Shown here: piece after piece, positions 1 through 64,000 of the stretch
How positions within the stretch are numbered: position 1 is the first letter of the stretch
Layout of the letters: each line of letters begins with the position of its first letter
Source of the DNA: a virus
DNA: 64,000 nt
IMG/VR virus record: IMGVR_UViG_3300038701_002786
Coordinates: 15,101 to 79,100 of that record
Strand: one strand, 5' to 3'
Notes under the pieces: model-generated
Seen by the model: the letters and a program-made list of their open reading frames with translations, nothing else
The model's database searches: none
Told to the model about the DNA's origin: nothing
Program-made: the position numbers and the translations under genes

Positions 1-168
1 GGTCGATGAACAACTGCGCATCGTCCGTGTACTGGATTATACCATGAAACACAGGCACATGCGTCAAGTTATGTACGTCAAATCTGTACGAATCATCGTT
101 GCATGGTTTGCCAAAATACAGTGTATTGGCGCTCCAGTTGACCTTGCGTCGACCTCTTAAAAATAACG

Positions 169-1038
169 TCATAGAGGAATCCGTGTGTGTGTTACTTCAG
201 ACTGAAGAATGCTCGCCAATCGATCCAGCTGCTTGAGCTTGAACCGAGAAGACAAAAGCAAAGACCAGAGCGATGGCACGCTGCCAAATCGGCCTCCTGG
301 ATGCGGTGTTTGAAACCGTACCTTCAGTGCTTGCGTGAAATACGCTTGAGCAACCTCAACAGGCAAGGCTTCAAACAACTCCTGACACTTGCGCCACAGA
401 CTCGACTGTCTTGAGGCGGGTAGTTCGCCGAAATGGTCTTGTATCACATGCTGGTATTCAGCCTTACGCAGACACGAGAAAATGCACCAGTTTTGCGTGT
501 TTGCCGTATTGTCTTGCGCATCCCTATGCATATCAAGGCTCATATCGTCGCACAACTCAATGATACCGACATGGTCGGGTGCCCGCTCAAACGCCTCGAT
601 GAGCTTCGATTTTGGCACCACAAGGTTGACCTTGCCAAATACCTTCGAGTAGTCCGCCAATTGGCAGTCAAGGCGATCAAAGGAGTCGTATTCAGATTTG
701 ATCTCATATGCAACTGTCGTATCACCGACCATCACCACATCAGCAATAGAAGTGAGCGCTCTGAACTCTTGGGTATATGCTGAATCAGCGTGTTGAGATT
801 GCATGCGGCAAAACTCAAGTGCCAGCGTGTTCTTGTACACGTATTCACCACGCCAGGTGGCATGAAGATAGGCATAACAACTTTCAAACACATCACCCCA
901 TGCCTCGCCGTCGAGCCAGCCAACTTCCAAACCATCAAGGAAGCGAATCACCAACTTGCTCGAACCAGTCGCAGCAAGTTCTATGAGAACCTTTTTCGAA
1001 AACATGGAGTTTATGAGTTTAAGTTGGCTCGCGTCCAT
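169..1038 (-). CDS. sce7726-family protein (PD-(D/E)xK nuclease-like)
   Basis: EYVYKN, IADVV...YEIKSEYDSFDRLDCQLADYSKVF motifs; start taken at MDASQ, just after the upstream stop at 1041. Confidence 0.72.
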   Translation of the reverse strand: MDASQLKLINSMFSKKVLIELAATGSSKLVIRFLDGLEVGWLDGEAWGDVFESCYAYLHATWRGEYVYKNTLALEFCRMQSQHADSAYTQEFRALTSIADVVMVGDTTVAYEIKSEYDSFDRLDCQLADYSKVFGKVNLVVPKSKLIEAFERAPDHVGIIELCDDMSLDMHRDAQDNTANTQNWCIFSCLRKAEYQHVIQDHFGELPASRQSSLWRKCQELFEALPVEVAQAYFTQALKVRFQTPHPGGRFGSVPSLWSLLLSSRFKLKQLDRLASILQSEVTHTRIPL

Positions 1039-1040
1039 AC

Positions 1041-1484
1041 TCACAACCACCAGGGCAAAGAAATTTGAGTGTAAAAGACCATAGCCAAAAATGAGCAAAA
1101 CAAGTGAATAGAGTTATCCACAACAATCACCGACCACGGCGACATGTGCTCTTTAAACCCATGCTGGCCAAACAGTTTCATCCAAACCGTTGCCAACCTG
1201 TAGCGATCCATCAACACGTGGGTCACAAACACAAACACAAGACCGATCAGCCCAAAAGGACGGGGCGATGCGACCAATCCCACAACTGCCACGCACAAGG
1301 TGTAAATAAGACAATGCACAAGGCAATTCAGCAAACCACGCGTTGCTAAGAGACTTTCGCCGTCTTTGACGGTTTTATGCTGCGCCATCCAATCATTTTG
1401 AAACAAGTAATCGCCCATCATATGAGCCACAATCAACAACCCCATATCCATACTTTTAACCCTCATAGCTTCCCGTGTAATCAA
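1041..1484 (-). CDS. DUF3307-domain membrane protein
   Basis: AHMMGDYLFQNDWMAQHK, HCLIY, THVLMD, DNSIH motifs with hydrophobic helices. Confidence 0.78.
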   Translation of the reverse strand: MITREAMRVKSMDMGLLIVAHMMGDYLFQNDWMAQHKTVKDGESLLATRGLLNCLVHCLIYTLCVAVVGLVASPRPFGLIGLVFVFVTHVLMDRYRLATVWMKLFGQHGFKEHMSPWSVIVVDNSIHLFCSFLAMVFYTQISLPWWL

Positions 1485-1647
1485 CGGGGTTCATTTGTCC
1501 TAGCCTTATGGCCAATTCCTGCTCGGCTTGTGTGAGAAAGGATTCCCACGACTCCAACACGCCAGCATAGAGACCTTCCGTGTGACGTAACGCAATGACG
1601 CGACGCTTCGTCGACTTCATGAGTTTTTCAACTCGCGTATCTGTCAT
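1456..1647 (-). CDS. Hypothetical protein
   Basis: Fits the tightly packed leftward gene string; start inferred at MTDTR. Confidence 0.45.
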   Translation of the reverse strand: MTDTRVEKLMKSTKRRVIALRHTEGLYAGVLESWESFLTQAEQELAIRLGQMNPVDYTGSYEG

Positions 1648-1664
1648 GTGTTCCAATCGACGCT

Positions 1665-2192
1665 TCATATTAAATGTGTAGTCCACAGTGAGCACGGGCG
1701 ACAAAGTACACCATTACCAACAGCATAAGGGTCTTCGCACCGCATACACCATTTTGGTGGTGAATCTGAACGTTCCCAATGGTCGATAACATACTGAACC
1801 GCCATCAATTCCACATGTTCTGTGTGCATGATTTTAGCACAATGCCATGCTCTTTTGTACTCACCACGCGCGACCCGTTCGCGCACATCACCAAAGGCTT
1901 TCATGTCATGTTCTTCGTTCTCAATGCGAAGCAAAGTCTGTTGCTTCAATTCCTTTTCAATGCGCTCCGCTTGGATGAACTTGAGGTATGCGCATTGCCA
2001 TTTATAGGCCCGCCATACGATTGGCCCGTAATGTAGCATCGCCAGCGAGTACAGCGCGAAGAGCAGTGACCATGACAACCAAATATCCAAGACCAAAATC
2101 AGAACCAACAACACAATTTGCTCGTATGATTTGCGCATTATATATGGCGATTTTGTATAGAGATACGCCATTACCATGACCAGCTTTTTCAT
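1665..2192 (-). CDS. Hypothetical protein with N-terminal membrane segments
   Basis: Hydrophobic stretch followed by a charged region; C-terminal CxxC pairs. Confidence 0.5.
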   Translation of the reverse strand: MKKLVMVMAYLYTKSPYIMRKSYEQIVLLVLILVLDIWLSWSLLFALYSLAMLHYGPIVWRAYKWQCAYLKFIQAERIEKELKQQTLLRIENEEHDMKAFGDVRERVARGEYKRAWHCAKIMHTEHVELMAVQYVIDHWERSDSPPKWCMRCEDPYAVGNGVLCRPCSLWTTHLI

Positions 2193-2386
2193 ATCGTATG
2201 ACCATCTTTACGTGACCGATTCCAGATCGCGCGAGCATAACTCACGACCTCCGCAGTGTTCATGCGCTCAACTTGTAACCATGACACCACTGTATTGACC
2301 TGGCGCTTGTTCATGTCGGTTTCGTGTAACAGTATGATCTTTGCTTCACCGGCCTTTGGTTTGATGTCTTTAACCGGTGGACTCAT
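2189..2386 (-). CDS. Hypothetical protein
   Basis: ATGA-type overlaps with both neighbours (start MSPPV). Confidence 0.45.
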   Translation of the reverse strand: MSPPVKDIKPKAGEAKIILLHETDMNKRQVNTVVSWLQVERMNTAEVVSYARAIWNRSRKDGHTI

Positions 2387-2754
2387 TGCTTGCCCGTGCC
2401 TTCGCACAAGTCACATGTATCTTTGACCACCCCGAAAAGCCAACCACGCGGATCATCGCGCATTGTCGTCCCCGAACCATTGCACTGCTCACATTGTGTT
2501 TGCATATGATGAAATTCGACCTCGACCATATACACATAAAAGCTCATGGCATCTGGGTCTTCCTCTTCACCTCCACGGTCATACACAATGTGAAACAGAA
2601 ATGGTTCATCGGATGAACCGCGTATTTTTTGGACATATGCACCATCGCTTTCATATCTGCGTCGCAATGCTTTGGGGCTTTCGTATACACCATCAATCGC
2701 ACCGTTTTCATCAACTGATTCATCGCCATAGAAGCCCGCCCAAACATTAATCAT
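2383..2754 (-). CDS. Hypothetical protein with C-terminal DnaJ-type Cys-rich zinc finger
   Basis: CEQCNGSG...CDLCEGTG (CxxCxGxG x2). Confidence 0.6.
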   Translation of the reverse strand: MINVWAGFYGDESVDENGAIDGVYESPKALRRRYESDGAYVQKIRGSSDEPFLFHIVYDRGGEEEDPDAMSFYVYMVEVEFHHMQTQCEQCNGSGTTMRDDPRGWLFGVVKDTCDLCEGTGKQ

Positions 2755-3152
2755 GGCTCATCTCCTGACTGTGTCGATTCATCGATCGAAAAGTTTGCTC
2801 GCACATACCAACCACCTTCGTCATAACCGCCAGCAGTAATACATAGCCCAAGAACCAACCCAGTGCCTTCAAGATCGAGCTTGAGCCAGGACTTGAACAT
2901 TTCCATGTCCAAATCATCTATATGGCCCTCATCTTGATGACCGCTCAAATCCGCGACCACTGACCATTGCGTATCGTGCGGTCTTTCGTTGATGCGTTCG
3001 ATGGCCTTTTTGCGCATCTTTTGGTACGCGCATGAGGTCGTGTGCTTGACTCTTTCTTGCTTTTTCTTCTCCGCTTCGCGTGCTTGAGCCGCCAGTTGAC
3101 GACGTTTTTCTTGAAGTTGAGCGACTGTTGGGAATTGTGTCGTGTCTGACAT
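2751..3152 (-). CDS. Hypothetical protein, FPT paralog B
   Basis: Start MSDTTQFPT preceded by GAGG; similar along its length to 3154-3540. Confidence 0.65.
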   Translation of the reverse strand: MSDTTQFPTVAQLQEKRRQLAAQAREAEKKKQERVKHTTSCAYQKMRKKAIERINERPHDTQWSVVADLSGHQDEGHIDDLDMEMFKSWLKLDLEGTGLVLGLCITAGGYDEGGWYVRANFSIDESTQSGDEP

Positions 3153-3153
3153 T

Positions 3154-3540
3154 TCAACCTCTTGTTGGTCTTGGTTTTGAACCCTTTCTATCGATGCGAG
3201 AAAATCCACAACTGATTGACCAGCGAGGACCGTCAAGGAGTTCAAAAATTTGAAACTCCATACCTGTTTCTTTGATTTTATCCTGTACATTTGACTGAAT
3301 AATGTCTCTGTCAACAAGCTCAGCTTTGAGGTTATATGGGGCATCGACAATCACTCTGAGAGACCACTTGCTGTTGTCAAAACGGTCTCGAATACACTTC
3401 GCTGCCTCTTCCAAAATTTGTTCACACGCAACATCGTGCATCTTAAAGCGAGCCTCTTCTCGAAGCTTATCTTCTTCAGCTTCCATCTGTGCCTTCTTTT
3501 CTAACATTTGGTCGAGTTCTTTTGTTGTCGGAAAATCCAT
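3154..3540 (-). CDS. Hypothetical protein, FPT paralog A
   Basis: Start MDFPTTKEL preceded by GGAGG; similar to 2751-3152. Confidence 0.65.
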   Translation of the reverse strand: MDFPTTKELDQMLEKKAQMEAEEDKLREEARFKMHDVACEQILEEAAKCIRDRFDNSKWSLRVIVDAPYNLKAELVDRDIIQSNVQDKIKETGMEFQIFELLDGPRWSISCGFSRIDRKGSKPRPTRG

Positions 3541-3572
3541 TGGTTCCTCCATGGATGTAGGTTATCTATCGT

Positions 3573-3887
3573 TCACTCGAATCGTTGCGGGTTGTGTATG
3601 ATAGGCATCAATGCCACCTCGATCATCGGACTCTCCCTCGGATCTCCGCTATCGTAAGACAGTTCTTTGTATTGTACCCTCCATTGGTATTCTTCGAGCA
3701 ACCGAACCACTGTTGGCATAAGGCGCATATTCGATGCGTGGACATGAACCACATGTGATCTATTATGGGGGTTCTTTGTGGCCTCACGAATCAATGAGGT
3801 TTTGATTTGCTCAATGACCTCACGCGCAAGCTTAATTTGCTTCGGTTCAACCAATTCGTTCAATTCACCTGGTGTTGGGAAGTTCAT
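3573..3887 (-). CDS. Hypothetical protein, divergent FPT paralog C
   Basis: Start MNFPTPGEL overlaps the upstream stop (ATGA). Confidence 0.6.
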   Translation of the reverse strand: MNFPTPGELNELVEPKQIKLAREVIEQIKTSLIREATKNPHNRSHVVHVHASNMRLMPTVVRLLEEYQWRVQYKELSYDSGDPRESPMIEVALMPIIHNPQRFE

Positions 3888-4303
3888 TTCACCGTCCTTT
3901 TGTTTTTGTAGTTTTCGATCTGCTTGTTGATATATGTGGCGTCTGGATACATTGGTCGTTGAAGTTGCCGAGCGCCATGCCGATACCCGGCTGTACGCCG
4001 AAAGCCCAACGCATATTGCTTGATTTGCCAAATGACCACATTTTCGCGGCGGTTTGCGCTGTACGGTTGCTCGTGCGTCACATGGTGCCACACCTGTCTT
4101 GCGACTTCATAAAAAACGGGAGCATTCACGCCATCAGGCTCTTGCATGGCCACGCGAACACATTCGCGCAACAGCCAATCCAACTTGCCCATCGCAAAAC
4201 CCTCAACACACACGCATTTCTCTTCTTCGATTATAGCAAAATCCGTGCACTTTTGCATGGCCTTATGCTTCCCAAGCGCGCAAATCGAGTTCTTGTTGTT
4301 CAT
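3884..4303 (-). CDS. Hypothetical protein
   Basis: Co-oriented ORF filling the gap; start uncertain. Confidence 0.45.
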   Translation of the reverse strand: MNNKNSICALGKHKAMQKCTDFAIIEEEKCVCVEGFAMGKLDWLLRECVRVAMQEPDGVNAPVFYEVARQVWHHVTHEQPYSANRRENVVIWQIKQYALGFRRTAGYRHGARQLQRPMYPDATYINKQIENYKNKRTVK

Positions 4304-5102
4304 ATCCGACCAACTCCTTACCAGTTGATGTCACAGCGTAGTATCTTGGCGCTGTGCGTGAGCTGCGCGCACAACTTGCATCATAGTTCAGACCAACCAA
4401 TAGACCGGCCATGGCCATCTGCTGTGTGTGTGTCCATACAGGATCAATGCTGGGCACCACGATGAGATTTCGATAACTGTCTTCTGTGCGATTCATTCCC
4501 AAGGCATGGCGAAGTAGTTCAAGATGAACCCCCTCGACATCCATGGGATCACCTGTACATCTCATGTTGGCCTTGATGCGCTTACTGGTAGAACGACGCC
4601 ACCTTTGAGCCGCATTGCAGGAAGACTGGTAACGCCATTGCCGAGTGTTCTGCCACAGCGCATCATCAATTGCAGGCATTCGCCAACCCAACGACATGGC
4701 ATCACAAACAAACGATGCGTAGTGCTGTCTTTCTGGTAATTGCCACACCTCACGCTGTGCGCGCTCAAGGTGCTTGAGATATTCGACGCCGTACAGAATC
4801 GCGTGTGAAACACCCATCCATTTTTCGTAGAAATAAAATGTCTCCTTGCAACGCTCTTCTGCGCTCAATGAAGGCCACAAAACCCTGCCCACGGCAGCGC
4901 GTACAGCACGAAACGTGCAAGGTGCATACAACTCAAACCGATGAAGTTCATCGCGAAAACTCTCCCACGATGCTTGCTCTTTGAACAGGTAGCGCACCAG
5001 CGTCATGTGATCCCATGGTAAGTCAGGGTCAACATCAATCTCTGTCAACGACTGCAATTGTTGCTGATCTTCTGATGGTCGAAACTGCAAGATGTTGTCC
5101 AT
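4263..5102 (-). CDS. Hypothetical protein with C-terminal 'HALG..YRN' (winged-helix-like) domain
   Basis: C-terminal LRHALG...SYRN...YAVTSTGKELVG is shared with 8366-8614 and 12830-13348. Confidence 0.65.
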   Translation of the reverse strand: MDNILQFRPSEDQQQLQSLTEIDVDPDLPWDHMTLVRYLFKEQASWESFRDELHRFELYAPCTFRAVRAAVGRVLWPSLSAEERCKETFYFYEKWMGVSHAILYGVEYLKHLERAQREVWQLPERQHYASFVCDAMSLGWRMPAIDDALWQNTRQWRYQSSCNAAQRWRRSTSKRIKANMRCTGDPMDVEGVHLELLRHALGMNRTEDSYRNLIVVPSIDPVWTHTQQMAMAGLLVGLNYDASCARSSRTAPRYYAVTSTGKELVGYEQQELDLRAWEA

Positions 5103-5106
5103 CGTT

Positions 5107-5346
5107 TCACCCTTCTTTGTATCGTTTGTCATACAGGGGCAGGCACTCGCCGCAACAGTCACTACGGTATAGTTTTCGCTCTTCATCATCACACTGATTA
5201 CACAGCAACAACATTCGCGTGCACCCGCACTTAAGTTCGATAAGCGTATCGATCATCGGCTGGTTGCAGCCATGGCAATCATAAACGATATGTCGCCTTG
5301 GTCGATAGATTTCCAGCGCAATGGTTCCTTTTGCTTGCTCACTCAT
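5107..5346 (-). CDS. Small Cys-rich zinc-finger-like protein (CGC family)
   Basis: CxxC...CGC...CxxC...CxxC. Confidence 0.6.
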   Translation of the reverse strand: MSEQAKGTIALEIYRPRRHIVYDCHGCNQPMIDTLIELKCGCTRMLLLCNQCDDEERKLYRSDCCGECLPLYDKRYKEG

Positions 5347-5355
5347 GATTTTGCT

Positions 5356-5715
5356 TCAATTGTTTCGTTTTCGATCTGCCCATTCCTTAAACCCTTCCGG
5401 CAAGGGCCGCCTGTTTTTCTCCGCCCACTCTCTCATTCGTCGGCGGTAAAGAGCGGATTGTTCATATTGCTTTTGCGCGTTTCGGCCACATTCAAACCAG
5501 GGGTATTGGTCACCCCGTGGCCGCCAACTGTATTGACAACCGTAGCAGGTAGCCGTGAACTTTCCGGTGTGTTCAACGTCATCACCATTAATACCGATAC
5601 CGTCTTCTGTTTGCGTATAAGTGAAGACGCCTATCAAGTGCTCATCAATTCTAATATGAGTCGATTTGCATTTCGGGCATTTCTTCGGCTTCCATTTCTG
5701 TGATTTTTCACCCAA
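5356..5715 (-). CDS. Hypothetical zinc-ribbon protein
   Basis: CPKC...CYGC; TTG start inferred after GAGG. Confidence 0.5.
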   Translation of the reverse strand: MGEKSQKWKPKKCPKCKSTHIRIDEHLIGVFTYTQTEDGIGINGDDVEHTGKFTATCYGCQYSWRPRGDQYPWFECGRNAQKQYEQSALYRRRMREWAEKNRRPLPEGFKEWADRKRNN

Positions 5716-5795
5716 AACGAACCTCTTTGATTGTATAGGTCTAAATAGCGATAAATGGGTACTATCATTAGTTAGACCTGATTTACTGCTCAATC

Positions 5796-6023
5796 CTAAC
5801 CGTTCACTTTCAATACGGTTTGATGTTCTTTTCGTCTCTTTTCTGTAGCAATCCTTCGATCGACGCTGAAGCATTCCACGCATCGAGGTTTCATCCTCGA
5901 CATGCACTCAAACATCACGACGTTGCACTTCGGACACGCGGTGCTTTTTTGGCACCCACACGCGTATGGCTTGAACTCTTCCATGGTGCCACACTTGAGA
6001 CAGGCTGGCGATTTGTTGTTCAT
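5796..6023 (-). CDS. Small Cys-rich zinc-finger-like protein (CGC family)
   Basis: CLKC...CGC...CPKC...CVEC. Confidence 0.6.
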   Translation of the reverse strand: MNNKSPACLKCGTMEEFKPYACGCQKSTACPKCNVVMFECMSRMKPRCVECFSVDRRIATEKRRKEHQTVLKVNG

Positions 6024-6033
6024 CGCCCGCTTC

Positions 6034-6327
6034 CTATCGCAATTCCAACAGATCGCGATCCAGCGCAACAAACGCATCCTCTATCGCGATCTCGCAATCC
6101 CACCCAATGTCGCGCGCAGAATTAATAGCCCTGCGCCACAACACATCCGTACCTTGCGTGCCCCTGTGCAACACCCACTCATGGCCGATGTGAGACAACG
6201 TGGCAACCACGACGCCACCGTGGATATAAGCGCAGCCATCCACCCCATGGTGTTCAATGTGCACGCATTCGCCGGTTTTTGATTTGATTTTGCTCACGTC
6301 ATTCATCCCGTCCATCGCTTCCTCCAT
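6034..6327 (-). CDS. Hypothetical protein
   Basis: Co-oriented ORF with a plausible SD. Confidence 0.55.
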   Translation of the reverse strand: MEEAMDGMNDVSKIKSKTGECVHIEHHGVDGCAYIHGGVVVATLSHIGHEWVLHRGTQGTDVLWRRAINSARDIGWDCEIAIEDAFVALDRDLLELR

Positions 6328-6401
6328 TTCTCATCACAACAAAACCAGTTTACGAACATGGGCAATGCCACACCATTGGCAGAAAGGCAGTGCGAACTTG
6401 T

Positions 6402-6614
6402 TCATCGGCATACTCCACACCATCGAACACCATCCTTTTCGCGATGATGAGTCATTGCACATTTTTGGCACATCTTCAGCCTTTTCACACAACCACACTC
6501 AAATCGACGTGTTGTGTTCACAATCCACTTGCGCGCATAACACCATTGGCAGCATTGCCTCAAATATTTGGGTGCAACCTGCTGCGTATCGATCGGTTTA
6601 GTTGCACCGCTCAC
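6402..6614 (-). CDS. Small Cys-rich zinc-finger-like protein (CGC family)
   Basis: CQWC...CGC...CQKC...CGVC. Confidence 0.6.
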   Translation of the reverse strand: MSGATKPIDTQQVAPKYLRQCCQWCYARKWIVNTTRRFECGCVKRLKMCQKCAMTHHREKDGVRWCGVCR

Positions 6615-7384
6615 AAATGCCCCAATCTAATCTTAGTCTGCTTCAGTGCTTGAGAGATTTCAATCCTGTCAGTTGCATAAAAACACCTTACAGTCTCCGC
6701 TTTTGCGGTGCTTTGAATAGCCCCATACCTTTCGACATCCAAAACAATCATTTCCCATGCGTGTTCATCCATACTCCAATCTTGGCATGCGCATGATTCA
6801 ACGCATTCGCACGATTCATGTTTTTCAATAACATCCTCAAAGTAACTTTCATCAGAATCGCCCGCGTAAGGTCGACACAGAGGCAATCTGAACGATGTTT
6901 CAATACTGATTGTAGGACTAGCTCCCCAGGAATCTCCCCAGGAACACGGACTGCGCCGCAACTCAATTGCAGCAAAAATTGCCAAAAACTCAACTACCAA
7001 TAACCATTCACATTCATAACCAGCGTCCAAAATACGTTGATGGAGTTCGTTGGCCGCGCTACACATCCACCATACGACATCGCCTGCATTTGAATGGTCG
7101 TTGTCGCACAGGTTTAGCGAGGCCATAGAGTACCGCATCCAGTGCTCTCTATGTTCATTGGATGCCAAAAGGACGATGCAAACCACAGCGGCAATCTTGA
7201 ACCATTGGTCCTGCTGCACATCAACCAACGCATCATGCAGATAACCAAAACCATCCGGCTTCATCCACGGACACTTTGCAAACAACCATGGCTGATACTT
7301 GCCAGCAAGCCTAGGATAGATACCAAGCATACGGTGGTAATCACCAGACTCGACATCGCTTCTTATTTCTCCGAAATCACTCAT
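6611..7384 (-). CDS. Hypothetical protein
   Basis: 257-aa ORF abutting both neighbours. Confidence 0.6.
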   Translation of the reverse strand: MSDFGEIRSDVESGDYHRMLGIYPRLAGKYQPWLFAKCPWMKPDGFGYLHDALVDVQQDQWFKIAAVVCIVLLASNEHREHWMRYSMASLNLCDNDHSNAGDVVWWMCSAANELHQRILDAGYECEWLLVVEFLAIFAAIELRRSPCSWGDSWGASPTISIETSFRLPLCRPYAGDSDESYFEDVIEKHESCECVESCACQDWSMDEHAWEMIVLDVERYGAIQSTAKAETVRCFYATDRIEISQALKQTKIRLGHL

Positions 7385-7387
7385 TGA

Positions 7388-7768
7388 TTATACCATATTT
7401 GAAGGATCTTCGTATGCCCAATCAATCCATTTTTTCAAATCAGCAACGGCACATAGCAACGTTCCAATCACATAGATGCGCATGAAAATCTGTTCAGCAC
7501 ACTCATGTACATAGACCTCAATCACTTCCTCAAACAGATCAACTTGTATAAAGCGCCTACCATCAGAACTGACCCACTCAAGAGTTACACCACACCCAAT
7601 GGGATACACATTAGGATACGGCCTTGCGTTGCAGGTGAGCGGCAACATCTCAAGCGAGCGTCTAATAGCAAATGGAGACACTGCGCCCGCATCATAGTAC
7701 CAACCATCTTTCAACCCATAGAACCCCTTGAGCCTCTTTTCCACTTCTTGGTTCATCTCAATACTCAT
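7388..7768 (-). CDS. Hypothetical protein
   Basis: Co-oriented ORF; start inferred at MSIEM. Confidence 0.55.
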   Translation of the reverse strand: MSIEMNQEVEKRLKGFYGLKDGWYYDAGAVSPFAIRRSLEMLPLTCNARPYPNVYPIGCGVTLEWVSSDGRRFIQVDLFEEVIEVYVHECAEQIFMRIYVIGTLLCAVADLKKWIDWAYEDPSNMV

Positions 7769-7973
7769 CAGCACCACGCGTCCATTTCTCCGCACAGTCT
7801 TCACAAAACCCATACTGATGGATGCCGCCAAACTCACTTACACAATAAGAACAGATCAACATTCGTCTGGAGCAACCACATTCATATGTGATGCGACGAA
7901 TCGTTGCGGTGCTGATGCAAAACTCACACGTGGATGACGACGCTTCTGATTCATGCTCTTCAAAATCAGCCAT
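7758..7973 (-). CDS. Small Cys-rich zinc-finger-like protein (CGC family)
   Basis: CEFC...CGC...CSYC...CEDC; start MADFE after GGAAGG. Confidence 0.6.
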   Translation of the reverse strand: MADFEEHESEASSSTCEFCISTATIRRITYECGCSRRMLICSYCVSEFGGIHQYGFCEDCAEKWTRGADEY

Positions 7974-8364
7974 CTTGCCTTCCTGTCCACTCGATAATTT
8001 CCCACGGAAAGTCATCGGATGATGGGTTCATCGACAAATCACCAGGACCATTGATAAAATCCAAATTGTGTTTGTTATTATACTTGAACAACGTTTCTAC
8101 ACGACACACCACGTATCGCATCAATTTGCACATTTCTTCGACGCCACCAAGCGAACCACTTGTTTCAAGAAATCCCCTTGGGTCGCTCCACACAAACCCT
8201 TCATCGTAGTGACCACGGAACTCAAACATCAAATCCCAACCAAAACCCTGTACAGTAGATATTGCATAGTCAACACAATATACACTCCCGCTTTGGCCAT
8301 CTTCATTGATAACAATTCTGTAATCACTCCTATCAATTCGACATACCAAGCTTTCTTCTGCCAT
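7966..8364 (-). CDS. Hypothetical protein
   Basis: Start MAEES directly after the upstream stop, with GAGGAG SD. Confidence 0.6.
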   Translation of the reverse strand: MAEESLVCRIDRSDYRIVINEDGQSGSVYCVDYAISTVQGFGWDLMFEFRGHYDEGFVWSDPRGFLETSGSLGGVEEMCKLMRYVVCRVETLFKYNNKHNLDFINGPGDLSMNPSSDDFPWEIIEWTGRQDG

Positions 8365-8365
8365 C

Positions 8366-8614
8366 TCACTTCTCCTCATGCAATGCCGGAGCACCAACCA
8401 ACTCGCGCCCCTCGGGGGTTGCTCGCCAAATTGCACTGCCACCAAAAAACGATGAACTCTTCACCCTCAATGCCACCAATCCAGACTCTTGCATCTCAAG
8501 CATCAAAGGTTCATCTTCTGGGCACACGAAAATATTACGCCACCCTGGGCGCTCTGTATTCATGCCGAGCATATGGTTGAGCCTGTCGATATGTTCTTTA
8601 TTTGCATCTGCCAT
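8366..8614 (-). CDS. Stand-alone 'HALG..YRN' (winged-helix-like) domain protein
   Basis: LNHMLG...GWRN...WRATPEGRELVG. Confidence 0.6.
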   Translation of the reverse strand: MADANKEHIDRLNHMLGMNTERPGWRNIFVCPEDEPLMLEMQESGLVALRVKSSSFFGGSAIWRATPEGRELVGAPALHEEK

Positions 8615-8626
8615 GTGTGCTCCATT

Positions 8627-9454
8627 TCACGCCACGTTGTTGTACGGCACATATTCGGGTTGCTCGATCGACGTTGGGTATGACAACCCACCATCGATGC
8701 GATGTTTTTTGTCCAGCGACCACACATAACAGTGGTTGCCGGGATGTTTGAACTTCCTCGCACCGATCGTGGCCAACGCGTGCTTGATATAATCGACCCG
8801 GTTGCCACCACCATACTCCGGTGCGCCAAGTTGCTCCAGCGCAACACGAGCGGCATCAGCGCCAGATTCATCGTTGCGAAACTTTGAGAGCATCCTGGGC
8901 GAGATGACGCGCCCATCAGGGGTGATACAGTGGGTGCGTGATGCACTTCGACCGAGATACAGCGCATTGTGCGCTTTGTAGATGGTGCCTACATGTCCGG
9001 GCAGGATAACCTTGCCATCGTGTGTGTGTCGCATCATCGGATCACTGTACGCCATGATCGCGCGCCAGCCCTTGTGTGACTTGACCAGGTCGAATGCTCG
9101 TTTGAGGAACCATGTCTCTGCATTATAGCCAACCTCATCCAATAAGACAAATCGACCAAGCTCCGCAGATTCATCCGCGCCAAGGCCCGTCCATTTGGGC
9201 AACACGCGGTTGTTCATCGGCATCGAGAAGACAGCACACCCAACAAGGCGACCGTGCTGATACAAACCAACGCGAGCGCGCGCAGCTGGATAAGAGCCGC
9301 TGTAGTGATGAGTGGCGATGAAGTCACGCGCCGTGGTGTCATCGTCGATAAGCACGGCTTCCAGCGTGGATGTGTCGACCACATGGCGAGGCTTCACCCA
9401 TCGGCTTTTGCCCTCATTCCAGCGCTGTGACTCATTCCATAGGCTAAGTTGCAT
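8627..9454 (-). CDS. Mom-like GNAT DNA-modification protein (adenine modification, anti-restriction)
   Basis: ARDFIATHHYS, LVGCAVF, ELGRFVL, NAETWFL, AYSD and GHVGTIYKAHNALYLG match the phage Mu Mom motif order. Confidence 0.75.
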   Translation of the reverse strand: MQLSLWNESQRWNEGKSRWVKPRHVVDTSTLEAVLIDDDTTARDFIATHHYSGSYPAARARVGLYQHGRLVGCAVFSMPMNNRVLPKWTGLGADESAELGRFVLLDEVGYNAETWFLKRAFDLVKSHKGWRAIMAYSDPMMRHTHDGKVILPGHVGTIYKAHNALYLGRSASRTHCITPDGRVISPRMLSKFRNDESGADAARVALEQLGAPEYGGGNRVDYIKHALATIGARKFKHPGNHCYVWSLDKKHRIDGGLSYPTSIEQPEYVPYNNVA

Positions 9455-9461
9455 TGTATCC

Positions 9462-9713
9462 TCAATAGTTCTTATCAACCGCTTTGATCCAAAAATAAAA
9501 ATGGCGAGGGACCGATTCATTGATAATTTTCGATTCATTGATGATTTTCAATGTGCACGCACGAGGCAACATATGGTCCATCATGTACACATACTTGTCG
9601 TACTGCTCTTGCTTGGTCTTGGCTTGCTTTATGCGCTGACTGATACGCACGACACACACACAATCCCATTCACCACAAACATTGCAATCACACGGCAAAC
9701 TGATAGCGTTCAT
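9462..9713 (-). CDS. Hypothetical protein
   Basis: Small co-oriented ORF with stop/start overlap. Confidence 0.5.
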   Translation of the reverse strand: MNAISLPCDCNVCGEWDCVCVVRISQRIKQAKTKQEQYDKYVYMMDHMLPRACTLKIINESKIINESVPRHFYFWIKAVDKNY

Positions 9714-10468
9714 GGGTTCGCCTCGATGCGTTGCATCTGTTTGTGGTGGATGTAAAACGTGGTGTATAGCGCTCGACAGTAGGCATCCTTATATCCTTCA
9801 CAACTCAATCCATCCAAACACACAGTCAATAAGCGTTGTGATTCTCTCGGCGTCCACTCCATGTGGATAGGTGATGCTCTTGGGCCTTCGTACAACACAA
9901 AGCCCCCAACCATATTGACACTTGCAAATACAAACATCCCCCTCTGGTTATTAAGCACTCTCGGGTCCGGCATAAGACCACTGGCAACAGAAACAACATC
10001 CTTAAATCCCGCACTCTCAAGATGTGGGCATGGCTTTCTATCCAAAATTGAAGGTGTTTTACCCTCTAAAGTCGGGGGTGAAATACCCTCACTCCATGTG
10101 GAGGGTTTTCGTATTTTGGTGCCGTGCATCCTCACCATCATGGGCAAACAATGATCAAGCAACCAACGGTTGCGGGTATTGCAGTCGCAATCGTGAGAGT
10201 GCCAACCTTGGTCCCGTATGATCGATGTCAATGCTGCAACCGATCCACGTACATCCAAATCCATGCGGTGCATGACGTAGATGTATTGCCTGTGAAGACG
10301 GTCGGGCATCGAAATGCCCTTTGTGTCTTTGATGTATTGCCACACTTCATCAGCCAAAGGCTTGTCTCGATCCACCCGAGCCAACCACTGAAATAAGCCA
10401 CCAAGACCTTGCTGATGGCAAGCGCTTCTAAGTTCGCCAAAATCAACCACACTCAACCTCCACGCCAT
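9710..10468 (-). CDS. Hypothetical protein
   Basis: 252-aa co-oriented ORF. Confidence 0.6.
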   Translation of the reverse strand: MAWRLSVVDFGELRSACHQQGLGGLFQWLARVDRDKPLADEVWQYIKDTKGISMPDRLHRQYIYVMHRMDLDVRGSVAALTSIIRDQGWHSHDCDCNTRNRWLLDHCLPMMVRMHGTKIRKPSTWSEGISPPTLEGKTPSILDRKPCPHLESAGFKDVVSVASGLMPDPRVLNNQRGMFVFASVNMVGGFVLYEGPRASPIHMEWTPRESQRLLTVCLDGLSCEGYKDAYCRALYTTFYIHHKQMQRIEANP

Positions 10469-11063
10469 CCACCATCAAAGTCGACTTCATCACAGTCACA
10501 TCTCGATCCTTAATCACCACAGTGAGCGCTGTATTGAGTCGTTGGATCTCATGTATTGCAGATGACTCAAAATACTCAGCCATTTGCGCCTTGAGCGCTT
10601 CATCCTCACAGGATTCAACGATCAATGATGCAGTTTCCCATCTGTGGAGTTGGACGGCTTCACGAAGCGCGCCAAATTCACCGTGCTCTTCAACACACTG
10701 CATATCCATGCGTCGCAAAACCTCTTGACTGAACCTCACCCAATAATGACGCACTGTAGCCTTGTCTACACCCTTGCGTGATGGGACGATTTTCCTCGTC
10801 ATTTTGTTGATGTAAAATGACCTCTCATAAGGCAATTCAATTGGCGCAAATCGCTCATCAGACAGGTTGAGGTATCGATAGAAATATTGTTCTTGAGAGT
10901 TTCTGGGGGCATCAACGCGCTCCACCAAATACACATCGCCATCAATGACAAAGCGTTGCTGACTCTCTTTCATCTCTTGCAGTTCATGGCCCGACACCCC
11001 GAGCCGCTGCGCAACTGTGGTTGCCTTCATTGGCCTGGAGCGCTCTGCTTTTTCATCATTCAC
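10443..11063 (-). CDS. Hypothetical protein with N-terminal excisionase-like HTH
   Basis: MKATTVAQRLGVSGHELQEM. Confidence 0.55.
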   Translation of the reverse strand: MNDEKAERSRPMKATTVAQRLGVSGHELQEMKESQQRFVIDGDVYLVERVDAPRNSQEQYFYRYLNLSDERFAPIELPYERSFYINKMTRKIVPSRKGVDKATVRHYWVRFSQEVLRRMDMQCVEEHGEFGALREAVQLHRWETASLIVESCEDEALKAQMAEYFESSAIHEIQRLNTALTVVIKDRDVTVMKSTLMVDGVEVECG

Positions 11064-11078
11064 AACACACCCTCTTAT

Positions 11079-11282
11079 TCAACAAAACAGTCCGTCAATA
11101 TAAAGTTGTAACGCCATGATGCGCGTAAGCTCTCGAAACGCCAGATTTGGCTTCGAGCTTCTGGACACATGCCAAATCAACCACTTTCGCTTAACAGTCA
11201 GCCCGATGTTGACCTTCGCCATAGATGGTGAAGCACACAACGCTCGGTGTCGCATTTGTTTTTTCACGTCTTCACTGAGCAT
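11079..11282 (-). CDS. Hypothetical protein
   Basis: Fills the gap in the leftward string. Confidence 0.35.
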   Translation of the reverse strand: MLSEDVKKQMRHRALCASPSMAKVNIGLTVKRKWLIWHVSRSSKPNLAFRELTRIMALQLYIDGLFC

Positions 11283-11529
11283 TGGTCTCCTCACATTTGG
11301 TACACATCACCAACGAGTCATCGCCAGCGGTGTCAAACCACTCTCCGCACACTTCACAATGCTTCGCTTCACCACCGAGGATCGCGTGAGCGAGTGGATG
11401 AAGGTAAATCTCGGCATCTTCACGACATGTTGTGCACGTTGTCAGCCCATCATCACCGTCGCCCTCAGACCTTGGCACAAGGCGCTCACAACACCCACAC
11501 ACACTCATTGTTTCACCCTGCTCTGGCAT
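11272..11529 (-). CDS. Small Cys-rich protein (four CxxC)
   Basis: CGCC, CTTC, CEVC, CTKC. Confidence 0.55.
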   Translation of the reverse strand: MPEQGETMSVCGCCERLVPRSEGDGDDGLTTCTTCREDAEIYLHPLAHAILGGEAKHCEVCGEWFDTAGDDSLVMCTKCEETNAQ

Positions 11530-11532
11530 GGC

Positions 11533-12090
11533 TTAAAACTCACTGGACGCAATGTAAGCCGTAGATACCAAATCCTCCACAAGCGAAAGCGCAAGGTGTA
11601 CAGGACGCCCGTTTTCATCGTGGAATTGAAAATCTTTGATGTCTTGAGGGGTCAATCGCTCGACACTGACTGGTTCAATATCCATTTCTGCCATGGTTGC
11701 GCCAATTGCTCGCTCAACTACCTTGACCGCCAGATTGGGATCGTCCGCCCACACCCAGTGGTATGCCCCATCATCAACGCGGTAGATTTTGAGTTGTTGC
11801 ATGAGACGATTGAGTCTCTTGTTGCTCAACTCATCATGAGTCAACAGCAAAGACATTTCCTTGGCAATTTCCTCTCGAAGCCAGTGCTGGTTTACATCCA
11901 GTTCTTCGACAGGAACACCCAACTCTTCACCAGGGCCACACTTGCCTTTGTGTGTGCATACATCATCGGCAAACATGAACCTGTTCCACTCATTCCAGAT
12001 CGGTTCCCCGCATGATTCACAAATGCTAATGTACTCACGATCGCGCAACTCAACTTCTCGCTCAATCTCTTGTTTGTCCATCCTATCCAT
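11533..12090 (-). CDS. Hypothetical protein with C-terminal 'IYRxDDGxYHWVWA' domain
   Basis: C-terminal ~95 aa are paralogous to 14684-15277. Confidence 0.65.
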   Translation of the reverse strand: MDRMDKQEIEREVELRDREYISICESCGEPIWNEWNRFMFADDVCTHKGKCGPGEELGVPVEELDVNQHWLREEIAKEMSLLLTHDELSNKRLNRLMQQLKIYRVDDGAYHWVWADDPNLAVKVVERAIGATMAEMDIEPVSVERLTPQDIKDFQFHDENGRPVHLALSLVEDLVSTAYIASSEF

Positions 12091-12167
12091 AGTCTTTTCT
12101 CACTGTGTTTGTTGTTTTATTCACTGTGCTTCGCACCGACGAAGCTCTCTTTCGATGCCTACGCCGT

Positions 12168-12872
12168 TCACCATTCACTCCATTCATCAAAACACTCATC
12201 CAAAAATTCATCATGGTGCCCATCACCAGTTGGCGTGTCTTCCGGTTCGGGCACATCGGTCCAAGTGACATTCAGAACCAATGACTCACCTGTGCAGGGC
12301 GTGCGTCCTCCGTGCGAGGATCGAATCACATCACCATCTTTACTCGGCTCTGACATCACGCTGAAGTCACTGTCATGCTCGTCACCGCACGCGGGGCAAT
12401 TGTGATAGTAAAAGCACATTTGGTCGAACACATGGTCAGGGTTACCGTCATACCAATCCCATTCCTTAGTCAGTTCGTGTGTGTGTTGCTCACCCTCATA
12501 ATACATGAAGCCTCGCGTCAGTTTCGTCTTTGGCCGTGGGTTTTTGAGCATCAGGACTTCCTCACACTCCCAAAACAAATGACAACCGCTAAACACCTTG
12601 CCGGTGGTCTCACACTCGGTCAAACCCACCACAATTGAATCACACATTGCCACAGCGACGATCTGGCCTTCGATCTGGAACCAGATGCGATCACCCCGTC
12701 GAAACCCCTTCGGTGCATATTGCAACGTCCAGAACGCAAATCCATCGCCTTTGAGCTTGTCTTCCAGTGTGTGCTTGGCTTGTGCCTTTGGTACAGCAAT
12801 CAGTATATCAGTCACAGGTTCTCCTGGGTTTACTTCCGTGCAAATTCGCGTCCACATTCGGTCACTGACCAA
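12168..12872 (-). CDS. ASCH/PUA-like domain protein with acidic Cys-containing tail
   Basis: W..APK..RGDRIWF..G.IVA..RGFMY; similar to 33968-34288. Confidence 0.5.
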   Translation of the reverse strand: MVSDRMWTRICTEVNPGEPVTDILIAVPKAQAKHTLEDKLKGDGFAFWTLQYAPKGFRRGDRIWFQIEGQIVAVAMCDSIVVGLTECETTGKVFSGCHLFWECEEVLMLKNPRPKTKLTRGFMYYEGEQHTHELTKEWDWYDGNPDHVFDQMCFYYHNCPACGDEHDSDFSVMSEPSKDGDVIRSSHGGRTPCTGESLVLNVTWTDVPEPEDTPTGDGHHDEFLDECFDEWSEW

Positions 12873-13348
12873 ATCTCCGCATCCGTTGTTTCTCGATCCT
12901 CATGACGCAGCATCAAACCCCATGCAGCAAGTTCATGTACAAACCTTTGGGTCTTTTGCCTGGGACCAGTGGTGTAATTGTTGCGATATGACTCGCCCTC
13001 CCCCGCAGTGTTAAGGCCCAGAGCATGGCGAAGAATAGCGAGATGCTGCATGGTCACTTCATCAAAAGAGGTGATGTCCAACTCATTGTCGATGACCAGG
13101 CGCACAACAACATGTTCGATATTTTCAACCACAAACGGATAGTTAGGATCATCAGGCTCTTCAAGCAACACATCAGTCAAATGACCCAACCGCACATCAG
13201 CGCGCAAACTCAAAGAAGGCTCAATGCTCTCAAGCTCATATCCAGCCAGTTCAACAGCTTCCTTCAGCGCGCCCTGTCTGGTTGTTGAATCACATTCCCA
13301 GAAGTATTCGTCATCGGTACTACAGCACCATTTAATTCCATCGGTCAT
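12830..13348 (-). CDS. Hypothetical protein with C-terminal 'HALG..YRN' domain
   Basis: ILRHALG...SYRNNY...WSVTECGREFA. Confidence 0.65.
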   Translation of the reverse strand: MTDGIKWCCSTDDEYFWECDSTTRQGALKEAVELAGYELESIEPSLSLRADVRLGHLTDVLLEEPDDPNYPFVVENIEHVVVRLVIDNELDITSFDEVTMQHLAILRHALGLNTAGEGESYRNNYTTGPRQKTQRFVHELAAWGLMLRHEDRETTDAEIWSVTECGREFARK

Positions 13349-13359
13349 TGTCTATTCCT

Positions 13360-13378
13360 GCTGTAAACTGTTTACAGC
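13360..13378. promoter_or_regulatory. Palindrome motif A (GCTGTAAAC-T-GTTTACAGC)
   Basis: Perfect 9+1+9 inverted repeat in the gap upstream of the 13348 start. Confidence 0.75.
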
Positions 13379-13386
13379 TTCTCTTG

Positions 13387-14331
13387 TTAACTAAAGTTTA
13401 GATTTACGACACAAGGGTCCAAAATCACGGGCTCTTTACATTCAACAGACATCTGCTCCGGCAAAGGAACCGATGGCAATTTGGTTCCAATTGGTTGACG
13501 TAACAACTCGGTCAATACATGTTCACATGCCTGCAAAACATCACGCCAAACCGCTCTTTCGACTGCATCAGTTGTTAGCACAGGATCATATGCGGTCCAT
13601 TCAGCGACACCAATGTTGTCCATTTTCCAGAAACCTAAAACTACAGGGTACGGAGTCGTTGGTCGCGATAGTTCCGCGCACACCCCAAAACTACTTGATA
13701 CAGCAGAATTACCGTGATGATCGCGACCCTCAACAACCAAGTTTAAGACGAACGCCTCAGCGGCCTGTTCATGTTCAATGACATAACGCCGGTGTGCAGC
13801 AATTGGCGCTCCGTGGAGCACGCCATTACCACCAAGGGTCTGATGGTAAAAACCGACGTTATATTGGCTAATGTGATCCCACTTTAAAAAGTCAATATCT
13901 TTGCCCTGTCGCCAACAATACTGAGCTGCGCGTATCAACATGGAAACATCTGAAAACCAACAAAACAACCGGGTCAAAACAACCAACGCATCAAAACGGT
14001 CCAGCACATGCCAGTGGGCACACTCGCGGGGCAAGGCATTGTCCTGGTGTGTGTAACTCGTTATATGACATGGTATTCTTGGTTCATTAGCGCACAATTC
14101 AAAAGACAGACAAAAACCCCAATAGCCGATACCACCAATATGAATAATCTCTTCAACAACCAGTGAATCTGCAACATACGGGAAGCATTTATCCAAAAAC
14201 CAATCCCAATCGTCGAGTTCAAAGTTGCACTGACACAACACCGCAGACAAACTTTGTACGGTCTTCAACTTGTTGTTCGCATTGGCCCAACTACGGACCT
14301 CTGCCATCAAATGTAGTTTGGCTAAACTCAT
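13387..14331 (-). CDS. Hypothetical protein
   Basis: Long co-oriented ORF; start MSLAK overlaps the upstream stop. Confidence 0.6.
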   Translation of the reverse strand: MSLAKLHLMAEVRSWANANNKLKTVQSLSAVLCQCNFELDDWDWFLDKCFPYVADSLVVEEIIHIGGIGYWGFCLSFELCANEPRIPCHITSYTHQDNALPRECAHWHVLDRFDALVVLTRLFCWFSDVSMLIRAAQYCWRQGKDIDFLKWDHISQYNVGFYHQTLGGNGVLHGAPIAAHRRYVIEHEQAAEAFVLNLVVEGRDHHGNSAVSSSFGVCAELSRPTTPYPVVLGFWKMDNIGVAEWTAYDPVLTTDAVERAVWRDVLQACEHVLTELLRQPIGTKLPSVPLPEQMSVECKEPVILDPCVVNLNFS

Positions 14332-14582
14332 TCTGTTTTCGCTGAGCGAGAGCTCACAACAAACGAAACGGTGAAGTCCCAATTAATTTCAATTGGCTGA
14401 AAACAAGAATCGCAGGTCGTCTTCAGTGAACATGTATTGTAGCGCAACACATCCTCCAAGCACTCCGTAATGTGGCCGCAATGCGGACACATGAACATAT
14501 CGTCAGACGACGTTGCACCATCTTCTTGGATGTGCACGTCGTGTGTTTTGGCAATCGCTTCTAATTCAATCTTCGTTTTCAT
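14328..14582 (-). CDS. Zinc-ribbon protein
   Basis: CPHC...CDSC. Confidence 0.55.
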   Translation of the reverse strand: MKTKIELEAIAKTHDVHIQEDGATSSDDMFMCPHCGHITECLEDVLRYNTCSLKTTCDSCFQPIEINWDFTVSFVVSSRSAKTE

Positions 14583-14683
14583 GAACACATCCACCAATAT
14601 AAGGAACACACCAGTTCCTGAGACACAAGTAAGACACCAAAGACTTCCAATACAGAATGAAACTCAGTCAAAACAAACATTAC

Positions 14684-15277
14684 TCACCATGAACTTGAGC
14701 AGATATAAAGCCAAATAGCGCCGCAACGAGCCACTTGAAATGCACAAGGGACAGATTGTCTTGTCAACGCATCGATCGAACTGAATTCAACAACTTCATC
14801 TGGAGTAAGTTGATAGACCTCATCAGAATATTCGACATCCGCCATATACCCAATAGATGAATCAAGACACATGCGCGCCATTGTTTCATTTTCGGCCCAC
14901 ACCCAATGATATTCGCCATCATCGAAACGGTAAATGTTTAGAGCTCTGGTCAAGCGTCGATATTCATTTCTCGAATGTTGTTCGCGTTGGGTCAACTTGA
15001 TCAGTTCGGTCAATAATGCGTCACGTATTTGCACCTGAGACATAGCCTCGGACAACCCGCCTACGTGGCCATCAACCATATCCAACTCTCCACCATTACC
15101 CTGAGCCAACGATAATTGGCCATCTTGTGTACTGGAGGGTTTAGATATTTCAGCAATGGGATGTTCATTTTCTTTTGCGACACCAACTGCATCAATTCGC
15201 GCCTGCAAACGTTCAACAAACGCCGTCAAGCTCATGAAAATCAACATACACACCGTGAAAAGCATAAATTCACTCAT
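14684..15277 (-). CDS. Hypothetical protein with N-terminal membrane anchor and C-terminal 'IYRxDDGxYHWVWA' domain
   Basis: Paralogous to 11533-12090. Confidence 0.65.
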   Translation of the reverse strand: MSEFMLFTVCMLIFMSLTAFVERLQARIDAVGVAKENEHPIAEISKPSSTQDGQLSLAQGNGGELDMVDGHVGGLSEAMSQVQIRDALLTELIKLTQREQHSRNEYRRLTRALNIYRFDDGEYHWVWAENETMARMCLDSSIGYMADVEYSDEVYQLTPDEVVEFSSIDALTRQSVPCAFQVARCGAIWLYICSSSW

Positions 15278-15963
15278 TGCTCATTATCCTCATTGGAGTT
15301 CACCAAGTGCCAGGATTTCGACTCAACATCAATGTGCACAACAACCGATTCAACTATTGGCCCATCAGGAACGAATGGGTGTGACCACTCATGACCTCGC
15401 GCCATACAATATCCGTCGATCACATCGCCGATCAGCTCAGACAACTCGTTCAGATCGGCACCATGCCACACTGCATCTAAATCATCATCCTGCTGCCAGT
15501 CCGCATATGCAGACCACGCTTTTTCGAGCATCGACTTGATCTCACTTGCCGCAAGACAATCCCCTGTGCGCGCTGGTTTGGTCATGCGAACTTCGAGTTC
15601 ATAGCGCTGCTCAGTCCATCCGCGCTCCAAAACACGATTAACATACGCGTCGATAGCACCCATACGCGATGCGGCAAAACCCCATTCATATCCAGCATCA
15701 GTCACACACAGCATAGGCTTTACGCCCCATACTCGACGTTGAATATCAAGATGACGCTCAACGCTCTCAAAATGTGCCCATGCAAGGCTAGCGAGCCTCA
15801 CAAGAAGGCTCTGACGCCTTTGATGGTGGCGAACATGAAGCACTTCTGTGCATTGACGTAACAAGCCCGCCCAACCATGCGGACCCAGTTGGTCATCGTG
15901 CTCCTGGCTGTACTTCTGACGGGATTTGTACTTGGAAATAATCAGCGCGGTGAGAAATTTCAT
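15274..15963 (-). CDS. Hypothetical protein, N-terminus possibly a degenerate MazG-like helical domain
   Basis: EHDDQ...W...LVRLASLAWAHFESVER pattern; acidic catalytic residues poorly kept. Confidence 0.45.
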   Translation of the reverse strand: MKFLTALIISKYKSRQKYSQEHDDQLGPHGWAGLLRQCTEVLHVRHHQRRQSLLVRLASLAWAHFESVERHLDIQRRVWGVKPMLCVTDAGYEWGFAASRMGAIDAYVNRVLERGWTEQRYELEVRMTKPARTGDCLAASEIKSMLEKAWSAYADWQQDDDLDAVWHGADLNELSELIGDVIDGYCMARGHEWSHPFVPDGPIVESVVVHIDVESKSWHLVNSNEDNEQ

Positions 15964-16023
15964 GGTTGGACCCTCTTTGTTGAATCCATTTGCATAGAAT
16001 GTTCAGTTACTTTACAGAATTAT

Positions 16024-16056
16024 TGTTATCGGCTGTTATGTTATCGGCTGTTATGT
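16024..16056. repeat. 15-bp tandem duplication (TGTTATCGGCTGTTA x2.2)
   Basis: Read directly from the sequence; begins at the stop of 16051-16620. Confidence 0.9.
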
Positions 16057-16620
16057 CTTGGCGAGTTTTCCGCCAGGACAAAGGGTTTTGCTCAACAGAA
16101 ACAAAACCTGTTCGAACTTTTGATTGATGTTGTCATTGGGATTGACACCATTTGCTCTCAGTACTGCATCGAAACGCCTACCAAATTGCAGAAAACCATT
16201 CCGAGCAATCAATGCACGTTGCAACGTCTGGCGCACCAGTCTGAAGTCCGATTGCGTCGTCCAGCCCAAATCCTTGTACAGCAATTTCAATTGATGACAG
16301 GCCTCTTCGTACTGCGTCTTTGATGCAGCAATATCTCGACATGCCTGTGTGAATTGAGTTGAATCAGTCGATTCTGGCAAACCCAACGCTCGAAGTGACT
16401 CAATCCAAACCTGTTGAATATCACCATGTCGAATGACAGATGATTCCATCCGGAAATACTTGTCATTTAACTCAACAGATCGAATTTTCAGTGCAACCGT
16501 CTCCGCGCCTTGCCTGGAGAGCAAGACCAACCCCTGCTCGAAGCCTTGGACTTCGTAAACAAAGTCTGTGCGTCTGCTTCGATAGATATCACCGATTGAA
16601 ATATCAGTCATCACATTCAC
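16051..16620 (-). CDS. Hypothetical protein (SH3/KOW-like N-terminus, coiled coil)
   Basis: IGDIYRS...YEV N-terminus; GGAG SD favours the ATG at 16611. Confidence 0.55.
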   Translation of the reverse strand: MNVMTDISIGDIYRSRRTDFVYEVQGFEQGLVLLSRQGAETVALKIRSVELNDKYFRMESSVIRHGDIQQVWIESLRALGLPESTDSTQFTQACRDIAASKTQYEEACHQLKLLYKDLGWTTQSDFRLVRQTLQRALIARNGFLQFGRRFDAVLRANGVNPNDNINQKFEQVLFLLSKTLCPGGKLAKT

Positions 16621-16625
16621 TCCGC

Positions 16626-16646
16626 AGGTGTAAACAGTTTACACCT
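16626..16646. promoter_or_regulatory. Palindrome motif A (AGGTGTAAAC-A-GTTTACACCT)
   Basis: Perfect 10+1+10 inverted repeat between the promoter and the SD. Confidence 0.85.
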
Positions 16647-16662
16647 AGTTTGTTTTGTATAA

Positions 16663-16695
16663 AATGAGTCTACATTTAAGACTCATTGTTTTCAA
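16663..16695 (-). promoter_or_regulatory. sigma70-like promoter TTGAAA-17-TAGACT with embedded motif B operator
   Basis: -35 at 16695-16690, -10 at 16672-16667; AATGAGTCT-ACATTTA-AGACTCATT at 16663-16687. Confidence 0.8.
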
Positions 16696-17402
16696 TAGTG
16701 TTTTTGTTTTTCTTCAGATGGAAAAAGATTCTGGATTTGCTTCAACCGGTCACGCATAGATCTGAGTTCTCGGACCAAAGACACTTCCATCATCGCACGT
16801 TGGTCGACATTCGTTTCATCCTTGATGATCTGGATTGCTTTCATCCACAAACGGTTGTTGGTGGCAACGCGAAAATGCTCCAGTGAAGACATGTTTTGTG
16901 TGTGTGACTGAACAATGGGATGCCGTTGGCAAAAATCATTGAGTTCCCTCATGAACACAATCTTGTCGCATGTATCCATCTCATCTGTGTACCTCCGAAC
17001 ATCCCATTGAGCAGCGGTATCAACTTCGTCCTCTTCCACTTCCTTCAAATAAGCGATTCGACTGGCGTTGAGTTTTTCAAGACATTCCGGTCCATCATCA
17101 ACGCCTTCGACATAAAGACCCATGATACGCTCTGGCCCATCTCTTTGAAGCAGATCGCGCGAATCCCACCAGCCATGCAACTTATAAAGTTCCACAGGCC
17201 GATTAATGTACGAGACCAAGGGCATGTATAACGTCCCATTCGGTCGAAATGAAATAGAACTTCGCGAAGTACGCATGATGCCAGTTGGAGTAATTCTGGT
17301 GATTTGAATTGGATATCCACCCCGAACCCAATCAATAAACACCCAAACCACATCACCCGGTCGAATCTCCAACATATTGCCAGTGCGTTTATCTACTGAC
17401 AT
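16692..17402 (-). CDS. Hypothetical protein
   Basis: 236-aa ORF; IRPGDVVWV N-terminus. Confidence 0.6.
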   Translation of the reverse strand: MSVDKRTGNMLEIRPGDVVWVFIDWVRGGYPIQITRITPTGIMRTSRSSISFRPNGTLYMPLVSYINRPVELYKLHGWWDSRDLLQRDGPERIMGLYVEGVDDGPECLEKLNASRIAYLKEVEEDEVDTAAQWDVRRYTDEMDTCDKIVFMRELNDFCQRHPIVQSHTQNMSSLEHFRVATNNRLWMKAIQIIKDETNVDQRAMMEVSLVRELRSMRDRLKQIQNLFPSEEKQKHY

Positions 17403-17886
17403 GACTTATCCTTTTTTTTGTACCCAACACGTCGAGTAGATCTGAAACTCTTTGTGCAATTTGGCCCATACTCCATTCCGTCCAGTTTTCGTACAATCCG
17501 CGACTCAATCTTCCCGTGTTGGTGTATCCAAACTCCGTTGAAATTTGACATTCATGGAGATGAAGCATCAACGTGAAATCGTCTATCCTGTATACAGCAA
17601 TAAGCCCATGATTGGGTCCGCGCTTGAAGTACGGTATTGTCGCATTCATTTTTGAAATGCCCACAATAATTGCTCGCGAATCAGAATTGGCCAAATCAAG
17701 GTTTTCCAAGAATGAATCGAGTCGTTCCAATGCATCTGGAAAACCAATAGGGTTGCACTTCACACAACGCAATTCATCTTGGATGATCAAGTTGTCTGAG
17801 CTAGAAAACCCACAAATAGTACATTCGTGGTCATCGATGTAAAACGGTTCAATCACATCAACCTCCCGACTTGTTGGTCGACCCAA
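17389..17886 (-). CDS. Hypothetical protein with N-terminal zinc ribbon
   Basis: CTIC...CVKC. Confidence 0.55.
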   Translation of the reverse strand: MGRPTSREVDVIEPFYIDDHECTICGFSSSDNLIIQDELRCVKCNPIGFPDALERLDSFLENLDLANSDSRAIIVGISKMNATIPYFKRGPNHGLIAVYRIDDFTLMLHLHECQISTEFGYTNTGRLSRGLYENWTEWSMGQIAQRVSDLLDVLGTKKRISHVSR

Positions 17887-19337
17887 ACGTTGCTCGCGCT
17901 CATCAAAAACTTGGCATTATCTGAAGCATCCAGTGTTCGCAACATCTCGTGCGCAATCGCTTCTGCCGAATCAGGAGGCACAGCGTTACCAATTCGTTTG
18001 ACCCAATCCTGTTTGTTATTGCCACACAAGTCGACATCGGTGGGTAACGACTGGAGCGCCGCCAATTCCATGGGCGTCAATGGCCGATGCCACGTTCCGT
18101 CCAGCGCCCTGATAACCATCAACGAACGCTTGTGTGGGTTACTGAAATCCATCGCAGGACCGATGAGCACCACACCATCGTCAGCACGTACAAGGTGATG
18201 AGTGGGCTCGGGCCATCGACGTGCATCTGCAACTGAAACAGCACTATTGTCATGAGATGCAGCTGCGACAATCGTTCCAATATGTTCAGACCAACCAACT
18301 ACACCATAAGCGCCCGCTCTTGGCTTGCATGTAATCCTTGGGTCCGCTGTGTTTTGTCCATGGTAGGAGTTCGCACACGCAATGATCGTGTTCTGCGCCG
18401 AGTCCCAACCACTGACGCCCAATGCCCCTGCCTGTTGTTGATAGGCAATGCGAGGATCTGCAATTTGCATCCCGGTATTTTGAATACTAGCCCAGGCGAT
18501 GATGGCATGTACTTGCTCATCCCATCCCGTAACACCAAATCCCTCTTGTAACGCACAGGTGTATCGGGGATCGAGGGATTCTTCAGTTTCGATCACTGTC
18601 ACCCTCTCTGGCAAATCGCGCCAATCACCCCCAGCGGGGATCAAAGCAAGCCTCAGCCAATTCATCGGTGAAAGTTGTGTCAGAACATGCAACCGGTTGC
18701 CACTATCATCCCACGGGCCAGGCACAGGATGATGGCCAATCACATCACCAACGCCCTTCATTGCCCTCCTGGGGGGTTCGTAGAGGTACTCTGGTGTACT
18801 CGCCATGTGGCGCGCCACACCGAGGAATCTGCGCCGATTCTGAGCCAACCCGCCAAGTTCTCCGCAGTTGTGTGTGGATTGACGCCACGCATACCCATAG
18901 TTGGCCATTAACAACTTGATCTCTTCGAGCCACTTACGACCACGAGACAAGATCTTCGGCACGTTTTCCATAATGATCAGTCTTGGTGGGTTGTCAGGCC
19001 ACGCCTCAAGAGCCAGCCATATCCCCCGTTCGGCCCATGCGCACATTTCGACATACTTGTCTGTTTTGGCCAAGGCTTCGGGCAGACAACCTGAGAAGCC
19101 CTTACATGGAGGACTTGTAAAGACAACATCAGGCGCTTGCTCTCCGAAAATTCGGACGAGGTCTTGGGGCTGCGCTGTACCCAAGTCCAACACATGAGCC
19201 TCATGGCCCGTAATGCGCTTGTAATCAGCAACAGCTGATGGATCAAAATCGATCCCTACAGTGTCGAACCCGGCCCGAGCAAAACCCAACGAACCGCCAC
19301 CCAGGCCACAAAACAAACTCAAGCAGCGCCGTTGCAT
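17853..19337 (-). CDS. dcm: DNA (cytosine-5)-methyltransferase
   Basis: LFCGLGG (motif I), SPPCKGFS (IV), MENVP (VI), QNRRR (VIII), RPLT (IX), IGNAVPP (X). Confidence 0.93.
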   Translation of the reverse strand: MQRRCLSLFCGLGGGSLGFARAGFDTVGIDFDPSAVADYKRITGHEAHVLDLGTAQPQDLVRIFGEQAPDVVFTSPPCKGFSGCLPEALAKTDKYVEMCAWAERGIWLALEAWPDNPPRLIIMENVPKILSRGRKWLEEIKLLMANYGYAWRQSTHNCGELGGLAQNRRRFLGVARHMASTPEYLYEPPRRAMKGVGDVIGHHPVPGPWDDSGNRLHVLTQLSPMNWLRLALIPAGGDWRDLPERVTVIETEESLDPRYTCALQEGFGVTGWDEQVHAIIAWASIQNTGMQIADPRIAYQQQAGALGVSGWDSAQNTIIACANSYHGQNTADPRITCKPRAGAYGVVGWSEHIGTIVAAASHDNSAVSVADARRWPEPTHHLVRADDGVVLIGPAMDFSNPHKRSLMVIRALDGTWHRPLTPMELAALQSLPTDVDLCGNNKQDWVKRIGNAVPPDSAEAIAHEMLRTLDASDNAKFLMSASNVWVDQQVGRLM

Positions 19338-20314
19338 GTGAACTCCTGAAGCAAACCTTTGACTGTTTCGTAGCGAATTTCTGCATCATGCAATTTGCTT
19401 TCGAGGCGTTCTTTTTCTATGAGCAAGGAAGCGTATTGATGCAAACGATCGCATACCGACATGGTTACAATGTCCAGAGACTTCTCGTCCAAATGACCAA
19501 CTTTGGCGATTTTTTCGAGATACACCGCCCAACCACCAACAGCCTCCACTGCGGCTTTGACATTCGTTGTGCCGGTCAAATTCAACAAAACGCTCAAGGC
19601 TTCACTTGCCTCTCGAATCAACTTTTTCTTTTTCAACTTCGGTACGCCGAATGACTCAGATAAACGCTGCCATTGCTTACGATATGTATCATTGGATGCT
19701 TTGAGTGCCTTGACCTCATCAACCAATTGTTTGTCAGATTCAGCACATTGAAGGATGTGAGCGAGTTGCTTCCGTAGAACTCCATTTGGACGCAGCACGT
19801 CCAAAGCCAATCTTGGCGGCACAAGAGTAACAAACGTTTGGCCCATCTTTATTACGCTCAATTTGAGTCGCACAATGTTCATGGCAGCATGAGGATGAAG
19901 GCCCAAAGCGATTTTGATTTCGCAAAGGTCAGCCTCCTGTTGACGTGCACTTTTCTCAACCTCCCGAACCTGTTCTTTGTACTCGTCACGTTTACCGATG
20001 ACTTCTTTGGCTTTTCTCACCAACCCCTCCCTCAGTGCAACTGTCCCAAGAGCACTAGCCACATCAGAGAGACACTCCTCTGACTTGCAAAGCTCAACAG
20101 CCAGGTCTCCAAGGCGCTCGTGAATACGGGGCACATCAGGTTCACGCGTCCAATCGTTTGTCACTGGAAACCACTGTTTACCTTCAATTTCCTTGGCATA
20201 AAAAATCAATTCGTCGCCATCATTATGATACGCAACCACCTCGTACAAGGCGGTATCCTTAGAGCTTTCTGGTCGGCGGAGAACATCTCCAATTCTTGGT
20301 GTTCGTTCAAGCAT
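19319..20314 (-). CDS. Hypothetical coiled-coil protein
   Basis: 331-aa ORF; RIGDVL..LYEVV N-terminus then heptad-rich. Confidence 0.6.
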   Translation of the reverse strand: MLERTPRIGDVLRRPESSKDTALYEVVAYHNDGDELIFYAKEIEGKQWFPVTNDWTREPDVPRIHERLGDLAVELCKSEECLSDVASALGTVALREGLVRKAKEVIGKRDEYKEQVREVEKSARQQEADLCEIKIALGLHPHAAMNIVRLKLSVIKMGQTFVTLVPPRLALDVLRPNGVLRKQLAHILQCAESDKQLVDEVKALKASNDTYRKQWQRLSESFGVPKLKKKKLIREASEALSVLLNLTGTTNVKAAVEAVGGWAVYLEKIAKVGHLDEKSLDIVTMSVCDRLHQYASLLIEKERLESKLHDAEIRYETVKGLLQEFTCNGAA

Positions 20315-20323
20315 AGTCTGGTC

Positions 20324-20671
20324 CTATTGATTTTGAGATTTGATGGCTTTGATTGCATAATTGACGATAGAAAACGGACTTTGAAAGCGACTATAGGGCA
20401 CAACTTTTTTCAAACGCTTGTATGCCATTCTAATGAAAAAAGAACCTTTAGACCCATTAGCCTTCAGCGCTTGATTCGCCAATGTCTCTGCGTTGTGTAC
20501 CAATCGTTCTTGCACCCAGTTTTCGCCAACTATACGAACTCTGAATGTGTCTTGAGAAATCAGAACATACTCGATTTCATCCTTTTGATTTTTGCTTCGA
20601 TGAACGATCTCGAAGCGCTCAAGATTATCACCAACGAAAACATCGCCAGGTAAAAAAATTTGAGGTTTCAA
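20324..20671 (-). CDS. Hypothetical protein
   Basis: FLPGDVF..FEIV N-terminus. Confidence 0.55.
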   Translation of the reverse strand: MKPQIFLPGDVFVGDNLERFEIVHRSKNQKDEIEYVLISQDTFRVRIVGENWVQERLVHNAETLANQALKANGSKGSFFIRMAYKRLKKVVPYSRFQSPFSIVNYAIKAIKSQNQ

Positions 20672-20700
20672 TGTATTAGCCTTGTTGTAAGTTTTATGGT

Positions 20701-20931
20701 CTAGCCTTCAAACTTCTGGCCGCCAAAAAACTTGGCAGCCAGAGCCATATCACTATCACTGGGGTGGATTGGCTCAAGCTCAACAAAGCCAGAGATCTTG
20801 CGAGCCTCTTCTGGTGTCAACGCGCCAGAACCTTCACATGTGTCGCAGTCACTTTGCGCCACAAAGCCCTGCCCATTGCAATGTTTGCATACGACAAAAT
20901 CCATGGGTGTCTCCTGTGGTATTGGACCCAA
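20701..20931 (-). CDS. Small DnaJ-type zinc-finger protein
   Basis: CKHCNGQG...CDTCEGSG. Confidence 0.6.
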   Translation of the reverse strand: MGPIPQETPMDFVVCKHCNGQGFVAQSDCDTCEGSGALTPEEARKISGFVELEPIHPSDSDMALAAKFFGGQKFEG

Positions 20932-20961
20932 TTTTGTACAAGATCAACATCTTGTGTGTGT

Positions 20962-21002
20962 TTGATGACAATGAGTCTATATATAAAACTCATTGTCATC
21001 AA
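20962..21002 (-). promoter_or_regulatory. sigma70-like promoter TTGATG-17-TAGACT with extended motif B operator
   Basis: 15-bp perfect arms TTGATGACAATGAGT / ACTCATTGTCATCAA; -35 at 21002-20997, -10 at 20979-20974. Confidence 0.8.
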
Positions 21003-21039
21003 GTCCAATATTTTGACTTTTCAACCCTGAAGCCATTCA

Positions 21040-21092
21040 AACAATAAAATAACGAGCAACGCCGCGAACAAATAGAACGCGGCGTTGCTCGT
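21040..21092 (-). terminator. Rho-independent terminator after nrdJ
   Basis: 15-bp stem ACGAGCAACGCCGCG / CGCGGCGTTGCTCGT (21052-21092) followed on the minus strand by TATTTTATTGTTT. Confidence 0.85.
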
Positions 21093-21142
21093 CGTGGGCA
21101 CCTTATCACCAAGGTGCAAACTTCCTGCTATTTGATACGCCA

Positions 21143-23746
21143 TCAACCACATCCAGTACTTGCCCCACAATCATGGCACAAATAACAGGAACCGCTGGGA
21201 TAGGCCTGGCCACCACAGTTGGAGCACGACTGCATCGGCATCCCCACCTTTGCGGCAATAGTTCCCAAATTCGACACCTCCCGATGGGTGATGATACCAT
21301 CGGCTTTGTCGCCATCTCCCTTGGCGGTCAAAAAGGTGTTTTCAAGCCACTGAGCTACGAAATCAACAATTGAGGTGCAACTCTTGATCTCGCTATCCAC
21401 AATAAACCCTGAAGGCTCAAAGCGCTGAAACCGAGACTTTTCAACGATTGTTTGCAGTGGAACGCCATACTGCAACGCCAGCGAAACCATCTGGGACCAT
21501 TGATCCGCAAAACCTGATATCATGCTGCCTTGCTTCGAGAGCGTGATAAAGATCTCACCAGGAGTACCATCTTCATACAAACCAACATGGATGTAGCCCT
21601 CATGACCTTGAATATCAAACTTTTTCCGTATCGATCTTGTTTGGTTAGGTAACTTGCGTCTTGTTGGCACTTGCTCCCAAACAAGAGATATCACAGCCCC
21701 AGCGGCTCCTTTGATGTTGTCGAGTTCCTTTTTGACAACAGATTCGCCACCTTGATCTTCAAACTCCTCTAAGAGTTCCAGAGGCTGAGAGCCTTTGGAC
21801 CCATTCCGATACAGCGCAAGGCACTTGATGCCACTTTCCCAGGCATATAAAATGGCTTCTTTGATGTCTGCACGAGTAGCTGTTGTGGGCATGTTGATGG
21901 TTTTGCTGATTGCGCCTGAAACGAACGGTTGAAGTGCTGCCATCATATCAATATGGGCACGCCAACTTAAACAACGCTCTGACCCGAATGATGTATCAAA
22001 CACACTCAGATGCTCTTCAGATAAATACGGAGCCCCAACAACATGACCATGTTGCAACACGTAGCCAGCAATTGCCTCACGTTCGTCTTCGGGATACCCC
22101 AAGGCTTCCAGCCCCTTTTCAAAGACATGACACACGATCTTCTCATGGCCACCACCAACGAGTGTTTTCATTGTCACCAAACCGAGAGCAGGTTCGGCAC
22201 CTGTTGTATCACAATCCATCATGAAACTAATCGTGCCAGTCGGCGCGATAACCGTCATCTGCGCATTGCGAAGCATTGGATCTTGTTGATAGTCACCCAA
22301 AACTGCCACCCATGTCTTATGCAACAAATCTTGAGAATTCAACGCCTCAGACACCTCAAAGTGCTGTGACAGGATTCTTTCAACGTGTCCGCTGTTGTTT
22401 TGATAAGCGCCAAAAGAGCCAAGTTCTTTAGCCAAGTCATACGATGTGCTATATGCAAAACAGTGTATGTACGACATGAGTTTTTGGCCAAGACATCTTC
22501 CCTGTTCGCTGTCATATGGAACGCCCATCGACATCAACAGCGCTCCTAGGTTTGTCATACCCAGCCCAATTGTCCGATAACGTTTAGTTGTTTTGCCGAT
22601 TTGTTCCGTTGGATAATCAGCCATATCAACCAAAATATCTTGCATCACAAAAATATCGCGCACCTGACTATACAATTGCATACCATTTTCATACGTACCA
22701 TTGTCCAACAAATTACGCCAAAATATGGCATTCAAACTGGCCAGATTACATGCAGTATTGTTCAAAAAGAGGTATTCACTGCAGGGGTTCGAGGCATCAA
22801 TGTTACCGTCGGAAGCGCAGGTGTGCCATCGATTGATCGTGTCAGTAAATTGGACTCCAGGGTCACCACAAACCCAACACGCATCGGCGACCTCATCAAG
22901 CAAATATTGTGACTCCATCTGTTTATCCGTATATCGGATTGAGTGGTTGGCATTCTGAAAGTTGATCGAGTCGTATGCAGAATGCTCTTCAACAAATGAG
23001 TTCGAATACCCCTGACGCATCAACGCTTGGGCTTTCTTTTCCTCGATAGCTTTGCATTCGATAAATTCTTTGGCATCAGGATGCGAGGCGTCCAGGCAAA
23101 CCATTTTGGCGGCTCGACGTTTTTTGCCGCCACTTTTGATGGCGCCAGCGCTTGCATCAAATGCTCGCATGAACGAAACCACACCACTGGCACACCCACC
23201 ACCTGAGATGGGCGCTCCCTTGTGCCTGATATTGGACAGGTTGACCCCTGCACCACTGCCTTGCTTAAAGATAAACATCTCATCTCGTTGCAATTGACAG
23301 ATCGACTCCAGCGAATCTTCGACTTCATTGATAAAGCAAGCCGATGCTTGCTGAACCTTTTCCGGCGTCCCAATGTTAAACCAAACAGGTGAGTTAAACG
23401 CCCATTTTTGCTCCAACAGCGAACGAATCGTGCGCTCTCGAAACGACACACCATTCCTTTCCTCAAAGAACGATTGATACCCATTGGCACTGCCGTATTC
23501 CATGATCGCGTCGATGACCCGTTCAAAAACCTGGACGATGCTGTGTTCGCGCTCTTCTGTCTCCAACTGACCCCAAAAATATCGGGAGGCACAAATATTG
23601 ACAGCACGCTGGGACCAAGATGCGGGAAACAGCACGTCATCTTGTTCAAACGTGATTTGGCCAGTGGTATGATCTTTGATTTCCGCTCGGCGCAGTGCCA
23701 TTGGCACACCATAGGCGGTTTCCACTTGAATTGTGTCGATGCCCAT
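21143..23746 (-). CDS. nrdJ: Class II (adenosylcobalamin-dependent) ribonucleotide reductase with C-terminal TSCPD domain
   Basis: FNSPVWFN, SACF, KSGGKKRRAAKM, SNPCSE, CNLASLN, APTGTISF, ISKTIN, C-terminal CxxC zinc ribbon. Confidence 0.93.
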   Translation of the reverse strand: MGIDTIQVETAYGVPMALRRAEIKDHTTGQITFEQDDVLFPASWSQRAVNICASRYFWGQLETEEREHSIVQVFERVIDAIMEYGSANGYQSFFEERNGVSFRERTIRSLLEQKWAFNSPVWFNIGTPEKVQQASACFINEVEDSLESICQLQRDEMFIFKQGSGAGVNLSNIRHKGAPISGGGCASGVVSFMRAFDASAGAIKSGGKKRRAAKMVCLDASHPDAKEFIECKAIEEKKAQALMRQGYSNSFVEEHSAYDSINFQNANHSIRYTDKQMESQYLLDEVADACWVCGDPGVQFTDTINRWHTCASDGNIDASNPCSEYLFLNNTACNLASLNAIFWRNLLDNGTYENGMQLYSQVRDIFVMQDILVDMADYPTEQIGKTTKRYRTIGLGMTNLGALLMSMGVPYDSEQGRCLGQKLMSYIHCFAYSTSYDLAKELGSFGAYQNNSGHVERILSQHFEVSEALNSQDLLHKTWVAVLGDYQQDPMLRNAQMTVIAPTGTISFMMDCDTTGAEPALGLVTMKTLVGGGHEKIVCHVFEKGLEALGYPEDEREAIAGYVLQHGHVVGAPYLSEEHLSVFDTSFGSERCLSWRAHIDMMAALQPFVSGAISKTINMPTTATRADIKEAILYAWESGIKCLALYRNGSKGSQPLELLEEFEDQGGESVVKKELDNIKGAAGAVISLVWEQVPTRRKLPNQTRSIRKKFDIQGHEGYIHVGLYEDGTPGEIFITLSKQGSMISGFADQWSQMVSLALQYGVPLQTIVEKSRFQRFEPSGFIVDSEIKSCTSIVDFVAQWLENTFLTAKGDGDKADGIITHREVSNLGTIAAKVGMPMQSCSNCGGQAYPSGSCYLCHDCGASTGCG

Positions 23747-23764
23747 ATCGACTCCTATTTTTTA

Positions 23765-23782
23765 AGGTGTAAACAGTTTACA
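23765..23782. promoter_or_regulatory. Palindrome motif A (AGGTGTAAAC-A-GTTTACA)
   Basis: Core TGTAAAC-A-GTTTACA just upstream of the nrdJ SD. Confidence 0.75.
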
Positions 23783-23842
23783 GGACAAAACACTCAGTGC
23801 CAGATCTGACTCAACGATGTTTTGCTCTAAGTATTGAAACCA

Positions 23843-23867
23843 TATGATTCCACATTTGAGACTCATT
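23843..23867. promoter_or_regulatory. Motif B operator (degenerate copy)
   Basis: TATGATTCC-ACATTTG-AGACTCATT, overlapping the stop of the DUF5131 gene. Confidence 0.6.
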
Positions 23868-24771
23868 TGAAAGGGAATTCGTGCCGACGCAAATGTATGG
23901 GTATACAGCCAGAACCATTTCCTTGTTGCCCTATCGTCTTTGCATAAACGCTGCCCATTTGCTTTGTAAAACATGCAACACCGTGTTGCTCACAGTCAGT
24001 GACTATCTGTTCCATCCACTCAACTTCCATCGGACGCGCACCCTTTTGAGATTCACCACCGACAATAACCCAGTCAAGTGCAGGCAACCCGTTGGTATAG
24101 GGATTAAGTGCTGAGTAAGGAGTCCCGTTGGAGGTAGCAACACCAAGCAAATCCACAGGCCCAATCAAAGGTTCACATGAAACAAACCGTGTGTGTGCAG
24201 GACAGTGTAACAATGCCTCAATCCGATGGGTGGCCTTTTGGTCCTCCACGCTTGTACCCAACCAGATATTTTGCCCAAATGAATCAACCAAAGAAGGATG
24301 GAGTTTAGGTGCTTTGAAACCGGAGATGCCACGAGCAAACGCCCAACACAATTCAACCATCGAAAGATCACTTTGAGCACACAGGTCGTCGAGCCAGCAA
24401 TAGAACTGCAATGCACGAAATGGTCGCTTCGTCAGCACCTGAAAGGTATGTCGAGGTGCCGCGCACATGATTCCATAAACAGCTGCAATCTGCTCAAACT
24501 CAAAAACTTCAAAAAACAAATCACTCATTGAGTTTACGAAAATCTTTTGCGGCGCCTTGCGGGTGAGCGGTTCATGTAATTTCGATTCAACAAACAAACC
24601 ATTTCCTGTCCATTTCCCATTTTCAGTCATGCCCTGGAATGGACCTGATTCATGGTTAAATCGACTCGCTGTTTTCTCGGCGTAACAGTTGACACATCCC
24701 TGAGAAACGCGCCGACAACCCCTCATTGGGTTCCATGTCGAATCGGTCCATTCAATTTTTGTTTTTTGCAT
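23863..24771 (-). CDS. Phage Gp37/Gp68-family protein (DUF5131, radical-SAM-like Cys motif)
   Basis: TKIEWTDSTWNP, GCRRVSQGCVNCYA, FVNSMSDLF, FQVLTKR, WLGTSVE, SCEPL, WVIVGGES. Confidence 0.9.
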   Translation of the reverse strand: MQKTKIEWTDSTWNPMRGCRRVSQGCVNCYAEKTASRFNHESGPFQGMTENGKWTGNGLFVESKLHEPLTRKAPQKIFVNSMSDLFFEVFEFEQIAAVYGIMCAAPRHTFQVLTKRPFRALQFYCWLDDLCAQSDLSMVELCWAFARGISGFKAPKLHPSLVDSFGQNIWLGTSVEDQKATHRIEALLHCPAHTRFVSCEPLIGPVDLLGVATSNGTPYSALNPYTNGLPALDWVIVGGESQKGARPMEVEWMEQIVTDCEQHGVACFTKQMGSVYAKTIGQQGNGSGCIPIHLRRHEFPFK

Positions 24772-24911
24772 AGAAATCTCCTTCTTTTGGTTGTTATCGG
24801 GCAACCCCAAAAAATGTTGCGCGTAAAACATCAGCATGCGTTAGGCAATCTTTTGTTTGCCAATGCGCTGGTTTGTAAGTTTTTTGGTTTTTCTGTCTGG
24901 CTTGGATGTAT

Positions 24912-24988
24912 TTGAACAAAGTCTTAAACTTTGTTCAAGGGTATTTTCACCAATCTTCTTGATCAAGGCTATCTATTAGATTTATGAT
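24912..24988. promoter_or_regulatory. Divergent promoter pair plus operator-like palindrome
   Basis: Leftward TTGATC-17-TACCCT; rightward TTGATC-18-TATGAT, sharing TTGATCAA at 24959-24966; TTGAACAAAG-N7-CTTTGTTCAA at 24912-24938. Confidence 0.6.
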
Positions 24989-25114
24989 CGGAAAATGATC
25001 TAAGATGTAAATATGTTCAGTATATATAAGCATGCAAGCAATGAAAACGAAATGAACTTTGAACAATTCATATGATTCGTGCCATGCTATGCACACTCAA
25101 CGGAGATATTATCC

Positions 25115-25402
25115 ATGGATTGGAACGCTCAAATTGAACCATTGACCCACGTGGAACGTCAAACAATCATTGATGCCATTCTTGCTTTTTGTCGCGCACA
25201 CAATTTGACTGATGCAGCAATAGCTCAAGCTGTTGACCTGTCAAAAGCGTCGATCTCAACGGCGAGAAACAGCAAGAAGCCCTCGCAAACGACGATCATT
25301 AAACTGTGTCAATTGTTCGAAATACGGTTTGCCTCCACTGTGGCGTGGTATCGCTGGTACGAAGCATACAAGGACGTTATTGGAACCGAGCCTGAATTAT
25401 GA
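25115..25402 (+). CDS. XRE/Cro-family HTH transcriptional regulator
   Basis: TDAAIAQAVDLSKASISTARN...PSQTTIIKLCQLF; first gene right of the divergent promoters. Confidence 0.75.
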   Translation: MDWNAQIEPLTHVERQTIIDAILAFCRAHNLTDAAIAQAVDLSKASISTARNSKKPSQTTIIKLCQLFEIRFASTVAWYRWYEAYKDVIGTEPEL

Positions 25403-26196
25403 CCAAAGAAGCTATTGTAATCACCATTGCCACTCAAAAGGGCGGGGTTGGCAAAACTACCGCAGCTGTCAATATTGCACACGGTTTTGTGCTCCAAGGC
25501 AAGTCAGTGTTGTTGGTTGACCTCGACAGTCAGGGCAACGCTACATTCTATTACGGAGTCGATGACCACAGGCATGGGAAAGACCTCCATGAGGCAATTA
25601 TTTGGGAGGAATTGGGTTTTGAAGATGAACCGCCACCAACATCACCAAGGATCGTCCAAACTGATTTTGGCGTCGACATCATGCCTGGTGGTGCATTTCT
25701 TGCCAAAACAGAAGCCCACCTGCATTCAATGCAATTTAACGCCCAGCAACTCGATCTGATTATCGAAAGAGAGTCGTTGCGCGAAAAATATGATTACATC
25801 ATCTTCGATACAGCTCCATCACTCGGGCCAATGACTTTCAATGCCTTTGTAGCCTCTGACCGCGTGATCATCGCGATCAATTGCGATGCCGCCAGTATCC
25901 TCGGGATGAAGCAAACCATGCGAACGATGAAGAGGGCCAAAGATGCAATGAATCAAAGCCTGAGTCTCTGGGGGATTTTACCCTCCGAATATGACGTGAG
26001 GAACAATCTGGATGTGCAAATCCTGGAGCAAGTACAAGCCTCATACCCCAACCACGTGTTGCCCCTGATCAGAAAAAACATTAAGGTGAGAGAATCTGTA
26101 TCGTTCCAAATGCCTGTTGTGGCCTATGACAAGAATTGTTCTGGCGCGCAGGACTATACAGCCCTTACCAAACATCTGCACGACATGGAGCAATAA
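25399..26196 (+). CDS. parA: ParA-family partition ATPase
   Basis: QKGGVGKTT deviant Walker A, LVDLDSQGNAT, YDYIIFDTAPSLG. Confidence 0.93.
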   Translation: MTKEAIVITIATQKGGVGKTTAAVNIAHGFVLQGKSVLLVDLDSQGNATFYYGVDDHRHGKDLHEAIIWEELGFEDEPPPTSPRIVQTDFGVDIMPGGAFLAKTEAHLHSMQFNAQQLDLIIERESLREKYDYIIFDTAPSLGPMTFNAFVASDRVIIAINCDAASILGMKQTMRTMKRAKDAMNQSLSLWGILPSEYDVRNNLDVQILEQVQASYPNHVLPLIRKNIKVRESVSFQMPVVAYDKNCSGAQDYTALTKHLHDMEQ

Positions 26197-27405
26197 ATGG
26201 CGACACGCAAAATTCGTAAAGCCACCCCTGACAACTTCGTTTCCTCAACTGAGGAGACGGATGAAGTTTTTGACGCGATCACTGGCACACCCAAAGGCGA
26301 AGTGTTCAAGGAAGAACCTCTCGCACTGCACACATTAACTATGAGCAGCTTAACCCAACCCCGTGTACAGTTGCGACAGGATGTTATTGATGATTACGCT
26401 GGCAAGATGCACAAAGAACGAGGGCGTACAGGTTGGGTGATTAACCCAATGACGAAGAAACGATGGGAACCGATCGTTGTGTTCACCGATGGCGACAGTT
26501 TCTGGCTGGCTGATGGATACCATCGAGTTAAAGCAGCTCAAAAACGTGGCCTGCAATTGTTCCAAGCCAAATTCAGAAAAGGAACCAAATTTGATGCTTT
26601 TAAATTTTCATTGAGCGTCAATGAAAACCACGGGCTCAAAAGGTCAAAGGGCGATCAAGCGCATATTGCCCGCAAAGCATTGCTCGACCCACATCTGCGT
26701 CGGCTCTCCAGCAGAGAATTGGGCGACCTCACGTTGATGTCGCACACCTATATTTTAAAAATCAAAAAACAAATGATCGCCGATGGACTCATTCCTGACG
26801 ATGAGACTGTCAAGGGTGGAGACGGCAAAATTTACCCTGCAACAGTCCCCCAGGAACCGACACAGCCAATGGTGCGCAAAGCCGGTAGCAAAGAACTCCC
26901 TGGGGCAACTGAAGAACCCAGGGTGCAAAAGATTGATAGTTCTGGGGGCGATGAAGGCATCGTTGAAGTAAACGTCGAAGAACAGGAAATCGAGTCGACA
27001 AGAACATGGCGCGAAGAACTGGAGACTGTTGCTGATAATATCATCAGTTTTGATGAAGCCGATGATACGCACTGGGCGGTTGAATGCGCAATTGTCGTAC
27101 CGAAAGAAGATAAACAATGGTCCTGGGCGATCGAACATGGCACCAAACTGGAAGGGGCAGATGCGATTTTGCTCATTCCCATGCCACCAAGTCATCTGTT
27201 GTTGGATTTCATGTTGCGTGTAGATCGAGAACAACGAATGAACAACGCGTACAGCCATGTCCATTATTGTATCGTGGGACGCGAAAGTTGGCTGGTGTTG
27301 TCCAAGACAGATATAGACGGCGCCAAGTTTTATGCAGATTTTGATGATCTATTGGCTGCCGTGGGGATAGCGGCCTATCGAACTGTGGAGATAAGAACGA
27401 AATGA
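26197..27405 (+). CDS. ParB/Srx N-terminal domain protein with HTH
   Basis: PIVV..LADGYHRVKAA..N..HG..R; directly follows parA. Confidence 0.75.
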   Translation: MATRKIRKATPDNFVSSTEETDEVFDAITGTPKGEVFKEEPLALHTLTMSSLTQPRVQLRQDVIDDYAGKMHKERGRTGWVINPMTKKRWEPIVVFTDGDSFWLADGYHRVKAAQKRGLQLFQAKFRKGTKFDAFKFSLSVNENHGLKRSKGDQAHIARKALLDPHLRRLSSRELGDLTLMSHTYILKIKKQMIADGLIPDDETVKGGDGKIYPATVPQEPTQPMVRKAGSKELPGATEEPRVQKIDSSGGDEGIVEVNVEEQEIESTRTWREELETVADNIISFDEADDTHWAVECAIVVPKEDKQWSWAIEHGTKLEGADAILLIPMPPSHLLLDFMLRVDREQRMNNAYSHVHYCIVGRESWLVLSKTDIDGAKFYADFDDLLAAVGIAAYRTVEIRTK

Positions 27406-27848
27406 TGGAGATATTCATGGATGACAAGAAAAAAGAATCGCCATTGGGAGTTGGTTATGCTTCCAATGACGATTCCGGTAAAACCTACGTTTTGCGTGCC
27501 TCAGACGATATCCTAAAGCAATGGTATCGTCAAGTTATAACTGATCTGAGCCTAAGTGGGCATGCGGGCCGGATTTTGATCGCATGGAGCGTAGTTTCAA
27601 TGCACGATGATGGTACGATAAGACCAATACATCCCGATTTTTATGACAACTTCAATAAAAACGGGGAGTTAACACAGCCCGGTGCAATCAACATAACAAA
27701 GAGCACCTACTACAATTATCTCAAAGAAGCCCGAGACTCAAAACACGTTCGGAAAATTGGCGAATTCGATGTAGAGTTGTCTCGCTTTGATCAGAAGACC
27801 GACACTAAATCATATGATATCTACGAATTGGTTTTGTTCGGCGAATAG
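27402..27848 (+). CDS. Hypothetical protein (possible winged helix)
   Basis: Co-oriented ORF with overlapping junctions. Confidence 0.55.
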   Translation: MMEIFMDDKKKESPLGVGYASNDDSGKTYVLRASDDILKQWYRQVITDLSLSGHAGRILIAWSVVSMHDDGTIRPIHPDFYDNFNKNGELTQPGAINITKSTYYNYLKEARDSKHVRKIGEFDVELSRFDQKTDTKSYDIYELVLFGE

Positions 27849-27911
27849 ATCCGCAACCACTCGATGGGCTGGTTACCTATCGATTTCATTTCACTATAGG
27901 AAAAACTTACG

Positions 27912-29465
27912 ATGCGTAAAATCAACATGTCGCGATGGAATCGCGAAATGCTCAGGGACATGTCCTTGAGTCCTGCACAGTCACGTGTGTGCCTTTCGAT
28001 CTTTGGCGTATGCGATCTAGATGATGGCACTCATTGGTGCTCGTATGACACATGGGCAGGCGCTCAAAATCAAGCGTCAAAGGCTGTAATCAAACGTCAC
28101 ATTCGCGATGCACCAGTACGTCGCTGGCTGGAGCGCGTTTTGTTATACGAGGATGGGAACCGAAAGCACTTTCTCTATGTATGCTTGTTCCCTAATGAAG
28201 ACCGTGCAGAAGTGTTCCAATCCCTTTTCTCGAAAAAAGGTTGGAACTACCACAAGACCCAAAAATATTGGTTTTGCATCAATCCCATTGACGTTCAACA
28301 CGTAGTTCTGGCAAGGCTCTCTGATACTCCAGCATATCGAGATTGGACGACTCCATATAAGAGCCACACAGCCCCGGGGATCGATATGACCCCCGGGGAG
28401 AACCCCGAGGTCCATATCGATCCCCGGGAAAATAAAGAGGATGAAAATCAATCACTTACGCCGGGGATCGATATGGACCTCGGCGTGCAAAATCCGCCAA
28501 ATCCCGGGGATCAAAACGATCCCCTATCTTTGTTAAAAGAACAAGAAAGTAATAGTGTGTGTGTAGAGTATATAGAAGATCGATGTACGGACACACACAC
28601 TCAAAATTCTTTTTCTTGTTCTCTGAACGAAAACAATCAATGTATTCAGACCGAACCCCTACAGGAAGATGGGGTCTTGCTGGATTGGTTGCTCAAATCA
28701 TCGAATCTTGAGCAAGCGGAGGCAGAGCAACTGTTGGAACCATTGTTGAGATCTTATCGAGGTCTCAACCAAATGACATATCGCAAACGTTTGGCCGAGA
28801 TTTTCAACGGAAAAACGTTGGACCAACAGGGAATCGTCAATCGACTCCAGGTCCATATGACATCTGCAGGCGTAACAAAACTGGATGAAGAGCAGGCGAA
28901 TTCATTGCTGACAGGGACATTTTTGTATCTCAATTTGGGCGAACAATGGTCAGTGCACTGCAACGTTGACAATGTCCAAGCCAAGAAAGTGCTGAAAACG
29001 ATTCCACAGTTGGCTGCTTGTATCCAAATGGTCGACAGTTGGCGAGCCTTTGGCAGTTGGGTTGCAATCCGAAACGAGTTGTACGGCCAATTGTCTGGCC
29101 AATGTGCCAAAATGCCTTGGACCAAGCAAAACTTCAATATTGCTGAAAACTTTGGCAAGGTTTGGTCTTGGATGAGCGTAGATTTTGGGAACAAACAAAC
29201 GGCTAGGCGAGAAGAACATGGGGTAGACTCAGTTCCAACTCGAACGAGTGAGCAAATTGAAAATATTTTGTCGCGATTTGTTCCGATGGACAGAGCCACA
29301 GCATCTGGAGCCCGCATGATGTCGATCCCTGCCACTCATCCGTTGCCCCAGCAATATTGGTTGCTGGGGATGGAGGACCGCGTTTTGGGGCGACTGAATG
29401 CCGAAGAGGCGCGTTTAATTGGCTGGGTTGGTTCGATTCCGGCAAAACTCAATGAGGCAGCATAA
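27912..29465 (+). CDS. Putative replication initiator (lambda-O-like layout)
   Basis: N-terminal HTH-like region, central low-complexity linker encoded by DNA repeats, immediately upstream of helicase and primase. Confidence 0.6.
   Translation: MRKINMSRWNREMLRDMSLSPAQSRVCLSIFGVCDLDDGTHWCSYDTWAGAQNQASKAVIKRHIRDAPVRRWLERVLLYEDGNRKHFLYVCLFPNEDRAEVFQSLFSKKGWNYHKTQKYWFCINPIDVQHVVLARLSDTPAYRDWTTPYKSHTAPGIDMTPGENPEVHIDPRENKEDENQSLTPGIDMDLGVQNPPNPGDQNDPLSLLKEQESNSVCVEYIEDRCTDTHTQNSFSCSLNENNQCIQTEPLQEDGVLLDWLLKSSNLEQAEAEQLLEPLLRSYRGLNQMTYRKRLAEIFNGKTLDQQGIVNRLQVHMTSAGVTKLDEEQANSLLTGTFLYLNLGEQWSVHCNVDNVQAKKVLKTIPQLAACIQMVDSWRAFGSWVAIRNELYGQLSGQCAKMPWTKQNFNIAENFGKVWSWMSVDFGNKQTARREEHGVDSVPTRTSEQIENILSRFVPMDRATASGARMMSIPATHPLPQQYWLLGMEDRVLGRLNAEEARLIGWVGSIPAKLNEAA
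28374..28524. repeat. Iteron-like GGGGATC repeats, putative replication origin
   Basis: Perfect 23-bp inverted repeat at 28405-28427 / 28461-28483; further CCGGGGATC copies at 28374 and 28504; AT-rich tract follows. Confidence 0.7.
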
Positions 29466-31057
29466 TGGAACCAATGGAATTGAGCTTTAAAGATCTGACA
29501 ACGCAACTCCTTGATAAAACCAAATATTCAAAACAACGCCCGGCATCGTTGGAGGCGGAAATTCGTCTCATCACGTGTTGTTTGGCGGATAACATTCGAT
29601 ACGATTCATTGTCTGGCCGCATCCGCGCGGAGCATTTTTATTATGTCGGTTTGCGCCACGTGTGGGATGCAATTGGCGAATTGTTGTCGGGCATGGAATT
29701 GAACATACGAGACAATGACACCCGCCAGGACATCAGCCCGTTTATGCTCAAGGGGCATTTGAAGAAGATGGGGCGTTGGCAATTTATCGAGTTGGAACTT
29801 CAAGAGTATGAAATTGTTTCCTCTGTTGAGGATATCTTCAACTACGACAAGGACGGTGAGCCGACTCATTACGCTAAAATGATTGTTGAGTGTTGGCGCC
29901 TTCGCACCCTGAATGAGTGCGCTGAACTGATGTCTCGAATGATCGCGGAGGGGCGAGATAGCAAAGATGTAGCAAGGGTCATGGGCAATGCAATGACATT
30001 AACATCCAAAAACCAAGCAGGGGACGATGCAGCTTCGCCAGCAATGGTGGCCGCAATAACAAAGAAGGAAATTTACGATGAGCTTGATGGTGATGGCTAC
30101 AGTATCTGCGTTGAGATGCAACAAACAGTTCTGAACGCAGCGTTCTGTGGTGCGTTAAGATTTCGCGAGTGTTCCATGTGTTGCGGTTTGACTGGCCATG
30201 GCAAGACTTCTACAGCGCTTGCGGTTATTCAGGAAGCGTCTCGGATTGGGGCTATGACTTTGATGTTCTTCGCTGAAGGGTCTATCCGAGATATGGTCAT
30301 TCGATCGTTGGTCGCGCGGTTTAGCCACCGTGATGAAAATCGGCAACTTCGTCGGGAGTATCCGTTGCTGAATCCAAAATGGCTAGAGAGTCCAAGTTTG
30401 GTGCCGGAGCGACATCGACCTGCGTTTAAAGAACAATTGGACCGAGCGCTGGATTGGTATGCTGAAGAGTCCGGCTTGTATCTCAAACAGGACATCAATC
30501 TCGTTGCTGAAGATATTCAACGATATATTCAGATGCGACGAGCGATGGAGCCCAAGCGTCCGATGGTGGTCATTGTTGACTATGCTCAATATTGTTCAGT
30601 TGAAGACCCATTCGTTCGTGGCGAAACCGAAAACATCTCTGGTGCGGTGAAGCTTCTTAGCGCATGCGCAGCCAATTACGATTGTGCCATGATCATCTTG
30701 GCCCAACACAATGAAGTTGATGACCAGATGCCCTATGCGTGTCCCCGCCCCAATGATGTTCGGCAGAGCAAAGACCTGCATAAGGTGCCAGCTAACTTTA
30801 CGACGGTACACAAACCCTACGATGGTCATAGTTCGTCGCACCTGAACTCATTGGTGGTCTTTGACGTGGGTAAAAATCGCAAGGGGAAGCAGTATTATGT
30901 GATGGCGACGATCGATTACGAGACAGGGGCGTATGGGTGGTTTGATGGCGAATTGGATGCACAGGATATTGCCAAGATCGGATTGCAACATCGAAAACGC
31001 CTGTACTCTCACAACTGGCGTGAGTTTATCAATGGGCCACCAGAGCAGGACTCATGA
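29465..31057 (+). CDS. DnaB-like replicative helicase (divergent)
   Basis: GLTGHGKTS Walker A, FFAEG, VIVDYAQ, ILAQ, DVRQSKDL, VGKNRKG. Confidence 0.85.
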   Translation: MEPMELSFKDLTTQLLDKTKYSKQRPASLEAEIRLITCCLADNIRYDSLSGRIRAEHFYYVGLRHVWDAIGELLSGMELNIRDNDTRQDISPFMLKGHLKKMGRWQFIELELQEYEIVSSVEDIFNYDKDGEPTHYAKMIVECWRLRTLNECAELMSRMIAEGRDSKDVARVMGNAMTLTSKNQAGDDAASPAMVAAITKKEIYDELDGDGYSICVEMQQTVLNAAFCGALRFRECSMCCGLTGHGKTSTALAVIQEASRIGAMTLMFFAEGSIRDMVIRSLVARFSHRDENRQLRREYPLLNPKWLESPSLVPERHRPAFKEQLDRALDWYAEESGLYLKQDINLVAEDIQRYIQMRRAMEPKRPMVVIVDYAQYCSVEDPFVRGETENISGAVKLLSACAANYDCAMIILAQHNEVDDQMPYACPRPNDVRQSKDLHKVPANFTTVHKPYDGHSSSHLNSLVVFDVGKNRKGKQYYVMATIDYETGAYGWFDGELDAQDIAKIGLQHRKRLYSHNWREFINGPPEQDS

Positions 31058-32244
31058 ACGATTTAACCAAGACTGAATTGAGCAATCAGGTGAAGGCGCT
31101 CGATACTCGCGATGTTGCTGAATGGTTGGGATTGCGCAAACACAGACAAAAACACAAGTGGGGCTGTCCATCGTGCGGAATTGATGGTGATGGCGAAGGC
31201 GACAATCTCAATATTAACGTTGATTCAAAAGGGCCAGGCGCACGTTGTTGGGCATGTGATGCGGTGTTTTCTAATCAGGATCTTGCAATGCATGTGCATG
31301 GCATTGATTTTATGGATGCAACCATGACTATTGCTGATGCGTTTGGCATGCAATATCCAGAGGTTTGGCGCGAGACGTTTGTGCCAAAGCAACTGCCAAA
31401 GGCGACGCCCCGTGTCCACCAGCGTTCAGAGAAACAAGTGCGCGAGGAACCGGATGCTGAAACTGTTGAGCGTTTGTGGTCAAGTCGTCAACAGGTGTTG
31501 GAGCATATGTATTTTGGATGTGAATTGGGTGAACGAGCCAGTGACTATTTGGTAAGCCGCAATCTCGATCCAGGCATGTGCTCGCAATACTCCGGGCTTG
31601 TGAGTGTCGAGAATATCGAACAATGGCAGGCTTTGGCGCGTGAATTTGACAACGACCAGTTGAGCGTTGCTGGTTTGAAGAAGTTGCACTGGTCCAATGT
31701 GTATCCATTTGATGCGCCCTTTTTGGTGTTTCCCTACCTGAATGAACAAGGGCAATTGAATGCGATGCGGTTTGGGGGATTTGCTGAAGGTCGAAAAGAG
31801 GGGCGCCCGAAATATATTGGCCAGGTCTTTGGATGGAATGTACCACAGTACCCATTTGGACTTTCGATGGCCAGTTTTGCAAGGGAGCATGGTCGTGTGT
31901 TGTTTGTCGTTGAAGGGGAGGTCAATACTCTCTCGGTAGCTCAGGTAGGCGAGTGTTGCATCGGTGGATGTGGTGCTGGCAGTTGGTTGAAGGACTGGGG
32001 CAAATATCTTAAAGGGGTACAAGTGGTTGTGCTCGTTGATCCAGACAAGGCTGGGTTGATGTTTGCCAAGAGTGTTTTGGAGTCGATGTTGGAGCATTGC
32101 CCTGAATATATCGAAACGAGGTTCAAGGCGTTTGACTTCCCGCGACCTGGAGGCAAATCCTTGGACGCGAATGATTTATTACAAGATGGTCGATTGGTCG
32201 AAGCGCTGGCCCACTTCAAGCAAAGGTTGGTGTTTGAGGTGTAA
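31054..32244 (+). CDS. DNA primase (zinc finger + TOPRIM)
   Basis: GCPSC...CWACD, VVEGE, LVDPDKAG, DANDLL. Confidence 0.85.
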   Translation: MNDLTKTELSNQVKALDTRDVAEWLGLRKHRQKHKWGCPSCGIDGDGEGDNLNINVDSKGPGARCWACDAVFSNQDLAMHVHGIDFMDATMTIADAFGMQYPEVWRETFVPKQLPKATPRVHQRSEKQVREEPDAETVERLWSSRQQVLEHMYFGCELGERASDYLVSRNLDPGMCSQYSGLVSVENIEQWQALAREFDNDQLSVAGLKKLHWSNVYPFDAPFLVFPYLNEQGQLNAMRFGGFAEGRKEGRPKYIGQVFGWNVPQYPFGLSMASFAREHGRVLFVVEGEVNTLSVAQVGECCIGGCGAGSWLKDWGKYLKGVQVVVLVDPDKAGLMFAKSVLESMLEHCPEYIETRFKAFDFPRPGGKSLDANDLLQDGRLVEALAHFKQRLVFEV

Positions 32245-32257
32245 ACTGTTTACACCT
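32237..32257. promoter_or_regulatory. Palindrome motif A (AGGTGTAAAC-T-GTTTACACCT)
   Basis: Perfect inverted repeat overlapping the primase stop codon. Confidence 0.85.
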
Positions 32258-32309
32258 TCAATTGATAAAAAGTGATAAATGCCTTGCGTGTGTGTGTGGA
32301 CATGTTTAT

Positions 32310-32334
32310 CATGAGTTTACATTTGAGACTCATA
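32310..32334. promoter_or_regulatory. Motif B operator
   Basis: CATGAGTTT-ACATTTG-AGACTCATA just upstream of the Dda-like helicase start. Confidence 0.7.
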
Positions 32335-32343
32335 GAGAAATTC

Positions 32344-33612
32344 ATGCAACTGACTCAAGATCAACAACACGCTGTTGAGCAGGCACATCGTTTCATTCGA
32401 TCCGATGAACAGGCTTTTGGCATCTACGGTGCAGCTGGAACAGGTAAGTCAACGGTAATCCAACGCGTCGTCGACTATCTGCTCAAGCAAAAACAAGAGG
32501 TGTACCTCTGTGCGCCGACACACAAGGCCGTGTCTGTGTTATCGGAAAAGGCACAGGAAGCGGGCCTGAGTGTGTGTACGGAAACGGTGCATAGCATGTT
32601 GAACATGATTTGTTGTCAGGATGATGACAAGGGCGAAGAGTACTTCGCGCCAAATAAGGGCTTCGATGCACCTATCTCTAATGCTGATTGGATCATCATC
32701 GATGAATGTTCGATGCTCGATAGTTTTATTTGGTCGAAAGTCTTGGAGGAAAGTCATCTCAACAAAGTTCGTCTTTTTGTGATGGGCGATAAGTTTCAGT
32801 TACCTCCAGTCCAAGAGTCAACTTCTCCAGCGTTTGAAGTCAATGGAGTTGAGTTGCTAGAGGTGGTTAGGCATACGGGTTATTTGGCGTCTCAAGTGAT
32901 ACAGATTCGAGAGCATATCAATGACCGGAATCCCCCTCTCGCCGCCAATGGTACGGACCCATATGGCGAGGTATTGAATATGACCAAGCCACAGTGGAGA
33001 GACCGATTCTTGGATGATTTGCGGGCTGGCAAAGATGTTATCGCGCTGGCGTGGCGGAACAAAACTGTCAACGCGATCAACGATTACATCCGCGGCAAAC
33101 TCCACGGTGAGGATGCGCCACCATTTTTGCCGGGCGAACCCATTGTGTTTAACTCGCCATACGAACATCCCGAGCTTGAGCGGATGTATCGAAACTCAGA
33201 GAGGCTAGAGATCCTCACTGCAGAATGGACGCAATACAAGTCAACACCTTGCTGGCGCCTTCAACTCAGTGGTGATTGTGATGAGTCGGAAGATGACTCT
33301 TATGTGTACGCGCTGGCACCTGACCAGGAGGCCTATTATCGCGAACAGTGCGATCGTCGCCACAAGATGTACCGGGAATCAGTGAGGCATGGTCGTCAGG
33401 CCGCTAAGAATGCCGCAAAGTTGTACTGGGAGTACAAGAAAGCATTTGCTTTTGTCCGCGTAGACTACGCCACTACCGTGCATAAGAGTCAGGGGTCAAC
33501 CTATGATGCTGTGTATGTTCATCAAACAGATATCCTTGGGGCCAAGCGCGATCGTTCACGGTTGTTGTATGTGGCGTATTCAAGGGCGCGAAATGGATTG
33601 TATTTGATATGA
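32344..33612 (+). CDS. SF1B (Dda/RecD-like) DNA helicase
   Basis: LTQDQQ, GAAGTGKS, CAPTHKA, IIDECSM, GDKFQLPPV, ATTVHKSQGSTY, YVAYSRA. Confidence 0.92.
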   Translation: MQLTQDQQHAVEQAHRFIRSDEQAFGIYGAAGTGKSTVIQRVVDYLLKQKQEVYLCAPTHKAVSVLSEKAQEAGLSVCTETVHSMLNMICCQDDDKGEEYFAPNKGFDAPISNADWIIIDECSMLDSFIWSKVLEESHLNKVRLFVMGDKFQLPPVQESTSPAFEVNGVELLEVVRHTGYLASQVIQIREHINDRNPPLAANGTDPYGEVLNMTKPQWRDRFLDDLRAGKDVIALAWRNKTVNAINDYIRGKLHGEDAPPFLPGEPIVFNSPYEHPELERMYRNSERLEILTAEWTQYKSTPCWRLQLSGDCDESEDDSYVYALAPDQEAYYREQCDRRHKMYRESVRHGRQAAKNAAKLYWEYKKAFAFVRVDYATTVHKSQGSTYDAVYVHQTDILGAKRDRSRLLYVAYSRARNGLYLI

Positions 33613-33971
33613 ATTTTCAAACGTTTGGATTGGATTTGGATTTTGCAACGCTCGCGACCTTGCTTCAGTTTTTCAAGGAATCAAAGCAGGCGCCGACAAG
33701 GAAGTCATTGACGACATTCTTCCATCAGCAGGCTCAAGCAAAAAACCGTAAGTTTCGTTCGATCGCGTTTGGTGATCGACTGTGGCAAAAGTGCTTGGCG
33801 TTTGACTACCTTTGTGAGGCTTGGAAGGCATATCATTATCCATGGAAAACCTATACTTATGAGCGAAAACCCATCATCGAATTGGTGCGAATGAGGCCAG
33901 AGGAGCGCGCGTGCTGGGCCTTATCGAATCGACAGATGATGGATTATGAAGAATTTGGAGTGTTAACATGA
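33609..33971 (+). CDS. Hypothetical protein
   Basis: ATGA overlaps on both sides. Confidence 0.55.
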   Translation: MNFQTFGLDLDFATLATLLQFFKESKQAPTRKSLTTFFHQQAQAKNRKFRSIAFGDRLWQKCLAFDYLCEAWKAYHYPWKTYTYERKPIIELVRMRPEERACWALSNRQMMDYEEFGVLT

Positions 33972-34288
33972 ACATTGTTGTGAATGTCTCGGATGAGAAG
34001 ATGTATCGTGTGGTGGACGTTTGTGGCGATGAGTCAGTGTGGCCATTGCCTGCGGCGCCAAAACATACAAAACCAGGTGATCGGATTCATTTTGTTCATG
34101 GCAATGTATTGTTAGGCAGCGCCGAAATTCTCAGGATTGAACTTGATACGAAGAGAGCGTACTTGCCATGGAACGAACCGCCAGTGAATGTAATCTGGTC
34201 CGTCAGTTCGTATGAGAAAGCGAAAGTGATTCAACGGGGTGTACCTGCAAATGGTTTTGCATACATGAGTCCACCCAGCGGAATATAG
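33968..34288 (+). CDS. ASCH/PUA-like domain protein
   Basis: W.LPAAPK..KPGDRIHF..G...GFAY; similar to 12168-12872. Confidence 0.5.
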   Translation: MNIVVNVSDEKMYRVVDVCGDESVWPLPAAPKHTKPGDRIHFVHGNVLLGSAEILRIELDTKRAYLPWNEPPVNVIWSVSSYEKAKVIQRGVPANGFAYMSPPSGI

Positions 34289-34455
34289 AGCCCACCTGCC
34301 CCTCATCCTCAAGAGGGGCAGCCAGGCGATGATGTTTTTGACCCACCTTTTGAGGAACATCATGTGCTGGCACGCCGATCTGCATATTGGGCAGAGACCT
34401 TATTGGGTTCTGAGGTTCGATCCCTCAGCGGTGTTTATTTGCAAAAGGAGCGTTC

Positions 34456-34650
34456 GTGGAACGACAAATTTTTAGAAACGATGAGTGTGTGTGGTTCAAG
34501 CGTGACGGCGACGTTTTCGTTGGATGCGTGCGTGACCGGCAGGGTGACCATTATGCCATTGAGAGTGCCATCGGCATTTTTGTCATTCATCACACGCATC
34601 TTTTCAAGCTGCACAAAGGGCGAGAGCCTCGCATGGAGAAAGTGAAGTGA
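34456..34650 (+). CDS. Small hypothetical beta-rich protein
   Basis: GTG start after AAGGAG; overlaps the next gene. Confidence 0.45.
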   Translation: MERQIFRNDECVWFKRDGDVFVGCVRDRQGDHYAIESAIGIFVIHHTHLFKLHKGREPRMEKVK

Positions 34651-35711
34651 ACAACGACAGATTTCGAGGCGCCTTGGCGAAAATGGATAAGCACGATGTG
34701 CCCGTGGGAGAATACAAGACATGTCTTATCAACGATGAACAACCTGAATGGGGAGTTTTGGTTTATAGCCGTGGCGCATCTTTAACCGTTTTGACTGAAG
34801 TGGCGGAGCTTGTTCCTGATGGTCGACTTCTTCCTGGGTTGGGCCATCCATACGATGCGTTGTTTGTGGTTGTTGGGTTGGAGCATATTGATTCAGTTAC
34901 TGCTCATGTCGAGCAAGAGGTGGCCAAACTGTTTCCCGATGACCCTCGGTCACAATGGGCTTATGGTGGAAACGTGGGGAGATCGTCGTTGGCATTGTTT
35001 AATTGCATAATGCAGTTGCAGCATTCGACTCTCGGTGACGATGATGCACCGAACGATGCCGCTGACTTTGGTCGGTGTCTTCGGATGCTCGAACAAACAG
35101 GTCTATCCATCAAGGATGCCAAATTTGTCGGCTTCAAATGGTCAGTTCTTCTGTCGATGTGGCCAGTGCTTACTCAAATGTATAGACGAGAGCAGTTTGG
35201 ACAACTTGGGGCTGTGCTGAGGGAACCTGACTGTGTTGCCAAGTATCGAGACAACCACTTCAGTTTTGAGTTTGAATTCGATTCGTTTGCTGCTGACCAT
35301 CATGAGCTGATGGTCAAACAAGGCTTCCATTCAACGGAGATGCCCGAGGATGCTTACGATAAGGCCATCTCTATGTGCTACATTGCCCACGACCAGTCAG
35401 TAGATTTGGAAATAGCCCGAGGCGCGAAAGAGACTGAGTGCAACTGGCTCAACATCAGTGAATTGGATGACGCAACGGTCGAACGCCGACGAGCAATTGG
35501 CAAATTTGCGTTGATTCACTCAGAGGTGTCTGAGGCATTCGAGGCATATGTGCGTTCAGGAGAGTCTCAGGAACTTGCCGAAGAGATGGCGGACATCATT
35601 CTTCGGGTGATGGACCTGAGTTCATCGATGAACTTGCCGTTGTCCAAAGCGTTGACGTCCAAAATGGAAAAGAACCACAACAGGCCATACAAACATGGCA
35701 AGGAGTTTTAA
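34647..35711 (+). CDS. Multidomain protein with C-terminal MazG-like NTP pyrophosphohydrolase
   Basis: ALIHSEVSEAFEA...ELAEEMADIILRVMD...KMEKNHNRPYKHGK. Confidence 0.8.
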   Translation: MNNDRFRGALAKMDKHDVPVGEYKTCLINDEQPEWGVLVYSRGASLTVLTEVAELVPDGRLLPGLGHPYDALFVVVGLEHIDSVTAHVEQEVAKLFPDDPRSQWAYGGNVGRSSLALFNCIMQLQHSTLGDDDAPNDAADFGRCLRMLEQTGLSIKDAKFVGFKWSVLLSMWPVLTQMYRREQFGQLGAVLREPDCVAKYRDNHFSFEFEFDSFAADHHELMVKQGFHSTEMPEDAYDKAISMCYIAHDQSVDLEIARGAKETECNWLNISELDDATVERRRAIGKFALIHSEVSEAFEAYVRSGESQELAEEMADIILRVMDLSSSMNLPLSKALTSKMEKNHNRPYKHGKEF

Positions 35712-36385
35712 TGCTTATTGTATTTGAAGGTGTCGATGGTTCAGGTACAACCACTCAGGCCCGGATGCTTGCGGAAGCGCTCAAGGAGAAGGGCTTTGAA
35801 GTTCATCAGACACAACAACCCTCAAGTGGACCAATTGGTGCTATGATTCGCGACATTCTCAAAGGGGAGGTGATTGAGGATTTACAACATGGCTATGACA
35901 AGGATGGTGACAAAAAGGTTTTGGCATTGTTGTTTGCAGCTGATCGTTTGCATCATTGGCACACAGAGATCGTGCCGCATCTTAAACAGAAGCATATCGT
36001 GATTTGTGACAGATACATTCAGTCGAGCTTGGCCTACCAGGCCAGCGAAAACACCTATGGGTGGGTTCTTGGACTGAACGCGCACGTTGGAACATCTGAC
36101 ATTACCATATTCTTGGATGTTGATGTTGATACTGCCATGTCAAGGATTATGCAGCGTCCAAATGTGGACTTTGTAGAGAATGAAGAGTTTCTCACCTCTG
36201 TGATCGAGCAGTATCAACAGATCTTTGAGTCGTCTTATGGTCCTTTGGGTAAGGCCGAAGAAACCCTTGTGATTGACGGCGCTGCTGATGCTCAAAGCAT
36301 TCATCGTAGGGTGCTTAAGTTCTGCATGAAGAACAGAGTATACAAGGATGTCTTCGGTTCATCGGCTTCGAGCCAAGAAGCGTGA
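35711..36385 (+). CDS. tmk: Thymidylate (dTMP) kinase
   Basis: IVFEGVDGSGTTTQ, LLFAADR, VICDRYIQSSLAYQ. Confidence 0.92.
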   Translation: MLIVFEGVDGSGTTTQARMLAEALKEKGFEVHQTQQPSSGPIGAMIRDILKGEVIEDLQHGYDKDGDKKVLALLFAADRLHHWHTEIVPHLKQKHIVICDRYIQSSLAYQASENTYGWVLGLNAHVGTSDITIFLDVDVDTAMSRIMQRPNVDFVENEEFLTSVIEQYQQIFESSYGPLGKAEETLVIDGAADAQSIHRRVLKFCMKNRVYKDVFGSSASSQEA

Positions 36386-36636
36386 GAATGGCCATGAGAC
36401 CACACCTTATGTTTATATCCCCTTCAGACGCTGAGGCTTTGCACGCGAAACCAAAGCGCTTCAAACGCGCGCACTGTCATGAAGCGGGCATGTTTGTTGT
36501 ATGTGTATACACACGTGATGGTGATGGGTTGACCTTATATAAAGCGTACAGGGTTGTGAAAGTAAACAAAGACCATGTGACCGTAGTCAACGATCGGAAT
36601 GACCGTCGAGCCTATGGCCACAAGCGTTTCAAGTGA
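36382..36636 (+). CDS. Hypothetical protein
   Basis: GTGA overlap with tmk. Confidence 0.5.
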   Translation: MRMAMRPHLMFISPSDAEALHAKPKRFKRAHCHEAGMFVVCVYTRDGDGLTLYKAYRVVKVNKDHVTVVNDRNDRRAYGHKRFK

Positions 36637-36642
36637 GCTTGT

Positions 36643-36855
36643 ATGTCCAAGGGTGCACCAGAGCCGCAATGTGAAGAGCCGCAGACAATTGGGTTCATCC
36701 CGCTTGGGCGTTTGCACTGGCCTGGTGAATGGTCAGTGCACCCAGTGCTTCCTCCTGACGAGAGCCAAGGGACTTCTTATCAAAAAGGGGTATACCCAAA
36801 CGATCAATTGGATGCGGTAGTCCAGGTCGTGGATTTGCTTTTGAGTGAAGAATGA
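36643..36855 (+). CDS. Hypothetical protein
   Basis: Fills the gap; ATGA overlap downstream. Confidence 0.4.
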   Translation: MSKGAPEPQCEEPQTIGFIPLGRLHWPGEWSVHPVLPPDESQGTSYQKGVYPNDQLDAVVQVVDLLLSEE

Positions 36856-37709
36856 ACCAGATACAATTCAACGAAATTCTATCCACTGAGTTGGTCGTAC
36901 ACAACAAGCGTTGTGCACATGACTTGTACATTGGCAGGGCAGTGGGGGAACTCAAGGCATCAAAATGGGCCAATCTTGCAAGACTCAGGAAACAACATCT
37001 TCCATGGGAGCGGCTTTTTTGTTTGTTGCAGTTTGCGATGCACATGTGGCGCTCTAATTTGCTCGCTGACGTGTTTGAACTAAAGGGTCTTGCCTTGGGG
37101 TGTTGGTGCTCCCCGAAGTCTTGTCACGGACATATCCTTTACGATTTGTCAGTATCTGAGCATCCTAAGAGGCGTCTTCAGCAATGGATACGTTTTCTGG
37201 CATCCGAACTGCTTGCTGATGTTGACTTTGAATTGACTCAGGTCTGGTTGTCATCAGTTGGTTTGGATGGGCGCCCACATATTGTTGATGCCCAATGGCA
37301 CGGTGTGATGGCATCAAATATACTACAAACCCCGCTGGAACCGTATCGCATCGAAGGTGGCCAAGACCCCACGTACATGTGCGATCTGTTGACTTATCAC
37401 CATAAGCCAGGAGACGAGGCACCATTGCTCAAGTCTCTTCTAGATTCCAAGCAATGGTGTCTTTGGTACGAGAAGGATGAGCATACTGTTTTCTATGGGG
37501 TTCGTCTTTCGACATTGTCTTGGCTTTTGCTTGTGAAGAAACAGTGGTTGGGTGGCTCGATGGAATGCACATGGCAGTGTCGATGCTCAAATACATTCAC
37601 TGCCCGTTGGGATGGTGCCAACGTAAAGTGTCCTCAGTGCAAGTTCGTTCACCAGAGCACTCATCTAAAAAGACAACTCCAAAGAAGGCTCAAGACTTTC
37701 GATACCTAA
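36852..37709 (+). CDS. DUF4326-domain protein
   Basis: VVHNKR..DLYIGR..SKWAN..ELKGLALGCWCSPKSCHGHIL. Confidence 0.8.
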   Translation: MNQIQFNEILSTELVVHNKRCAHDLYIGRAVGELKASKWANLARLRKQHLPWERLFCLLQFAMHMWRSNLLADVFELKGLALGCWCSPKSCHGHILYDLSVSEHPKRRLQQWIRFLASELLADVDFELTQVWLSSVGLDGRPHIVDAQWHGVMASNILQTPLEPYRIEGGQDPTYMCDLLTYHHKPGDEAPLLKSLLDSKQWCLWYEKDEHTVFYGVRLSTLSWLLLVKKQWLGGSMECTWQCRCSNTFTARWDGANVKCPQCKFVHQSTHLKRQLQRRLKTFDT

Positions 37710-37884
37710 AGAGGTCACGATAAGTTGGCTTTGGTTTGAAACCAGGGGTTGGCTTTATGGCGGTGAAGTGGGCTCAGGATGAGATCCAAAAGGGATCGAC
37801 GTTACCGAGGTTCAAATGGTGAAGGAGTGGCTCAGGCAGTTGAGATTTTATTTTAAAAAGTAGTGTGTGTGTTTTGGATAAACA

Positions 37885-38310
37885 ATGTGGTTTGAATGTA
37901 CAGATGCGTGGGGGAACCCGCTGAAGTGTGAAACAACTCCAGATAGGGCGGTCTTTCTCCAGTTGTTGTGGGAAGATATTTACGATCAGCGCGTAGGTTT
38001 TGATGATTTTGTCGACCAAGCACTTGGAGATATGAATCCATGGCTGGGTGGTGGAGAGATCAGCGGACTGGAGCGAAGTCATCCAGCCATGGATGTGGTC
38101 ATGGGCATGGTGGAACATAAGTTGATGCGGACTCAGCAACGTTTGGCTGGCCAGGCTATTTATGATGTGACGTTGGCTGATGCTGGTAGACATTTGGGTG
38201 TTAGTCCGCAGCTCGTTCTTCAATACATCAAAAGGGGCAAACTTGATGGGATGAAAACCTATTGGGGATGGCGAGTTTCAGCCAAGGCGTTGGGGACCGA
38301 AAGAAAATAG
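37885..38310 (+). CDS. Excisionase-like HTH (HTH_17-type) protein
   Basis: VTLADAGRHLGVSPQLVLQYIKRGKLDG.K...WRV. Confidence 0.7.
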   Translation: MWFECTDAWGNPLKCETTPDRAVFLQLLWEDIYDQRVGFDDFVDQALGDMNPWLGGGEISGLERSHPAMDVVMGMVEHKLMRTQQRLAGQAIYDVTLADAGRHLGVSPQLVLQYIKRGKLDGMKTYWGWRVSAKALGTERK

Positions 38311-38330
38311 GCCTTTGAACAAAAAACCGC

Positions 38331-38363
38331 TGGCAATGAATGAGTCTTAAATGTAAACTCATT
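38331..38363 (+). promoter_or_regulatory. sigma70-like promoter TGGCAA-17-TAAACT with embedded motif B
   Basis: AATGAGTCT-TAAATGT-AAACTCATT at 38339-38363. Confidence 0.65.
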
Positions 38364-38399
38364 GGCACAACAAATAGGAAAACAGCGAGGATATACAAT

Positions 38400-39290
38400 A
38401 TGTACCGTATCTTAGGTAAGGCTGCCGATCATCAACAGTGGTTGGAGATGAGGCGTAAAGGCATCGGCGGTTCGGATGCTTCAGCTATTTTGGGTTGCAA
38501 TCCGTTTTCTTCGCATCTCCAAGTTTGGCAGGAGAAACGTTCCACAAGTGTCCCTGTACCGCAAGACACTCCGTATACTCGGTTTGGCTCTTTGGCGGAG
38601 GATTATATTTTAGGGCGTTTGAATGAGCGATACGATGAACTCATTGTAGAGGGCGCTTCACTGGGAACTTTGCAAAGCAAAGCACGACCATGGCAATTGG
38701 CCAACGTGGATGGGAAAGTCCATGAGCAACCAATTGGATTGGAGATCAAAACATGTGACCTATCATCTGCCGAGTGGTGGTCTAATGGTGTTCCTGATTA
38801 TTATTACGCCCAGGTGCAGCACTACATGTCAGTGACGGGTTGGCCGGTCTTTCATGTGTGGCTTATGGTTTGCCCAATGAGCCGCGATAGCGCACTCCAG
38901 ATGTTCGATGAGTTTATCTTGCCGAGTGAGTTTATGGCGAAGTTGGTCGAGGTGAGTGAATTGAGGCAGTTTGTTGTAGATCGGCATGACGACTTCATTT
39001 GCCAACTGAATAGAGCGGAACTCAAATTTTGGGAGTCTGTTTCTGGTGGGTTGACGCCACCAACGCCTCCTAAATGCGTAGATATGCGTTCTGATGATGA
39101 ATTCAAGGGATTGGTTTCATTGTTTATGGCATCGCGCAAACAAGAGCGTGCGCATCGTGACGCAAGAAAGTCTCATCAGGACCAAATCATCAGTTCTCTT
39201 GGGGGCGCCACTAAAGCCTACTTGCCAGATGGTCAGTTAAGTGTCCGCGATGGTGATTGGGGCAAATATATCCAGATCTACAAGTATTGA
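38400..39290 (+). CDS. YqaJ-like viral recombinase / lambda-exonuclease family nuclease
   Basis: WLEMRRKGIGGSDA, ANVDG, LEIKT, YYAQVQHYM. Confidence 0.9.
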   Translation: MYRILGKAADHQQWLEMRRKGIGGSDASAILGCNPFSSHLQVWQEKRSTSVPVPQDTPYTRFGSLAEDYILGRLNERYDELIVEGASLGTLQSKARPWQLANVDGKVHEQPIGLEIKTCDLSSAEWWSNGVPDYYYAQVQHYMSVTGWPVFHVWLMVCPMSRDSALQMFDEFILPSEFMAKLVEVSELRQFVVDRHDDFICQLNRAELKFWESVSGGLTPPTPPKCVDMRSDDEFKGLVSLFMASRKQERAHRDARKSHQDQIISSLGGATKAYLPDGQLSVRDGDWGKYIQIYKY

Positions 39291-39319
39291 CCCTAATGAG
39301 TCTTAAATGTAGACTCATT
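39287..39319 (+). promoter_or_regulatory. sigma70-like promoter TTGACC-17-TAGACT with embedded motif B
   Basis: 39295-39319 is the exact reverse complement of 16663-16687. Confidence 0.8.
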
Positions 39320-39321
39320 CA

Positions 39322-39585
39322 GGACTGAAGCTTTTCTTAGAAGAGGGCGATTGAACGCCCGTTTATTACTTCAGGCGGAGGACAGAACCATGTGACTCCT
39401 TGATTGTTCGGAACCGGGCTTGTTCGATGCCCAATGCCATGTGAAAGGCGATTGTATGATTTATCTGAAACCATTTATCGAGGGCCAAACAATGAAGCGA
39501 TAATAACAAATTTGCCGGGTGCCCGGCGCATAACAATTTAGGAGCAAGGCCCACTCGAAATCGAGTGGGCCTTGCTTGTTGTAGT
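39322..39585 (+). ncRNA. Candidate small RNA / leader (promoter-to-terminator unit without a long ORF)
   Basis: Good promoter, several short hairpins and a strong terminal hairpin; no family recognised. Confidence 0.35.
39543..39585 (+). terminator. Probable intrinsic terminator
   Basis: 16-bp stem AGCAAGGCCCACTCGA / TCGAGTGGGCCTTGCT followed by TGTTGTAGTT (imperfect U tract). Confidence 0.7.
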
Positions 39586-39635
39586 TGCGTTTAATTGGTA
39601 TCAATGCATCAAACTATGAGATAACGAGGTGTAAA

Positions 39636-40445
39636 ATGAAACGTATGTGTGTTGTGTTCTTTGTTTTGTTGGGTGCGTGTTCAGCAGGGACTGACTCGCC
39701 TATGCGGGGGCCAGACATCCCTGTGGCTTTGGACATGGTTGATATGTCCTCAGATCAACCATCGAATCCGGTTGACATGTTGGATATGGTGTCTGATGCA
39801 GATAGCGATATACCAGATGTCGATATGGTTCGCTCTGAAGGGTTTGGTGCGATCAGTGGCCAGTGCGATGTTTTGGGCGTAGAACTAACAGCTGCTTCAG
39901 GGGTTTTGCGCGTTAATTCTATAGATTTTGGGGACGACCCGTATGACGATGAGGACAAGGATCTTTTGACGATGGGTGGTCAGGAAATCATCGATGATGG
40001 CAATGCTGGTGGGTCGTCTGTGTTGAGTGAGGTTTTTTCGTTCGAAGTGCTTCAGCGCTGTGAAGGAGCGACACTGTTGAAAACAGAGACAGAGATCGAA
40101 TACAAAATGCAGGGTAAGATTACTGATCTACTGGTGCAAATTGATGGCGTGAAAATTGGCGTGAGTGTGACTCGGGCCGTTAAGTTCCCGCGAGACCAGG
40201 TGACAATGTTCGAATATTCACGCGCGCGTACTTTACTGGAGAAGAAGTTGGGCGATGTCTTGCTCAGCAGTGCCAATGTAGCAATGGGCGACTTATGGTC
40301 AAAGCAGATATTGCACGTATTGGCATACGATCGACAACATGCCGATGTCATCCAGGATGCCTATAATGACATCGGCGTTGACTTGACTGCGGATACCATT
40401 GTTCTGGTAACCATTACTGATGGGCAGGATGAGTTCATCTATTAG
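39636..40445 (+). CDS. Lipoprotein with acidic linker and conserved 'GGSSxxSE...GVSVTRA' domain
   Basis: Signal peptide with lipobox LGAC; D-rich D(M/I)-type linker. Confidence 0.75.
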   Translation: MKRMCVVFFVLLGACSAGTDSPMRGPDIPVALDMVDMSSDQPSNPVDMLDMVSDADSDIPDVDMVRSEGFGAISGQCDVLGVELTAASGVLRVNSIDFGDDPYDDEDKDLLTMGGQEIIDDGNAGGSSVLSEVFSFEVLQRCEGATLLKTETEIEYKMQGKITDLLVQIDGVKIGVSVTRAVKFPRDQVTMFEYSRARTLLEKKLGDVLLSSANVAMGDLWSKQILHVLAYDRQHADVIQDAYNDIGVDLTADTIVLVTITDGQDEFIY

Positions 40446-40450
40446 ATTCA

Positions 40451-42340
40451 TTACCAAAGGACAACTGGTTGGTCTGCCGGTTCGTTTGTTTCGTCGCCCA
40501 AGGCTTCCAGGGTTGAAACTGGGATGCCTAACCCCAAGCCTCCGTAAGAGTTACTGCCCCAGCAGTACACATTGCCATCTTCTACGAGCGCGCATGTTCT
40601 GTAGAACCCAGCTTCAACCTGAACAACTTTTCCCGGCAGCAGCACTGGAAAGGTGGGGTTTCGAGTGCCGGTTGTGTTGCCAAGGCCCAGTGCCCCATTG
40701 AAATTGTTGCCCCAGCAATACACTCGGCCCGCGAGATCGATTGCGCATGTGTGTTGATAGCCCGCTGACACATCTACAGCACCAAATTGGAGCGGTACTT
40801 CAATTGGCGGCATTTCAGCTGGCCCATCACCAATGTCATTGTTGTTTCCAATGCCAAGTTGTCCAAATTCATTTCTTCCCCAACACTGGACTTTGTCATT
40901 GTTGGTGATGATGCATGTATGTTCATATCCTGCATCAATGGTTTTTGCATTGCTGATACTGATTTGGCCCGTGATGGGTTTGTTGGATAAGCCTATATTG
41001 TCTTGGTGGCCCAGGCCGAGTTCGCCAAACTCGTTTCTGCCCCAACACGTAACATCGCCTGAATTGAATAGAACACACGCATGTTCATCGCCGACTGCCA
41101 ATTCTTTGACATTGCTGGCGAGTACGTTGGGTTGTAGCGGATAATCTTCAGCGTTTCTACCTAGGGTCGGGGTATCTTGGTTGAGTCCTAGTTGTCCATA
41201 TTGATTGGAGCCCCAACATGTGACTTGGCCTGTTGTCAAAAGGGCGCACGTAAATAGTTCGCCTTGTTGGACATCTGTTACTGTGGTCGTCAGTTCAACA
41301 GTTTCAAAGACATCGGAGGTTGAGTCTCCAATTGCTTGCTCACCGTTGACGACGCCTGCTTTGGCTAGTGTATTGGCACCCCAACAGACTGCCTTATCAT
41401 CAGGTGTTACTGCACATGTATTGGCTCCTGTAGATTGGCCCATTCTTTTGCCAAAAACTTTAGCGCTCTTGAGCGGTACGCTCGCCGGAGACTCTCCTTG
41501 TGGGGTAGTGTTCAGCAGAGCAAGTTGACCGGAGTTGTTGCTGCCCCAACACCTTAGTTTGGTGTTGTTCAGGCGTGCGCAGATATGATTGAGGCCCATT
41601 GCGATTTCAATGGCAGCCAGCCTCCATCCTGCGACGTATTCAGTGATGTATGCGTCTTGACCAGGATGTTGAGTGATTTGGGCTCGGTATAGACGTTGTT
41701 CCCCATTTGGAAGCGCAGTAATGTCGGTGGTTGAGGTCAATAACTGCCATTGGTTGCCATTGTCTGAATATTCAAATGATATAGCCATATTGGTTTCAAG
41801 GCGCCCTTCAATCACGTCACTGGTCAGCCCAGGTCGGTCGAACGTGTCGATCGCTCGGACCACATATTGGTGTTTTTTTGGCTCGATGACTTGGATGTTA
41901 TCAAGTCCAATTGCAACATGAGCTCTATATTCACCTTTGGACGCCTTAACCGTTGCTGTTTGAATTGTGCCCAGGTTAGCGTTTTGATCTTTGTATATTG
42001 TATCCAAGCCAAGATCGAGCCATGTGCCGTTGAGACAATCAGGAGAAGCGTCTTTGCAAATTTGATACTTAGTTGCCCCAGGAATTCCGCGCCATGTCAG
42101 TTGTATATGGCTTGTTGTGGCCTCAAGCTCAACGACAGGCGCTTGGAGCGTAGATGGCAATGTGTCTGCGTCCACATCCGATGTGATGTCATTGGCGGCG
42201 TCAGATGGCATATCGACGGCATCAATCATGTCGATTCTTACATCCCACTCCTCATTGTAGTTGTTGGGGTTCTCAAACAAAGTGCAGCCAGACACCAGTA
42301 GAAATAAAATACCAATTGTAAAAAGCTTCATATTCACCAC
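40451..42340 (-). CDS. RCC1-repeat (beta-propeller) lipoprotein with FN3-like region
   Basis: Lipobox VSGC; about 7 repeats of H.CA...G...CWG.N..GQLG. Confidence 0.88.
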   Translation of the reverse strand: MVNMKLFTIGILFLLVSGCTLFENPNNYNEEWDVRIDMIDAVDMPSDAANDITSDVDADTLPSTLQAPVVELEATTSHIQLTWRGIPGATKYQICKDASPDCLNGTWLDLGLDTIYKDQNANLGTIQTATVKASKGEYRAHVAIGLDNIQVIEPKKHQYVVRAIDTFDRPGLTSDVIEGRLETNMAISFEYSDNGNQWQLLTSTTDITALPNGEQRLYRAQITQHPGQDAYITEYVAGWRLAAIEIAMGLNHICARLNNTKLRCWGSNNSGQLALLNTTPQGESPASVPLKSAKVFGKRMGQSTGANTCAVTPDDKAVCWGANTLAKAGVVNGEQAIGDSTSDVFETVELTTTVTDVQQGELFTCALLTTGQVTCWGSNQYGQLGLNQDTPTLGRNAEDYPLQPNVLASNVKELAVGDEHACVLFNSGDVTCWGRNEFGELGLGHQDNIGLSNKPITGQISISNAKTIDAGYEHTCIITNNDKVQCWGRNEFGQLGIGNNNDIGDGPAEMPPIEVPLQFGAVDVSAGYQHTCAIDLAGRVYCWGNNFNGALGLGNTTGTRNPTFPVLLPGKVVQVEAGFYRTCALVEDGNVYCWGSNSYGGLGLGIPVSTLEALGDETNEPADQPVVLW

Positions 42341-43116
42341 CTTGTAATGAATTGTAATGATGTAGGGGTAGCACGTATGGCGACTGAGGTTTCTACAGTC
42401 AACAGATCAGCACTCAACAATAAAACACCACCCACGCCGAACAAGATAGTGCCACCAAGGGCTGTTCGACCACGCCACTGAGCGTTATTGAGTAGCGTTG
42501 CATTGCGTTCGAATTCTGTGGATGAGCGAGAGCTATTAGTTTTTTTCAAGTATTGTTCGACCTCGTTGAGTTCTCGATTCAACCAAAACCCACTCAATAC
42601 ACCGAATCCGATAGACACTATGCCAAGATAACCTGTTGTGCTCATGCGAGATTGCATAGTTTTTGGGCCATGGTTGGTGATAGATACATTTTGTCCAGCG
42701 CAGACGCCTTGCGCGTTTTGACACCTGTTGTCGTTGGTTTGGTTTGTGTTACTGGTTACATTGGGTTTTGTGGGCGCAGTGGTTTGGTCCGAGCCTAGGA
42801 GTTGACGGGCTCGTTTTACACGGGCAGCGCGTTCGGGTGATAGTTTAGTTTGATCGACGAGACCACAAACACGGCGTGCGTCGGTATCGCGTTTGGCATC
42901 GATGAGCATCATACACCATGAGTAGGCCACGATAGGGCGAGGCGTTGACTTCCATGTGCGCTCGAACAACACATCAGATGAGTTGTACTGGCCATCGCGA
43001 GCCTTTTGAAGTGCTTGTTCATATGTTGTGTCTTTCGCCACTGCCAAGGATGGCCAGAGCATCATAATGGCGATGAGCCATCGTATGCTTCTGTTTTTGA
43101 TTTTGTATTGTTCCAT
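42334..43116 (-). CDS. Secreted/membrane TPR-like protein
   Basis: Signal peptide (AVA), helical TPR-like N-domain, linker, C-terminal hydrophobic segments. Confidence 0.65.
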   Translation of the reverse strand: MEQYKIKNRSIRWLIAIMMLWPSLAVAKDTTYEQALQKARDGQYNSSDVLFERTWKSTPRPIVAYSWCMMLIDAKRDTDARRVCGLVDQTKLSPERAARVKRARQLLGSDQTTAPTKPNVTSNTNQTNDNRCQNAQGVCAGQNVSITNHGPKTMQSRMSTTGYLGIVSIGFGVLSGFWLNRELNEVEQYLKKTNSSRSSTEFERNATLLNNAQWRGRTALGGTILFGVGGVLLLSADLLTVETSVAIRATPTSLQFITRW

Positions 43117-44318
43117 TTTAACTTGTTTCCCATTTTAAGTTTTGACGAATTTTGTCTTTTTTTAATTTCTATTGCAAATCGAAGAGTGTGAGCGCTAACC
43201 AAGTCGGCGCGGATATTCGCCTGTGAGTTTGGGTCGCCGTTGAAAGTGAGTTGGGAGTTGTTGACGCTCCGTTTGATTGAAATAATGTGTGCGTGTGTTT
43301 TCGATTGATTATAGATTCTTGTTGCTATCGAGCCTGCTGAGATTTTGCCATTCAGGTTGTTAAGATTTGTTTGGTAGTCAGGCTCCTTTGGTTGATTTTG
43401 TTCACGTTCGTGAATCTCCAAAATCATCAATGCAGTGACCCAGCCAACCACAACCACAAAGGCAATTGTCATTGAAGTGCCCCGATGTTGTTTAGGCACC
43501 ACGATCGGCTTTATCTCTGTTGGTTTCTCAAGCGAATTGAGCAATTGCTTTGAGTTGGCTGCTCGTTCAAAGAGAACTTTTTTCAGCATTAAATTAATGG
43601 CGGATTCTAATTGAGGGTCATGGAGATTAACCTCAAGGGATGGTCCATTGTAGAGATTTGACAGAAATCGCTTGGCCACTGAGTTTTTATGCATCTCCAA
43701 TGTGGCGCCTTTGCACAGCCAGTAGCAAACCATGCCCAGGCTATACAAATCTGATTGGTGCGTGAGCTTGGTTGGGTCGATGTGTTCAGGGGATGAGCAG
43801 TCCAAGGTGCCCAGTGTTGTTTCATCGGTCGTCAACGGTTGTTGATTTCGCCCCCAAGAAGAAGAGCCAAAATCAATAAGAACGGGCCGCGTGATGTTGT
43901 TATCGCTGAGCATGATATTGCCGAGGGATATGTCACGGTGCAAAACCCCATGTTCCTTCAAGGACTGGAGCACCCCGAGCATTGATGTCAAAAAAGATTT
44001 CAGTTGAAGTTCTGTAATCACGTTACCGGATTCAAGCCATTCCCATACACTACAGCCTTCAACGTAATTCGTTACAATGTGTAGTTTGTCGTCTTTATGG
44101 ATAACATCCATAAACCGCAGCATTTGTCCGTTGAGACCTTGTAGTTTTGACAACACCTCAATTTCGCGTTTGGCACGAGCCCGTTTCGTTTCGTTTGAAT
44201 TGAAGTCAATTGTTTTTATAGCAACCAGACGACCTTCATCGTCTGATGCTCGCCAGATTTCACCGTTGGCGCCATGACCGATGCTTTCGTGTATCATGTA
44301 TGGACCAAGGCGATTCAT
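43062..44318 (-). CDS. Hanks-type Ser/Thr protein kinase with transmembrane helix
   Basis: IGHGANGEIW, VAIK, HRDISLGN, DFG, GT..SPE, SDLYSLG; TM IAFVVVVGWVTALMIL. Confidence 0.9.
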   Translation of the reverse strand: MNRLGPYMIHESIGHGANGEIWRASDDEGRLVAIKTIDFNSNETKRARAKREIEVLSKLQGLNGQMLRFMDVIHKDDKLHIVTNYVEGCSVWEWLESGNVITELQLKSFLTSMLGVLQSLKEHGVLHRDISLGNIMLSDNNITRPVLIDFGSSSWGRNQQPLTTDETTLGTLDCSSPEHIDPTKLTHQSDLYSLGMVCYWLCKGATLEMHKNSVAKRFLSNLYNGPSLEVNLHDPQLESAINLMLKKVLFERAANSKQLLNSLEKPTEIKPIVVPKQHRGTSMTIAFVVVVGWVTALMILEIHEREQNQPKEPDYQTNLNNLNGKISAGSIATRIYNQSKTHAHIISIKRSVNNSQLTFNGDPNSQANIRADLVSAHTLRFAIEIKKRQNSSKLKMGNKLKWNNTKSKTEAYDGSSPL

Positions 44319-44674
44319 CGCTGCACTCGTCGCCTTGTAATGGGAGCACCTGATTCGGCCATGTAAGATAAGGCTCCACCATAGTACAGAGTAGTGCGCC
44401 TGACTCCGAATAGAGGAGCCAGTTGGTCCAGCAACTTTATGTCGTCGAGTTCGACATAAAAGTGCATGTAGTTATCAAAGATGCTTTCGATCCCTTCTTT
44501 TGTTGAAAAAGGATGCCAGTATTCGTCTTCAACCTTTTGGTTGATGTGAGCAATTACTTCTTTCGAGAACTGTTTAGAGTCGTCACCGAAGTGTTTGCTT
44601 ATGTAGTCATCGAGTTGTTGTTGTTCGTTTGGTGGGACTTTGATTTTAAGGGACGATGAGTATGATTTTCCCAT
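44315..44674 (-). CDS. Putative tandem ribbon-helix-helix DNA-binding protein
   Basis: Two alternating-hydrophobic strand + helix units (SLKIKVPPNEQQQLDDYI; MHFYVELDDIKLLDQLA). Confidence 0.5.
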   Translation of the reverse strand: MGKSYSSSLKIKVPPNEQQQLDDYISKHFGDDSKQFSKEVIAHINQKVEDEYWHPFSTKEGIESIFDNYMHFYVELDDIKLLDQLAPLFGVRRTTLYYGGALSYMAESGAPITRRRVQR

Positions 44675-44738
44675 GATGTGGTCCTTTGAGTTCGATTGTG
44701 CAAGTTGATCTGTTTATGACGGATCGACGCAATATTTG

Positions 44739-44843
44739 CAACAGTTTCTTGGAAAACTTTTCTTGTACAATTTTGACTGGAAAAAGTTTCTTGGAAAAGT
44801 TTTCCAAGAAACTGTTGACTGGAAAACTTTTCTAAACTAGTCT
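44739..44843. promoter_or_regulatory. Operator array (four GGAAAA.TTT(T)C boxes) with rightward promoter TTGACT-17-TAGTCT
   Basis: Perfect 24-bp inverted repeat 44739-44762 / 44794-44817; 29-bp palindrome 44785-44813; -35 at 44815-44820, -10 at 44838-44843. Confidence 0.8.
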
Positions 44844-44870
44844 CCTAATCAATCGCACAGGAGACCGTCA

Positions 44871-45971
44871 ATGAAAGTGACCGCGCAAAATATGTTTGAA
44901 GCGTTAACACGTGTTCAACACGCCATTTTTCACAAAAATGGGCGCGTCCTTTTGTTTGAACAGAATGGGCAAACCTTTGTATTTGCAAGCAATAATGATT
45001 GGAACGCAAAGTGCTTTGCTCAGGTGTTGACCCCTGTACAAGCATACGCCGAAGAGGGGGAGTGTTATGTTGTGCCAGCTGGGGACTTCAGGGCAACTAT
45101 CAAGATGATTGAGGGCGAAGTCGAACTCAGTGGGAACGGGCCGCATGTTGAGGTGAGTCACGGGCAGGGGACTCATTTTCGGTTTTTGGGTCTCGCTGAA
45201 GAAAGCAGACTTTTGGTTGATTCCTCGAAGAGCATGATTCGGGTTGATGAGCCAATTGCTTCTTTGAAGATGGATGGTGAGAACTTCGTTAAGTCATTGA
45301 AGTTGGCATCAGTTCGTGCTCAAGACGCCGATTTTCCTGTGCAAATCCTATCCAAAAATTCAGCCATTCGTTTTTGTGGTTTAACACGACGACAGGTGTC
45401 AATTGTTTACACCACTGGTCAGGTAGACGGTGTCATTCGTATTCCTCAAACATATTTGAGGGCTATTGAATCGTTTGTTGATACAAGCAAACAAGTTTCC
45501 GTGGTGATGTCAGAATCATACGTCAAAATCACACAAGAACAGTCAGTTTTAACGATTGGGGTCGAGGCAGACCCATTCCCTCAAGTTGAACAAGTGCTCA
45601 GCGCTTTGGAGCGCAATTCAGTATCTTGTCTTGTTCGCAAAGTTGAGGCGGTCAGAGCATTGGAACTTATCCGTCAAGGCGTGCCCCCCAAGATACCAGC
45701 GTTCAAAATTGGTTTTGATGGTGAAGAGCTTCGCCTGGTCGCACCGGATTTGAACGGCAGAATTGTGGTTGAAACACCTCTAAGTTGTACCAACCTCATT
45801 GGCAGTGTCCAATGGTCTACGATGAGATTGCAGCAACCTTTTGTTGCTAATGCGCTCAAAAACATACCAACCAGCAACGTTAAGTTGTTGTTTCCAGATA
45901 ATAAATTAGAGCCTTTGATTATTCAATCCGACGATGGGCTTGTTAGTCAGATCGTCGCACCGATGAGATGA
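44871..45971 (+). CDS. Divergent DNA polymerase III beta sliding-clamp-like protein
   Basis: 366 aa; FPQVEQVL resembles the clamp (Y/F)PxYxxVI motif; C-terminal PLII...IVAPMR. Confidence 0.62.
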   Translation: MKVTAQNMFEALTRVQHAIFHKNGRVLLFEQNGQTFVFASNNDWNAKCFAQVLTPVQAYAEEGECYVVPAGDFRATIKMIEGEVELSGNGPHVEVSHGQGTHFRFLGLAEESRLLVDSSKSMIRVDEPIASLKMDGENFVKSLKLASVRAQDADFPVQILSKNSAIRFCGLTRRQVSIVYTTGQVDGVIRIPQTYLRAIESFVDTSKQVSVVMSESYVKITQEQSVLTIGVEADPFPQVEQVLSALERNSVSCLVRKVEAVRALELIRQGVPPKIPAFKIGFDGEELRLVAPDLNGRIVVETPLSCTNLIGSVQWSTMRLQQPFVANALKNIPTSNVKLLFPDNKLEPLIIQSDDGLVSQIVAPMR

Positions 45972-45975
45972 ATTT

Positions 45976-46245
45976 ATGCAGCGTATTGGTACAGGGCGTA
46001 AGCACGCTCGGCGTCAGAAAAACAAAGTCGAACGTGGTACTTTGGTGAAACTCAACAAAAAAGAGTTGCCCCTTAGAAGGGTTCGTTATCAAAACAATGG
46101 AGGGGTGCCCTTGGCGCTCATGCCATCTTTCTCTCGTTGGGAGTTTCTCGTCCATATGCTTGACCATCAGGCGATTTTGCGGCGGCGAAGAATGGATCGT
46201 GAACACAATGGCCTTTGGTCCAAACGGTACGGTAACGTGCGATGA
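45976..46245 (+). CDS. Hypothetical basic protein
   Basis: Packed between co-oriented genes. Confidence 0.45.
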   Translation: MQRIGTGRKHARRQKNKVERGTLVKLNKKELPLRRVRYQNNGGVPLALMPSFSRWEFLVHMLDHQAILRRRRMDREHNGLWSKRYGNVR

Positions 46246-46844
46246 AAAAGATACAGTCAGTTAAGTTTTCAGGTTTTGCCCTGCTCAATGAACCTCGCCG
46301 TCGGCATGGTCAGCCAACAGTATTGTCCGTCGATCCCATGACTGGCGCACGCCAGATGCGGGATGAGATCGTGTCGTTCAATGCGTTGCCACCAACAGTC
46401 AAGTCGATTGTCATTGAGCCAGGTCAGGCGGTTTTAGCTGTTTGTGATTTGCAGGCGCAGTTTGCAAATGATGAATGTGGTCAGATTCTGCTCGGACATC
46501 AAGCAGGTGCAAACGGGTTGGTTGCATCGACCGTGGCTATCGCACCTGGAAGTTCCTTTGATAAGGACAACCCATTGTGTGTGTGTTTGCGTAACTGTGG
46601 TTCTTCTCGACTGCATCTGGGGGTTGAAAGCACCTATGTGCAAATGTGGACTGAAGCTTGCGTTAGTATGGGACCGTCGAAGACTTTGAGTCGGCAACGT
46701 TTGAGTGAGTTGAGAGCGCTTGTGGGCAACATGGAGTTACATCTCCAACCCAATCTCCCCATACAAATGACGGATACTGACATCGCACTGAACAATCTTG
46801 AGTTATTGAAGTCGGTTCTCGCTGACTTGGAGGATGAACAATGA
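46242..46844 (+). CDS. Hypothetical protein
   Basis: ATGA overlaps on both sides. Confidence 0.6.
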   Translation: MKKIQSVKFSGFALLNEPRRRHGQPTVLSVDPMTGARQMRDEIVSFNALPPTVKSIVIEPGQAVLAVCDLQAQFANDECGQILLGHQAGANGLVASTVAIAPGSSFDKDNPLCVCLRNCGSSRLHLGVESTYVQMWTEACVSMGPSKTLSRQRLSELRALVGNMELHLQPNLPIQMTDTDIALNNLELLKSVLADLEDEQ

Positions 46845-47833
46845 AAGCCTATCAAGACTTGATTCGACACGTTTTGACCAATGGTTGCGAAAAAGAGGGC
46901 CGAAATGGCGGCACTATTTCGGCCTTTGGAGCAGAGATGAAGTTCAATTTGCAAGATGGGTTTCCGATTGTCACGACCAAGGCGATCTTCTTTGGCAAGA
47001 TGCTTGATGAGTTGCTCGCATTTTGTCGTGGCCATATCTATCTGGATGAATTTGGCAGCGCTCGTTCATTCTGGGCACCATTCGCCGATGAACACGGATG
47101 CCTTGGCCCTATCTACGGTTACCAGTGGCGAAGAGGGAAATGGGCGACTGGAGACAATGAGGGCGGCCATAAGGTCGTGGAAATTGACCAACTCAAGCAG
47201 GTGATTGAAAATATCATCGCACACCCATATTCACGTCGACACATTGTGACGTCGTGGAACCCCGGTCAAAACGACGAAATGGGTTTGCCCCCTTGTCACT
47301 CGTTTTTCCAGTTTAATGTGCGCCCCGCGATTAGTTTTATTAATGACGAGCGTCAGATTGCGACCACTCGTGTGTATTTGAATGCGTTGAAGAACCTTAT
47401 GGGCGAAGAGGAGTTCATGGCATTCTACGATGGATGTGCTGGTCCTGGTGGTCAACTGTCTGCCTTGGCCATTGCCGAAGGTGTTCGTGAACGTGGTCTT
47501 CCTGACAAGTTTTTGAGTTGTAAGATGTATCAGCGTTCAGCTGATGTCTTTTTGGGTGTGCCGTATAATATCTCGTCTTATGCAACTTTGACGCATATGG
47601 TCGCGCAGGTGACAAACTGTTTGCCAGGTACGTTGTATCATTCGTTGGGCGATTCGCATTTGTATGACGAACATATCAACCAAGCGCTCGACATCCTGGA
47701 CCGAGACCCTCATCCATTGCCAACATTAAGGCTGGATCGTTCCGTCAAAGATATTGACGAGTTTGAATCAACTCATTTTCATTTGGAAAATTATACCTCT
47801 GAACCGTTTATGCCCGCACCGTTGATCGCGTGA
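46841..47833 (+). CDS. thyA: Thymidylate synthase
   Basis: GPIYGYQWR, SRRHIVTSWNP, LPPCH, YQRSADVFLGVPYNI, GDSHLY. Confidence 0.96.
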   Translation: MKAYQDLIRHVLTNGCEKEGRNGGTISAFGAEMKFNLQDGFPIVTTKAIFFGKMLDELLAFCRGHIYLDEFGSARSFWAPFADEHGCLGPIYGYQWRRGKWATGDNEGGHKVVEIDQLKQVIENIIAHPYSRRHIVTSWNPGQNDEMGLPPCHSFFQFNVRPAISFINDERQIATTRVYLNALKNLMGEEEFMAFYDGCAGPGGQLSALAIAEGVRERGLPDKFLSCKMYQRSADVFLGVPYNISSYATLTHMVAQVTNCLPGTLYHSLGDSHLYDEHINQALDILDRDPHPLPTLRLDRSVKDIDEFESTHFHLENYTSEPFMPAPLIA

Positions 47834-48024
47834 AGCAACTCGAACCTGAGACGCTCAAAGCAATTGCGATAATTCGTTGGATAACACGCCCAGGCCAACT
47901 GACTTATCGTGGCGTTCGCATTTATCGATGGCATGGCTTCACCTACGGGGTGTGGCACAATAGGACTATGCGAACTTACAGCACTTTTTACGGCGCACGT
48001 TGTGCCATAGATGGAATATCGTGA
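47830..48024 (+). CDS. Hypothetical protein
   Basis: GTGA overlaps. Confidence 0.4.
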   Translation: MKQLEPETLKAIAIIRWITRPGQLTYRGVRIYRWHGFTYGVWHNRTMRTYSTFYGARCAIDGIS

Positions 48025-48452
48025 AGAATTTGGATGAAAAAGAAGTGATCGAAAGCGCAAAGCGTTGCGCAAAGCGATATGAGCACGCCAAACTTGGTGA
48101 TTCGACGTGTCCGCATCCCAAGTTGTTGCCCATGGTCTTGCTTAAAGCGAAACAAGAATGTTTTGAAGCGGCCCGAAATCTTGAGTCATTGACATGGGAA
48201 TGCCTTGAAACCGTTCGGAAGTTGCAAAACCAAGATAACGAGCGTTTGTTGAAGGCTGAACGTGATTCGTTGAAAAATGCAGCAATCCGATATTTTGACC
48301 GAGCAAAGCGGTATCGTGCAGTCTTGGAGGGCCAGGTGTTGCCGGTCTTGGGGATTGAAGTGATTCGATACAAATGGCCCAAGATTCGCGTTCAAAACGT
48401 GTTGACGGCCAAAATCCCAAACAAATCCATGAACAATCAATACAGGATTTGA
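48021..48452 (+). CDS. Hypothetical coiled-coil protein
   Basis: Co-oriented; start overlaps the upstream stop. Confidence 0.55.
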   Translation: MKNLDEKEVIESAKRCAKRYEHAKLGDSTCPHPKLLPMVLLKAKQECFEAARNLESLTWECLETVRKLQNQDNERLLKAERDSLKNAAIRYFDRAKRYRAVLEGQVLPVLGIEVIRYKWPKIRVQNVLTAKIPNKSMNNQYRI

Positions 48453-48454
48453 AA

Positions 48455-49093
48455 ATGGAACGCGTAGTTATTGAGTCGCCCTTTGGCAGCGATGATGATG
48501 AGATCATTCGGCGAAATATTTTGTATGCTCGTCTTTGTCTAAATACAGTGTTGCACAAAGGACATGCTTGTTTTGCCTCGCACCTATTGTTCACCCAGCG
48601 ATTGGTTCTTAATGACAATGTGCCAGAGGAGCGTGCGTTGGGTATCACTGCAGGACTTGAGGTTGTACGTGATTTTGAGGCGACTTATGTGTTCTCCGAT
48701 TTTGGTGTTACACCAGGTATGCAAGAAGGCATTGATGCTGCTCATCAGTGCGGTCGAAGGGTTGAAGAGTATCGTTTGTTCCAAGTAGACTGTGCCCATG
48801 TCAAAACAGCTGAAGAACTCTGGCAGATGGTCAAGATTTACTATGATGATGCTGAACTCTGGCACGATATGCTCTTTGACGAAAAAGATGACATGTTGTT
48901 GGCAATGGAACGAGTAGAGCGCAATGCCCAAATTGCATACCGATGGGTAGTTGGTCTTTGTGTGCCCCTCTTTGTCGGCGCATGTAATTTCGTGGACCAG
49001 GGGTACATAATCGCTTGGGTTCTTGTTGGTTGGACTGTCTTTTTGTTTTGGGCATTTGTTTTCAAAATTATCGATTTGCGAGAAGGGGTTTGA
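48455..49093 (+). CDS. Nucleoside-deoxyribosyltransferase-like (DUF4406/DUF7768-type) domain plus C-terminal membrane helices
   Basis: VVIESPF...NILYAR...FASHLLFTQ.L.D..P.ER.LG...G...GM..GI. Confidence 0.6.
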   Translation: MERVVIESPFGSDDDEIIRRNILYARLCLNTVLHKGHACFASHLLFTQRLVLNDNVPEERALGITAGLEVVRDFEATYVFSDFGVTPGMQEGIDAAHQCGRRVEEYRLFQVDCAHVKTAEELWQMVKIYYDDAELWHDMLFDEKDDMLLAMERVERNAQIAYRWVVGLCVPLFVGACNFVDQGYIIAWVLVGWTVFLFWAFVFKIIDLREGV

Positions 49094-49094
49094 A

Positions 49095-50318
49095 GTGAGT
49101 GTGCAAGAAATCAGTATCTCCAAATTGACGCTCGATCCTGAGCGCCAAATGCGCGTCCACGGATGCCGTCGACTTGTTGTTAAGAAATATGCGGATGCTC
49201 TTGAGCAAGGCGCTGAGTTTCCTCCAATTATTGTTGTGAAGATCGACAAAGAGTTTGTTGTGTGTGATGGATTTCATCGCATATCAGCGCACGAATCATT
49301 GGGTCTTAAAAAGATCAAGGCGTCCATTGAAGAGGGCGACGAAGTGTTGGCCATGGAGCGTTCATTTGCTGCAAATGGTGCTCATGGCGAGTCCAGGTCG
49401 AAAGAAGATGAAGAGATGGCGTTGATGAAGATGATTGCGCACCCCGTCATTGGCCAGCGCTCATTGCGCGATCTGGGCAAACTCGTTGGGTTGAGCCACA
49501 CCAAAGTTAGCCAAGTCAGAAGGCAGATGGAAGCATCGGGCCTGATTGAGCCCAAAATACAAACGTTGGGCAAAGACAATAAAATGTATCCTGTTAAAAG
49601 CGTGAATGCCCCCGCGGAGGATGTCAACGATTTGGTTGAAGTTGAACGCCCTCAATTTGCTACTGCAATGCCGCCTGACCAACAGGAGAGAAACACACAC
49701 ACAACAAACATTTTACTCTCAAGCAAAAGCAATGAGTGGTATTCGGGCGATGAGCGTTTGTTGAAGGTTTTACATGGCTTCTTTAAGGATGGGATCGACC
49801 TCGACCCAGCCAGTTGCGCATACGCCAATGAAACCTTCATCAAAGCAGCGCGTTTTTACAGCGAAGAAGATGATGGATTGAGCCAACCATGGGACGCTGA
49901 GCGACTTTGGTGCAACCCACCGTATGGTTTGGATGACGAACATCAATCCAATATGGGCAAGTGGTCGTCGCGTTGGTTGGATTCAGTTGGGAACATTGGA
50001 GAGAGCGTAGAAGACATCCTGGATGCAGGGATGTTTGTTGAGGGTTTACTCCTTGTGAATGCTTTTGTGGGTGCCAAGTGGTTTGAGCGACTTTGGAGTG
50101 AGGCATTCATTTGTTTCCCCAACTTTCGCCTCAAACATAAAAAGGCGCCTTGGATGAAGCAAAAGGACCAACCATCACACTTCAGTGCCATTTCTTATGT
50201 TGGCCCTCGATATGATGAATTCAAACGCGCTTTTTCCGTACTTGGTCGAATTGTGCCCCCTTCTGAGACCTTTTGTGGCCATTCAATCAATCACGAATTG
50301 ATACTTGAAAAGGTGTAA
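49095..50318 (+). CDS. ParB-N/HTH fused to phage DNA N6-adenine methyltransferase
   Basis: N-terminal VCDGFHRISA; C-terminal SNEWY, IDLDPAS, LWCNPPYG. Confidence 0.85.
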   Translation: MSVQEISISKLTLDPERQMRVHGCRRLVVKKYADALEQGAEFPPIIVVKIDKEFVVCDGFHRISAHESLGLKKIKASIEEGDEVLAMERSFAANGAHGESRSKEDEEMALMKMIAHPVIGQRSLRDLGKLVGLSHTKVSQVRRQMEASGLIEPKIQTLGKDNKMYPVKSVNAPAEDVNDLVEVERPQFATAMPPDQQERNTHTTNILLSSKSNEWYSGDERLLKVLHGFFKDGIDLDPASCAYANETFIKAARFYSEEDDGLSQPWDAERLWCNPPYGLDDEHQSNMGKWSSRWLDSVGNIGESVEDILDAGMFVEGLLLVNAFVGAKWFERLWSEAFICFPNFRLKHKKAPWMKQKDQPSHFSAISYVGPRYDEFKRAFSVLGRIVPPSETFCGHSINHELILEKV

Positions 50319-50331
50319 ACTGTTTACACCT
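50311..50331. promoter_or_regulatory. Palindrome motif A (AGGTGTAAAC-T-GTTTACACCT)
   Basis: Perfect inverted repeat overlapping the MTase stop codon, upstream of recU. Confidence 0.85.
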
Positions 50332-50349
50332 CTGATGGGAGAGTAGAAA

Positions 50350-50937
50350 ATGGCGAACAACGGGCTCGGCTTTGAAGAGTATTTGAGCACATTGCATAGC
50401 TTGTATCAGAAACAAGGAAAAGCGCGTTTGTGCAAAACGACCCCACCGGTGAAGGTTTTGGTTAAACCATTGCCTGGTGGGGTGCTTAATGCTCTGAATC
50501 GTTTTTTGATTCGGTGTAAAAAGTATAAGTTTGCCAAGTTTTTTGCAGGTGGAGCAAAGGGTAAGGGGCATTTGTTCGCAGGCTTTTTTGAAGCTATGGG
50601 TGAACCAGACTTCAAAGGTGTTCTCAAGGGGGGCCAGATGGTTTCTTTTGACGCAAAGCATTCAACGCAAGAGCGCTTTCAATTCAAAGCACTACTGAAG
50701 ACTCACCAGACCGAGTCCATGACGCTTGACGTCCGCCTGGGCGCGCTGTGCTTTTATCTCGTCAGACATGGGCGCTCTGATTACTTGCTACCAGTCAATT
50801 CAATAGGGGAGCATCCAGCTGCTCTGTTTGGAAAAGCGTCATGCAAGTGGGCGGATTTGGAGGCTTGGCGTATACCTTCGGGCCAAACATGGTTGGATGT
50901 TGTTCATGAGTTTTGCGAACGTTGGAGAGCTGCGTGA
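50350..50937 (+). CDS. recU: RecU-family Holliday junction resolvase
   Basis: NNGLGFEEYL, KTTPP, PDFKG, SFDAKH. Confidence 0.8.
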   Translation: MANNGLGFEEYLSTLHSLYQKQGKARLCKTTPPVKVLVKPLPGGVLNALNRFLIRCKKYKFAKFFAGGAKGKGHLFAGFFEAMGEPDFKGVLKGGQMVSFDAKHSTQERFQFKALLKTHQTESMTLDVRLGALCFYLVRHGRSDYLLPVNSIGEHPAALFGKASCKWADLEAWRIPSGQTWLDVVHEFCERWRAA

Positions 50938-51725
50938 GGTACAGAGAAACTGCCCCTGATGTGTTGGTGTGTCCTGAAAAACGTTGTCGTTACGTCGAAC
51001 GTGCGCTTAAGTCTCAGATGACGCCCTTTGAGCGCTCGATCTGGGACCATATGTCTGTTTCGGAACGAGTTAAAGCAAACGCATTGGCACTGGGGAAGGT
51101 TCTCACTCAGGATGATATGGGAGCCTTGAGGAGTTTATTTAGTGACAAGTCGTTAAGTATGCAGGTTTTGCATTTTGTCTTTGCCCTGGTTGAGAGTGTT
51201 GATGATGCAGTTTTGCCCTGGTTGTGGAACGCGTTGGTGCGTGATGAGCGTTTTCACACATATCAGGTCATTGATGGCGCAACTTTGCTAAAGCGGCACG
51301 AGAATTGTTACGAAAGCCACTTACTTTTAGTGCTCGCGCTGTTGTGGTTGGATGATTGGACCGATGATGATGAAGTTGTGCGGTTCGAACCTTTAGCCCG
51401 AGTTGGGAAGGTGTTTGTGCCCGGCACAAAAGTGCAAGAGTTCAACTCGGCTTTTGTTTTGGAACTGTTCACACACTGGTTTCTTGATAAATGGTCAAAC
51501 CACAATGATTGTTTTCTTCAGCATGTCGTAGAGGATGACAGGCATGAAATGTGGAGCGATCTCAAAACTTGTTTGGTAAAACAAGACCCATACGATTTTT
51601 TGTTTGAACTCGATTGTTTGAGTGCTCACGTCGCACATGAGCGTTTGTCGGAACTCGACAATTTGTTGGCTCATATCATTTCATCAGCACCAATGGTTGT
51701 TGAAAACAAGGCCGAAACTTCATGA
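50913..51725 (+). CDS. Hypothetical protein
   Basis: 270-aa co-oriented ORF. Confidence 0.6.
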   Translation: MRTLESCVRYRETAPDVLVCPEKRCRYVERALKSQMTPFERSIWDHMSVSERVKANALALGKVLTQDDMGALRSLFSDKSLSMQVLHFVFALVESVDDAVLPWLWNALVRDERFHTYQVIDGATLLKRHENCYESHLLLVLALLWLDDWTDDDEVVRFEPLARVGKVFVPGTKVQEFNSAFVLELFTHWFLDKWSNHNDCFLQHVVEDDRHEMWSDLKTCLVKQDPYDFLFELDCLSAHVAHERLSELDNLLAHIISSAPMVVENKAETS

Positions 51726-51937
51726 CAGCCTATGCCACTTATAACGAAAATGACCTTCAAGATGTGTGTGTGGAGCTTCTCAACGCAACATCTCACTCGT
51801 TCGATAGCGCACCTCCGCGACCCATGTCCATGTGGTGGGAGATGTTTTTAACTCAAGACCAACTGATCAACCGCTTATTGTACAGAACGTGCAATTTGTA
51901 TGGGCTGTACCTATGGAGGGTAGCGTGGAGAGATTGA
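51722..51937 (+). CDS. Hypothetical protein
   Basis: ATGA overlap. Confidence 0.45.
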   Translation: MTAYATYNENDLQDVCVELLNATSHSFDSAPPRPMSMWWEMFLTQDQLINRLLYRTCNLYGLYLWRVAWRD

Positions 51938-52584
51938 AATTTGTTGACTCCAGCGGTCAAAAACACACACGCGAAGAACTCGAAGATGTTTTGATTCTCG
52001 ATCTTTGTAAAAACCTCAAAATAAACAAACAAGATGCTCGGGATAGAGCCCGCCAATGTATCCGGGCATGGGAAGTCACTGCATCAAAACGTGTTCGAGG
52101 CCCGCGACGATATGCGTCCGCTCAATTGGCAATGGAGGCGTATCTTGAATACCAAGGGCGTTACAAATGCGCCACGGCTGGTGTGGACTTACGTGACTTG
52201 TTGGGCGTTGACACTGGTGGTCGTAGCGAGCCACCATTGGCTGATATGGCTGATTTGTACAACGTTTTTTTGGCAGCTGCGCGAAGCGCTGGCAAATTCA
52301 AATGGTATGTTTGGTTGGATAGATTTGGCAATGTTCCAATGAGCGAAGAGTTGTGCCAACAACGTCACAATGACCGGCTTCGTCGAGATAATGAGGCGTT
52401 TGTGCGTTGTGGTGGATTTCTCGGCGCCAACTTGCCTGCAAAGAGAAGCGCCAAGCACATTGGGCGTACATCTGTAGGTCAATGGTTGGCTGATGTGCAA
52501 TGTGCTGTAGAGCGTGAATTGCGCAAGCGAGGCATGTATGCAGACACTGTGAGGACAAATGCAGGAGAACATTCAGATGAATAA
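51913..52584 (+). CDS. Hypothetical protein (position compatible with a late-gene regulator)
   Basis: Located between RecU and the packaging genes; start uncertain. Confidence 0.5.
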   Translation: MEGSVERLKFVDSSGQKHTREELEDVLILDLCKNLKINKQDARDRARQCIRAWEVTASKRVRGPRRYASAQLAMEAYLEYQGRYKCATAGVDLRDLLGVDTGGRSEPPLADMADLYNVFLAAARSAGKFKWYVWLDRFGNVPMSEELCQQRHNDRLRRDNEAFVRCGGFLGANLPAKRSAKHIGRTSVGQWLADVQCAVERELRKRGMYADTVRTNAGEHSDE

Positions 52585-52921
52585 TCATGCCCAACGGATG
52601 AAGGCGTATATTTTTGCGCGTATTTCCAATTGTTCAGATAAAGAAGCTCAAAAGCGTTCCAAACTTGGACATGCACCAGGCCGCAGAGGTCTCGCATTGC
52701 TGAAAAGGGTTCGCATCTGTTTGGAGGATCTTCGTTATATGCGAGAGCATGATATTGATGTTGATGCAACTCTTGAGGCGTACAAGCGACAATGTCAGGC
52801 TCTTGAAGACCGCATCAAATCGGACAAACTTGAACTTGCTCAGGTGAAAAAAACTCTCAAAGCATTTGGCATTGCGATCGAGTACCAAGAGATGTGGGCT
52901 GCAAAAAGTCGAAAGCGTTGA
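52577..52921 (+). CDS. Hypothetical coiled-coil protein
   Basis: GGAGA SD; overlaps the upstream stop. Confidence 0.55.
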   Translation: MNNHAQRMKAYIFARISNCSDKEAQKRSKLGHAPGRRGLALLKRVRICLEDLRYMREHDIDVDATLEAYKRQCQALEDRIKSDKLELAQVKKTLKAFGIAIEYQEMWAAKSRKR

Positions 52922-52966
52922 CTTCTACAAAGACGAGTCGCCAGTTTTTATTTTCGTTTACCCAAG

Positions 52967-52997
52967 CGGGGTTGCCATGATTTGGCAACCCCGTTTC
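52967..52997 (+). terminator. Intrinsic terminator
   Basis: CGGGGTTGCCA-TGATT-TGGCAACCCCG followed by TTT. Confidence 0.75.
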
Positions 52998-53131
52998 CGT
53001 TCATATAGGGTACATAAGGGTGAGGGGAGACGATGCAGATACAAATATATTTGGACATTCACGTTTCCAAAGCGTGAGTCAACATCTGAGCGTTCGTTTC
53101 CCTTTAGGTGGTGCCCATGCCCCACCTTTAT

Positions 53132-53203
53132 TGCGGGGTAGAGTAGTGGTCACTCATCAGGTTCATGTCCTGACACACGCTGGTTCGAATCCAGCCCCCG
53201 CAA
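53132..53203 (+). tRNA. tRNA-Met (CAT), initiator-like
   Basis: Full cloverleaf: acceptor TGCGGGG/CCCCGCA, D stem GAGT/ACTC, anticodon stem TCAGG/CCTGA with loop TTCATGT, T arm GCTGG-TTCGAAT-CCAGC; CCA not encoded. Confidence 0.92.
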
Positions 53204-53213
53204 CTACTACTTT

Positions 53214-53828
53214 TTGAGACAAAACATGTCAGTAAAATCCAATAATCGTGGTGATATTGCCGAACAGGAAATTCTTTACGTTCCCATCGATTCGGTCAAA
53301 CCTCACCCCAAAAACCCAAACAATGGTCGAGTTGATGTCATCGAAGCATCAATTCAGCACCGTAGTTTATACGGTGTGATTATCGTTCAGCGTTCGACTG
53401 GATATATTCTCGCTGGCGAACATCGGTGGCGTGCGCTCAAGAATCGAGGGCTTGCTCGGGAGATTCCAGCATGTTTACTGAATGTCGATGACAAACAAGC
53501 GCTTGAAATTTTGTTGTCTGATAATTCAATCAACCATCTGGGTCGGCTCGATGCTGGAGAGAGCATCGACATCATAAATGAGTTACTTGGACCATCGCCG
53601 GACGATGATGAGTTATTCGATCTGGGGTTCAATGAACGTTCCTACCAAGACTTGATCAATCAACTTGAATATCGACCGCCTGAAATATTGCCTCCAGAAC
53701 CTCCCGTGCCGGACCAGGAATTCAAAGTCATCGTCACATGTGGCACTCAAGAGGACCAGTTGATGATCGCTGAACTGATGGATTCACACGGTTTCCCTTA
53801 CCGATTAACTCCGAGAGACACGACATGA
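53214..53828 (+). CDS. ParB/Srx-like nuclease-domain protein preceding the terminase
   Basis: VPIDSVKPHPKNPN, IIVQRSTGYILAGEHRWRA, LLSDN. Confidence 0.85.
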   Translation: MRQNMSVKSNNRGDIAEQEILYVPIDSVKPHPKNPNNGRVDVIEASIQHRSLYGVIIVQRSTGYILAGEHRWRALKNRGLAREIPACLLNVDDKQALEILLSDNSINHLGRLDAGESIDIINELLGPSPDDDELFDLGFNERSYQDLINQLEYRPPEILPPEPPVPDQEFKVIVTCGTQEDQLMIAELMDSHGFPYRLTPRDTT

Positions 53829-53835
53829 GATAATT

Positions 53836-54393
53836 ATGGCGCTCAAGAAGGAAGATTTAAGCGAACTCCCTTGGGAGAGGCAAAAAGGCGAATCCGTCAA
53901 ACAATACGAAGCCTTTTGCTCCTACAGGGACTTGCCAAAACCACGCTCGCGAGATCGCGCGTATCGCAAATATGCCCAATTGGAAGAAGGAAGCACCAGA
54001 AATGCTACCGGCAAGTTTTGCGAGTATATGCGGGAAAATCTTTGGGTGTATCGCACTGACGAATACGACCTTCACCTTGAACGAATCAAGCGCCATGCTC
54101 TCGAACACAAGCGCGCCCAGAGTCACGCACAGCGGGTCAATGCTTACAATGGAGCATTGGCCCTTGTTTTCAAAAAGCTCAAAGTTTTGGCCGAATCTGA
54201 GGGAGACATCGATATGTCTTTGGCCGAGATGACACGACTACTCAAAGTAGCTGCTGAAGGTTTGCGTCATGAGTACGAACCCAGCAAGTTTGAGATCGAG
54301 CATTCGGGCGAAGTCACTCAGAAATCTGCCAAGGTTCAGTTGTATCAGTTGCCTGACAATGGGCGCCGAAGGAAAAAGAAATCAGATGAGTGA
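53836..54393 (+). CDS. Probable terminase small subunit
   Basis: WERQKGES...YEAF..YRDL motif; directly upstream of TerL. Confidence 0.65.
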   Translation: MALKKEDLSELPWERQKGESVKQYEAFCSYRDLPKPRSRDRAYRKYAQLEEGSTRNATGKFCEYMRENLWVYRTDEYDLHLERIKRHALEHKRAQSHAQRVNAYNGALALVFKKLKVLAESEGDIDMSLAEMTRLLKVAAEGLRHEYEPSKFEIEHSGEVTQKSAKVQLYQLPDNGRRRKKKSDE

Positions 54394-55852
54394 TGACGCG
54401 TTTGAGGTGATACGGCCAAACTCTGAAGCTCAAGAGAAGGCGCTCGCTTCGCCTGCTGATATTTTGATTTACGGTGGCGCCGCTGGCGGTGGAAAGAGTT
54501 GGTACTTGAGGGCATGTGCGATTCCCATGCTTAGCGACGACCATTTTAATGGCATTATCTTTCGCCGGACCACAAAACAACTCCGAGGTGGCGAATCCGG
54601 TTCCATGTGGGGCGATGCAAAAAAGATGTTTCGCCCTTTCGGCCCCAGAATCAACGAACAGGATATGATGCTGCGCTTTGAAGGTGGCGCTTCCCTTCGT
54701 TTCTGGCACATCGAGCATGAAAGCAACCTTGAGGATCATCAGGGGCCAGAATATGCCTATGTCGGCTTTGATGAAATCACACAGTTTCCCGAGAACTTCT
54801 TTTGGTTTCTCTTTGGACGACTGAGGTCTCTTGGCGGATGGGAGCCATTTATTCGAGGCACATGCAACCCTGACCCTGATTCATGGATAAGAGGTTTTCT
54901 CGATTGGTGGATTGGTGAAGATGGATATCCTATTGCCGAACGCGATGGAGTCATTCGTTGGTTCTTTCGTGATGAAGATGATGGTGAAATCATCTGGTTG
55001 GAAGAAGACCAGTTTGACGAACATGGTAATCCGCCCCTTGATTCTGATGGCGATCCGCCAACAAGCGTTACATTTATTGCCGCAAAGTTAGAAGACAATG
55101 CCACATTGATGGAAACAGATCCTGGCTATCGTCGAAAACTCAAGGCGATGAGTAAGGTCGAGCGCGAACGTTTCCTCGGCGGCAATTGGAATGTGGCAAA
55201 CAAAACAGGCACATTCGAACATCATGTTATTGATCCCAAAGGCCAGCACATTGATGACATCCCCAAGGGGTTAAAGTGGGTCAGATATTGGGATCTCGCC
55301 GATACTGAACCGACCAAAGAAATGGCCCAATCTCGCAAGAAAAAGATATGCGAAACAGCTGGCGCCAAGGTGGCTTTGCATTTGGAACCCAATCCTTTGG
55401 GTGGTCCACCAATACAGACGCTGTATATCGGACACGTTGCTGCAAAAAAACTCAGTGGAGGGCGCAAGCAGAAATGGATGCGTGCGACGGCCTTGAGGGA
55501 AGATGATCCAAATGAAGTAATGCAAGCGATTGAGCAGGAACCCGGCGCCACGGGAAAAGAGAGTATTGCCACATACAAAGCTGTTGTTTTTGCTGGCTAC
55601 GTTTTTGCCGCTGACCGACCAAGCGGTAACAAAGCATATCGTGCCTCCAGGTGGGCAGGATTGGCCGAAATACCGGGTAGAGTTGTCTTGGTCCGTAAAG
55701 GCGATGAGCCAGAAGATTGGTTCGCTCCGTTTCTTGCGCAGTTGAACAAGTACCCCAATATGTTGTTGGATAAAGTTGATGCAGTTAGCGGTGGATATGC
55801 AGTTTTAACTAAACCTCGCAAGCGTAAGAAAACAAAAGGGATTTTCTCATGA
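54386..55852 (+). CDS. terL: Terminase large subunit
   Basis: YGGAAGGGKS Walker A, GFDEITQF Walker B, GTCNPD, RYWDLA, DKVDAVS RNase H-like domain. Confidence 0.93.
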   Translation: MSDDAFEVIRPNSEAQEKALASPADILIYGGAAGGGKSWYLRACAIPMLSDDHFNGIIFRRTTKQLRGGESGSMWGDAKKMFRPFGPRINEQDMMLRFEGGASLRFWHIEHESNLEDHQGPEYAYVGFDEITQFPENFFWFLFGRLRSLGGWEPFIRGTCNPDPDSWIRGFLDWWIGEDGYPIAERDGVIRWFFRDEDDGEIIWLEEDQFDEHGNPPLDSDGDPPTSVTFIAAKLEDNATLMETDPGYRRKLKAMSKVERERFLGGNWNVANKTGTFEHHVIDPKGQHIDDIPKGLKWVRYWDLADTEPTKEMAQSRKKKICETAGAKVALHLEPNPLGGPPIQTLYIGHVAAKKLSGGRKQKWMRATALREDDPNEVMQAIEQEPGATGKESIATYKAVVFAGYVFAADRPSGNKAYRASRWAGLAEIPGRVVLVRKGDEPEDWFAPFLAQLNKYPNMLLDKVDAVSGGYAVLTKPRKRKKTKGIFS

Positions 55853-57234
55853 ATCTGTTACAACGGTTCAACGCGGCCCTACGTCGCGAGCCCGACTGGC
55901 AGATGTTGGGTCAAATTGAGCAAAAAGAAGAACCAGACCACGCTCCAGAAGAACAACGTGGTCTGAGTTCGATCAACCAGGATCATATTCCACAAGGGAC
56001 TGTGATTCGGACATTAGCCAGTGGGGGAGTGCAACGCACAAATTGGGACACAAGTCGCGCCATTCGCGATGGCTTGGAAGTTTTGCCCATTATTTATGTG
56101 TGTGTCCACGCAATTGCATCAGCCGTCTCTACGCCCGAATACCGAGTTTATGAGCGCACATCTAAAGGGGTGTTGCAACCCGCGTTTGATAGCGATTTTC
56201 AACGTTTGCTTACCAAGCCGAATAAGTTCCAGCCTCAAGGCAACTTTATTTATCGCACCATGCAGCACCTTTTGCTGGGCGGTAATGGTTTGATGCACAA
56301 AACCCGTCGGGTTACTGGACGCAAGAAGGGGCAGCCCCTTGAGCTTTGGCTCAAAGGGCCAAACGGTATTAAGCCAATTGCTCACCCGCAAAAGTTCATT
56401 TCGGTTTACGAGCATCGTTGTAGTACCGACGGCATCAGCCAAATCAAAACTTATAGCCCCAAAGATATCATCCACCTTCAAATGCCACATCCGAGTGATG
56501 AGCGTTGGGGGATGGCGCCGATGATGGCGGCAGCTGTACCCACAGACGCTGAAATATCGGCGAGCAAATGGCAGCAGTCTAAACTTGACAACCATGCCGC
56601 ACCTTCCGGCATCCTGAATATTTTGCCAGAAGTTGTCGAAGAAGAGTTTCTCGACAACGACGCTGACGTGTTTGAAACCGGGCTCGAATTGATGCCTGGC
56701 ATGACAGAAGACCAAAAGAAGGCGTGGCGCGATATTGTCCGTGAAGAAATGCAGGGCGCCAATAACGCAGGCAAAGTTGCTATCCTTGAAGGGGCAATCG
56801 CAAAGTTCATTCCGATGAGTATGACTCCTGCGGAAATGGATTTCATGGCTTCGCGTAAATTCAACCGAGAGGATATCCTGGCTGTTTTTGGTGTGCCACC
56901 TCCCGTAGCTGGTTATTACGAACGTGCCACGCTCAAGAACATTGACACCGCGTTTTCGATTTTTTGGCAACAAACAGTCCTCGCTTACATCGAGGATCTT
57001 TGCCAAATCCTCACATTGGGGCTGAGACCAGATTTTGGTGAGCAATATGTCGTTGTGCCAAACCTGAGCAACATCAGTCAATTGCTTCCATTGTTGGAGC
57101 GTAAGCTCAAGTGCGCCAAGCTCATGCGCGAACTTGGGTACGAAGTCGACGATATTAATAACCATCTGGGTCTTGGGATGCCCACCATTGGTTCCAAACC
57201 CAACAAAATGGCGCTCACAGGACACAATTCATGA
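55849..57234 (+). CDS. Portal protein (HK97 family)
   Basis: VCVHAIASAVS, HLLLGGN, IIHL...WGMAP, ILAVFGVPP. Confidence 0.9.
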   Translation: MNLLQRFNAALRREPDWQMLGQIEQKEEPDHAPEEQRGLSSINQDHIPQGTVIRTLASGGVQRTNWDTSRAIRDGLEVLPIIYVCVHAIASAVSTPEYRVYERTSKGVLQPAFDSDFQRLLTKPNKFQPQGNFIYRTMQHLLLGGNGLMHKTRRVTGRKKGQPLELWLKGPNGIKPIAHPQKFISVYEHRCSTDGISQIKTYSPKDIIHLQMPHPSDERWGMAPMMAAAVPTDAEISASKWQQSKLDNHAAPSGILNILPEVVEEEFLDNDADVFETGLELMPGMTEDQKKAWRDIVREEMQGANNAGKVAILEGAIAKFIPMSMTPAEMDFMASRKFNREDILAVFGVPPPVAGYYERATLKNIDTAFSIFWQQTVLAYIEDLCQILTLGLRPDFGEQYVVVPNLSNISQLLPLLERKLKCAKLMRELGYEVDDINNHLGLGMPTIGSKPNKMALTGHNS

Positions 57235-58073
57235 TCATCGAACTCAAAGATAGCGAATTTACACAAGAGAATCTGCTTCAAAAAAGCCAACCCCTTGAAT
57301 TGAAGGCTGACGCGACAAGTGTCGAGGACATGTTTCCAGATCGAATGATCAAGGGGTATGGCTCGGTCTTTGATGTTGAAGATTGTTATGGCGACACCAT
57401 TTTGCATGGTGCGTTCACTGAGACCTTGAAACAAGAGTTCGCTACAGGATTTGTGAAATTCCTCTACGCCCATGACACCAAAAGGCCCATCGGTCGGCCA
57501 CTTGTCATGAAAGAAGATGACAAAGGGTTGTGGGGAGAGCGTATTGTGTCGTGTGTGCCTGATGGAGACGCTGCGTTGCAGTTGGCCTATGACAAGGTTA
57601 TGGACGGACTCTCTATCGGTTTTTGGATTCGCAAGAGTAAGTTGATCGATGCTGACGGCAATGAACTGGACGAAACCGCGAGTTGGTGGGACCGGCTCAT
57701 GGCCAAGCGTCACATCATCAAACTTAAGTTGGCGGAAGATTCGATTGTCACGTGGGGAGCCAACCCCAGCGCCAAGATCGACGAGGTTCGATCCATGCGT
57801 GAGTATTCTCGTTCAGTTTCCAAGGGACTGAGCGAAGATGGCTTCTTCGATGCTCGTTTTGAAGAGCTTCTCCTTGAGGTCAAAGCATTGAAGAAAACTA
57901 TGGATATGATGCTCAAAGGGGTTGACCCGCAAATGGCGTTGACCAAGGCGCACCAAACAACTCAAGCACAACCTGAAGTTGTCAAATCCATCCAAGAAGA
58001 TGACGAAGTGCTCAAAAATGCGCGCCACGAGATCAAAGGGATCTTTGACAGGTTCAACGAACAAACCACCTAA
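57231..58073 (+). CDS. Prohead maturation protease (HK97 family)
   Basis: IKGYGSVFD, GDTILHGAF, FLYAHD..PIG, GLSIGF, EDSIVTWGAN. Confidence 0.92.
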   Translation: MIIELKDSEFTQENLLQKSQPLELKADATSVEDMFPDRMIKGYGSVFDVEDCYGDTILHGAFTETLKQEFATGFVKFLYAHDTKRPIGRPLVMKEDDKGLWGERIVSCVPDGDAALQLAYDKVMDGLSIGFWIRKSKLIDADGNELDETASWWDRLMAKRHIIKLKLAEDSIVTWGANPSAKIDEVRSMREYSRSVSKGLSEDGFFDARFEELLLEVKALKKTMDMMLKGVDPQMALTKAHQTTQAQPEVVKSIQEDDEVLKNARHEIKGIFDRFNEQTT

Positions 58074-58106
58074 TTTCAACCAAATTCAATATTACTTCGA
58101 TGCCCC

Positions 58107-58138
58107 AAAGGGACTGTGAATTCACAGTCCCTTTTTTT
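58107..58138 (+). terminator. Hairpin with U tract between protease and capsid genes
   Basis: AAAGGGACTGTGAA/TTCACAGTCCCTTT followed by TTTT. Confidence 0.7.
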
Positions 58139-58192
58139 GTGCCCTTTGTTGGCCACGGCATCAGGATTCAACACAAAAGGGAACAAAAGAGT

Positions 58193-59653
58193 ATGACGAT
58201 TACAATCGAAGACCTCCAAAAGGATCTCACCAAAGGCCTCGACCAAGTTCAAGAAACACAAAAGAAACAATCCGATGAGGTGAAGAACGAACTGGGTGCT
58301 GTCAAAACCGAATTGTCTGGTAAAATCGACGGTGTGGAAAACGAGCTCGATTCGGTCAAGACCTCACTTGAACAGGTCAGCACCGAAGTCAAGAATTCCA
58401 CCGAGTCCCTTGAGGGCCGCATGGACGAACTCGAAAGCGAGATTGTTCGCGATAATCCTGGGCCAGAAGTGGAACTCAGTGCCGGTGAGAAGTTCGTGCG
58501 ACAGGAAGACTATCAAGAAGTCGTGAACAAAAACGGCAAAATCGGCGGCTTGAGAATGACTTTTGAGAACTATTCTCTCAAAACCATCGGTTCGTCTGCA
58601 ACATCCGCCGGTGATACTGCACGTTCAGAACGGGTTGATGGTATTTACCAAAATGCCACTCTCAACCTTCGCGTGCAGGATTTCATCCCTCAACGGCGCA
58701 CTGAACGGGGATCGATTGATTATATTCAGGAAATTCGACCACTGCAGTTGGAGACAGAAGCGTTTGCCAATGCAGCAATTGGGCAGGCCGATCTTCAGGT
58801 GAAACAGTACTCGGGTTTCCGGGTTGGTTCGACTGTCACCATTGGCAATGTTAAGTACGAAATTGACAGTATTGCTCCTGGTGTGGGCGACAACGAACGA
58901 GCCGGTACTTTGACGTTTACTGGCAACCTCACGGTTGCAGTGAACGAGGACGACTTGATCACCGCTGATGATTTTGACTGGACACCCGAGGGTGAGTACA
59001 AGGCTGAACTTGGTGCTCAGTTTGAAGAAGTCACCGAACAGTGCAAAACACTTGCGGCATACGTGCAGATCACCCGTCAGATTTTCGAAGATTCTGCAAT
59101 GTTGCAGAATTACATCGATAACCGGTTGCCGTTGGCGCTGGACATTCAGACGGAAAAAGACATCTTTTATGGCGATGGTGTCAAGCAAATCCATGGCTTG
59201 TTCAACCGCACCGAGATTCCACAATACTCCAAGGCCGTCAATGGAGTGGCAAGCGACACTGAGATTGACAGCATTCGTCGAGCTGCGACGATCGTGGAGT
59301 TGTCGCACTTCATGGCCGACGTTGTCTTTGTGAACCCCAAAGACTGGGAAAAGGTGGATTTGGCCAAGGGTACTGACGAGCACTATGTCAACGTGGTCCG
59401 TTATGATGCCAATGGCGTGCCGTACATGTGGAAGATGTACGTGATCTCTACACCGGCGGTCAAACAGGGCGAGTTCTTGCTCGGTAACCTGCGGATCGCT
59501 TGCGAATTCTGGACTCGCAAAGACATTGTGGTTTACTCCAGCGATTCTCACTCTGACAACTTTGTCAAAAACATCATGGCTATTCTTGCGGAAAAACGCG
59601 CGGCACTGGCTGTGTACCTTCCCAAGAGCTTGGTTCGAGGTTCATTCACCTGA
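58193..59653 (+). CDS. Major capsid protein (HK97 fold) with delta domain and an inserted beta-rich domain
   Basis: Coiled-coil N-terminal scaffold, KTLAAYVQITRQIFED, FVNPKDW, ILAEKRAALAVY. Confidence 0.92.
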   Translation: MTITIEDLQKDLTKGLDQVQETQKKQSDEVKNELGAVKTELSGKIDGVENELDSVKTSLEQVSTEVKNSTESLEGRMDELESEIVRDNPGPEVELSAGEKFVRQEDYQEVVNKNGKIGGLRMTFENYSLKTIGSSATSAGDTARSERVDGIYQNATLNLRVQDFIPQRRTERGSIDYIQEIRPLQLETEAFANAAIGQADLQVKQYSGFRVGSTVTIGNVKYEIDSIAPGVGDNERAGTLTFTGNLTVAVNEDDLITADDFDWTPEGEYKAELGAQFEEVTEQCKTLAAYVQITRQIFEDSAMLQNYIDNRLPLALDIQTEKDIFYGDGVKQIHGLFNRTEIPQYSKAVNGVASDTEIDSIRRAATIVELSHFMADVVFVNPKDWEKVDLAKGTDEHYVNVVRYDANGVPYMWKMYVISTPAVKQGEFLLGNLRIACEFWTRKDIVVYSSDSHSDNFVKNIMAILAEKRAALAVYLPKSLVRGSFT

Positions 59654-59747
59654 TTCATTCGCACCTCATTCGAGGTGCGAGCAGAGTATTTGTATCTCTT
59701 CCAAGTACTCTGCTCGCATTTTGACTTCCATACAGGAGTAAAAACCA

Positions 59748-60266
<519 letters not shown>

Positions 60267-60286
60267 GTGTGTTGAGAAGGTAACCA

Positions 60287-60646
60287 ATGGCTGAAAAAAC
60301 AAAACAATCTCCAAAGCCCAAAACTCCCGACGTCTCGAAGATCAAAGACCCCGAAACGTATATTGTTCTGCCTGCAGGCGCTGGTCGAAACATTGGTGGA
60401 TATGTGAAGGCCAAAGAGGGGGACGAGTTGGTTCTGAGTCAAAAAACGACTCGTGCCATGGTCTTGGCCAGATACATTCAAGACAAAACCTCATACATGG
60501 CCCAAAAAAAGGAAGATGAGGAGAAAGCCAAGTCTCCTCCGAATACTTCTGAACAGGTGCCCACGAACACTCCATCAGTCAAACCACCTGTCACCAAACC
60601 GACCGCGCCTACCACACGCGAAGTGAAACCGCCTGAGACGTCATGA
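60287..60646 (+). CDS. Hypothetical protein with P/T/K-rich tail
   Basis: GAAGG SD; in the head module. Confidence 0.6.
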   Translation: MAEKTKQSPKPKTPDVSKIKDPETYIVLPAGAGRNIGGYVKAKEGDELVLSQKTTRAMVLARYIQDKTSYMAQKKEDEEKAKSPPNTSEQVPTNTPSVKPPVTKPTAPTTREVKPPETS

Positions 60647-61113
60647 TTACCGCAGTAAGAGAACGTCTGACCTTTGACTTGAAGTGGCTCAAGGAACGGC
60701 TGTTCATCCCTTCTGACATTGTTATTTGGGATGAATTTTTGCTGGAGTATTGGGCGTTGGCTTGCGAGCAAATAGACAACAGTATCAACAACCCGTTTTT
60801 GGATGATGATGGAAACGAAGTTGAACTTCCTATGTCCATTAAGTTTGCCGCATTGGAACTTGTTAGGCTGATGTACAGACGCGATTTGGCTCACAAAGAA
60901 GTCGACTTCTTTCGAACAAGCACATCCGATGTAAAGACTGGTCGTCTCTCCAGCGGTCAAACCATCAAATCCATCAAAACTGAAGATGAGAGCGTTACAT
61001 ACAATAACGTGCGTGATTCTTTGCTTCTTTCCAATGGCAAAACGGTTTTAAAACCCAGAGCAATTTTTAGCAAATATCTCAGGTCTCATTGTATGCCAGT
61101 GCGGAGTGAGTGA
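60643..61113 (+). CDS. Head-tail connector (gp6-like)
   Basis: LKERLFI..D..L...A.EQID...P..IKFAALELV..MYRR; position. Confidence 0.65.
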   Translation: MITAVRERLTFDLKWLKERLFIPSDIVIWDEFLLEYWALACEQIDNSINNPFLDDDGNEVELPMSIKFAALELVRLMYRRDLAHKEVDFFRTSTSDVKTGRLSSGQTIKSIKTEDESVTYNNVRDSLLLSNGKTVLKPRAIFSKYLRSHCMPVRSE

Positions 61114-61550
61114 TGACAACGGTTGACTATACAAAGGTCGAAACACATGAAACAACCGCCCAAATGGTGCTTGATAGCTGTAGTTGGGACACTCGCAATA
61201 TTACCGCGAACACCCAGCCGGTTAACACAGTCAAACTCGCCAAATGGATCATTGATAGCGCGGCTACCGTCAACAATGCGCTCGCAGACAACGACATCCC
61301 GATCGAAAAAATCAAAGAGCACATCAACATCAAAACAGAAGTCCAGAACTTAATTGTCATGGGCGCCAGGATTACGGCCAGCACCGTAATGGGTGAAATT
61401 GAAGGTCGTGTTGAGATTTTGCAAGGACGTTGGGATGAGCAAATCAAAACCCAAGCCAGTTTGGTGAAAAAGAAATTTGCCAAACTACGCGCACCCTCTG
61501 ATGAATTGAGACCAGGCGCCTCGCCGGATAAACCTCGCTATGACTTTTGA
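61110..61550 (+). CDS. Putative neck/head-completion protein
   Basis: Position in the neck module; helical composition. Confidence 0.5.
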   Translation: MMTTVDYTKVETHETTAQMVLDSCSWDTRNITANTQPVNTVKLAKWIIDSAATVNNALADNDIPIEKIKEHINIKTEVQNLIVMGARITASTVMGEIEGRVEILQGRWDEQIKTQASLVKKKFAKLRAPSDELRPGASPDKPRYDF

Positions 61551-62058
61551 TCTTTCGGTCTTCATTGACCCCAATGATCTCAAAGAAGCCAAACGTGCAA
61601 CCAAAGCTTTCCAAGTGGTGCTTGGAGATCCTGAAAACACACACCGCGTTGTGTTGCCCGGTTTCTTTTTGGAACACATGAGGTTGCAGTTTGCCACTGA
61701 TGGACGACATGGTGGAAAGCAGTGGGCAAACTACTCCAGCGAGCGCAAATACGCTGCATTTAAAATGGCGGTTGCTGGACACTTGAGGATTCTCGAATTT
61801 GGGTCAGGACCAAACGCCAGACTTAAACGATCTTTGACCGAATCTGGACACCCAGAACATGCCTTTCAGGCTCGGGGTGATTATGCAGTGATCGGTTCGC
61901 GAGTGCCTTATGCTCAAGATGTTACCGAGACACGCACCAATCGGTTTGGTGAGCGAAGTACTGGCCGGGATGTGCTCGCGATGACGTCAAGGCAAGAAGA
62001 GGATTTGTTACGCAAATTCGCTGATGAATATGACCGACGTATGGAGCGATTGTTTTGA
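61540..62058 (+). CDS. Virion morphogenesis protein (Mu gpG-like neck/tail completion)
   Basis: F...G..G.KQW...S...RIL...RLKRSL...AVIGSRVPYA. Confidence 0.7.
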   Translation: MTFDLSVFIDPNDLKEAKRATKAFQVVLGDPENTHRVVLPGFFLEHMRLQFATDGRHGGKQWANYSSERKYAAFKMAVAGHLRILEFGSGPNARLKRSLTESGHPEHAFQARGDYAVIGSRVPYAQDVTETRTNRFGERSTGRDVLAMTSRQEEDLLRKFADEYDRRMERLF

Positions 62059-62705
62059 CACTCAATGCCTATGGATTGCCAAGCGCCACAGAGCGGTGCG
62101 TTGAAGCGCTCGTGAACCATTTCAATGACACCAAAAATACGTTGTTTCATGTCGTTAATGACGCTGATGGACAGCCTTACACGACATTGCCAAATACTGA
62201 TCCACCACATGGGTTGTTGGCTGATATCTATTTGCCCGATTTGGATTTTGTAAAAAGAAATCTGATTCCGGGTGCAATTGCAAAAAATGAAACAGGACAG
62301 GTCGTGGCCTATGTTGGCCCAACCAATGGCTTTGATGATGAAGATTCATTTTATATGGGTACATCAGAGGGGCACAGTTTCGATGCTACATTGCCTTATG
62401 CCGCGAAGATTCTTTTTTCTCGTGCTGCCAACAAGCCGGTGATCGACCCCTTACAGCCAGCAAGACATCTTGAATTGCGCACAATTACGGGGATTCGAGC
62501 GCAGTACTATCTCGGCGCCCTTGTCGCCACTCTTTACAAGCACGTGCACCACATTGAAGGGGCACGTCGACATTCGCCAGTCAAGTCTTTTCCGCTCCAG
62601 AGCGCGGTCAATTATATCAATGATCAAGGCGACTTTCAGCAGGTTCTTGTGGCCGAGGCTTATTACGAATTTGACCTCACCCAGTACCAAAACATTCAAA
62701 TCTGA
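62055..62705 (+). CDS. Putative tail terminator/completion protein
   Basis: Position immediately before the tail tube. Confidence 0.45.
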   Translation: MTLNAYGLPSATERCVEALVNHFNDTKNTLFHVVNDADGQPYTTLPNTDPPHGLLADIYLPDLDFVKRNLIPGAIAKNETGQVVAYVGPTNGFDDEDSFYMGTSEGHSFDATLPYAAKILFSRAANKPVIDPLQPARHLELRTITGIRAQYYLGALVATLYKHVHHIEGARRHSPVKSFPLQSAVNYINDQGDFQQVLVAEAYYEFDLTQYQNIQI

Positions 62706-62722
62706 CAAGAGGATAAGTTTTC

Positions 62723-63715
62723 ATGCCAATCCAAATCCCTTCTGACATTGGTTCCTTGGCCGGTGCTGTTGAGAGTGTCTATGGCGTTGACCCGGGAGCA
62801 ACTCGGGCCGTTGCGTTGACTCAAAGACCGGGTGAAGAGCACAACGATGCCTTTCCTGAAAAGGTCAAATACCGAACCACACGCAACACTCCATCATCTG
62901 ATCGCCAGCATATCGATTTGGGTCTGACCGTCAATGCAGTCGTCACTCAAATGGAAGACGTTGTTGGAGGTTATGGAGACCACCACCCTGTGTTTATCGC
63001 GATGGGGTTGCGCGTCACAGGAAATGGAGTTGCTGCGGGAACCGGTAACTTTATCACCTATGGACCTCAAAGTTCGAACTTTGGGTCTGCGACTTTCATC
63101 AATACAGATATTGCTGACAATGGCCAGTTGTCACAAACAAAATATCTTGGCACACGAGGGTTGGGTGATTTGGCATTTGACCCTGACCAGCCTATCATTG
63201 CCAATCTCAACAGCCGGTCCAAGCATAATTTTGCTGAACCATTTGCAGCTGGGTCTTTGCCCACTGATAGTGGGTTGGATGATGTAGATGCAAAGTGCTT
63301 TGTTTGTACATTTGATGGCAACGTTGTTGAAATCGTTCAGTTTTCAGTCAATTTGAACAACGAACAGGTGACGAGTACCGTTGACATCAGAACATGCAAC
63401 AGCGGCGTGGACGAGATTGAGATCAAAAACGGTACACCCACTGTTGAGATCCGACTCAAGGCGTCAATCGAGCACATTGATGGTTTGGGCGTCAACGATT
63501 GGGTCAAACAAGCTCACGACACAGACCTGGATGTTGCGTTTCAAGCCCGAAGTGATCATGGCGGGCAGCGCTTTCAGTTTTCCGCGCCCAAAATGAGAAT
63601 CGAAGGGTTCACCAAAGAACCAGGTGACGGAGATTACTTGGTTTGGGTGCTTTCTTGTCGTCTTCAAGATGTGTTGGGCGATGACTCCTTTGAAATTCGT
63701 CAAGAAGTCCTTTGA
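62723..63715 (+). CDS. Putative major tail tube protein
   Basis: LAGAVESVYGVD N-terminus, beta-rich G/T/D/N composition, QFSAPK, position. Confidence 0.62.
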   Translation: MPIQIPSDIGSLAGAVESVYGVDPGATRAVALTQRPGEEHNDAFPEKVKYRTTRNTPSSDRQHIDLGLTVNAVVTQMEDVVGGYGDHHPVFIAMGLRVTGNGVAAGTGNFITYGPQSSNFGSATFINTDIADNGQLSQTKYLGTRGLGDLAFDPDQPIIANLNSRSKHNFAEPFAAGSLPTDSGLDDVDAKCFVCTFDGNVVEIVQFSVNLNNEQVTSTVDIRTCNSGVDEIEIKNGTPTVEIRLKASIEHIDGLGVNDWVKQAHDTDLDVAFQARSDHGGQRFQFSAPKMRIEGFTKEPGDGDYLVWVLSCRLQDVLGDDSFEIRQEVL

Positions 63716-63773
63716 TGCTTTTTGACATGGTTCTCAATTTACTCAATAAAAATCTCACCAAAGAGTGTCTGTT

Positions 63774-64000
63774 ATGTTTGAATTCGATCAGAAAAAGTAT
63801 GTCGTTTCGTTGACGAAAGAAGAAAAGGCCATGGAAGACAACGAACGCCGCACTGTCTTCTATGTACCAATGACTGGTAAACAATTCGCCATGTACCAAC
63901 GTCAGGCAAACAAATTGGCTCGCAGGGTCTCAAGGCTTCAAGCCAATTTGTCTGGTCTTCTTGAAGAACGGGACGCGCTGGAGGTAGCGGCTGAAAATGC
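63774..64000 (+). CDS. Probable tail assembly chaperone (truncated by the window edge)
   Basis: Open frame MFEFDQKKYVVSLTKEEKAMEDNERR... running to the end, directly after the tail tube. Confidence 0.5.
   Translation, partial: MFEFDQKKYVVSLTKEEKAMEDNERRTVFYVPMTGKQFAMYQRQANKLARRVSRLQANLSGLLEERDALEVAAEN

Follow-up and report, generated by a model that had tools for sequence, protein, structure and literature searches.

The phage genome analysed here carries five scattered copies of a perfect palindrome, motif A, within the window, that is, the whole stretch of 64,000 nucleotides under analysis. These copies are probably the cognate sites of a phage-encoded ParB-like protein (gene 26197-27405) and would form, together with ParA, a scattered partition complex. 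This proposal, which comes from sequence comparison, builds on the non-random number and placement of the sites, on the ParB fold and helix-turn-helix (HTH) of the protein and on the ParA gene adjacent to it; from these we infer that the protein binds the sites and acts in partition and silencing. In addition, comparison of many phages links homologues of this ParB to palindromes of the form of motif A throughout the family.

Five dispersed palindromes in the phage genome

Motif A is a mirror-symmetric word of 15-21 bases, in other words an odd palindrome with a single central base. A scan for the exact pattern TGTAAACNGTTTACA (TGTAAAC-N-GTTTACA) returned five matches, at positions 13362, 16629, 23768, 32240 and 50314, which are also the only copies in the whole 81,498-bp (81.5-kb) record, and 0 matches in 100 dinucleotide-preserving shuffles. 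A preliminary description of this DNA had listed five TGTAAAC-W-GTTTACA palindromes and proposed an exhaustive scan against a shuffled control, and the scan returns exactly these five. The sites span about 37 kb as scattered single inverted repeats that flank parAB on both sides. All of them lie in short gaps between same-strand genes, at 13-23 nt from the next start codon in four cases out of five, and the fourth and fifth overlap the TAA stop codon of the upstream gene. Three of them (16626-16646, 32237-32257 and 50311-50331) are the identical 21-mer AGGTGTAAAC-W-GTTTACACCT. A second palindrome, motif B, is found 16-60 bp from three A sites (at 16663, about 23846 and 32313); the motif-B promoters near these three sites are located on either side, and the other two sites have no promoter nearby. 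The preliminary description was likewise correct on the three 21-mers with identical arms, on the gaps upstream of genes, on the two overlapped stop codons and on the three motif B neighbours.

Specifically, site 1 (13360-13378; GCTGTAAAC-T-GTTTACAGC, with 9-bp arms) occupies a 38-nt gap between the minus-strand genes 13387-14382 and 12830-13348, 13 nt from the ATG; compared with the 21-mer, it is altered on both arms in such a way that pairing is preserved. Site 2 (16626-16646), a perfect 21-mer, belongs to the 5′ leader of the minus-strand gene 16051-16611; a motif-B promoter (TTGAAA-N17-TAGACT) precedes it by 16 bp. Site 3 (23765-23782) consists of the core with 7-bp arms and an AGG extension on one side only, and is placed in the 5′ leader of the minus-strand gene 21143-23746 for a class II ribonucleotide reductase, with a motif-B-like promoter about 60 bp upstream. 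Site 4 (32237-32257), again a perfect 21-mer, covers the TAA stop codon that closes the primase gene 31054-32244, ahead of a Dda-like helicase gene, at 47-78 nt from the start codon and with a motif B copy 52 bp downstream. Site 5 (50311-50331), the third perfect 21-mer, covers the TAA stop of a ParB-methyltransferase gene (49023-50318) and stands 21 nt ahead of the gene 50350-50937 for a RecU-like resolvase. A possible sixth, degenerate site is present at 45394-45413 (AGGTGTCAAT-T-GTTTACACC), inside ORF 44871-45971; it combines one perfect arm and intact GG..CC flanks with 2 mismatches in the core.

A ParA-ParB operon with a divergent ParB

The gene parA (25399-26196, plus strand) codes for a Walker-type ParA ATPase of 265 aa, whose P-loop domain begins at residue 7 and which matches Pfam AAA_31 (2e-41), CbiA and the PHROG ParA-like family (4e-51). 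Its stop codon abuts the start of the parB-like gene (26197-27405, plus strand), so that the two genes form one translationally coupled operon. The product of the latter, the proposed reader of the A sites, is a 402-aa protein with a ParB/Srx N-domain containing DGYHR, an HTH with the recognition helix SHTYILKIKK and a C-terminal part of low confidence. It gave no match in Pfam, a PHROG ParB-like match at 5.7e-8, and PDB profile matches to sulfiredoxin (1.5e-7), ParB (1e-6) and Spo0J (5e-5). Its structure model reaches pLDDT values above 90 at residues 40-200, and Foldseek ranks ParB, Noc, Spo0J and KorB highest for the model, aligned along about 170 columns that cover the N-domain and the HTH. 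In the model the HTH follows directly after the N-domain (helices 172-179 and 183-195), and the recognition helix is conserved across 80 homologues. On the basis of the modelled N-terminal ParB/sulfiredoxin fold and the HTH, the protein appears to belong to the ParB superfamily, in which it most likely represents a divergent and little-studied branch.

The signature motifs of the superfamily are altered in this protein. The CTP box GERRxR is absent, the aligned position being DGYHR, and its N-terminus contains no ParA-contact motif LG(R/K)GL; clamp-type behaviour is therefore uncertain. The N-terminus carries instead a basic tail, MATRKIRK, with a counterpart (MGATRKK) in the distant relative G005, and this tail is missing in the ParB-like proteins of the ParA-less loci L127 and L133. 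No search gave a SopB match, and matches to cyanobacterial plasmids are weak, at about 30% identity. The 148-aa ORF 27402-27848 matches no family, and no KorA-like partner was identified. The second candidate reader is the product of gene 49023-50318 (plus strand), a fusion of a ParB domain and HTH to a methyltransferase, whose stop codon carries A site 5 and whose HTH, with the helix SHTKVSQVRR, resembles that of ParB.

Palindromes within the genes of the ParB family

Support for ParB as the reader comes from its homologues. In the genome and metagenome collections scanned, the exact 19-mer GGTGTAAAC-N-GTTTACACC is found inside the ParB-like genes of the unrelated contigs L127 and L131/L133, whose proteins match ParB of the window at E about 1e-15. 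In these genes the 19-mer stands just after the HTH codons and is read in two different frames, giving QGVNRLHP and GCKRFTPC.

This association extends to the family, which has more than 553 hits and was sampled as 80 viral loci with homologues of the window's ParB, considering the 600 bp after the recognition-helix codons and 253 control windows. In 17 loci the best odd palindrome after the helix codons scored 10/10, and in another 14 it scored 9/10 (31/80 loci together), as against 0/253 and 12/253 of the control windows, respectively; perfect palindromes with arms of at least 9 are 28-fold enriched at this position. The left arms in the family follow the consensus S-T-G-N-N-R-A-M, where T is present in 24/24 and G in 19/24 cases, and the motif A arm (G/C)TGTAAAC matches it at every constrained position. 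Furthermore, codons in these palindromes co-vary at synonymous and non-synonymous positions in a way that keeps the DNA symmetry (GGG..CCC, GAG..CCT, GCG..CCG), the third base of the proline codon following the partner codon. An embedded palindrome of this kind is absent from parB and from the ParB-methyltransferase gene of the window.

The base next to the palindrome centre also tracks a residue of the recognition helix. When it is C, the residue before the conserved helix V is aromatic in 13 of 14 proteins; when it is A, the same position holds T, L or M in 12 of 12. The window's ParB has Y at this position and motif A has C beside its centre, which is the matching class. Between the sister proteins L170 and L224, the helix residue and the palindrome class are both different. 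In a tree-aware treatment this covariation goes in the expected direction in every pair, with three independent well-supported pairs, too few to reach significance (p of 0.25-0.5). Taken as a whole, the family comparison gives independent support to the earlier suggestion that ParA/ParB (25399-27405) has its parS-like sites in motif A.

Phages with ParA and the number of sites

ParA is found next to ParB in three phages, namely the window's phage, G005 and G006, each with at least three sites. G005, a distant relative, shares about 20 proteins with the window's phage, including ParA and ParB at 35% identity, and contains CTGTAAAY-N-RTTTACAG twice. Its GC content is 62%, against 48% in the window's phage, and the core is conserved all the same. 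No recognisable sequence-specific DNA binder other than ParB is common to the two phages. The palindrome embedded in the parB gene of G005, CTGAGCAT-W-ATGCTCAG, differs from the A-like one, and the reader of the A-like sites in G005 is therefore ambiguous; both palindromes share the outer GAACTG..CAGTTC. With respect to number, the window's phage has 5 sites and G005 has 3 + 2, and G006 has four exact copies arrayed in repeats of about 80 bp plus one embedded copy. Among the palindrome-bearing loci, 27 of 29 contain one copy per fetched locus, all but one of these being ParA-less, and more than one copy is found in the ParA-linked G005 and in the ParA-less L218. The G005 sites are positioned upstream of the -35 element, abutting a conserved promoter, and those of the window's phage in leaders and between cistrons; the position of A sites relative to promoters is thus not fixed, which suits a position-independent loading site.

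Further occurrences of the sequence

Outside the ParB family, one copy of the same 19-mer stands upstream of a conserved gene on the chromosome of betaproteobacterial MAGs, where no gene in the vicinity is ParB-like; no other IMG/VR contig contains it. Multiple copies of the 15-mer core are present in L021, L049 and L068, a small phage, in which they fall within late-gene promoter-like modules (TTTACA-N19-TAAAAT), and also in L015; since these contigs share no proteins with the window's phage, we regard their use of a short dyad as convergent. Searched against GenBank phages and plasmids, the DNA of the region gave no near-identical match, no relative of the helicase above 39% identity was present among 5.8 billion proteins, and a search for related loci with the helicase returned none.

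Several ready assignments of motif A were considered and rejected. A sigma-70 promoter with TTTACA as -35 element can be drawn only at site 2, on the non-coding strand, the spacing being inconsistent elsewhere. Intrinsic terminators would need a U-tract, which the sites lack, and terminator-like matches are at chance level. A cyanobacterial host, as judged from the HIP1 element (GCGATCGC), finds 0 copies in its favour. To our knowledge, none of the host regulator motifs considered (TyrR, HexR, NtcA, LexA variants, NrdR, PsrA and Zur) has the spacing of motif A.

Alternative readings of the motif A sites

A ParB-fold protein, either ParB or the ParB-methyltransferase (49023-50318), could bind the A sites for gene control or genome marking only and with no part in partition, acting by KorB- or BisD-like loading that silences or times replication genes, or as a guide for methylation. 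The majority of the family, 77 of 80 members, has no ParA nearby and yet keeps a cognate palindrome, so that the basic role of the family would not be partition. All A sites are within transcription units ahead of DNA-metabolism genes, with three of them beside motif-B promoters, and the sites of G005 abut a conserved promoter; the presence of site 5 at the stop codon of the ParB-methyltransferase gene and the ParB-like HTH of its product would agree with this reading as well. We nonetheless hold a control-only role to be unlikely, as a translationally coupled ParA is encoded directly upstream of parB in the window's phage, G005 and G006, the number of sites is raised in just these three phages, and the geometry relative to promoters is not conserved. 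In the methyltransferase fusion, the helix position linked to the ..AC-N-GT.. class is filled by K in place of an aromatic residue. A different regulator, either from the host or one of the other phage-encoded candidates (XRE, 25079-25402; HTH, 37885-38310; RHH, 44315-44674), might use the A sites as the operators of a DNA-metabolism regulon unrelated to ParB. Perfect dyads of 15-21 bp are typical of dimeric repressors, the downstream genes are coherent in function (ribonucleotide reductase, helicase, resolvase), and the betaproteobacterial 19-mer and the promoter-like modules of the small phage fit such operators too. It is, however, quite improbable, given that no homologue of the XRE, HTH or RHH protein was detected in G005, which keeps A-like sites, that the A sites in the window are not over promoter elements, and that the core embedded in ParB-like genes and the fit to the family consensus would be left unexplained.

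An RNA hairpin, which the preliminary description had also allowed for, would have a 9-bp stem and a 3-nt loop 5′ of ribosome-binding sites and would affect mRNA stability, processing or translation. All five A sites are transcribed, four of them end 0-8 nt before the Shine-Dalgarno sequence, the hairpin is part of the minimum-energy fold at four of the five, and the paired change at site 1 preserves the stem. The case is weakened by fold energies that are ordinary in comparison with shuffles (z from -1.6 to +0.4), by the absence of the hairpin from the best fold at site 3, by a Shine-Dalgarno sequence that is never sequestered, by the missing U-tract and by the distance of site 4 from its start codon. 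In the family, moreover, G:T wobble accounts for just 1 of 32 palindrome mismatches, which reveals no G:U bias, and the constant TG..CA indicates sequence-specific reading; in G005 the sites are upstream of promoters. The hairpin thus has only a slim chance of being the function, and both it and the operator of another regulator are less likely than ParB sites. Finally, template switching is able to perfect inverted repeats and to mimic paired changes, and the palindromes could in principle be functionless by-products of this process or of a small mobile repeat. This is very unlikely for a single sequence found five times, at separate junctions that are all non-coding, with 0 expected, with a core conserved in G005 despite the GC difference, a family consensus at a fixed place in the gene, and no visible flanking repeats or target duplications around the A sites.

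Comparison with known partition and silencing systems

The scattered arrangement had first been likened to that of the plasmid-prophage N15, whose SopAB system is described as having a centromere made up of four dispersed inverted repeats, IR1-IR4 (Ravin and Lane 1999, as cited in PMC7205306), and whose site-bound SopB silences a nearby promoter (PMC7205306). The layout bears this analogy out, as both cases combine a phage genome, an operon of parA/parB type and a few single palindromic sites over tens of kilobases with no single array. The proteins do not: N15 has a type Ia SopA/SopB pair, with a long ParA that bears an N-terminal HTH, whereas the window's phage has a short ParA of 265 aa and a divergent ParB of DGxHR type that is not SopB-like. 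The A site also differs from those of N15 in being an odd palindrome with a single central base, and the N15 prophage is a plasmid. In the window's phage, which is uncultured, no sign of a plasmid-prophage lifestyle was seen, with neither integrase nor protelomerase in the proteins scanned from a record that is 64% complete.

The KorB operator OB is an odd palindrome as well, of 13 bp with a central base. In plasmid RK2 (IncP), KorB, a ParB-fold HTH protein with the ParA partner IncC, combines partition and silencing through about a dozen dispersed palindromes (PMC11790492). KorB is among the structural matches of the ParB model (8qa8, 8qa9), with about 16% identity over the structural alignment; it differs in having canonical CTP motifs and the clamp-locking partner KorA, against the altered CTP box and the lack of an identified KorA-like partner here. 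In B. subtilis, one parS of the ParB/Spo0J system is inside spo0J, and parS is an even palindrome of 16 bp. Likeness to Spo0J-parS is found in a palindrome read by the HTH of a ParB dimer, in sites that cluster around the replication region, as the candidate sites do here, and in a site within the ParB gene, which is the rule in the ParB family of the window's phage, whereas GERRxR and LG(R/K)GL are missing in the window's ParB. BisD, which acts with bisS in ICEclc, is described as a ParB-like CTP clamp that works on distant promoters and activates transfer genes (PMC12409273). By this description, it resembles most sampled family members in being a ParB-like protein of a mobile element that appears to have no classical partition role; the window's phage differs from it in having ParA.

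A proposed function of the sites and its implications

In the partition reading that we favour, a ParB dimer would read two (G/C)TGTAAAC half-sites at the five A sites, and perhaps at the degenerate sixth, and the ParB-bound sites would build with the ParA ATPase a scattered complex for the partition of an extrachromosomal prophage. The arrangement of the sites, which surround both parAB and the genes for replication, resembles that in N15 and near the origins of chromosomes. Since each A site is within a transcription unit, ahead of a gene for replication or nucleotide metabolism, ParB occupancy would probably also dampen those downstream genes, as KorB and N15 SopB do. We tentatively extend this to the history of the family: a large and mostly uncharacterised group of phage ParB-fold HTH proteins may carry their own recognition palindrome in the gene, a few codons behind the recognition helix, with reader and site travelling and co-evolving as a cassette, and the few lineages that recruited ParA, the window's phage among them, may have copied the site out and multiplied it, giving rise to a distributed centromere and a KorB-like brake on replication genes.

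A recent survey of ParB-fold proteins (PMC12704722) includes many phage ParB-like proteins for which no DNA target is known, and it makes no mention of palindromes. The comparative result pairs about thirty other phage ParB-like proteins with a predicted site each, and points to a helix residue as a candidate determinant of specificity. If ParB binds the A sites, the phage would possess a compact ParABS system built on a non-canonical ParB, in which DGxHR replaces the CTP box and whose site is an odd palindrome; after N15, it would be another and independent example of a scattered-centromere layout.

Palindromic sites and their genomic setting

The exhaustive scan against a shuffled control that the preliminary description had proposed returned the exact pattern TGTAAAC-N-GTTTACA (motif A) at five places in the window (sites 1 to 5, at 13362, 16629, 23768, 32240 and 50314), with no match in 100 dinucleotide-preserving shuffles of it. 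The window covers positions 15101-79100 of a record of 81,498 bp, 64% complete by CheckV, that contains no further copy. Sites 2, 4 and 5 are the same 21-mer, AGGTGTAAAC-W-GTTTACACCT, while site 1 reads GCTGTAAAC-T-GTTTACAGC and site 3 retains the 7-bp arms with a single AGG flank. A degenerate sixth copy lies within the ORF at 44871-45971; one of its arms is perfect, its core has two mismatches, and the GG..CC flanks are present. The gap to the start codon is 13-23 nt for four of the five sites and 47-78 nt for site 4, depending on the start chosen. All details first described for the five palindromes were reproduced, including the overlap of sites 4 and 5 with stop codons (GTG TAA, 32242-32244 and 50316-50318) and the three sites that neighbour a copy of a second, distinct palindrome, motif B.

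The genes form two divergent arms that meet near 25 kb, at a GC-skew switch. The right arm opens with an XRE-type HTH gene, followed by parA (25399-26196, 265 aa; AAA_31 at 2e-41), the translationally coupled ParB-like gene (26197-27405, 402 aa), ORFs of 148 and 517 aa, neither with known function, and the genes for a DnaB helicase, a primase and a Dda-like helicase, in that order. The 148-aa ORF (27402-27848) shares bases with the parB stop codon and matches nothing in Pfam or PHROG; its position would suit a ParB partner of the type of KorA, which accompanies the ParB-fold protein KorB in plasmid RK2. Downstream of sites 3, 4 and 5 lie the genes for a class II ribonucleotide reductase, the Dda-like helicase and a RecU-like resolvase, respectively, and downstream of sites 1 and 2 two genes of unknown function.

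Motif B, AATGAGTCT-N7-AGACTCATT, occurs in six copies (16663-16687, 20970-20994, about 23843-23867, 32310-32334, 38339-38363 and 39295-39319) and is part of sigma-70-like promoters, its right arm containing the -10 box (for example, TTGAAA-N17-TAGACT); the copy at 32313 is oriented opposite to the others relative to transcription. The exact A half-site TGTAAAC is central in two copies; the canonical centre differs from it by one base (TGTAGAC). Sites 2 and 3 are located in leaders, downstream of motif-B promoters, site 4 is upstream of a motif-B copy, and for sites 1 and 5, which are intercistronic, no promoter was seen nearby.

The ParB-like protein and its relatives

The phage is an orphan. 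No DNA-level similarity was found in GenBank phages or PLSDB plasmids, its terminase is at most 37% identical to that of any GenBank phage, and the closest of 5.8 billion proteins to its helicase shows 39% identity. For its ParB, a model based on 29 homologues reaches pLDDT above 90 over residues 40-200 and is poor in the C-terminal third. The best Foldseek matches are ParB of Myxococcus, Bacillus and Caulobacter, followed by Noc, Spo0J and KorB, in alignments of about 170 columns covering both the N-domain and the HTH. In the alignment of ParB-like proteins (A1), the CTP box GERRxR is replaced by DGYHR and the LG(R/K)GL motif is absent from the window's ParB.

A scan of GTDB genomes and JGI metagenomes with the 19-mer GGTGTAAAC-N-GTTTACACC returned 14 loci. 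In a Kiritimatiellaeota MAG (L127) and in two near-identical metagenome contigs (L131/L133), a longer palindrome, CAGGGTGTAAAC-S-GTTTACACCCTG, is found within a ParB-like gene, in the linker directly after the helix-turn-helix, and is read in a different frame in the two genes (QGVNRLHP vs GCKRFTPC). The encoded proteins are 36% identical to the window's ParB over 115 residues (E ~1e-15) and also match the ParB-methyltransferase fusion encoded at 49023-50318; the L127 genome carries only one copy of the palindrome. Neither ParB-domain gene of the window's phage has an embedded palindrome. Three high-GC metagenome contigs (L129, L130 and L132) have in common a non-coding module in which a GGATAGG...CCATCC hairpin-like stretch precedes CAGGGTGTAAAC-C-GTTTACACCCTG and then GACCGGTCA, present twice on L130 at a spacing of 864 bp; a ParB-like gene was detected on none of these contigs, which are short.

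Palindromes across the family

Alignment A1 was used to retrieve 80 viral loci, from a total of more than 553 matches. Test windows were 600 bp long. Their reference point was the codon corresponding in the alignment to ParB residue 200, where the recognition helix ends, and they started 150 bp ahead of it; control windows (n=253) lay 2.5-4 kb away. Both sets were scored by the best odd palindrome with 10-nt arms per window. Test windows contained a perfect palindrome in 17 loci and a 9/10 palindrome in 14, against 0 and 12 of the 253 controls, respectively. Perfect palindromes with arms of at least 9 nt numbered 24 in 47 kb of test windows vs 20 in the other 1.1 Mb, a 28-fold excess. The left-arm consensus before the central base is S-T-G-N-N-R-A-M, in which T is invariant among the 24 unique cases and G is present in 19 of them; motif A, (G/C)TGTAAAC, fits each constrained position.

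The embedded palindromes overlap linker codons, and DNA symmetry dictates the amino acids. Specifically, in the x-x-E-I-P-Q-x class the third base of the proline codon tracks the second base of the partner codon (GGG/CCC, GAG/CCT, GCG and TCG/CCG), and in another class the flanking residues vary in pairs (Q/C, L/N, G/P, A/A). These paired changes are evidence that selection, or at the least maintenance, acts on the DNA symmetry rather than on the peptide. One ParB-like gene (L184:6480-6590) has three palindromes about 50 bp apart directly after its HTH codons, two spelled GTGGAGTC-C-GACTCCAC and one GTGTAATC-C-GATTACAC, so the inner five bases may be read loosely.

Just 3 of the 80 loci encode a ParA homologue nearby. 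Of the 29 in which a palindrome lies within or next to the ParB-like gene, 27 show one copy over the stretch that was fetched; the two with more are G005, a distant relative phage with ParA, and L218, without ParA. The window's phage has five sites, G005 three of one palindrome and two A-like ones, and G006, another ParA-bearing viral contig, an array of four and one embedded copy. In addition, the ParA-linked ParBs of these first two phages carry an N-terminal basic tail (MATRKIRK in the window, MGATRKK in G005) that is absent from the ParA-less L127 and L133.

G005, of which a contig fetched with the 15-mer core (L066) is part, is an 82.8-kb record of 62% GC (IMGVR_UViG_3300040801_005525; L143-L147). 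Its parA crosses the contig ends, and the record is therefore likely to be complete and circular, or a permuted genome. About 20 proteins are common to the two phages at 25-50% identity, among them ParA, ParB (35%), portal, capsid and tail. Its A-like palindromes are GAACTGTAAAC-C-GTTTACAGTTC and a symmetric form of it, ACTGTAAAT-G-ATTTACAGT. At 15-25 bp from either one stands another palindrome, GAACTGAGCAT-W-ATGCTCAGTTC, adjoining a conserved promoter, TTGACA-N17-TCGAAT. Of the three copies of CTGAGCAT-W-ATGCTCAG, two adjoin this promoter beside the A-like sites and one is within parB, the sites being at 67928, 74484 and L148:1162 (parB-internal); the embedded one is of the non-A type, and both G005 palindromes have the outer GAACTG..CAGTTC. 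In G006 (30,312 bp; L180/L228-L232), which has a coupled parA-parB, four exact CTCACTGTAATCCGATTACAGTGA sites in ~80-bp tandem repeats (30119-30300 and 48-64) span the contig ends about 3.4 kb from parA-parB, a classical centromere layout, and a copy with one mismatch is embedded in parB.

Recognition helix and palindrome class

The recognition helix has a conserved valine, and the position immediately preceding it is occupied by an aromatic residue (F or W) in 13 of the 14 proteins with a centre-adjacent C in their palindrome (..AC-S-GT.. or ..TC-S-GA..); the 12 with a centre-adjacent A (..GAA-A-TTC..) all have T, L or M there. At this position the window's ParB carries Y (SHTYI), and with motif A reading ..AAC-W-GTT.. 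it belongs to the matching class; the ParB-methyltransferase carries K. In a maximum-likelihood tree each of the two traits changes seven or more times, and every independent pair shows the same direction of change. One such pair is L170 (T, GGAA-A) and L224 (F, TAAC-G), well-supported sisters that differ in both traits. As just three pairs fall on strongly supported branches, the sign test is not significant (p 0.25-0.5), and the covariation is suggestive.

Alternative explanations

An RNA hairpin at the A sites is argued against by several observations. Any hairpin effect would be modest. The 66-nt contexts fold like shuffles (z -1.6 to +0.4), site 3 lacks the hairpin in its best fold, and the SD is sequestered at no site. 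Moreover, mismatches in the 8/10 and 9/10 palindromes of the family show no excess of G:T wobble (1 of 32), against the expectation for an RNA stem. As for the covariation of paired codons, template-switch copying can turn imperfect palindromes into perfect ones and produce changes that look paired, which tempers that argument, but such slips cannot account for five identical copies at separate non-coding junctions.

The A sites may instead, with lower probability, be operators of another regulator. The 19-mer is found about 25 nt upstream of a conserved gene for a 145-aa lysine/alanine-rich protein (MMSTDKPS...) in three betaproteobacterial MAGs (L123, L126, identical to L136, and L134), as one 25-bp perfect palindrome per genome, AACGGTGTAAAC-A-GTTTACACCGTT, among ordinary chromosomal neighbours (glycosyltransferase, carboxypeptidase, MCP). 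The 15-mer core is also reused in an unrelated small phage with no proteins in common with the window's phage (L021, L049 and L068, IMG/VR contigs of 6.7-11.4 kb), where 5-6 copies of AAGTGTAAAC-W-GTTTACACTT per contig precede terminase, portal and tail genes, most with a GGCC-TAAAAT-like element about 19 nt downstream; this promoter-like arrangement resembles a late-promoter or activator module. Dyads this short evidently arise repeatedly, whether by chance or by convergence. The geometry of the A sites to promoters is conserved neither within the window's phage nor in comparison with G005, and a position-independent loading site thus fits better than a classical operator.

Functional interpretation

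The earlier proposal that motif A provides parS-like sites for ParB gains support from the gene-embedded core, the family consensus and the helix class. On this comparative evidence, the A sites are somewhat more likely than not to be ParB sites with partition as their main role. A 2025 survey of ParB folds describes many phage ParB-like fusions and does not mention palindromic targets (PMC12704722). By layout, the nearest systems are KorB with its OB sites and the plasmid-prophage N15 with IR1-4 (Ravin and Lane 1999, as cited in PMC7205306), and the system is a variant of the ParABS/KorB type, not a separate kind. Centromere and silencer roles coexist in RK2 (PMC11790492) and in N15 (PMC7205306); by analogy, centromere and KorB-like silencer roles may coexist in this phage as well.

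Follow-up and report, generated by a model that had tools for sequence, protein, structure and literature searches.

A 25-bp near-palindrome on sigma70-like promoter cores of a phage DNA-metabolism region: a candidate operator for a symmetric regulator

The window, the whole stretch of 64,000 nucleotides that we analysed (bases 15101-79100 of an 81,498-bp record from an uncultured phage), contains a replication and nucleotide-metabolism module with a minus and a plus arm. The plus arm begins with an operon (25079..27405, plus strand) encoding an XRE protein (HTH_3, 107 aa), ParA and a 402-aa ParB-like protein with a DGYHR motif. Within the module we found six copies of a 25-bp near-palindrome, motif B, of the pattern AATGAGTCT-N7-AGACTCATT; a second, parS-like palindrome, motif A, is paired with it at half of the sites. 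When up to 3 mismatches to the pattern were allowed, exactly six matches were obtained, starting at 16663 (0 mismatches), 20970 (1), 23843 (3), 32310 (3), 38339 (1) and 39295 (0), which we number sites 1 to 6. These are the six copies that the initial annotation had reported, and 39295-39319 is, as it had said, the exact reverse complement of 16663-16687. The scan of the full record yielded no further copy at this threshold, only a weak candidate at 40428 with 4 mismatches. Since the six sites span 22.7 kb of the module, the description of the set as genome-wide was an overstatement.

The number and placement of these copies are not random. Chance predicts 0.03 copies, and six were reached in none of 100 dinucleotide shuffles. 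All six sites are intergenic when gene starts are set by the ribosome-binding site and by the orthologue in a relative phage (helicase ATG 32344, YqaJ ATG 38400, zinc-finger gene ATG 20904); because only ~8% of the record is non-coding (about 92% is coding), this would occur by chance with a probability of ~3e-7. Pairwise identity among the sites is 80% inside the 25-mer and 25%, the background value, in the flanks, so duplication of a longer segment does not account for the sites. Bases 2-5 and 7 of the half-site are invariant across the 12 half-sites of the window, 6-9 of the 9 arm positions pair, and each half-site fits one consensus, the dyad symmetry of an operator for a symmetric repressor.

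Sites 1 to 3 lie on the minus strand. Site 1 (16663..16687) is a perfect palindrome and takes up the spacer and the -10 of TTGAAA(16695-16690)-17-TAGACT(16672-16667); its leader holds motif A (16627-16645), and the gene downstream is a 189-aa ORF that starts near 16611-16620. Site 2 (20970..20994, one mismatch) occupies TTGATG(21002-20997)-17-TAGACT(20979-20974), and its palindrome extends outward to 41 bp, with TTGATG included on both sides. The site 2 leader contains ACACACACAAG (20961-20951, minus strand) and is followed by a CxxCxGxG zinc-finger ORF and then by an operon with a Dcm methylase. Site 3 (23843..23867) consists of one good arm and the spacer, the other arm being degenerate (6 of 9 pairs); DUF5131 ends on one side of it (stop 23863) and the class II RNR gene starts on the other (23746), and its centre is 80 bp from that of motif A. 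We found no convincing promoter here: the best upstream arrangement, TTGCGT-16-TCAAAT, falls short of a sigma70 promoter. Site 3 may be a weak operator or a roadblock.

On the plus strand, site 4 (32310..32334; 7 of 9 pairs) abuts a separate sigma70-like promoter, TTGCGT-17-TATCAT (32284..32312): the first three bases of the site are the last three of the TATCAT hexamer, such that the site covers about -9 to +16. The SF1 helicase ATG lies 10 bp downstream, and motif A lies 75 bp upstream. Site 5 (38339..38363, one mismatch) separates an HTH_17 gene (37885..38310, plus strand; 141 aa) from the YqaJ exonuclease gene, and occupies TGGCAA(38331-38336)-17-TAAACT(38354-38359). The perfect site 6 (39295..39319) occupies TTGACC(39287-39292)-17-TAGACT(39310-39315), and the predicted transcript of ~255 nt from this promoter ends at a 16-bp terminator hairpin (39544-39575). 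As had been proposed, motif B thus precedes the YqaJ nuclease, the SF1 helicase, an RNR gene and a short terminated transcript. The degenerate copy at 40428..40452, to which no strand was assigned, is located where ORF 39585-40445 and an RCC1 gene converge; its function is doubtful. This copy and site 6 flank a segment of 1.1 kb that is absent from the relative.

For a sigma70-type promoter we asked for a TTGACA-like -35 and a -10 that fits TAnnnT, with 16-18 bp between them. Such hexamers and spacing are present at sites 1, 2, 5 and 6 and in the promoter abutting site 4. The four promoters read by the initial annotation proved exact to the base, and there motif B is built into the -10 and overlaps the core promoter from about -27 to -3; sites 3 and 4 are not integrated in this way. 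Read in the direction of the gene, a TTG precedes the -10-like hexamer by exactly 17 bp at 4 of 6 promoter-embedded sites (P about 1e-5), a count that rises to 5 of 7 when copy R0 of the relative is added, and in all promoter-embedded sites the gene-direction -10 is completed by a T. Between 14 and 45 kb of the window, four of the roughly six best intergenic matches to TTG-N16-18-TAnnnT carry motif B, and site 5, with TGG at its -35, makes a fifth motif-B promoter. The orientation of the motif B spacer relative to transcription is inconsistent. The arm within the promoter spacer is as conserved as the arm that contributes the -10, although sigma70 requires no spacer arm, which counts in favor of an operator. 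Together, these results support the view that motif B is a genuine element under selection, overlaid on sigma70-like promoter cores of the minus and the plus arm alike.

One relative phage was found, whose helicase is 54% identical to that of the window. It carries five copies of motif B (record positions 2771, 11622, 17391, 26078 and 35058; 4-9 of 9 pairs), three of which occupy the same intergenic gaps as in the window: DUF5131/RNR, primase/helicase and HTH_17/YqaJ. Beyond the 25-mer, the DNA around the copies shows no relatedness. The promoter arrangements recur as well: the counterpart of site 4 follows TTGCTG-18-TACTAT in the same register, and that of site 5 lies in TGGATT-17-TAGACT. The core GAGTCT-N7-AGACTC is nearly identical between the two phages. 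In contrast, base 2 of the half-site is A in 12 of 12 half-sites of the window and T in 7 of 10 of the relative's, and the spacer is also genome-specific (ACATTTA/G versus ACAATAT). That both half-sites changed in concert agrees with a single symmetric binder that acts in trans and co-evolves with its operators; in this comparison of two genomes, different hosts could also lie behind it.

Neither DNA searches nor helicase-protein searches of GenBank phages returned relatives, nor did searches of IMG/VR with the exact 25-mer, degenerate patterns and two proteins; the YqaJ matches in IMG/VR were at most 36% identical, and none was syntenic. Across 185,579 species genomes, and in metagenomes, the strict pattern gave single, unrelated matches at the level of chance. 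No scanned genome contained a regulon-like cluster, barring a gut-bacterial repeat, AATGAGTCTC-N5-GAGACTCATT (L196, L239, L258, L272), which has conserved 90-bp flanks and is unrelated. Arrays of TGAGTCT by a terminase small-subunit gene (L098, L129) and a Chloroflexota IclR upstream region (L291) were likewise rejected as unrelated; none of these loci has proteins in common with the window.

We consider it probable, though far from assured, that motif B is the operator of a symmetric regulator, itself probably encoded by the phage, that blocks the sigma70-type promoters of auxiliary DNA-metabolism operons. At sites 1, 2, 5 and 6, the promoter-proximal arm supplies the -10 (TAGACT or TAAACT) and the other arm fills the 17-bp spacer, so that a bound dimer or tetramer would exclude RNA polymerase from all motif-B promoters at once, the separate promoter at site 4 included. 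The genes thus co-regulated would be the YqaJ nuclease, the SF1 helicase-MazG-Tmk operon, the zinc-finger-Dcm operon, an operon of unknown genes, the short terminated RNA and possibly RNR. Site 3, with no recognizable promoter to repress, counts against this reading. We infer the binding of a protein and its action as a repressor rather than an activator; it might act either in the silencing of a plasmid prophage or in a lytic switch from early to middle expression. The initial annotation had spoken of immunity in a lysogen, for which we found no support: the record (~64% complete by CheckV) contains no integrase, and the ParA/ParB-like genes give the sole hint of a plasmid prophage. If motif B is just a standard repressor site, it represents ordinary biology in a new lineage. 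The motif marks a probably co-regulated set of promoters in a lineage that is known from two phages and in which hardly any regulator is annotated. It thus offers a handle on the transcription program of that lineage, and the 25-mer can be used as bait for the regulator. Moreover, the one-base concerted change predicts a reciprocal switch of specificity, a clean test of operator-repressor co-evolution.

Which protein might bind motif B? Pfam and PHROGs searches of about 40 ORFs identified the XRE (HTH_3) protein, the HTH_17 protein, one weak winged-helix match and a second XRE (genome 11589-11840, outside the window). The weak winged-helix match is to 44315-44674, which had been proposed as an RHH regulator; RHH_1 matches nowhere in the record. 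HTH_17 is a candidate, and in each phage its gene immediately precedes site 5. Its conservation is poor, however (37% over 60 aa between orthologues), and word-based and exhaustive searches recovered just itself or generic repeated HTH_17 domains. The operon encoding XRE, ParA and the ParB-like protein might supply the binders of motifs A and B, but a likelier target for XRE is the set of TTGAACAA boxes next to the XRE gene itself. Among the regulators that had been named, none has motif B at its own promoter, and PDB sequence searches were uninformative. Of the proposal that one repressor governs the set, then, the single symmetric binder agrees with the concerted half-site change, while the repressor itself was not found among these proteins.

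The pairing with motif A admits a more elaborate arrangement. KorA operators (OA) are palindromes bound by a small HTH dimer at the core promoters of seven operons of the IncP-1 plasmids RK2/RP4, and at five promoters OA is paired with an OB palindrome 32-92 bp away; KorA and KorB are encoded together with ParA (IncC), and KorB is a ParB-family protein (PMC2665229, PMC11790492). The RP4 operators occur in perfect (class I) forms and in forms with one degenerate half-site (class II) (PMC2665229). Similarly, motif B has perfect and half-degenerate forms, an operon encoding XRE, ParA and a ParB-like protein is present, and motif A accompanies motif B at three sites of the window, at several promoters and within tens of base pairs (39, 80 and 75 bp centre to centre; 47, 85 and 91 bp in the relative). 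A small HTH protein might sit on motif B at the core promoters while the ParB-like protein loads at motif A, 39-91 bp off or at a greater distance, and is retained at motif B. The two would jointly silence the auxiliary DNA-metabolism operons, and the XRE-ParA-ParB-initiator-helicase operon would maintain a plasmid prophage. We regard such a phage-borne, KorA/KorB-like network of two operators as unlikely. OA is a 12-bp palindrome with no spacer, whereas motif B has a 9-7-9 structure, and the carrier is a phage rather than a conjugative plasmid. The assignment of ParA is clear, and the ParB-like protein matches a ParB-like PHROG at 5.7e-8; its matches to ParB/sulfiredoxin chains are faint (E about 0.04-0.06), and its ParB/Srx domain is of the DGYHR type; a role as a CTPase clamp is conjectural. 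XRE matched HTH_3 and HTH_26 alone in Pfam, and the PDB sequence search with it returned no KorA. If true, this arrangement would be a phage example of promoter silencing by partition proteins; the A/B pairing beside a ParA/ParB-like operon makes such a role testable, as for KorB on RK2.

Motif B might instead be a symmetric promoter module with no dedicated repressor, its arms being back-to-back core elements (-10 plus discriminator) that yield sense mRNA and weak antisense RNA, or that form a phage-specific signature for a modified host RNA polymerase. A TTG lies 16-18 bp from motif B on the opposite side at 5 of 10 sites, for which we estimate a chance probability of about 1.5e-3, and this leaves room for the alternative. 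The two TTGATG boxes of the 41-bp palindrome at site 2, and the TAGACT on both strands of the relative's R1, also favor it. We nonetheless judge it distinctly improbable: the opposite-strand hexamers of the window lack the first T (AAGACT, AAAACT, GAGACT), a search of the record for a sigma factor found none, and site 4 and R4 each follow another -10, with the register unchanged between the two phages, which suits an operator rather than a core promoter.

Could the phage have borrowed the binding site of a host regulator to time its promoters? No phage candidate fits cleanly, and the core is nearly identical even though the candidate regulators are 37-46% identical between the phages. The genome-specific base 2 and spacer, however, fit a factor carried by each phage, and the matches in genomes and metagenomes were at chance level, although the host may lie outside those libraries. 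Thus, we see only a slim chance for a host factor.

An RNA hairpin in read-through transcripts, serving in processing, stabilization or termination, or a DNA cruciform, appears very improbable. Sites 1, 2, 6 and R1 do fold at -10 to -14 kcal/mol (z-scores -4.4 to -6.5), every site lies just 3' of a stop codon, and the relative's symmetric base change preserves pairing as well. Yet at the syntenic sites 3, R3 and R4, hairpin potential is little or none (0 to -4 kcal/mol; 4-6 of 9 pairs) while one arm and the spacer are retained, indicating that the DNA sequence is read rather than an RNA structure. In addition, a C-A mismatch interrupts the site 5 stem in its own transcript, and a palindrome is not transcribed from its own promoter. 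The stems are AT-rich (3 of 9 pairs are GC), mostly with no T run to follow, unlike the GC-rich stem and U tract of an intrinsic terminator; a terminator scan picked up site 1 alone, on the strand opposite to the genes. Rfam gave no match to motif B, finding only a tRNA.

In T4-type phages, promoter-stem-loop elements have been proposed as points of module exchange. Least credible, in our judgment, is that motif B is such a cassette, a short shared promoter sequence for exchanging gene modules: the segment bracketed by site 6 and the 40428 copy and the differing minus-arm gene order around the sites in the two phages would agree with it, but a 25-mer offers little length for homologous exchange, three sites have kept their syntenic places, and any exchange would simply follow from the sharing of a regulatory sequence and would not be a function in its own right. 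A methylation signal was rejected: the arms contain GANTC, but it occurs about as often as expected (316 observed against 317) and is not retained at every site, and no N6_N4 methylase family was found.

A symmetric operator scattered over several promoters resembles several known systems. In the phage-plasmid P1, one repressor, C1, controls many scattered operons, including those for a DnaB-type helicase and recombination functions, through asymmetric 17-mer operators that are occasionally paired and many of which overlap promoters. As in P1, we propose scattered operons under one regulator, with operators over promoters and ParAB-type genes carried along; motif B is instead a symmetric 25-mer, and lysogeny is a feature of P1. 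The genetic background of P1 is discussed in PMC8546580. Cluster A mycobacteriophages (L5, Bxb1) carry stoperators, many repressor-site copies in short intergenic gaps throughout the genome; these are 13 bp long, asymmetric, read by a monomer, orientation-dependent and present in at least 24 copies per genome, and their consensus co-evolves with the repressor (PMC9283540, PMC6550527). The promoterless site 3, between co-directional genes, could serve as a similar roadblock, but motif B is otherwise unlike a stoperator: it is symmetric, has six copies and an inconsistent spacer orientation, and lies mostly within promoters. The integrating temperate phage phiC31 has conserved inverted repeats (CIRs), intergenic 17-bp sequences that one phage repressor binds and that lie close to a group of similar early promoters. 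Motif B differs from CIRs in sequence, length and host, and shares with them the arrangement of intergenic inverted repeats near similar promoters: the design is familiar, and the phage lineage is new.

Motif B, a 25-bp near-palindrome (AATGAGTCT-N7-AGACTCATT), occurs six times in the window with at most three mismatches, at 16663, 20970, 23843, 32310, 38339 and 39295 (sites 1 to 6), and sites 1 and 6 are exact reverse complements of each other. Dinucleotide shuffles gave an expectation of 0.03 matches, and six were reached in 0 of 100 shuffles. The initial annotation was therefore correct in placing six copies at these positions, an observation strengthened by comparison with a related phage. 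Its proposal that the motif acts genome-wide is unsupported, all six sites lying within 22.7 kb. The rest of the 81,498-bp viral record (classed as linear, about 64% complete; the window is bases 15101-79100) contained no further copy with three or fewer mismatches. A weak candidate with four mismatches is present at window 40428. When recurrent palindromes were sought across the record without bias, only two families emerged, motif B and a second palindrome, motif A.

All six sites are intergenic when gene starts are assigned from the RBS and from the orthologue of the relative described below, in a record of which only ~8% is non-coding. They belong to the module for replication and nucleotide metabolism in an uncultured phage (48% G+C); this module is arranged in two arms. 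The minus arm encodes DUF5131, a class II RNR, a CxxCxGxG zinc-finger ORF, a Dcm methylase and many ORFs without annotated function; the plus arm encodes an XRE protein (HTH_3), ParA, a ParB-like protein, a DnaB-like helicase, primase, an SF1 helicase, MazG, Tmk, DUF4326, an HTH_17 protein and a YqaJ exonuclease.

With the DnaB-like helicase as query, exhaustive word-based searching at the protein level recovered only one relative (54% identity), on a Logan contig of 60,959 bp; bases 1-54,465 of this contig were read. The relative is syntenic with the window (protein identities 35-77%), and we found five motif-B copies in these bases: R0 (record 2771; TTGCGT-17-TAGACT), R1 (11622; a perfect palindrome, TTGTTG-17-TAGACT), R3 (17391; DUF5131/RNR gap), R4 (26078; primase/helicase gap) and R5 (35058; HTH_17/YqaJ gap, TGGATT-17-TAGACT). 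Window sites 3, 4 and 5 thus have counterparts in the same gaps, R3, R4 and R5. Beyond the 25-mer, pairwise identity between sites was 25%, equal to background, which indicates that the motif-B core is under selection. All 12 half-sites of the window have A at base 2, versus T in 7 of 10 of the relative, and the window spacer reads ACATTTA/G versus mostly ACAATAT in the relative; from this concerted difference, we infer that each genome's sites tracked one specificity.

The relative alone carries two pairs of another palindrome that resembles an operator, AATGAAACACTATTTCATT (record 13419-13466, L068 9866-9913; and 29594-29641, L067 16361-16408) directly upstream of strong TTGACx-17-CAtTAT promoters; no counterpart was found in the window's record. 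Separately, the whole record has 21 runs of (CA)n/(GT)n of at least four repeats, compared with the ~5.5 that a first-order Markov model predicts (for example, window 20951-20961, 32288-32298 and 37863-37872). Several take the form ACACACAAG in leaders and abut the ATG, behind site 2 in the window and behind R1 and R4 in the relative; this leader sequence may be a translation-initiation element.

At four sites, motif B is built into a predicted promoter that reads toward the downstream gene: TTGAAA-17-TAGACT (site 1), TTGATG-17-TAGACT (site 2), TGGCAA-17-TAAACT (site 5) and TTGACC-17-TAGACT (site 6). Here the palindrome spans about -27 to -3, with the discriminator and all but one of the six -10 bases coming from one arm, while the other occupies the spacer. 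TTG at exactly 17-bp spacing was found at 4 of 6 promoter-embedded sites (four from the window, two from the relative; chance P ~1e-5), and at 5 of 7 when R0 was added. Site 4, 10 bp upstream of the helicase ATG, has a separate predicted promoter, TTGCGT-17-TATCAT (32284-32312), the end of which overlaps the motif's first three bases, so that the motif covers about -9 to +16; the counterpart in the relative (TTGCTG-18-TACTAT) has an identical register. Site 3, in the DUF5131/RNR gap, showed no convincing promoter in either phage. The top intergenic matches to TTG-N16-18-TAnnnT in window 14-45 kb were sites 1, 2 and 6, the site-4 promoter, the XRE promoter (24959) and 44815. Motif B is therefore present at most recognisable internal promoters of the module, and its best-supported reading from sequence is that of a putative operator within promoters. 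Alternatively, motif B could itself be a symmetric or bidirectional promoter module, as 5 of 10 sites also have a TTG 16-18 bp away on their other flank; however, the opposite-strand -10 hexamers in the window lack the first T.

Among proteins that might bind such an operator, the 107-aa XRE candidate heads the ParA/ParB-like operon and shares 46% identity with its orthologue, the recognition helix being well conserved. However, its own promoter region bears another palindrome, TTGAACAAAG-N7-CTTTGTTCAA, which takes up the spacer and -10 of TTGGAT-17-TAAACT (window 24902-24938, divergent region); this repeats the operator-inside-promoter design, and the 9-mer AGTCTTAAA is common to it and motif B. 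The 141-aa HTH_17 candidate, at 37885-38310 in the window, is encoded immediately upstream of both site 5 and R5, shows only 37% identity over 60 aa to its orthologue, and yielded no informative homologues. A second XRE protein (83 aa, Cro/CI-type HTH_3; genome 11589-11840, minus strand), 3.3 kb upstream of the window start, is encoded where the far end of the minus arm borders genes on the plus strand, and may be a regulator. A further candidate regulator ORF lies at 44315-44674, with the promoter match at 44815. A factor from the missing third of the genome, or from the host, is also a candidate. The reading of motif B as a host factor's binding site is opposed by the failure to find regulon-like clustering in 185,579 species genomes, although the host may not be among them. 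NPPY motifs are typical of N6-adenine methyltransferases, and the 431-aa ORF at window 49023-50318 fuses an NPPY-motif segment to a paralogue of the ParB-like N-domain (DGFHR).

Could motif B instead function as an RNA hairpin? As RNA, the perfect sites fold at -10 to -14 kcal/mol. In contrast, the syntenic degenerate sites 3, R3 and R4 reach only 0 to -4 kcal/mol and have kept 4-6 of 9 pairs, yet retain the spacer and one arm (AGACTCA). The palindrome also lies outside the transcript of its own predicted promoter, its stems are AT-rich without U tracts, and motif B had no Rfam match. Together, these features favour read-out of motif B as DNA sequence, probably by a protein, over RNA structure. 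Finally, the bracketing of a 1.1-kb segment absent from the relative by site 6 and the degenerate 40428 copy evokes a recombination cassette, but this looks like a by-product of motif B and not its function. That segment (window 39320-40452) contains a ~255-nt terminated transcript (fold z-score -3.9) and a 286-aa ORF without family; the transcript is predicted to run from the site-6 promoter to a 16-bp terminator at 39544-39575. Downstream of YqaJ, the relative has only a half-site remnant of motif B. An unrelated gut-bacterial repeat, AATGAGTCTC-N5-GAGACTCATT (gut-bacterial contigs L196, 760 and 2643; L239, 275; L258, 1639; L272, 7756), has ~90 bp of conserved flank on either side; it was rejected as a motif-B relative, sharing no proteins with the window, and looks like a mobile or repeated element.

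Under the operator reading, a symmetric regulator bound to the 25-mer would exclude RNA polymerase from several promoters: those of YqaJ, helicase-MazG-Tmk, zinc-finger-Dcm, the 189-aa ORF operon and the ~255-nt terminated transcript. Ahead of RNR, site 3 might serve as a roadblock or as a weakly acting operator. The XRE-ParA-ParB-like-initiator-DnaB-primase operon lacks motif B, and the putative regulon therefore resembles auxiliary lytic DNA-metabolism genes, apart from the maintenance core. Such a regulon would fit plasmid-prophage silencing and, equally well, a lytic early-to-middle switch. The specific claim of repressor immunity is unsupported, as is that of lysogeny; the ~64% complete record has no integrase gene.

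Motif A (TGTAAAC-N-GTTTACA) is present in five copies in the record, at window 13362, 16627-16645, 23768-23782, 32240-32254 and 50314, and in four copies in the relative (record 2823, 17311, 25992 and 46865). It is usually directly upstream of an RBS or start codon, and could be a DNA operator, a parS-like site or a 5'UTR hairpin. Three of the five window copies pair with motif B, at sites 1, 3 and 4 (39, 80 and 75 bp centre to centre), as do three of four in the relative (47, 85 and 91 bp). The layout closely resembles that of plasmid RP4, in which the KorA operator is at core promoters with the KorB operator 32-92 bp off at 5 of 7, and korA, incC (ParA) and korB form a single operon (PMC2665229); at the promoter, the KorB clamp becomes locked through KorA (PMC11790492). 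RP4 KorA operators also fall into two classes, strong symmetric sites and weak ones in which one half-site is degenerate (PMC2665229), and motif B too has perfect and half-degenerate sites. Family membership, however, fails: the phage XRE is outside the KorA family by Pfam and PDB sequence search. The phage ParB-like protein (26197-27405), at most a candidate CTPase, has a DGYHR ParB/Srx domain. It is rather unlikely that motifs A and B constitute a KorA/KorB-like network. Scattered operators of a single repressor are well known from P1 (C1) and phiC31 (CIRs). The L5 stoperators (PMC9283540, PMC6550527) and the KorA operators (PMC2665229) are arranged likewise. Dispersed operators of one repressor are thus a known design, which would here appear in a nearly unknown phage lineage.

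Follow-up and report, generated by a model that had tools for sequence, protein, structure and literature searches.

Which role could be played by a 345-nt gap (positions 39291-39635) which separates an exonuclease gene from a lipoprotein gene in a phage genome, opens with a promoter and contains a long hairpin? The stretch of DNA that we analyzed, in the following the window, comprises 64,000 nucleotides and was taken from a virus record of IMG/VR, of which it covers bases 15101-79100; the record has a length of 81.5 kb and is estimated to be 64% complete. Genes of DNA metabolism surround the gap, namely those for a MazG-like protein, a thymidylate kinase, a DUF4326 protein, an HTH protein and the RecE/YqaJ-type exonuclease. 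On the other side an operon encoding an RCC1-lipoprotein, an adaptor and a Ser/Thr kinase runs on the minus strand and converges on the lipoprotein gene, and only 5 nt lie between the end of the lipoprotein gene (plus strand, 40445) and the end of the RCC1 gene (minus strand, 40451). The lipoprotein has more than 900 homologues, and since these are mostly from Myxococcota, Persicimonas included, the host of the phage probably belongs to a Myxococcota-like group. The elements which delimit the locus are the following.

38340-39290, plus strand: open reading frame of the RecE/YqaJ-type exonuclease, with its stop codon TGA at 39288-39290
39287-39315, plus strand: sigma-70-like promoter, TTGACC-17-TAGACT, with 9/12 consensus matches and the same layout as at the other copies of motif B
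39287-39292, plus strand: -35 element TTGACC, overlapping the exonuclease stop codon
39296-39318, unstranded: motif B, a 23-bp palindrome ATGAGTCT-N7-AGACTCAT, covering the spacer and the -10 element
39310-39315, plus strand: -10 element TAGACT
39322-39577, plus strand: predicted transcript of about 255 nt, its start placed from the -10 element and its end from the hairpin
39542-39577, unstranded: 16-bp GC-rich hairpin (stem 39543-39576) with 10 GC pairs and U-rich flanks on both strands
39636-40445, plus strand: lipoprotein gene (269 aa, lipobox LLGAC), the downstream neighbour of the predicted unit

The sequence is listed as present in two sequencing runs, both of DNA, and in no RNA run. Two samples from different studies yielded contigs identical to the window. 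The Logan unitigs of a source-like run break at 38340-38362 and 39295-39316, both copies of motif B, and at 39545-39589, the hairpin, and one Logan contig connects 38362 to 39295 via 15.6 kb of other sequence. These breaks and the 15.6-kb join are an assembly-graph effect of repeats and not a structural variant.

A preliminary description of this DNA had proposed a strong promoter with motif B at 39287-39315. Both elements are found there and exceed chance, as the palindrome is present in six copies in the 64-kb window when up to three mismatches are allowed and shuffled sequences give none. The copy at 39296 is a perfect consensus with 0 mismatches. All five other copies sit 35-100 nt upstream of a gene start, the genes being a 189-aa gene, a small zinc-finger gene and the genes for ribonucleotide reductase, the helicase and the exonuclease; the copy at 39296 is alone in having no ORF within about 100 nt. 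Although the start of the longest exonuclease ORF lies inside the copy of motif B at 38340, the product as called comprises 296 aa and fits a start at 38400, and this copy is therefore upstream promoter/operator DNA and not coding. In the copy at 32311-32333 the asymmetric centre has the opposite orientation with respect to the helicase gene, which starts downstream at 32344. Thus the palindromic arms and not the centre appear to be the constrained part of motif B, which matches the expectation for the operator of a dimeric regulator, and we regard motif B as the probable operator of a regulator. The repressor control claimed in the preliminary description is something we infer from the position of the palindrome over the -10 element.

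Some further observations concern these promoter regions. The motif-B copy at 20971 is followed by a good SD and then by an unlisted small ORF (20700-20903, minus strand) without a long leader; this ORF is rich in CxxC/CxxCxGxG and zinc-finger-like. An identical 21-bp hairpin, AGGTGTAAAC-W-GTTTACACCT, is present at 16626-16646, 32237-32257 and 50311-50331. Two of the three copies adjoin copies of motif B, one of these two directly after a stop codon, and the element could be a terminator or a second operator. A search of viral contigs with the motif-B pattern returned one match, an unrelated AT-rich coding sequence. A sigma-54 promoter at 39411-39425 was dismissed by eye, the -12 element being GT and not GC.

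The terminal 16-bp hairpin is also at the place where it had been described and likewise exceeds chance: no perfect hairpin of the 64-kb window is longer than the stem 39543-39576 (z -5.4). Its tail, GTTGTAGTTG, passes a lenient terminator scan with an imperfect U-run. We treat the element at 39542-39577 as a predicted bidirectional terminator. No minus-strand terminator-like site was seen in the lipoprotein interval (39577-40451) ahead of the hairpin as read from 39576 to 39543, and transcripts of the RCC1 operon would therefore cross the whole lipoprotein gene in antisense direction.

Between the promoter and the hairpin we considered the following elements, all on the plus strand.

39325-39330 and 39369-39374: CTGAAG/CTTCAG pair enclosing CTTTTC/GAAGAG and GGGCG/CGCCC
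39345-39375: small GC hairpin GGGCG/CGCCC plus GTTTATTACTTCAGG, which aligns with GCGCC/GGCGC plus ACATTTATGACTCAAG of the relative L006 described below
39377-39396: conserved core, consisting of the SD GGAGG (39377-39381), an 8-nt spacer, ATG (39390-39392), TGA (39393-39395) and C
39396-39503: stop-free frame of 35 codons, in frame with ATG-TGA, ending in TAA TAA and including a 15-aa ATG ORF from 39456
39480-39506: second mini-ORF, consisting of the SD GAGGG (39480-39484), 7 nt and ATG AAG CGA TAA TAA (39492-39506)
39514-39527: GCCGGG/CCCGGC

That the predicted transcript contains no long ORF was borne out. The conventional ORFs in the gap score between -0.05 and +0.03 per codon, compared with 0.118 +/- 0.047 for real genes, none of them carries a coding signal and no ORF of the gap is present in a collection of 15 billion proteins. 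The earlier statement that the longest plausible peptides comprise 15 and 35 aa is correct for ATG starts but not overall: the gap also contains a TTG-start ORF of 45 aa and minus-strand ORFs of 45-62 aa, all without a coding signal. The inner hairpins are at the positions described but do not rise above chance. The 220-nt body (39322-39541) folds no better than shuffles (z -0.44), the 5′ domain has a z of -0.78 and the fold of the minus strand is no worse than that of the plus strand. Judged by its fold against shuffles, the predicted RNA is neither compactly structured nor a structured non-coding RNA. A similar outcome was obtained for the repeated sequence CCATGTGA: its second copy is indeed found at 39437-39444, but two exact 8-mer repeat pairs in 345 nt compare with about 0.9 expected from an arithmetic estimate, which is chance level. 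By eye, a CsrA-type decoy was rejected, about 4-5 GGA in 260 nt being the chance expectation, and so was a +1 frameshift or gene-60-type bypass, there being no upstream ORF and no conserved landing frame.

A search with the exonuclease in 5.8 billion clusters yielded one syntenic relative, locus L006 on a 61-kb Logan contig. Its exonuclease is 46% identical to that of the window; the next matches after it lie in unrelated neighbourhoods. In their coding DNA the two phages share 57-66% identity, and non-coding DNA that is unconstrained would therefore be expected to be unalignable. In L006 the exonuclease stop is separated by 153 nt from the convergent RCC1 stop, and no lipoprotein gene lies between them. 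The two gaps have one patch in common, AGGA-CA-GAACCATGTGAC in the window and AGGA-TT-GAACCATGTGAC at 10995-11012 of L006, with 16/18 bases identical. The score of the best local alignment of the two gaps was reached by 4 of 2000 dinucleotide shuffles, i.e. a p of about 0.002 from one relative, which is modest for a pattern defined post hoc.

The L006 gap contains the small GC hairpin GCGCC/GGCGC. The sequence ACATTTATGACTCAAG in this gap matches the centre and the right arm of motif B, its reverse complement being identical to the window motif at 13/14 positions. It also aligns with that phage's own promoters, with a -35 element TTGCGC that resembles the TTGCGT of another promoter of this phage, at position 4915 of locus L008. 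In this copy the right arm GACTCAA is intact and the -10 element is imperfect, as either T-12/A-11 or T-7 is lost. The L006 patch thus looks as if preceded by a degenerate promoter of the same class or by a promoter remnant, or it may simply lie within the exonuclease 3′ UTR. Downstream of the patch follow 28 A/U-rich nucleotides and then a hairpin at 11040-11067. Its base AAGGCC/GGCCTT is identical to that of the window hairpin, and its upper stem is changed on both sides and still pairs; judged from these stems the two hairpins are homologous and the stem changes compensated. The shared patch and hairpin in the two gaps (4/2000 shuffles) point to a conserved plan consisting of a promoter or its remnant, an SD, AUG-UGA-C and a bidirectional terminator. 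The window has about 57 additional nt ahead of the patch and about 145 behind it, and these are not conserved. The preliminary description had taken a lack of conservation in relatives as an argument against the candidate RNA; the start-stop patch and the hairpin are kept in L006, other internal details are not. Among the latter is the second minigene, which is present in the window as described, with GAGGG ahead of ATG AAG CGA TAA TAA at 39492, but is not conserved in the relative. In L008 the lipoprotein homologue (5924-6735) probably starts at 5924, where it has a MRKHTHFFFFLLFFSGC lipobox, and not at the called position 6001, and an uncalled ORF of about 73 aa (5631-5851) fills most of the gap upstream of it.

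In both phages the start codon of the patch directly abuts a stop codon (39390-39395 in the window and 11006-11011 in L006). The SD spacing, GGAGG with 8 nt in the window and AAGGA with 7 nt in L006, matches that of genuine genes of both phages, and in the predicted folds of both RNAs the SD and the AUG are about half unpaired. An SD followed by ATG-TGA is expected by chance about once per 64 kb. Hence the site noted in the preliminary description is present and kept in the only relative, but taken alone it is at chance level. A GUG frame overlapping the start-stop closes after 3 codons in the window and runs through the terminator in L006, and reinitiation would therefore proceed without a conserved product.

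The searches for known families and further relatives gave no counterpart. With Rfam release 15 the whole window matched only a tRNA elsewhere at the gathering score, and at an E of up to 10 the region 39200-39700 gave only terminator look-alikes. The best of these was Thr_leader, with 30.8 bits against a gathering score of 55 and on the terminator alone; thus the Rfam check proposed in the preliminary description did not assign the candidate RNA to a family. Apart from the tRNA elsewhere in the window, neither the region nor the remainder of the 81.5-kb record nor L006/L008 gave a tRNA or tmRNA, and no suppressor tRNA was detected in any of them. Blastn against a phage collection gave no match. 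The exonuclease protein and a two-sequence profile detected only distant relatives (<=39%) with other neighbourhoods in viral and metagenome contigs, and the RCC1 profile had no match in viral contigs. A 16-base pattern of the patch matched viral contigs 25 times, a count at chance level, always in coding sequence of unrelated phages. In distant relatives a minus-strand gene of 65-66 aa follows the exonuclease, and it shows no similarity to the gap of the window.

We tentatively favour, at somewhat less than even confidence, a small stand-alone RNA, or a shared 3′ region, whose functional core is the AUGUGA start-stop. The locus would then be transcribed as a short non-coding unit that flanks the RecE/YqaJ-type exonuclease gene on its 3′ side. 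Its promoter, carrying the shared palindromic operator and belonging to the class which precedes DNA-metabolism genes, would start an RNA near 39322, and this RNA would end at the bidirectional hairpin terminator 39542-39577. It would contain one constrained internal element, an SD followed by AUG-UGA-C, on which a ribosome would initiate and at once terminate. The RNA would act via this ribosome engagement, whether by parking a ribosome, as a translation gate or as a decoy, and neither a product nor its folding would matter. The lipoprotein gene would later have been inserted behind the terminator, and read-through transcripts would double as its leader. We favour a ribosome-engaging RNA because the sole constrained internal sequence resembles a translation start that is closed at once, and because of the literature on start-stops discussed below. 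Transcription, the transcript ends, ribosome loading and a downstream effect are all steps that we infer from the sequence, and any particular downstream effect could be named only with low confidence. Against the favoured reading speak the imperfect U-tract after the hairpin and the possibility that the conserved 18-mer is a DNA site or an RNA seed, and we know of no mechanism whereby a single start-stop on a free RNA benefits a phage. A bolder and more doubtful form of this reading is a one-codon stand-alone phage 'gene' with a conserved content limited to the ribosome-binding site and AUG-UGA-C. It would be switched on with the DNA-metabolism genes, load ribosomes and, at the weak stop UGA-C, use up initiator tRNA and RF2; this might, for example, retune translation in the host, or protect the RNA or mark it.

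Each of the five other motif-B sites precedes a gene, and the lipoprotein gene is the next gene on the same strand. This would fit a 5′ leader of the lipoprotein mRNA, in which the motif-B promoter serves the lipoprotein gene, the hairpin is a partial terminator/attenuator or a stabilising structure, and small ORFs or alternative pairings set the read-through. There is no promoter of >=9/12 in 39577-39635, between the hairpin and the lipoprotein ATG, the imperfect U-tract makes read-through plausible, and a 24-nt long-range pairing (39396-39419 with 39521-39544, 75% complementary) reaches the hairpin base. We consider such a leader unlikely, however. No plus-strand gene follows the patch and the hairpin in L006, and therefore the conserved element is not a dedicated lipoprotein leader. 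The lipoprotein homologue of the L006 phage (61% identical) is found on the same contig but at its far end, where unrelated sequence precedes it, and no similar leader was found at the host lipoprotein loci. The Thr_leader match covers nothing but the terminator, and the start-stop is about 150 nt away from the hairpin, which is too far for steric coupling. A run of regulatory codons, as in leader-peptide attenuators, is absent, and the element is not conserved together with the lipoprotein gene. The lipoprotein attenuator put forward in the preliminary description is thus disfavoured. As the lipoprotein gene lies between the hairpin and the RCC1 stop and has no strong promoter, its transcription would depend on read-through of the hairpin or else on its own weak promoter. 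The same arrangement, in which the gene fits between the hairpin and the RCC1 stop with 5 nt to spare, shows rearrangement and agrees with a further explanation that we regard as unlikely, namely that the gap has no RNA function and is a rearrangement scar. The scar would combine a duplicated promoter/operator with a bidirectional terminator that ancestrally separated the convergent operons of the exonuclease and of RCC1, and the 18-mer would be a protein site at the DNA level or a vestige. Indeed the L006 hairpin, 7 nt past the RCC1 stop and with a T-tract on the minus strand, is clearly the terminator of the RCC1 operon, the body shows no fold signal and several features of the preliminary description are at chance level. 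On the other hand, one would hardly expect a protein-less gap of 345 nt behind an operator/promoter with 0 mismatches to be neutral when the phage genome is dense, and the 18-mer is not palindromic and does not recur above chance elsewhere in either phage.

The L006 version of the RNA, about 85 nt with a conserved 5′ segment, an A/U-rich linker and a terminator hairpin, has the typical layout of a base-pairing small RNA. The patch, which is about half unpaired, would then be a single-stranded seed for a host or phage RNA, the A/U-rich stretch and the terminator hairpin would together bind a chaperone, and it would be a coincidence that the patch looks like a ribosome-binding site. Since seeds usually resemble the anti-SD and not an SD plus AUG, and since the best complementarity in the phage window is 13 nt (E = 0.2, not above chance), we judge a base-pairing small RNA to be quite improbable. 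Still less probable is a gene for a small protein of 37 codons (39390-39503) with TGA as second codon, i.e. a pseudogene or a case of recoding read-through. The ATG-TGA, the 15-aa ATG ORF and ATG AAG CGA TAA TAA share one common frame, in which the strong SD and ATG are followed by 35 stop-free codons ending in TAA TAA. The codon usage of this frame (0.089 per codon) is comparable to that of real genes (0.081 +/- 0.088) and differs from that of stop-free wrong frames (-0.077 +/- 0.096), 6% of which score as well; the likelihood ratio is about 5. An assembly error does not account for the TGA because identical contigs were obtained from two samples of different studies. But TGA is the main stop codon of the phage (17/22 long genes), the 81.5-kb record and L006/L008 contain no suppressor tRNA, and in L006 the ATG-TGA-C frame closes after 6 more codons and is without similarity. 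A selenoprotein gene was rejected: the 53 nt after the UGA, at -9 kcal/mol and z +0.63, do not form a SECIS-like hairpin. A HMMER search of 1.84 billion representatives returned only repeat proteins which match HVKGDC many times and are spurious.

If the favoured reading is true, this phage of a poorly studied, Myxococcota-like host group would suggest a wider use of ribosome-loading RNAs by phages, and the unit of about 85 nt in the relative would offer a minimal model for what a start-stop does alone. Should the locus prove to be no more than a leader or the scar of a rearrangement, it would be an ordinary finding.

To our knowledge bacterial start-stop sites are known only as tuning elements within genes or at gene starts, and phage minigenes mainly from lambda bar. 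Ambiguous start-stop sites of the type AUGUGA/GUGUGA have been described, of which AUGUGA supports an RF2-dependent termination-reinitiation at the overlapping GUG (PMC9841429), and upstream ribosome-binding sites can act by occlusion (PMC13285730). In E. coli start-stops, e.g. in yecJ and hslR, bind ribosomes and modulate expression, slightly repressing the host gene (Meydan et al., bioRxiv 10.1101/520783). Whereas each of these E. coli sites tunes the gene within which, or at whose start, it is found, the phage site, as read from its sequence, belongs to a unit that encodes no protein and has a promoter and a terminator of its own, and in L006 nothing follows downstream.

For lambda bar to be toxic, a peptidyl-tRNA with an elongator tRNA has to drop off. 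The conserved AUG-UGA differs in that it has no sense codon after the AUG, and therefore no elongator tRNA would be there to sequester. We rejected a toxic minigene of the lambda bar type, as L006 lacks the sole mini-ORF that has sense codons (39492-39506). What the locus has in common with lambda bar and with engineered minigenes of 2-8 codons (PMC2490762) is the format of phage-borne, SD-led, ultra-short frames on a non-coding RNA. The three-codon second mini-ORF, AUG AAG CGA UAA UAA, also has the minigene format and is not conserved.

Type I 3′-UTR small RNAs such as DapZ and MicL are promoter-to-terminator RNAs which share the 3′ end of a gene. The phage unit differs from them in that no target was found within the phage and that it has no seed-like anti-SD sequence. 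It resembles them in having its promoter right where the upstream gene ends and in a predicted RNA that ends at the terminator which also closes that operon. Start-stops, minigenes and promoter-to-terminator small RNAs are thus already known, and the novelty would lie in a conserved start-stop on its own promoter-to-terminator unit.
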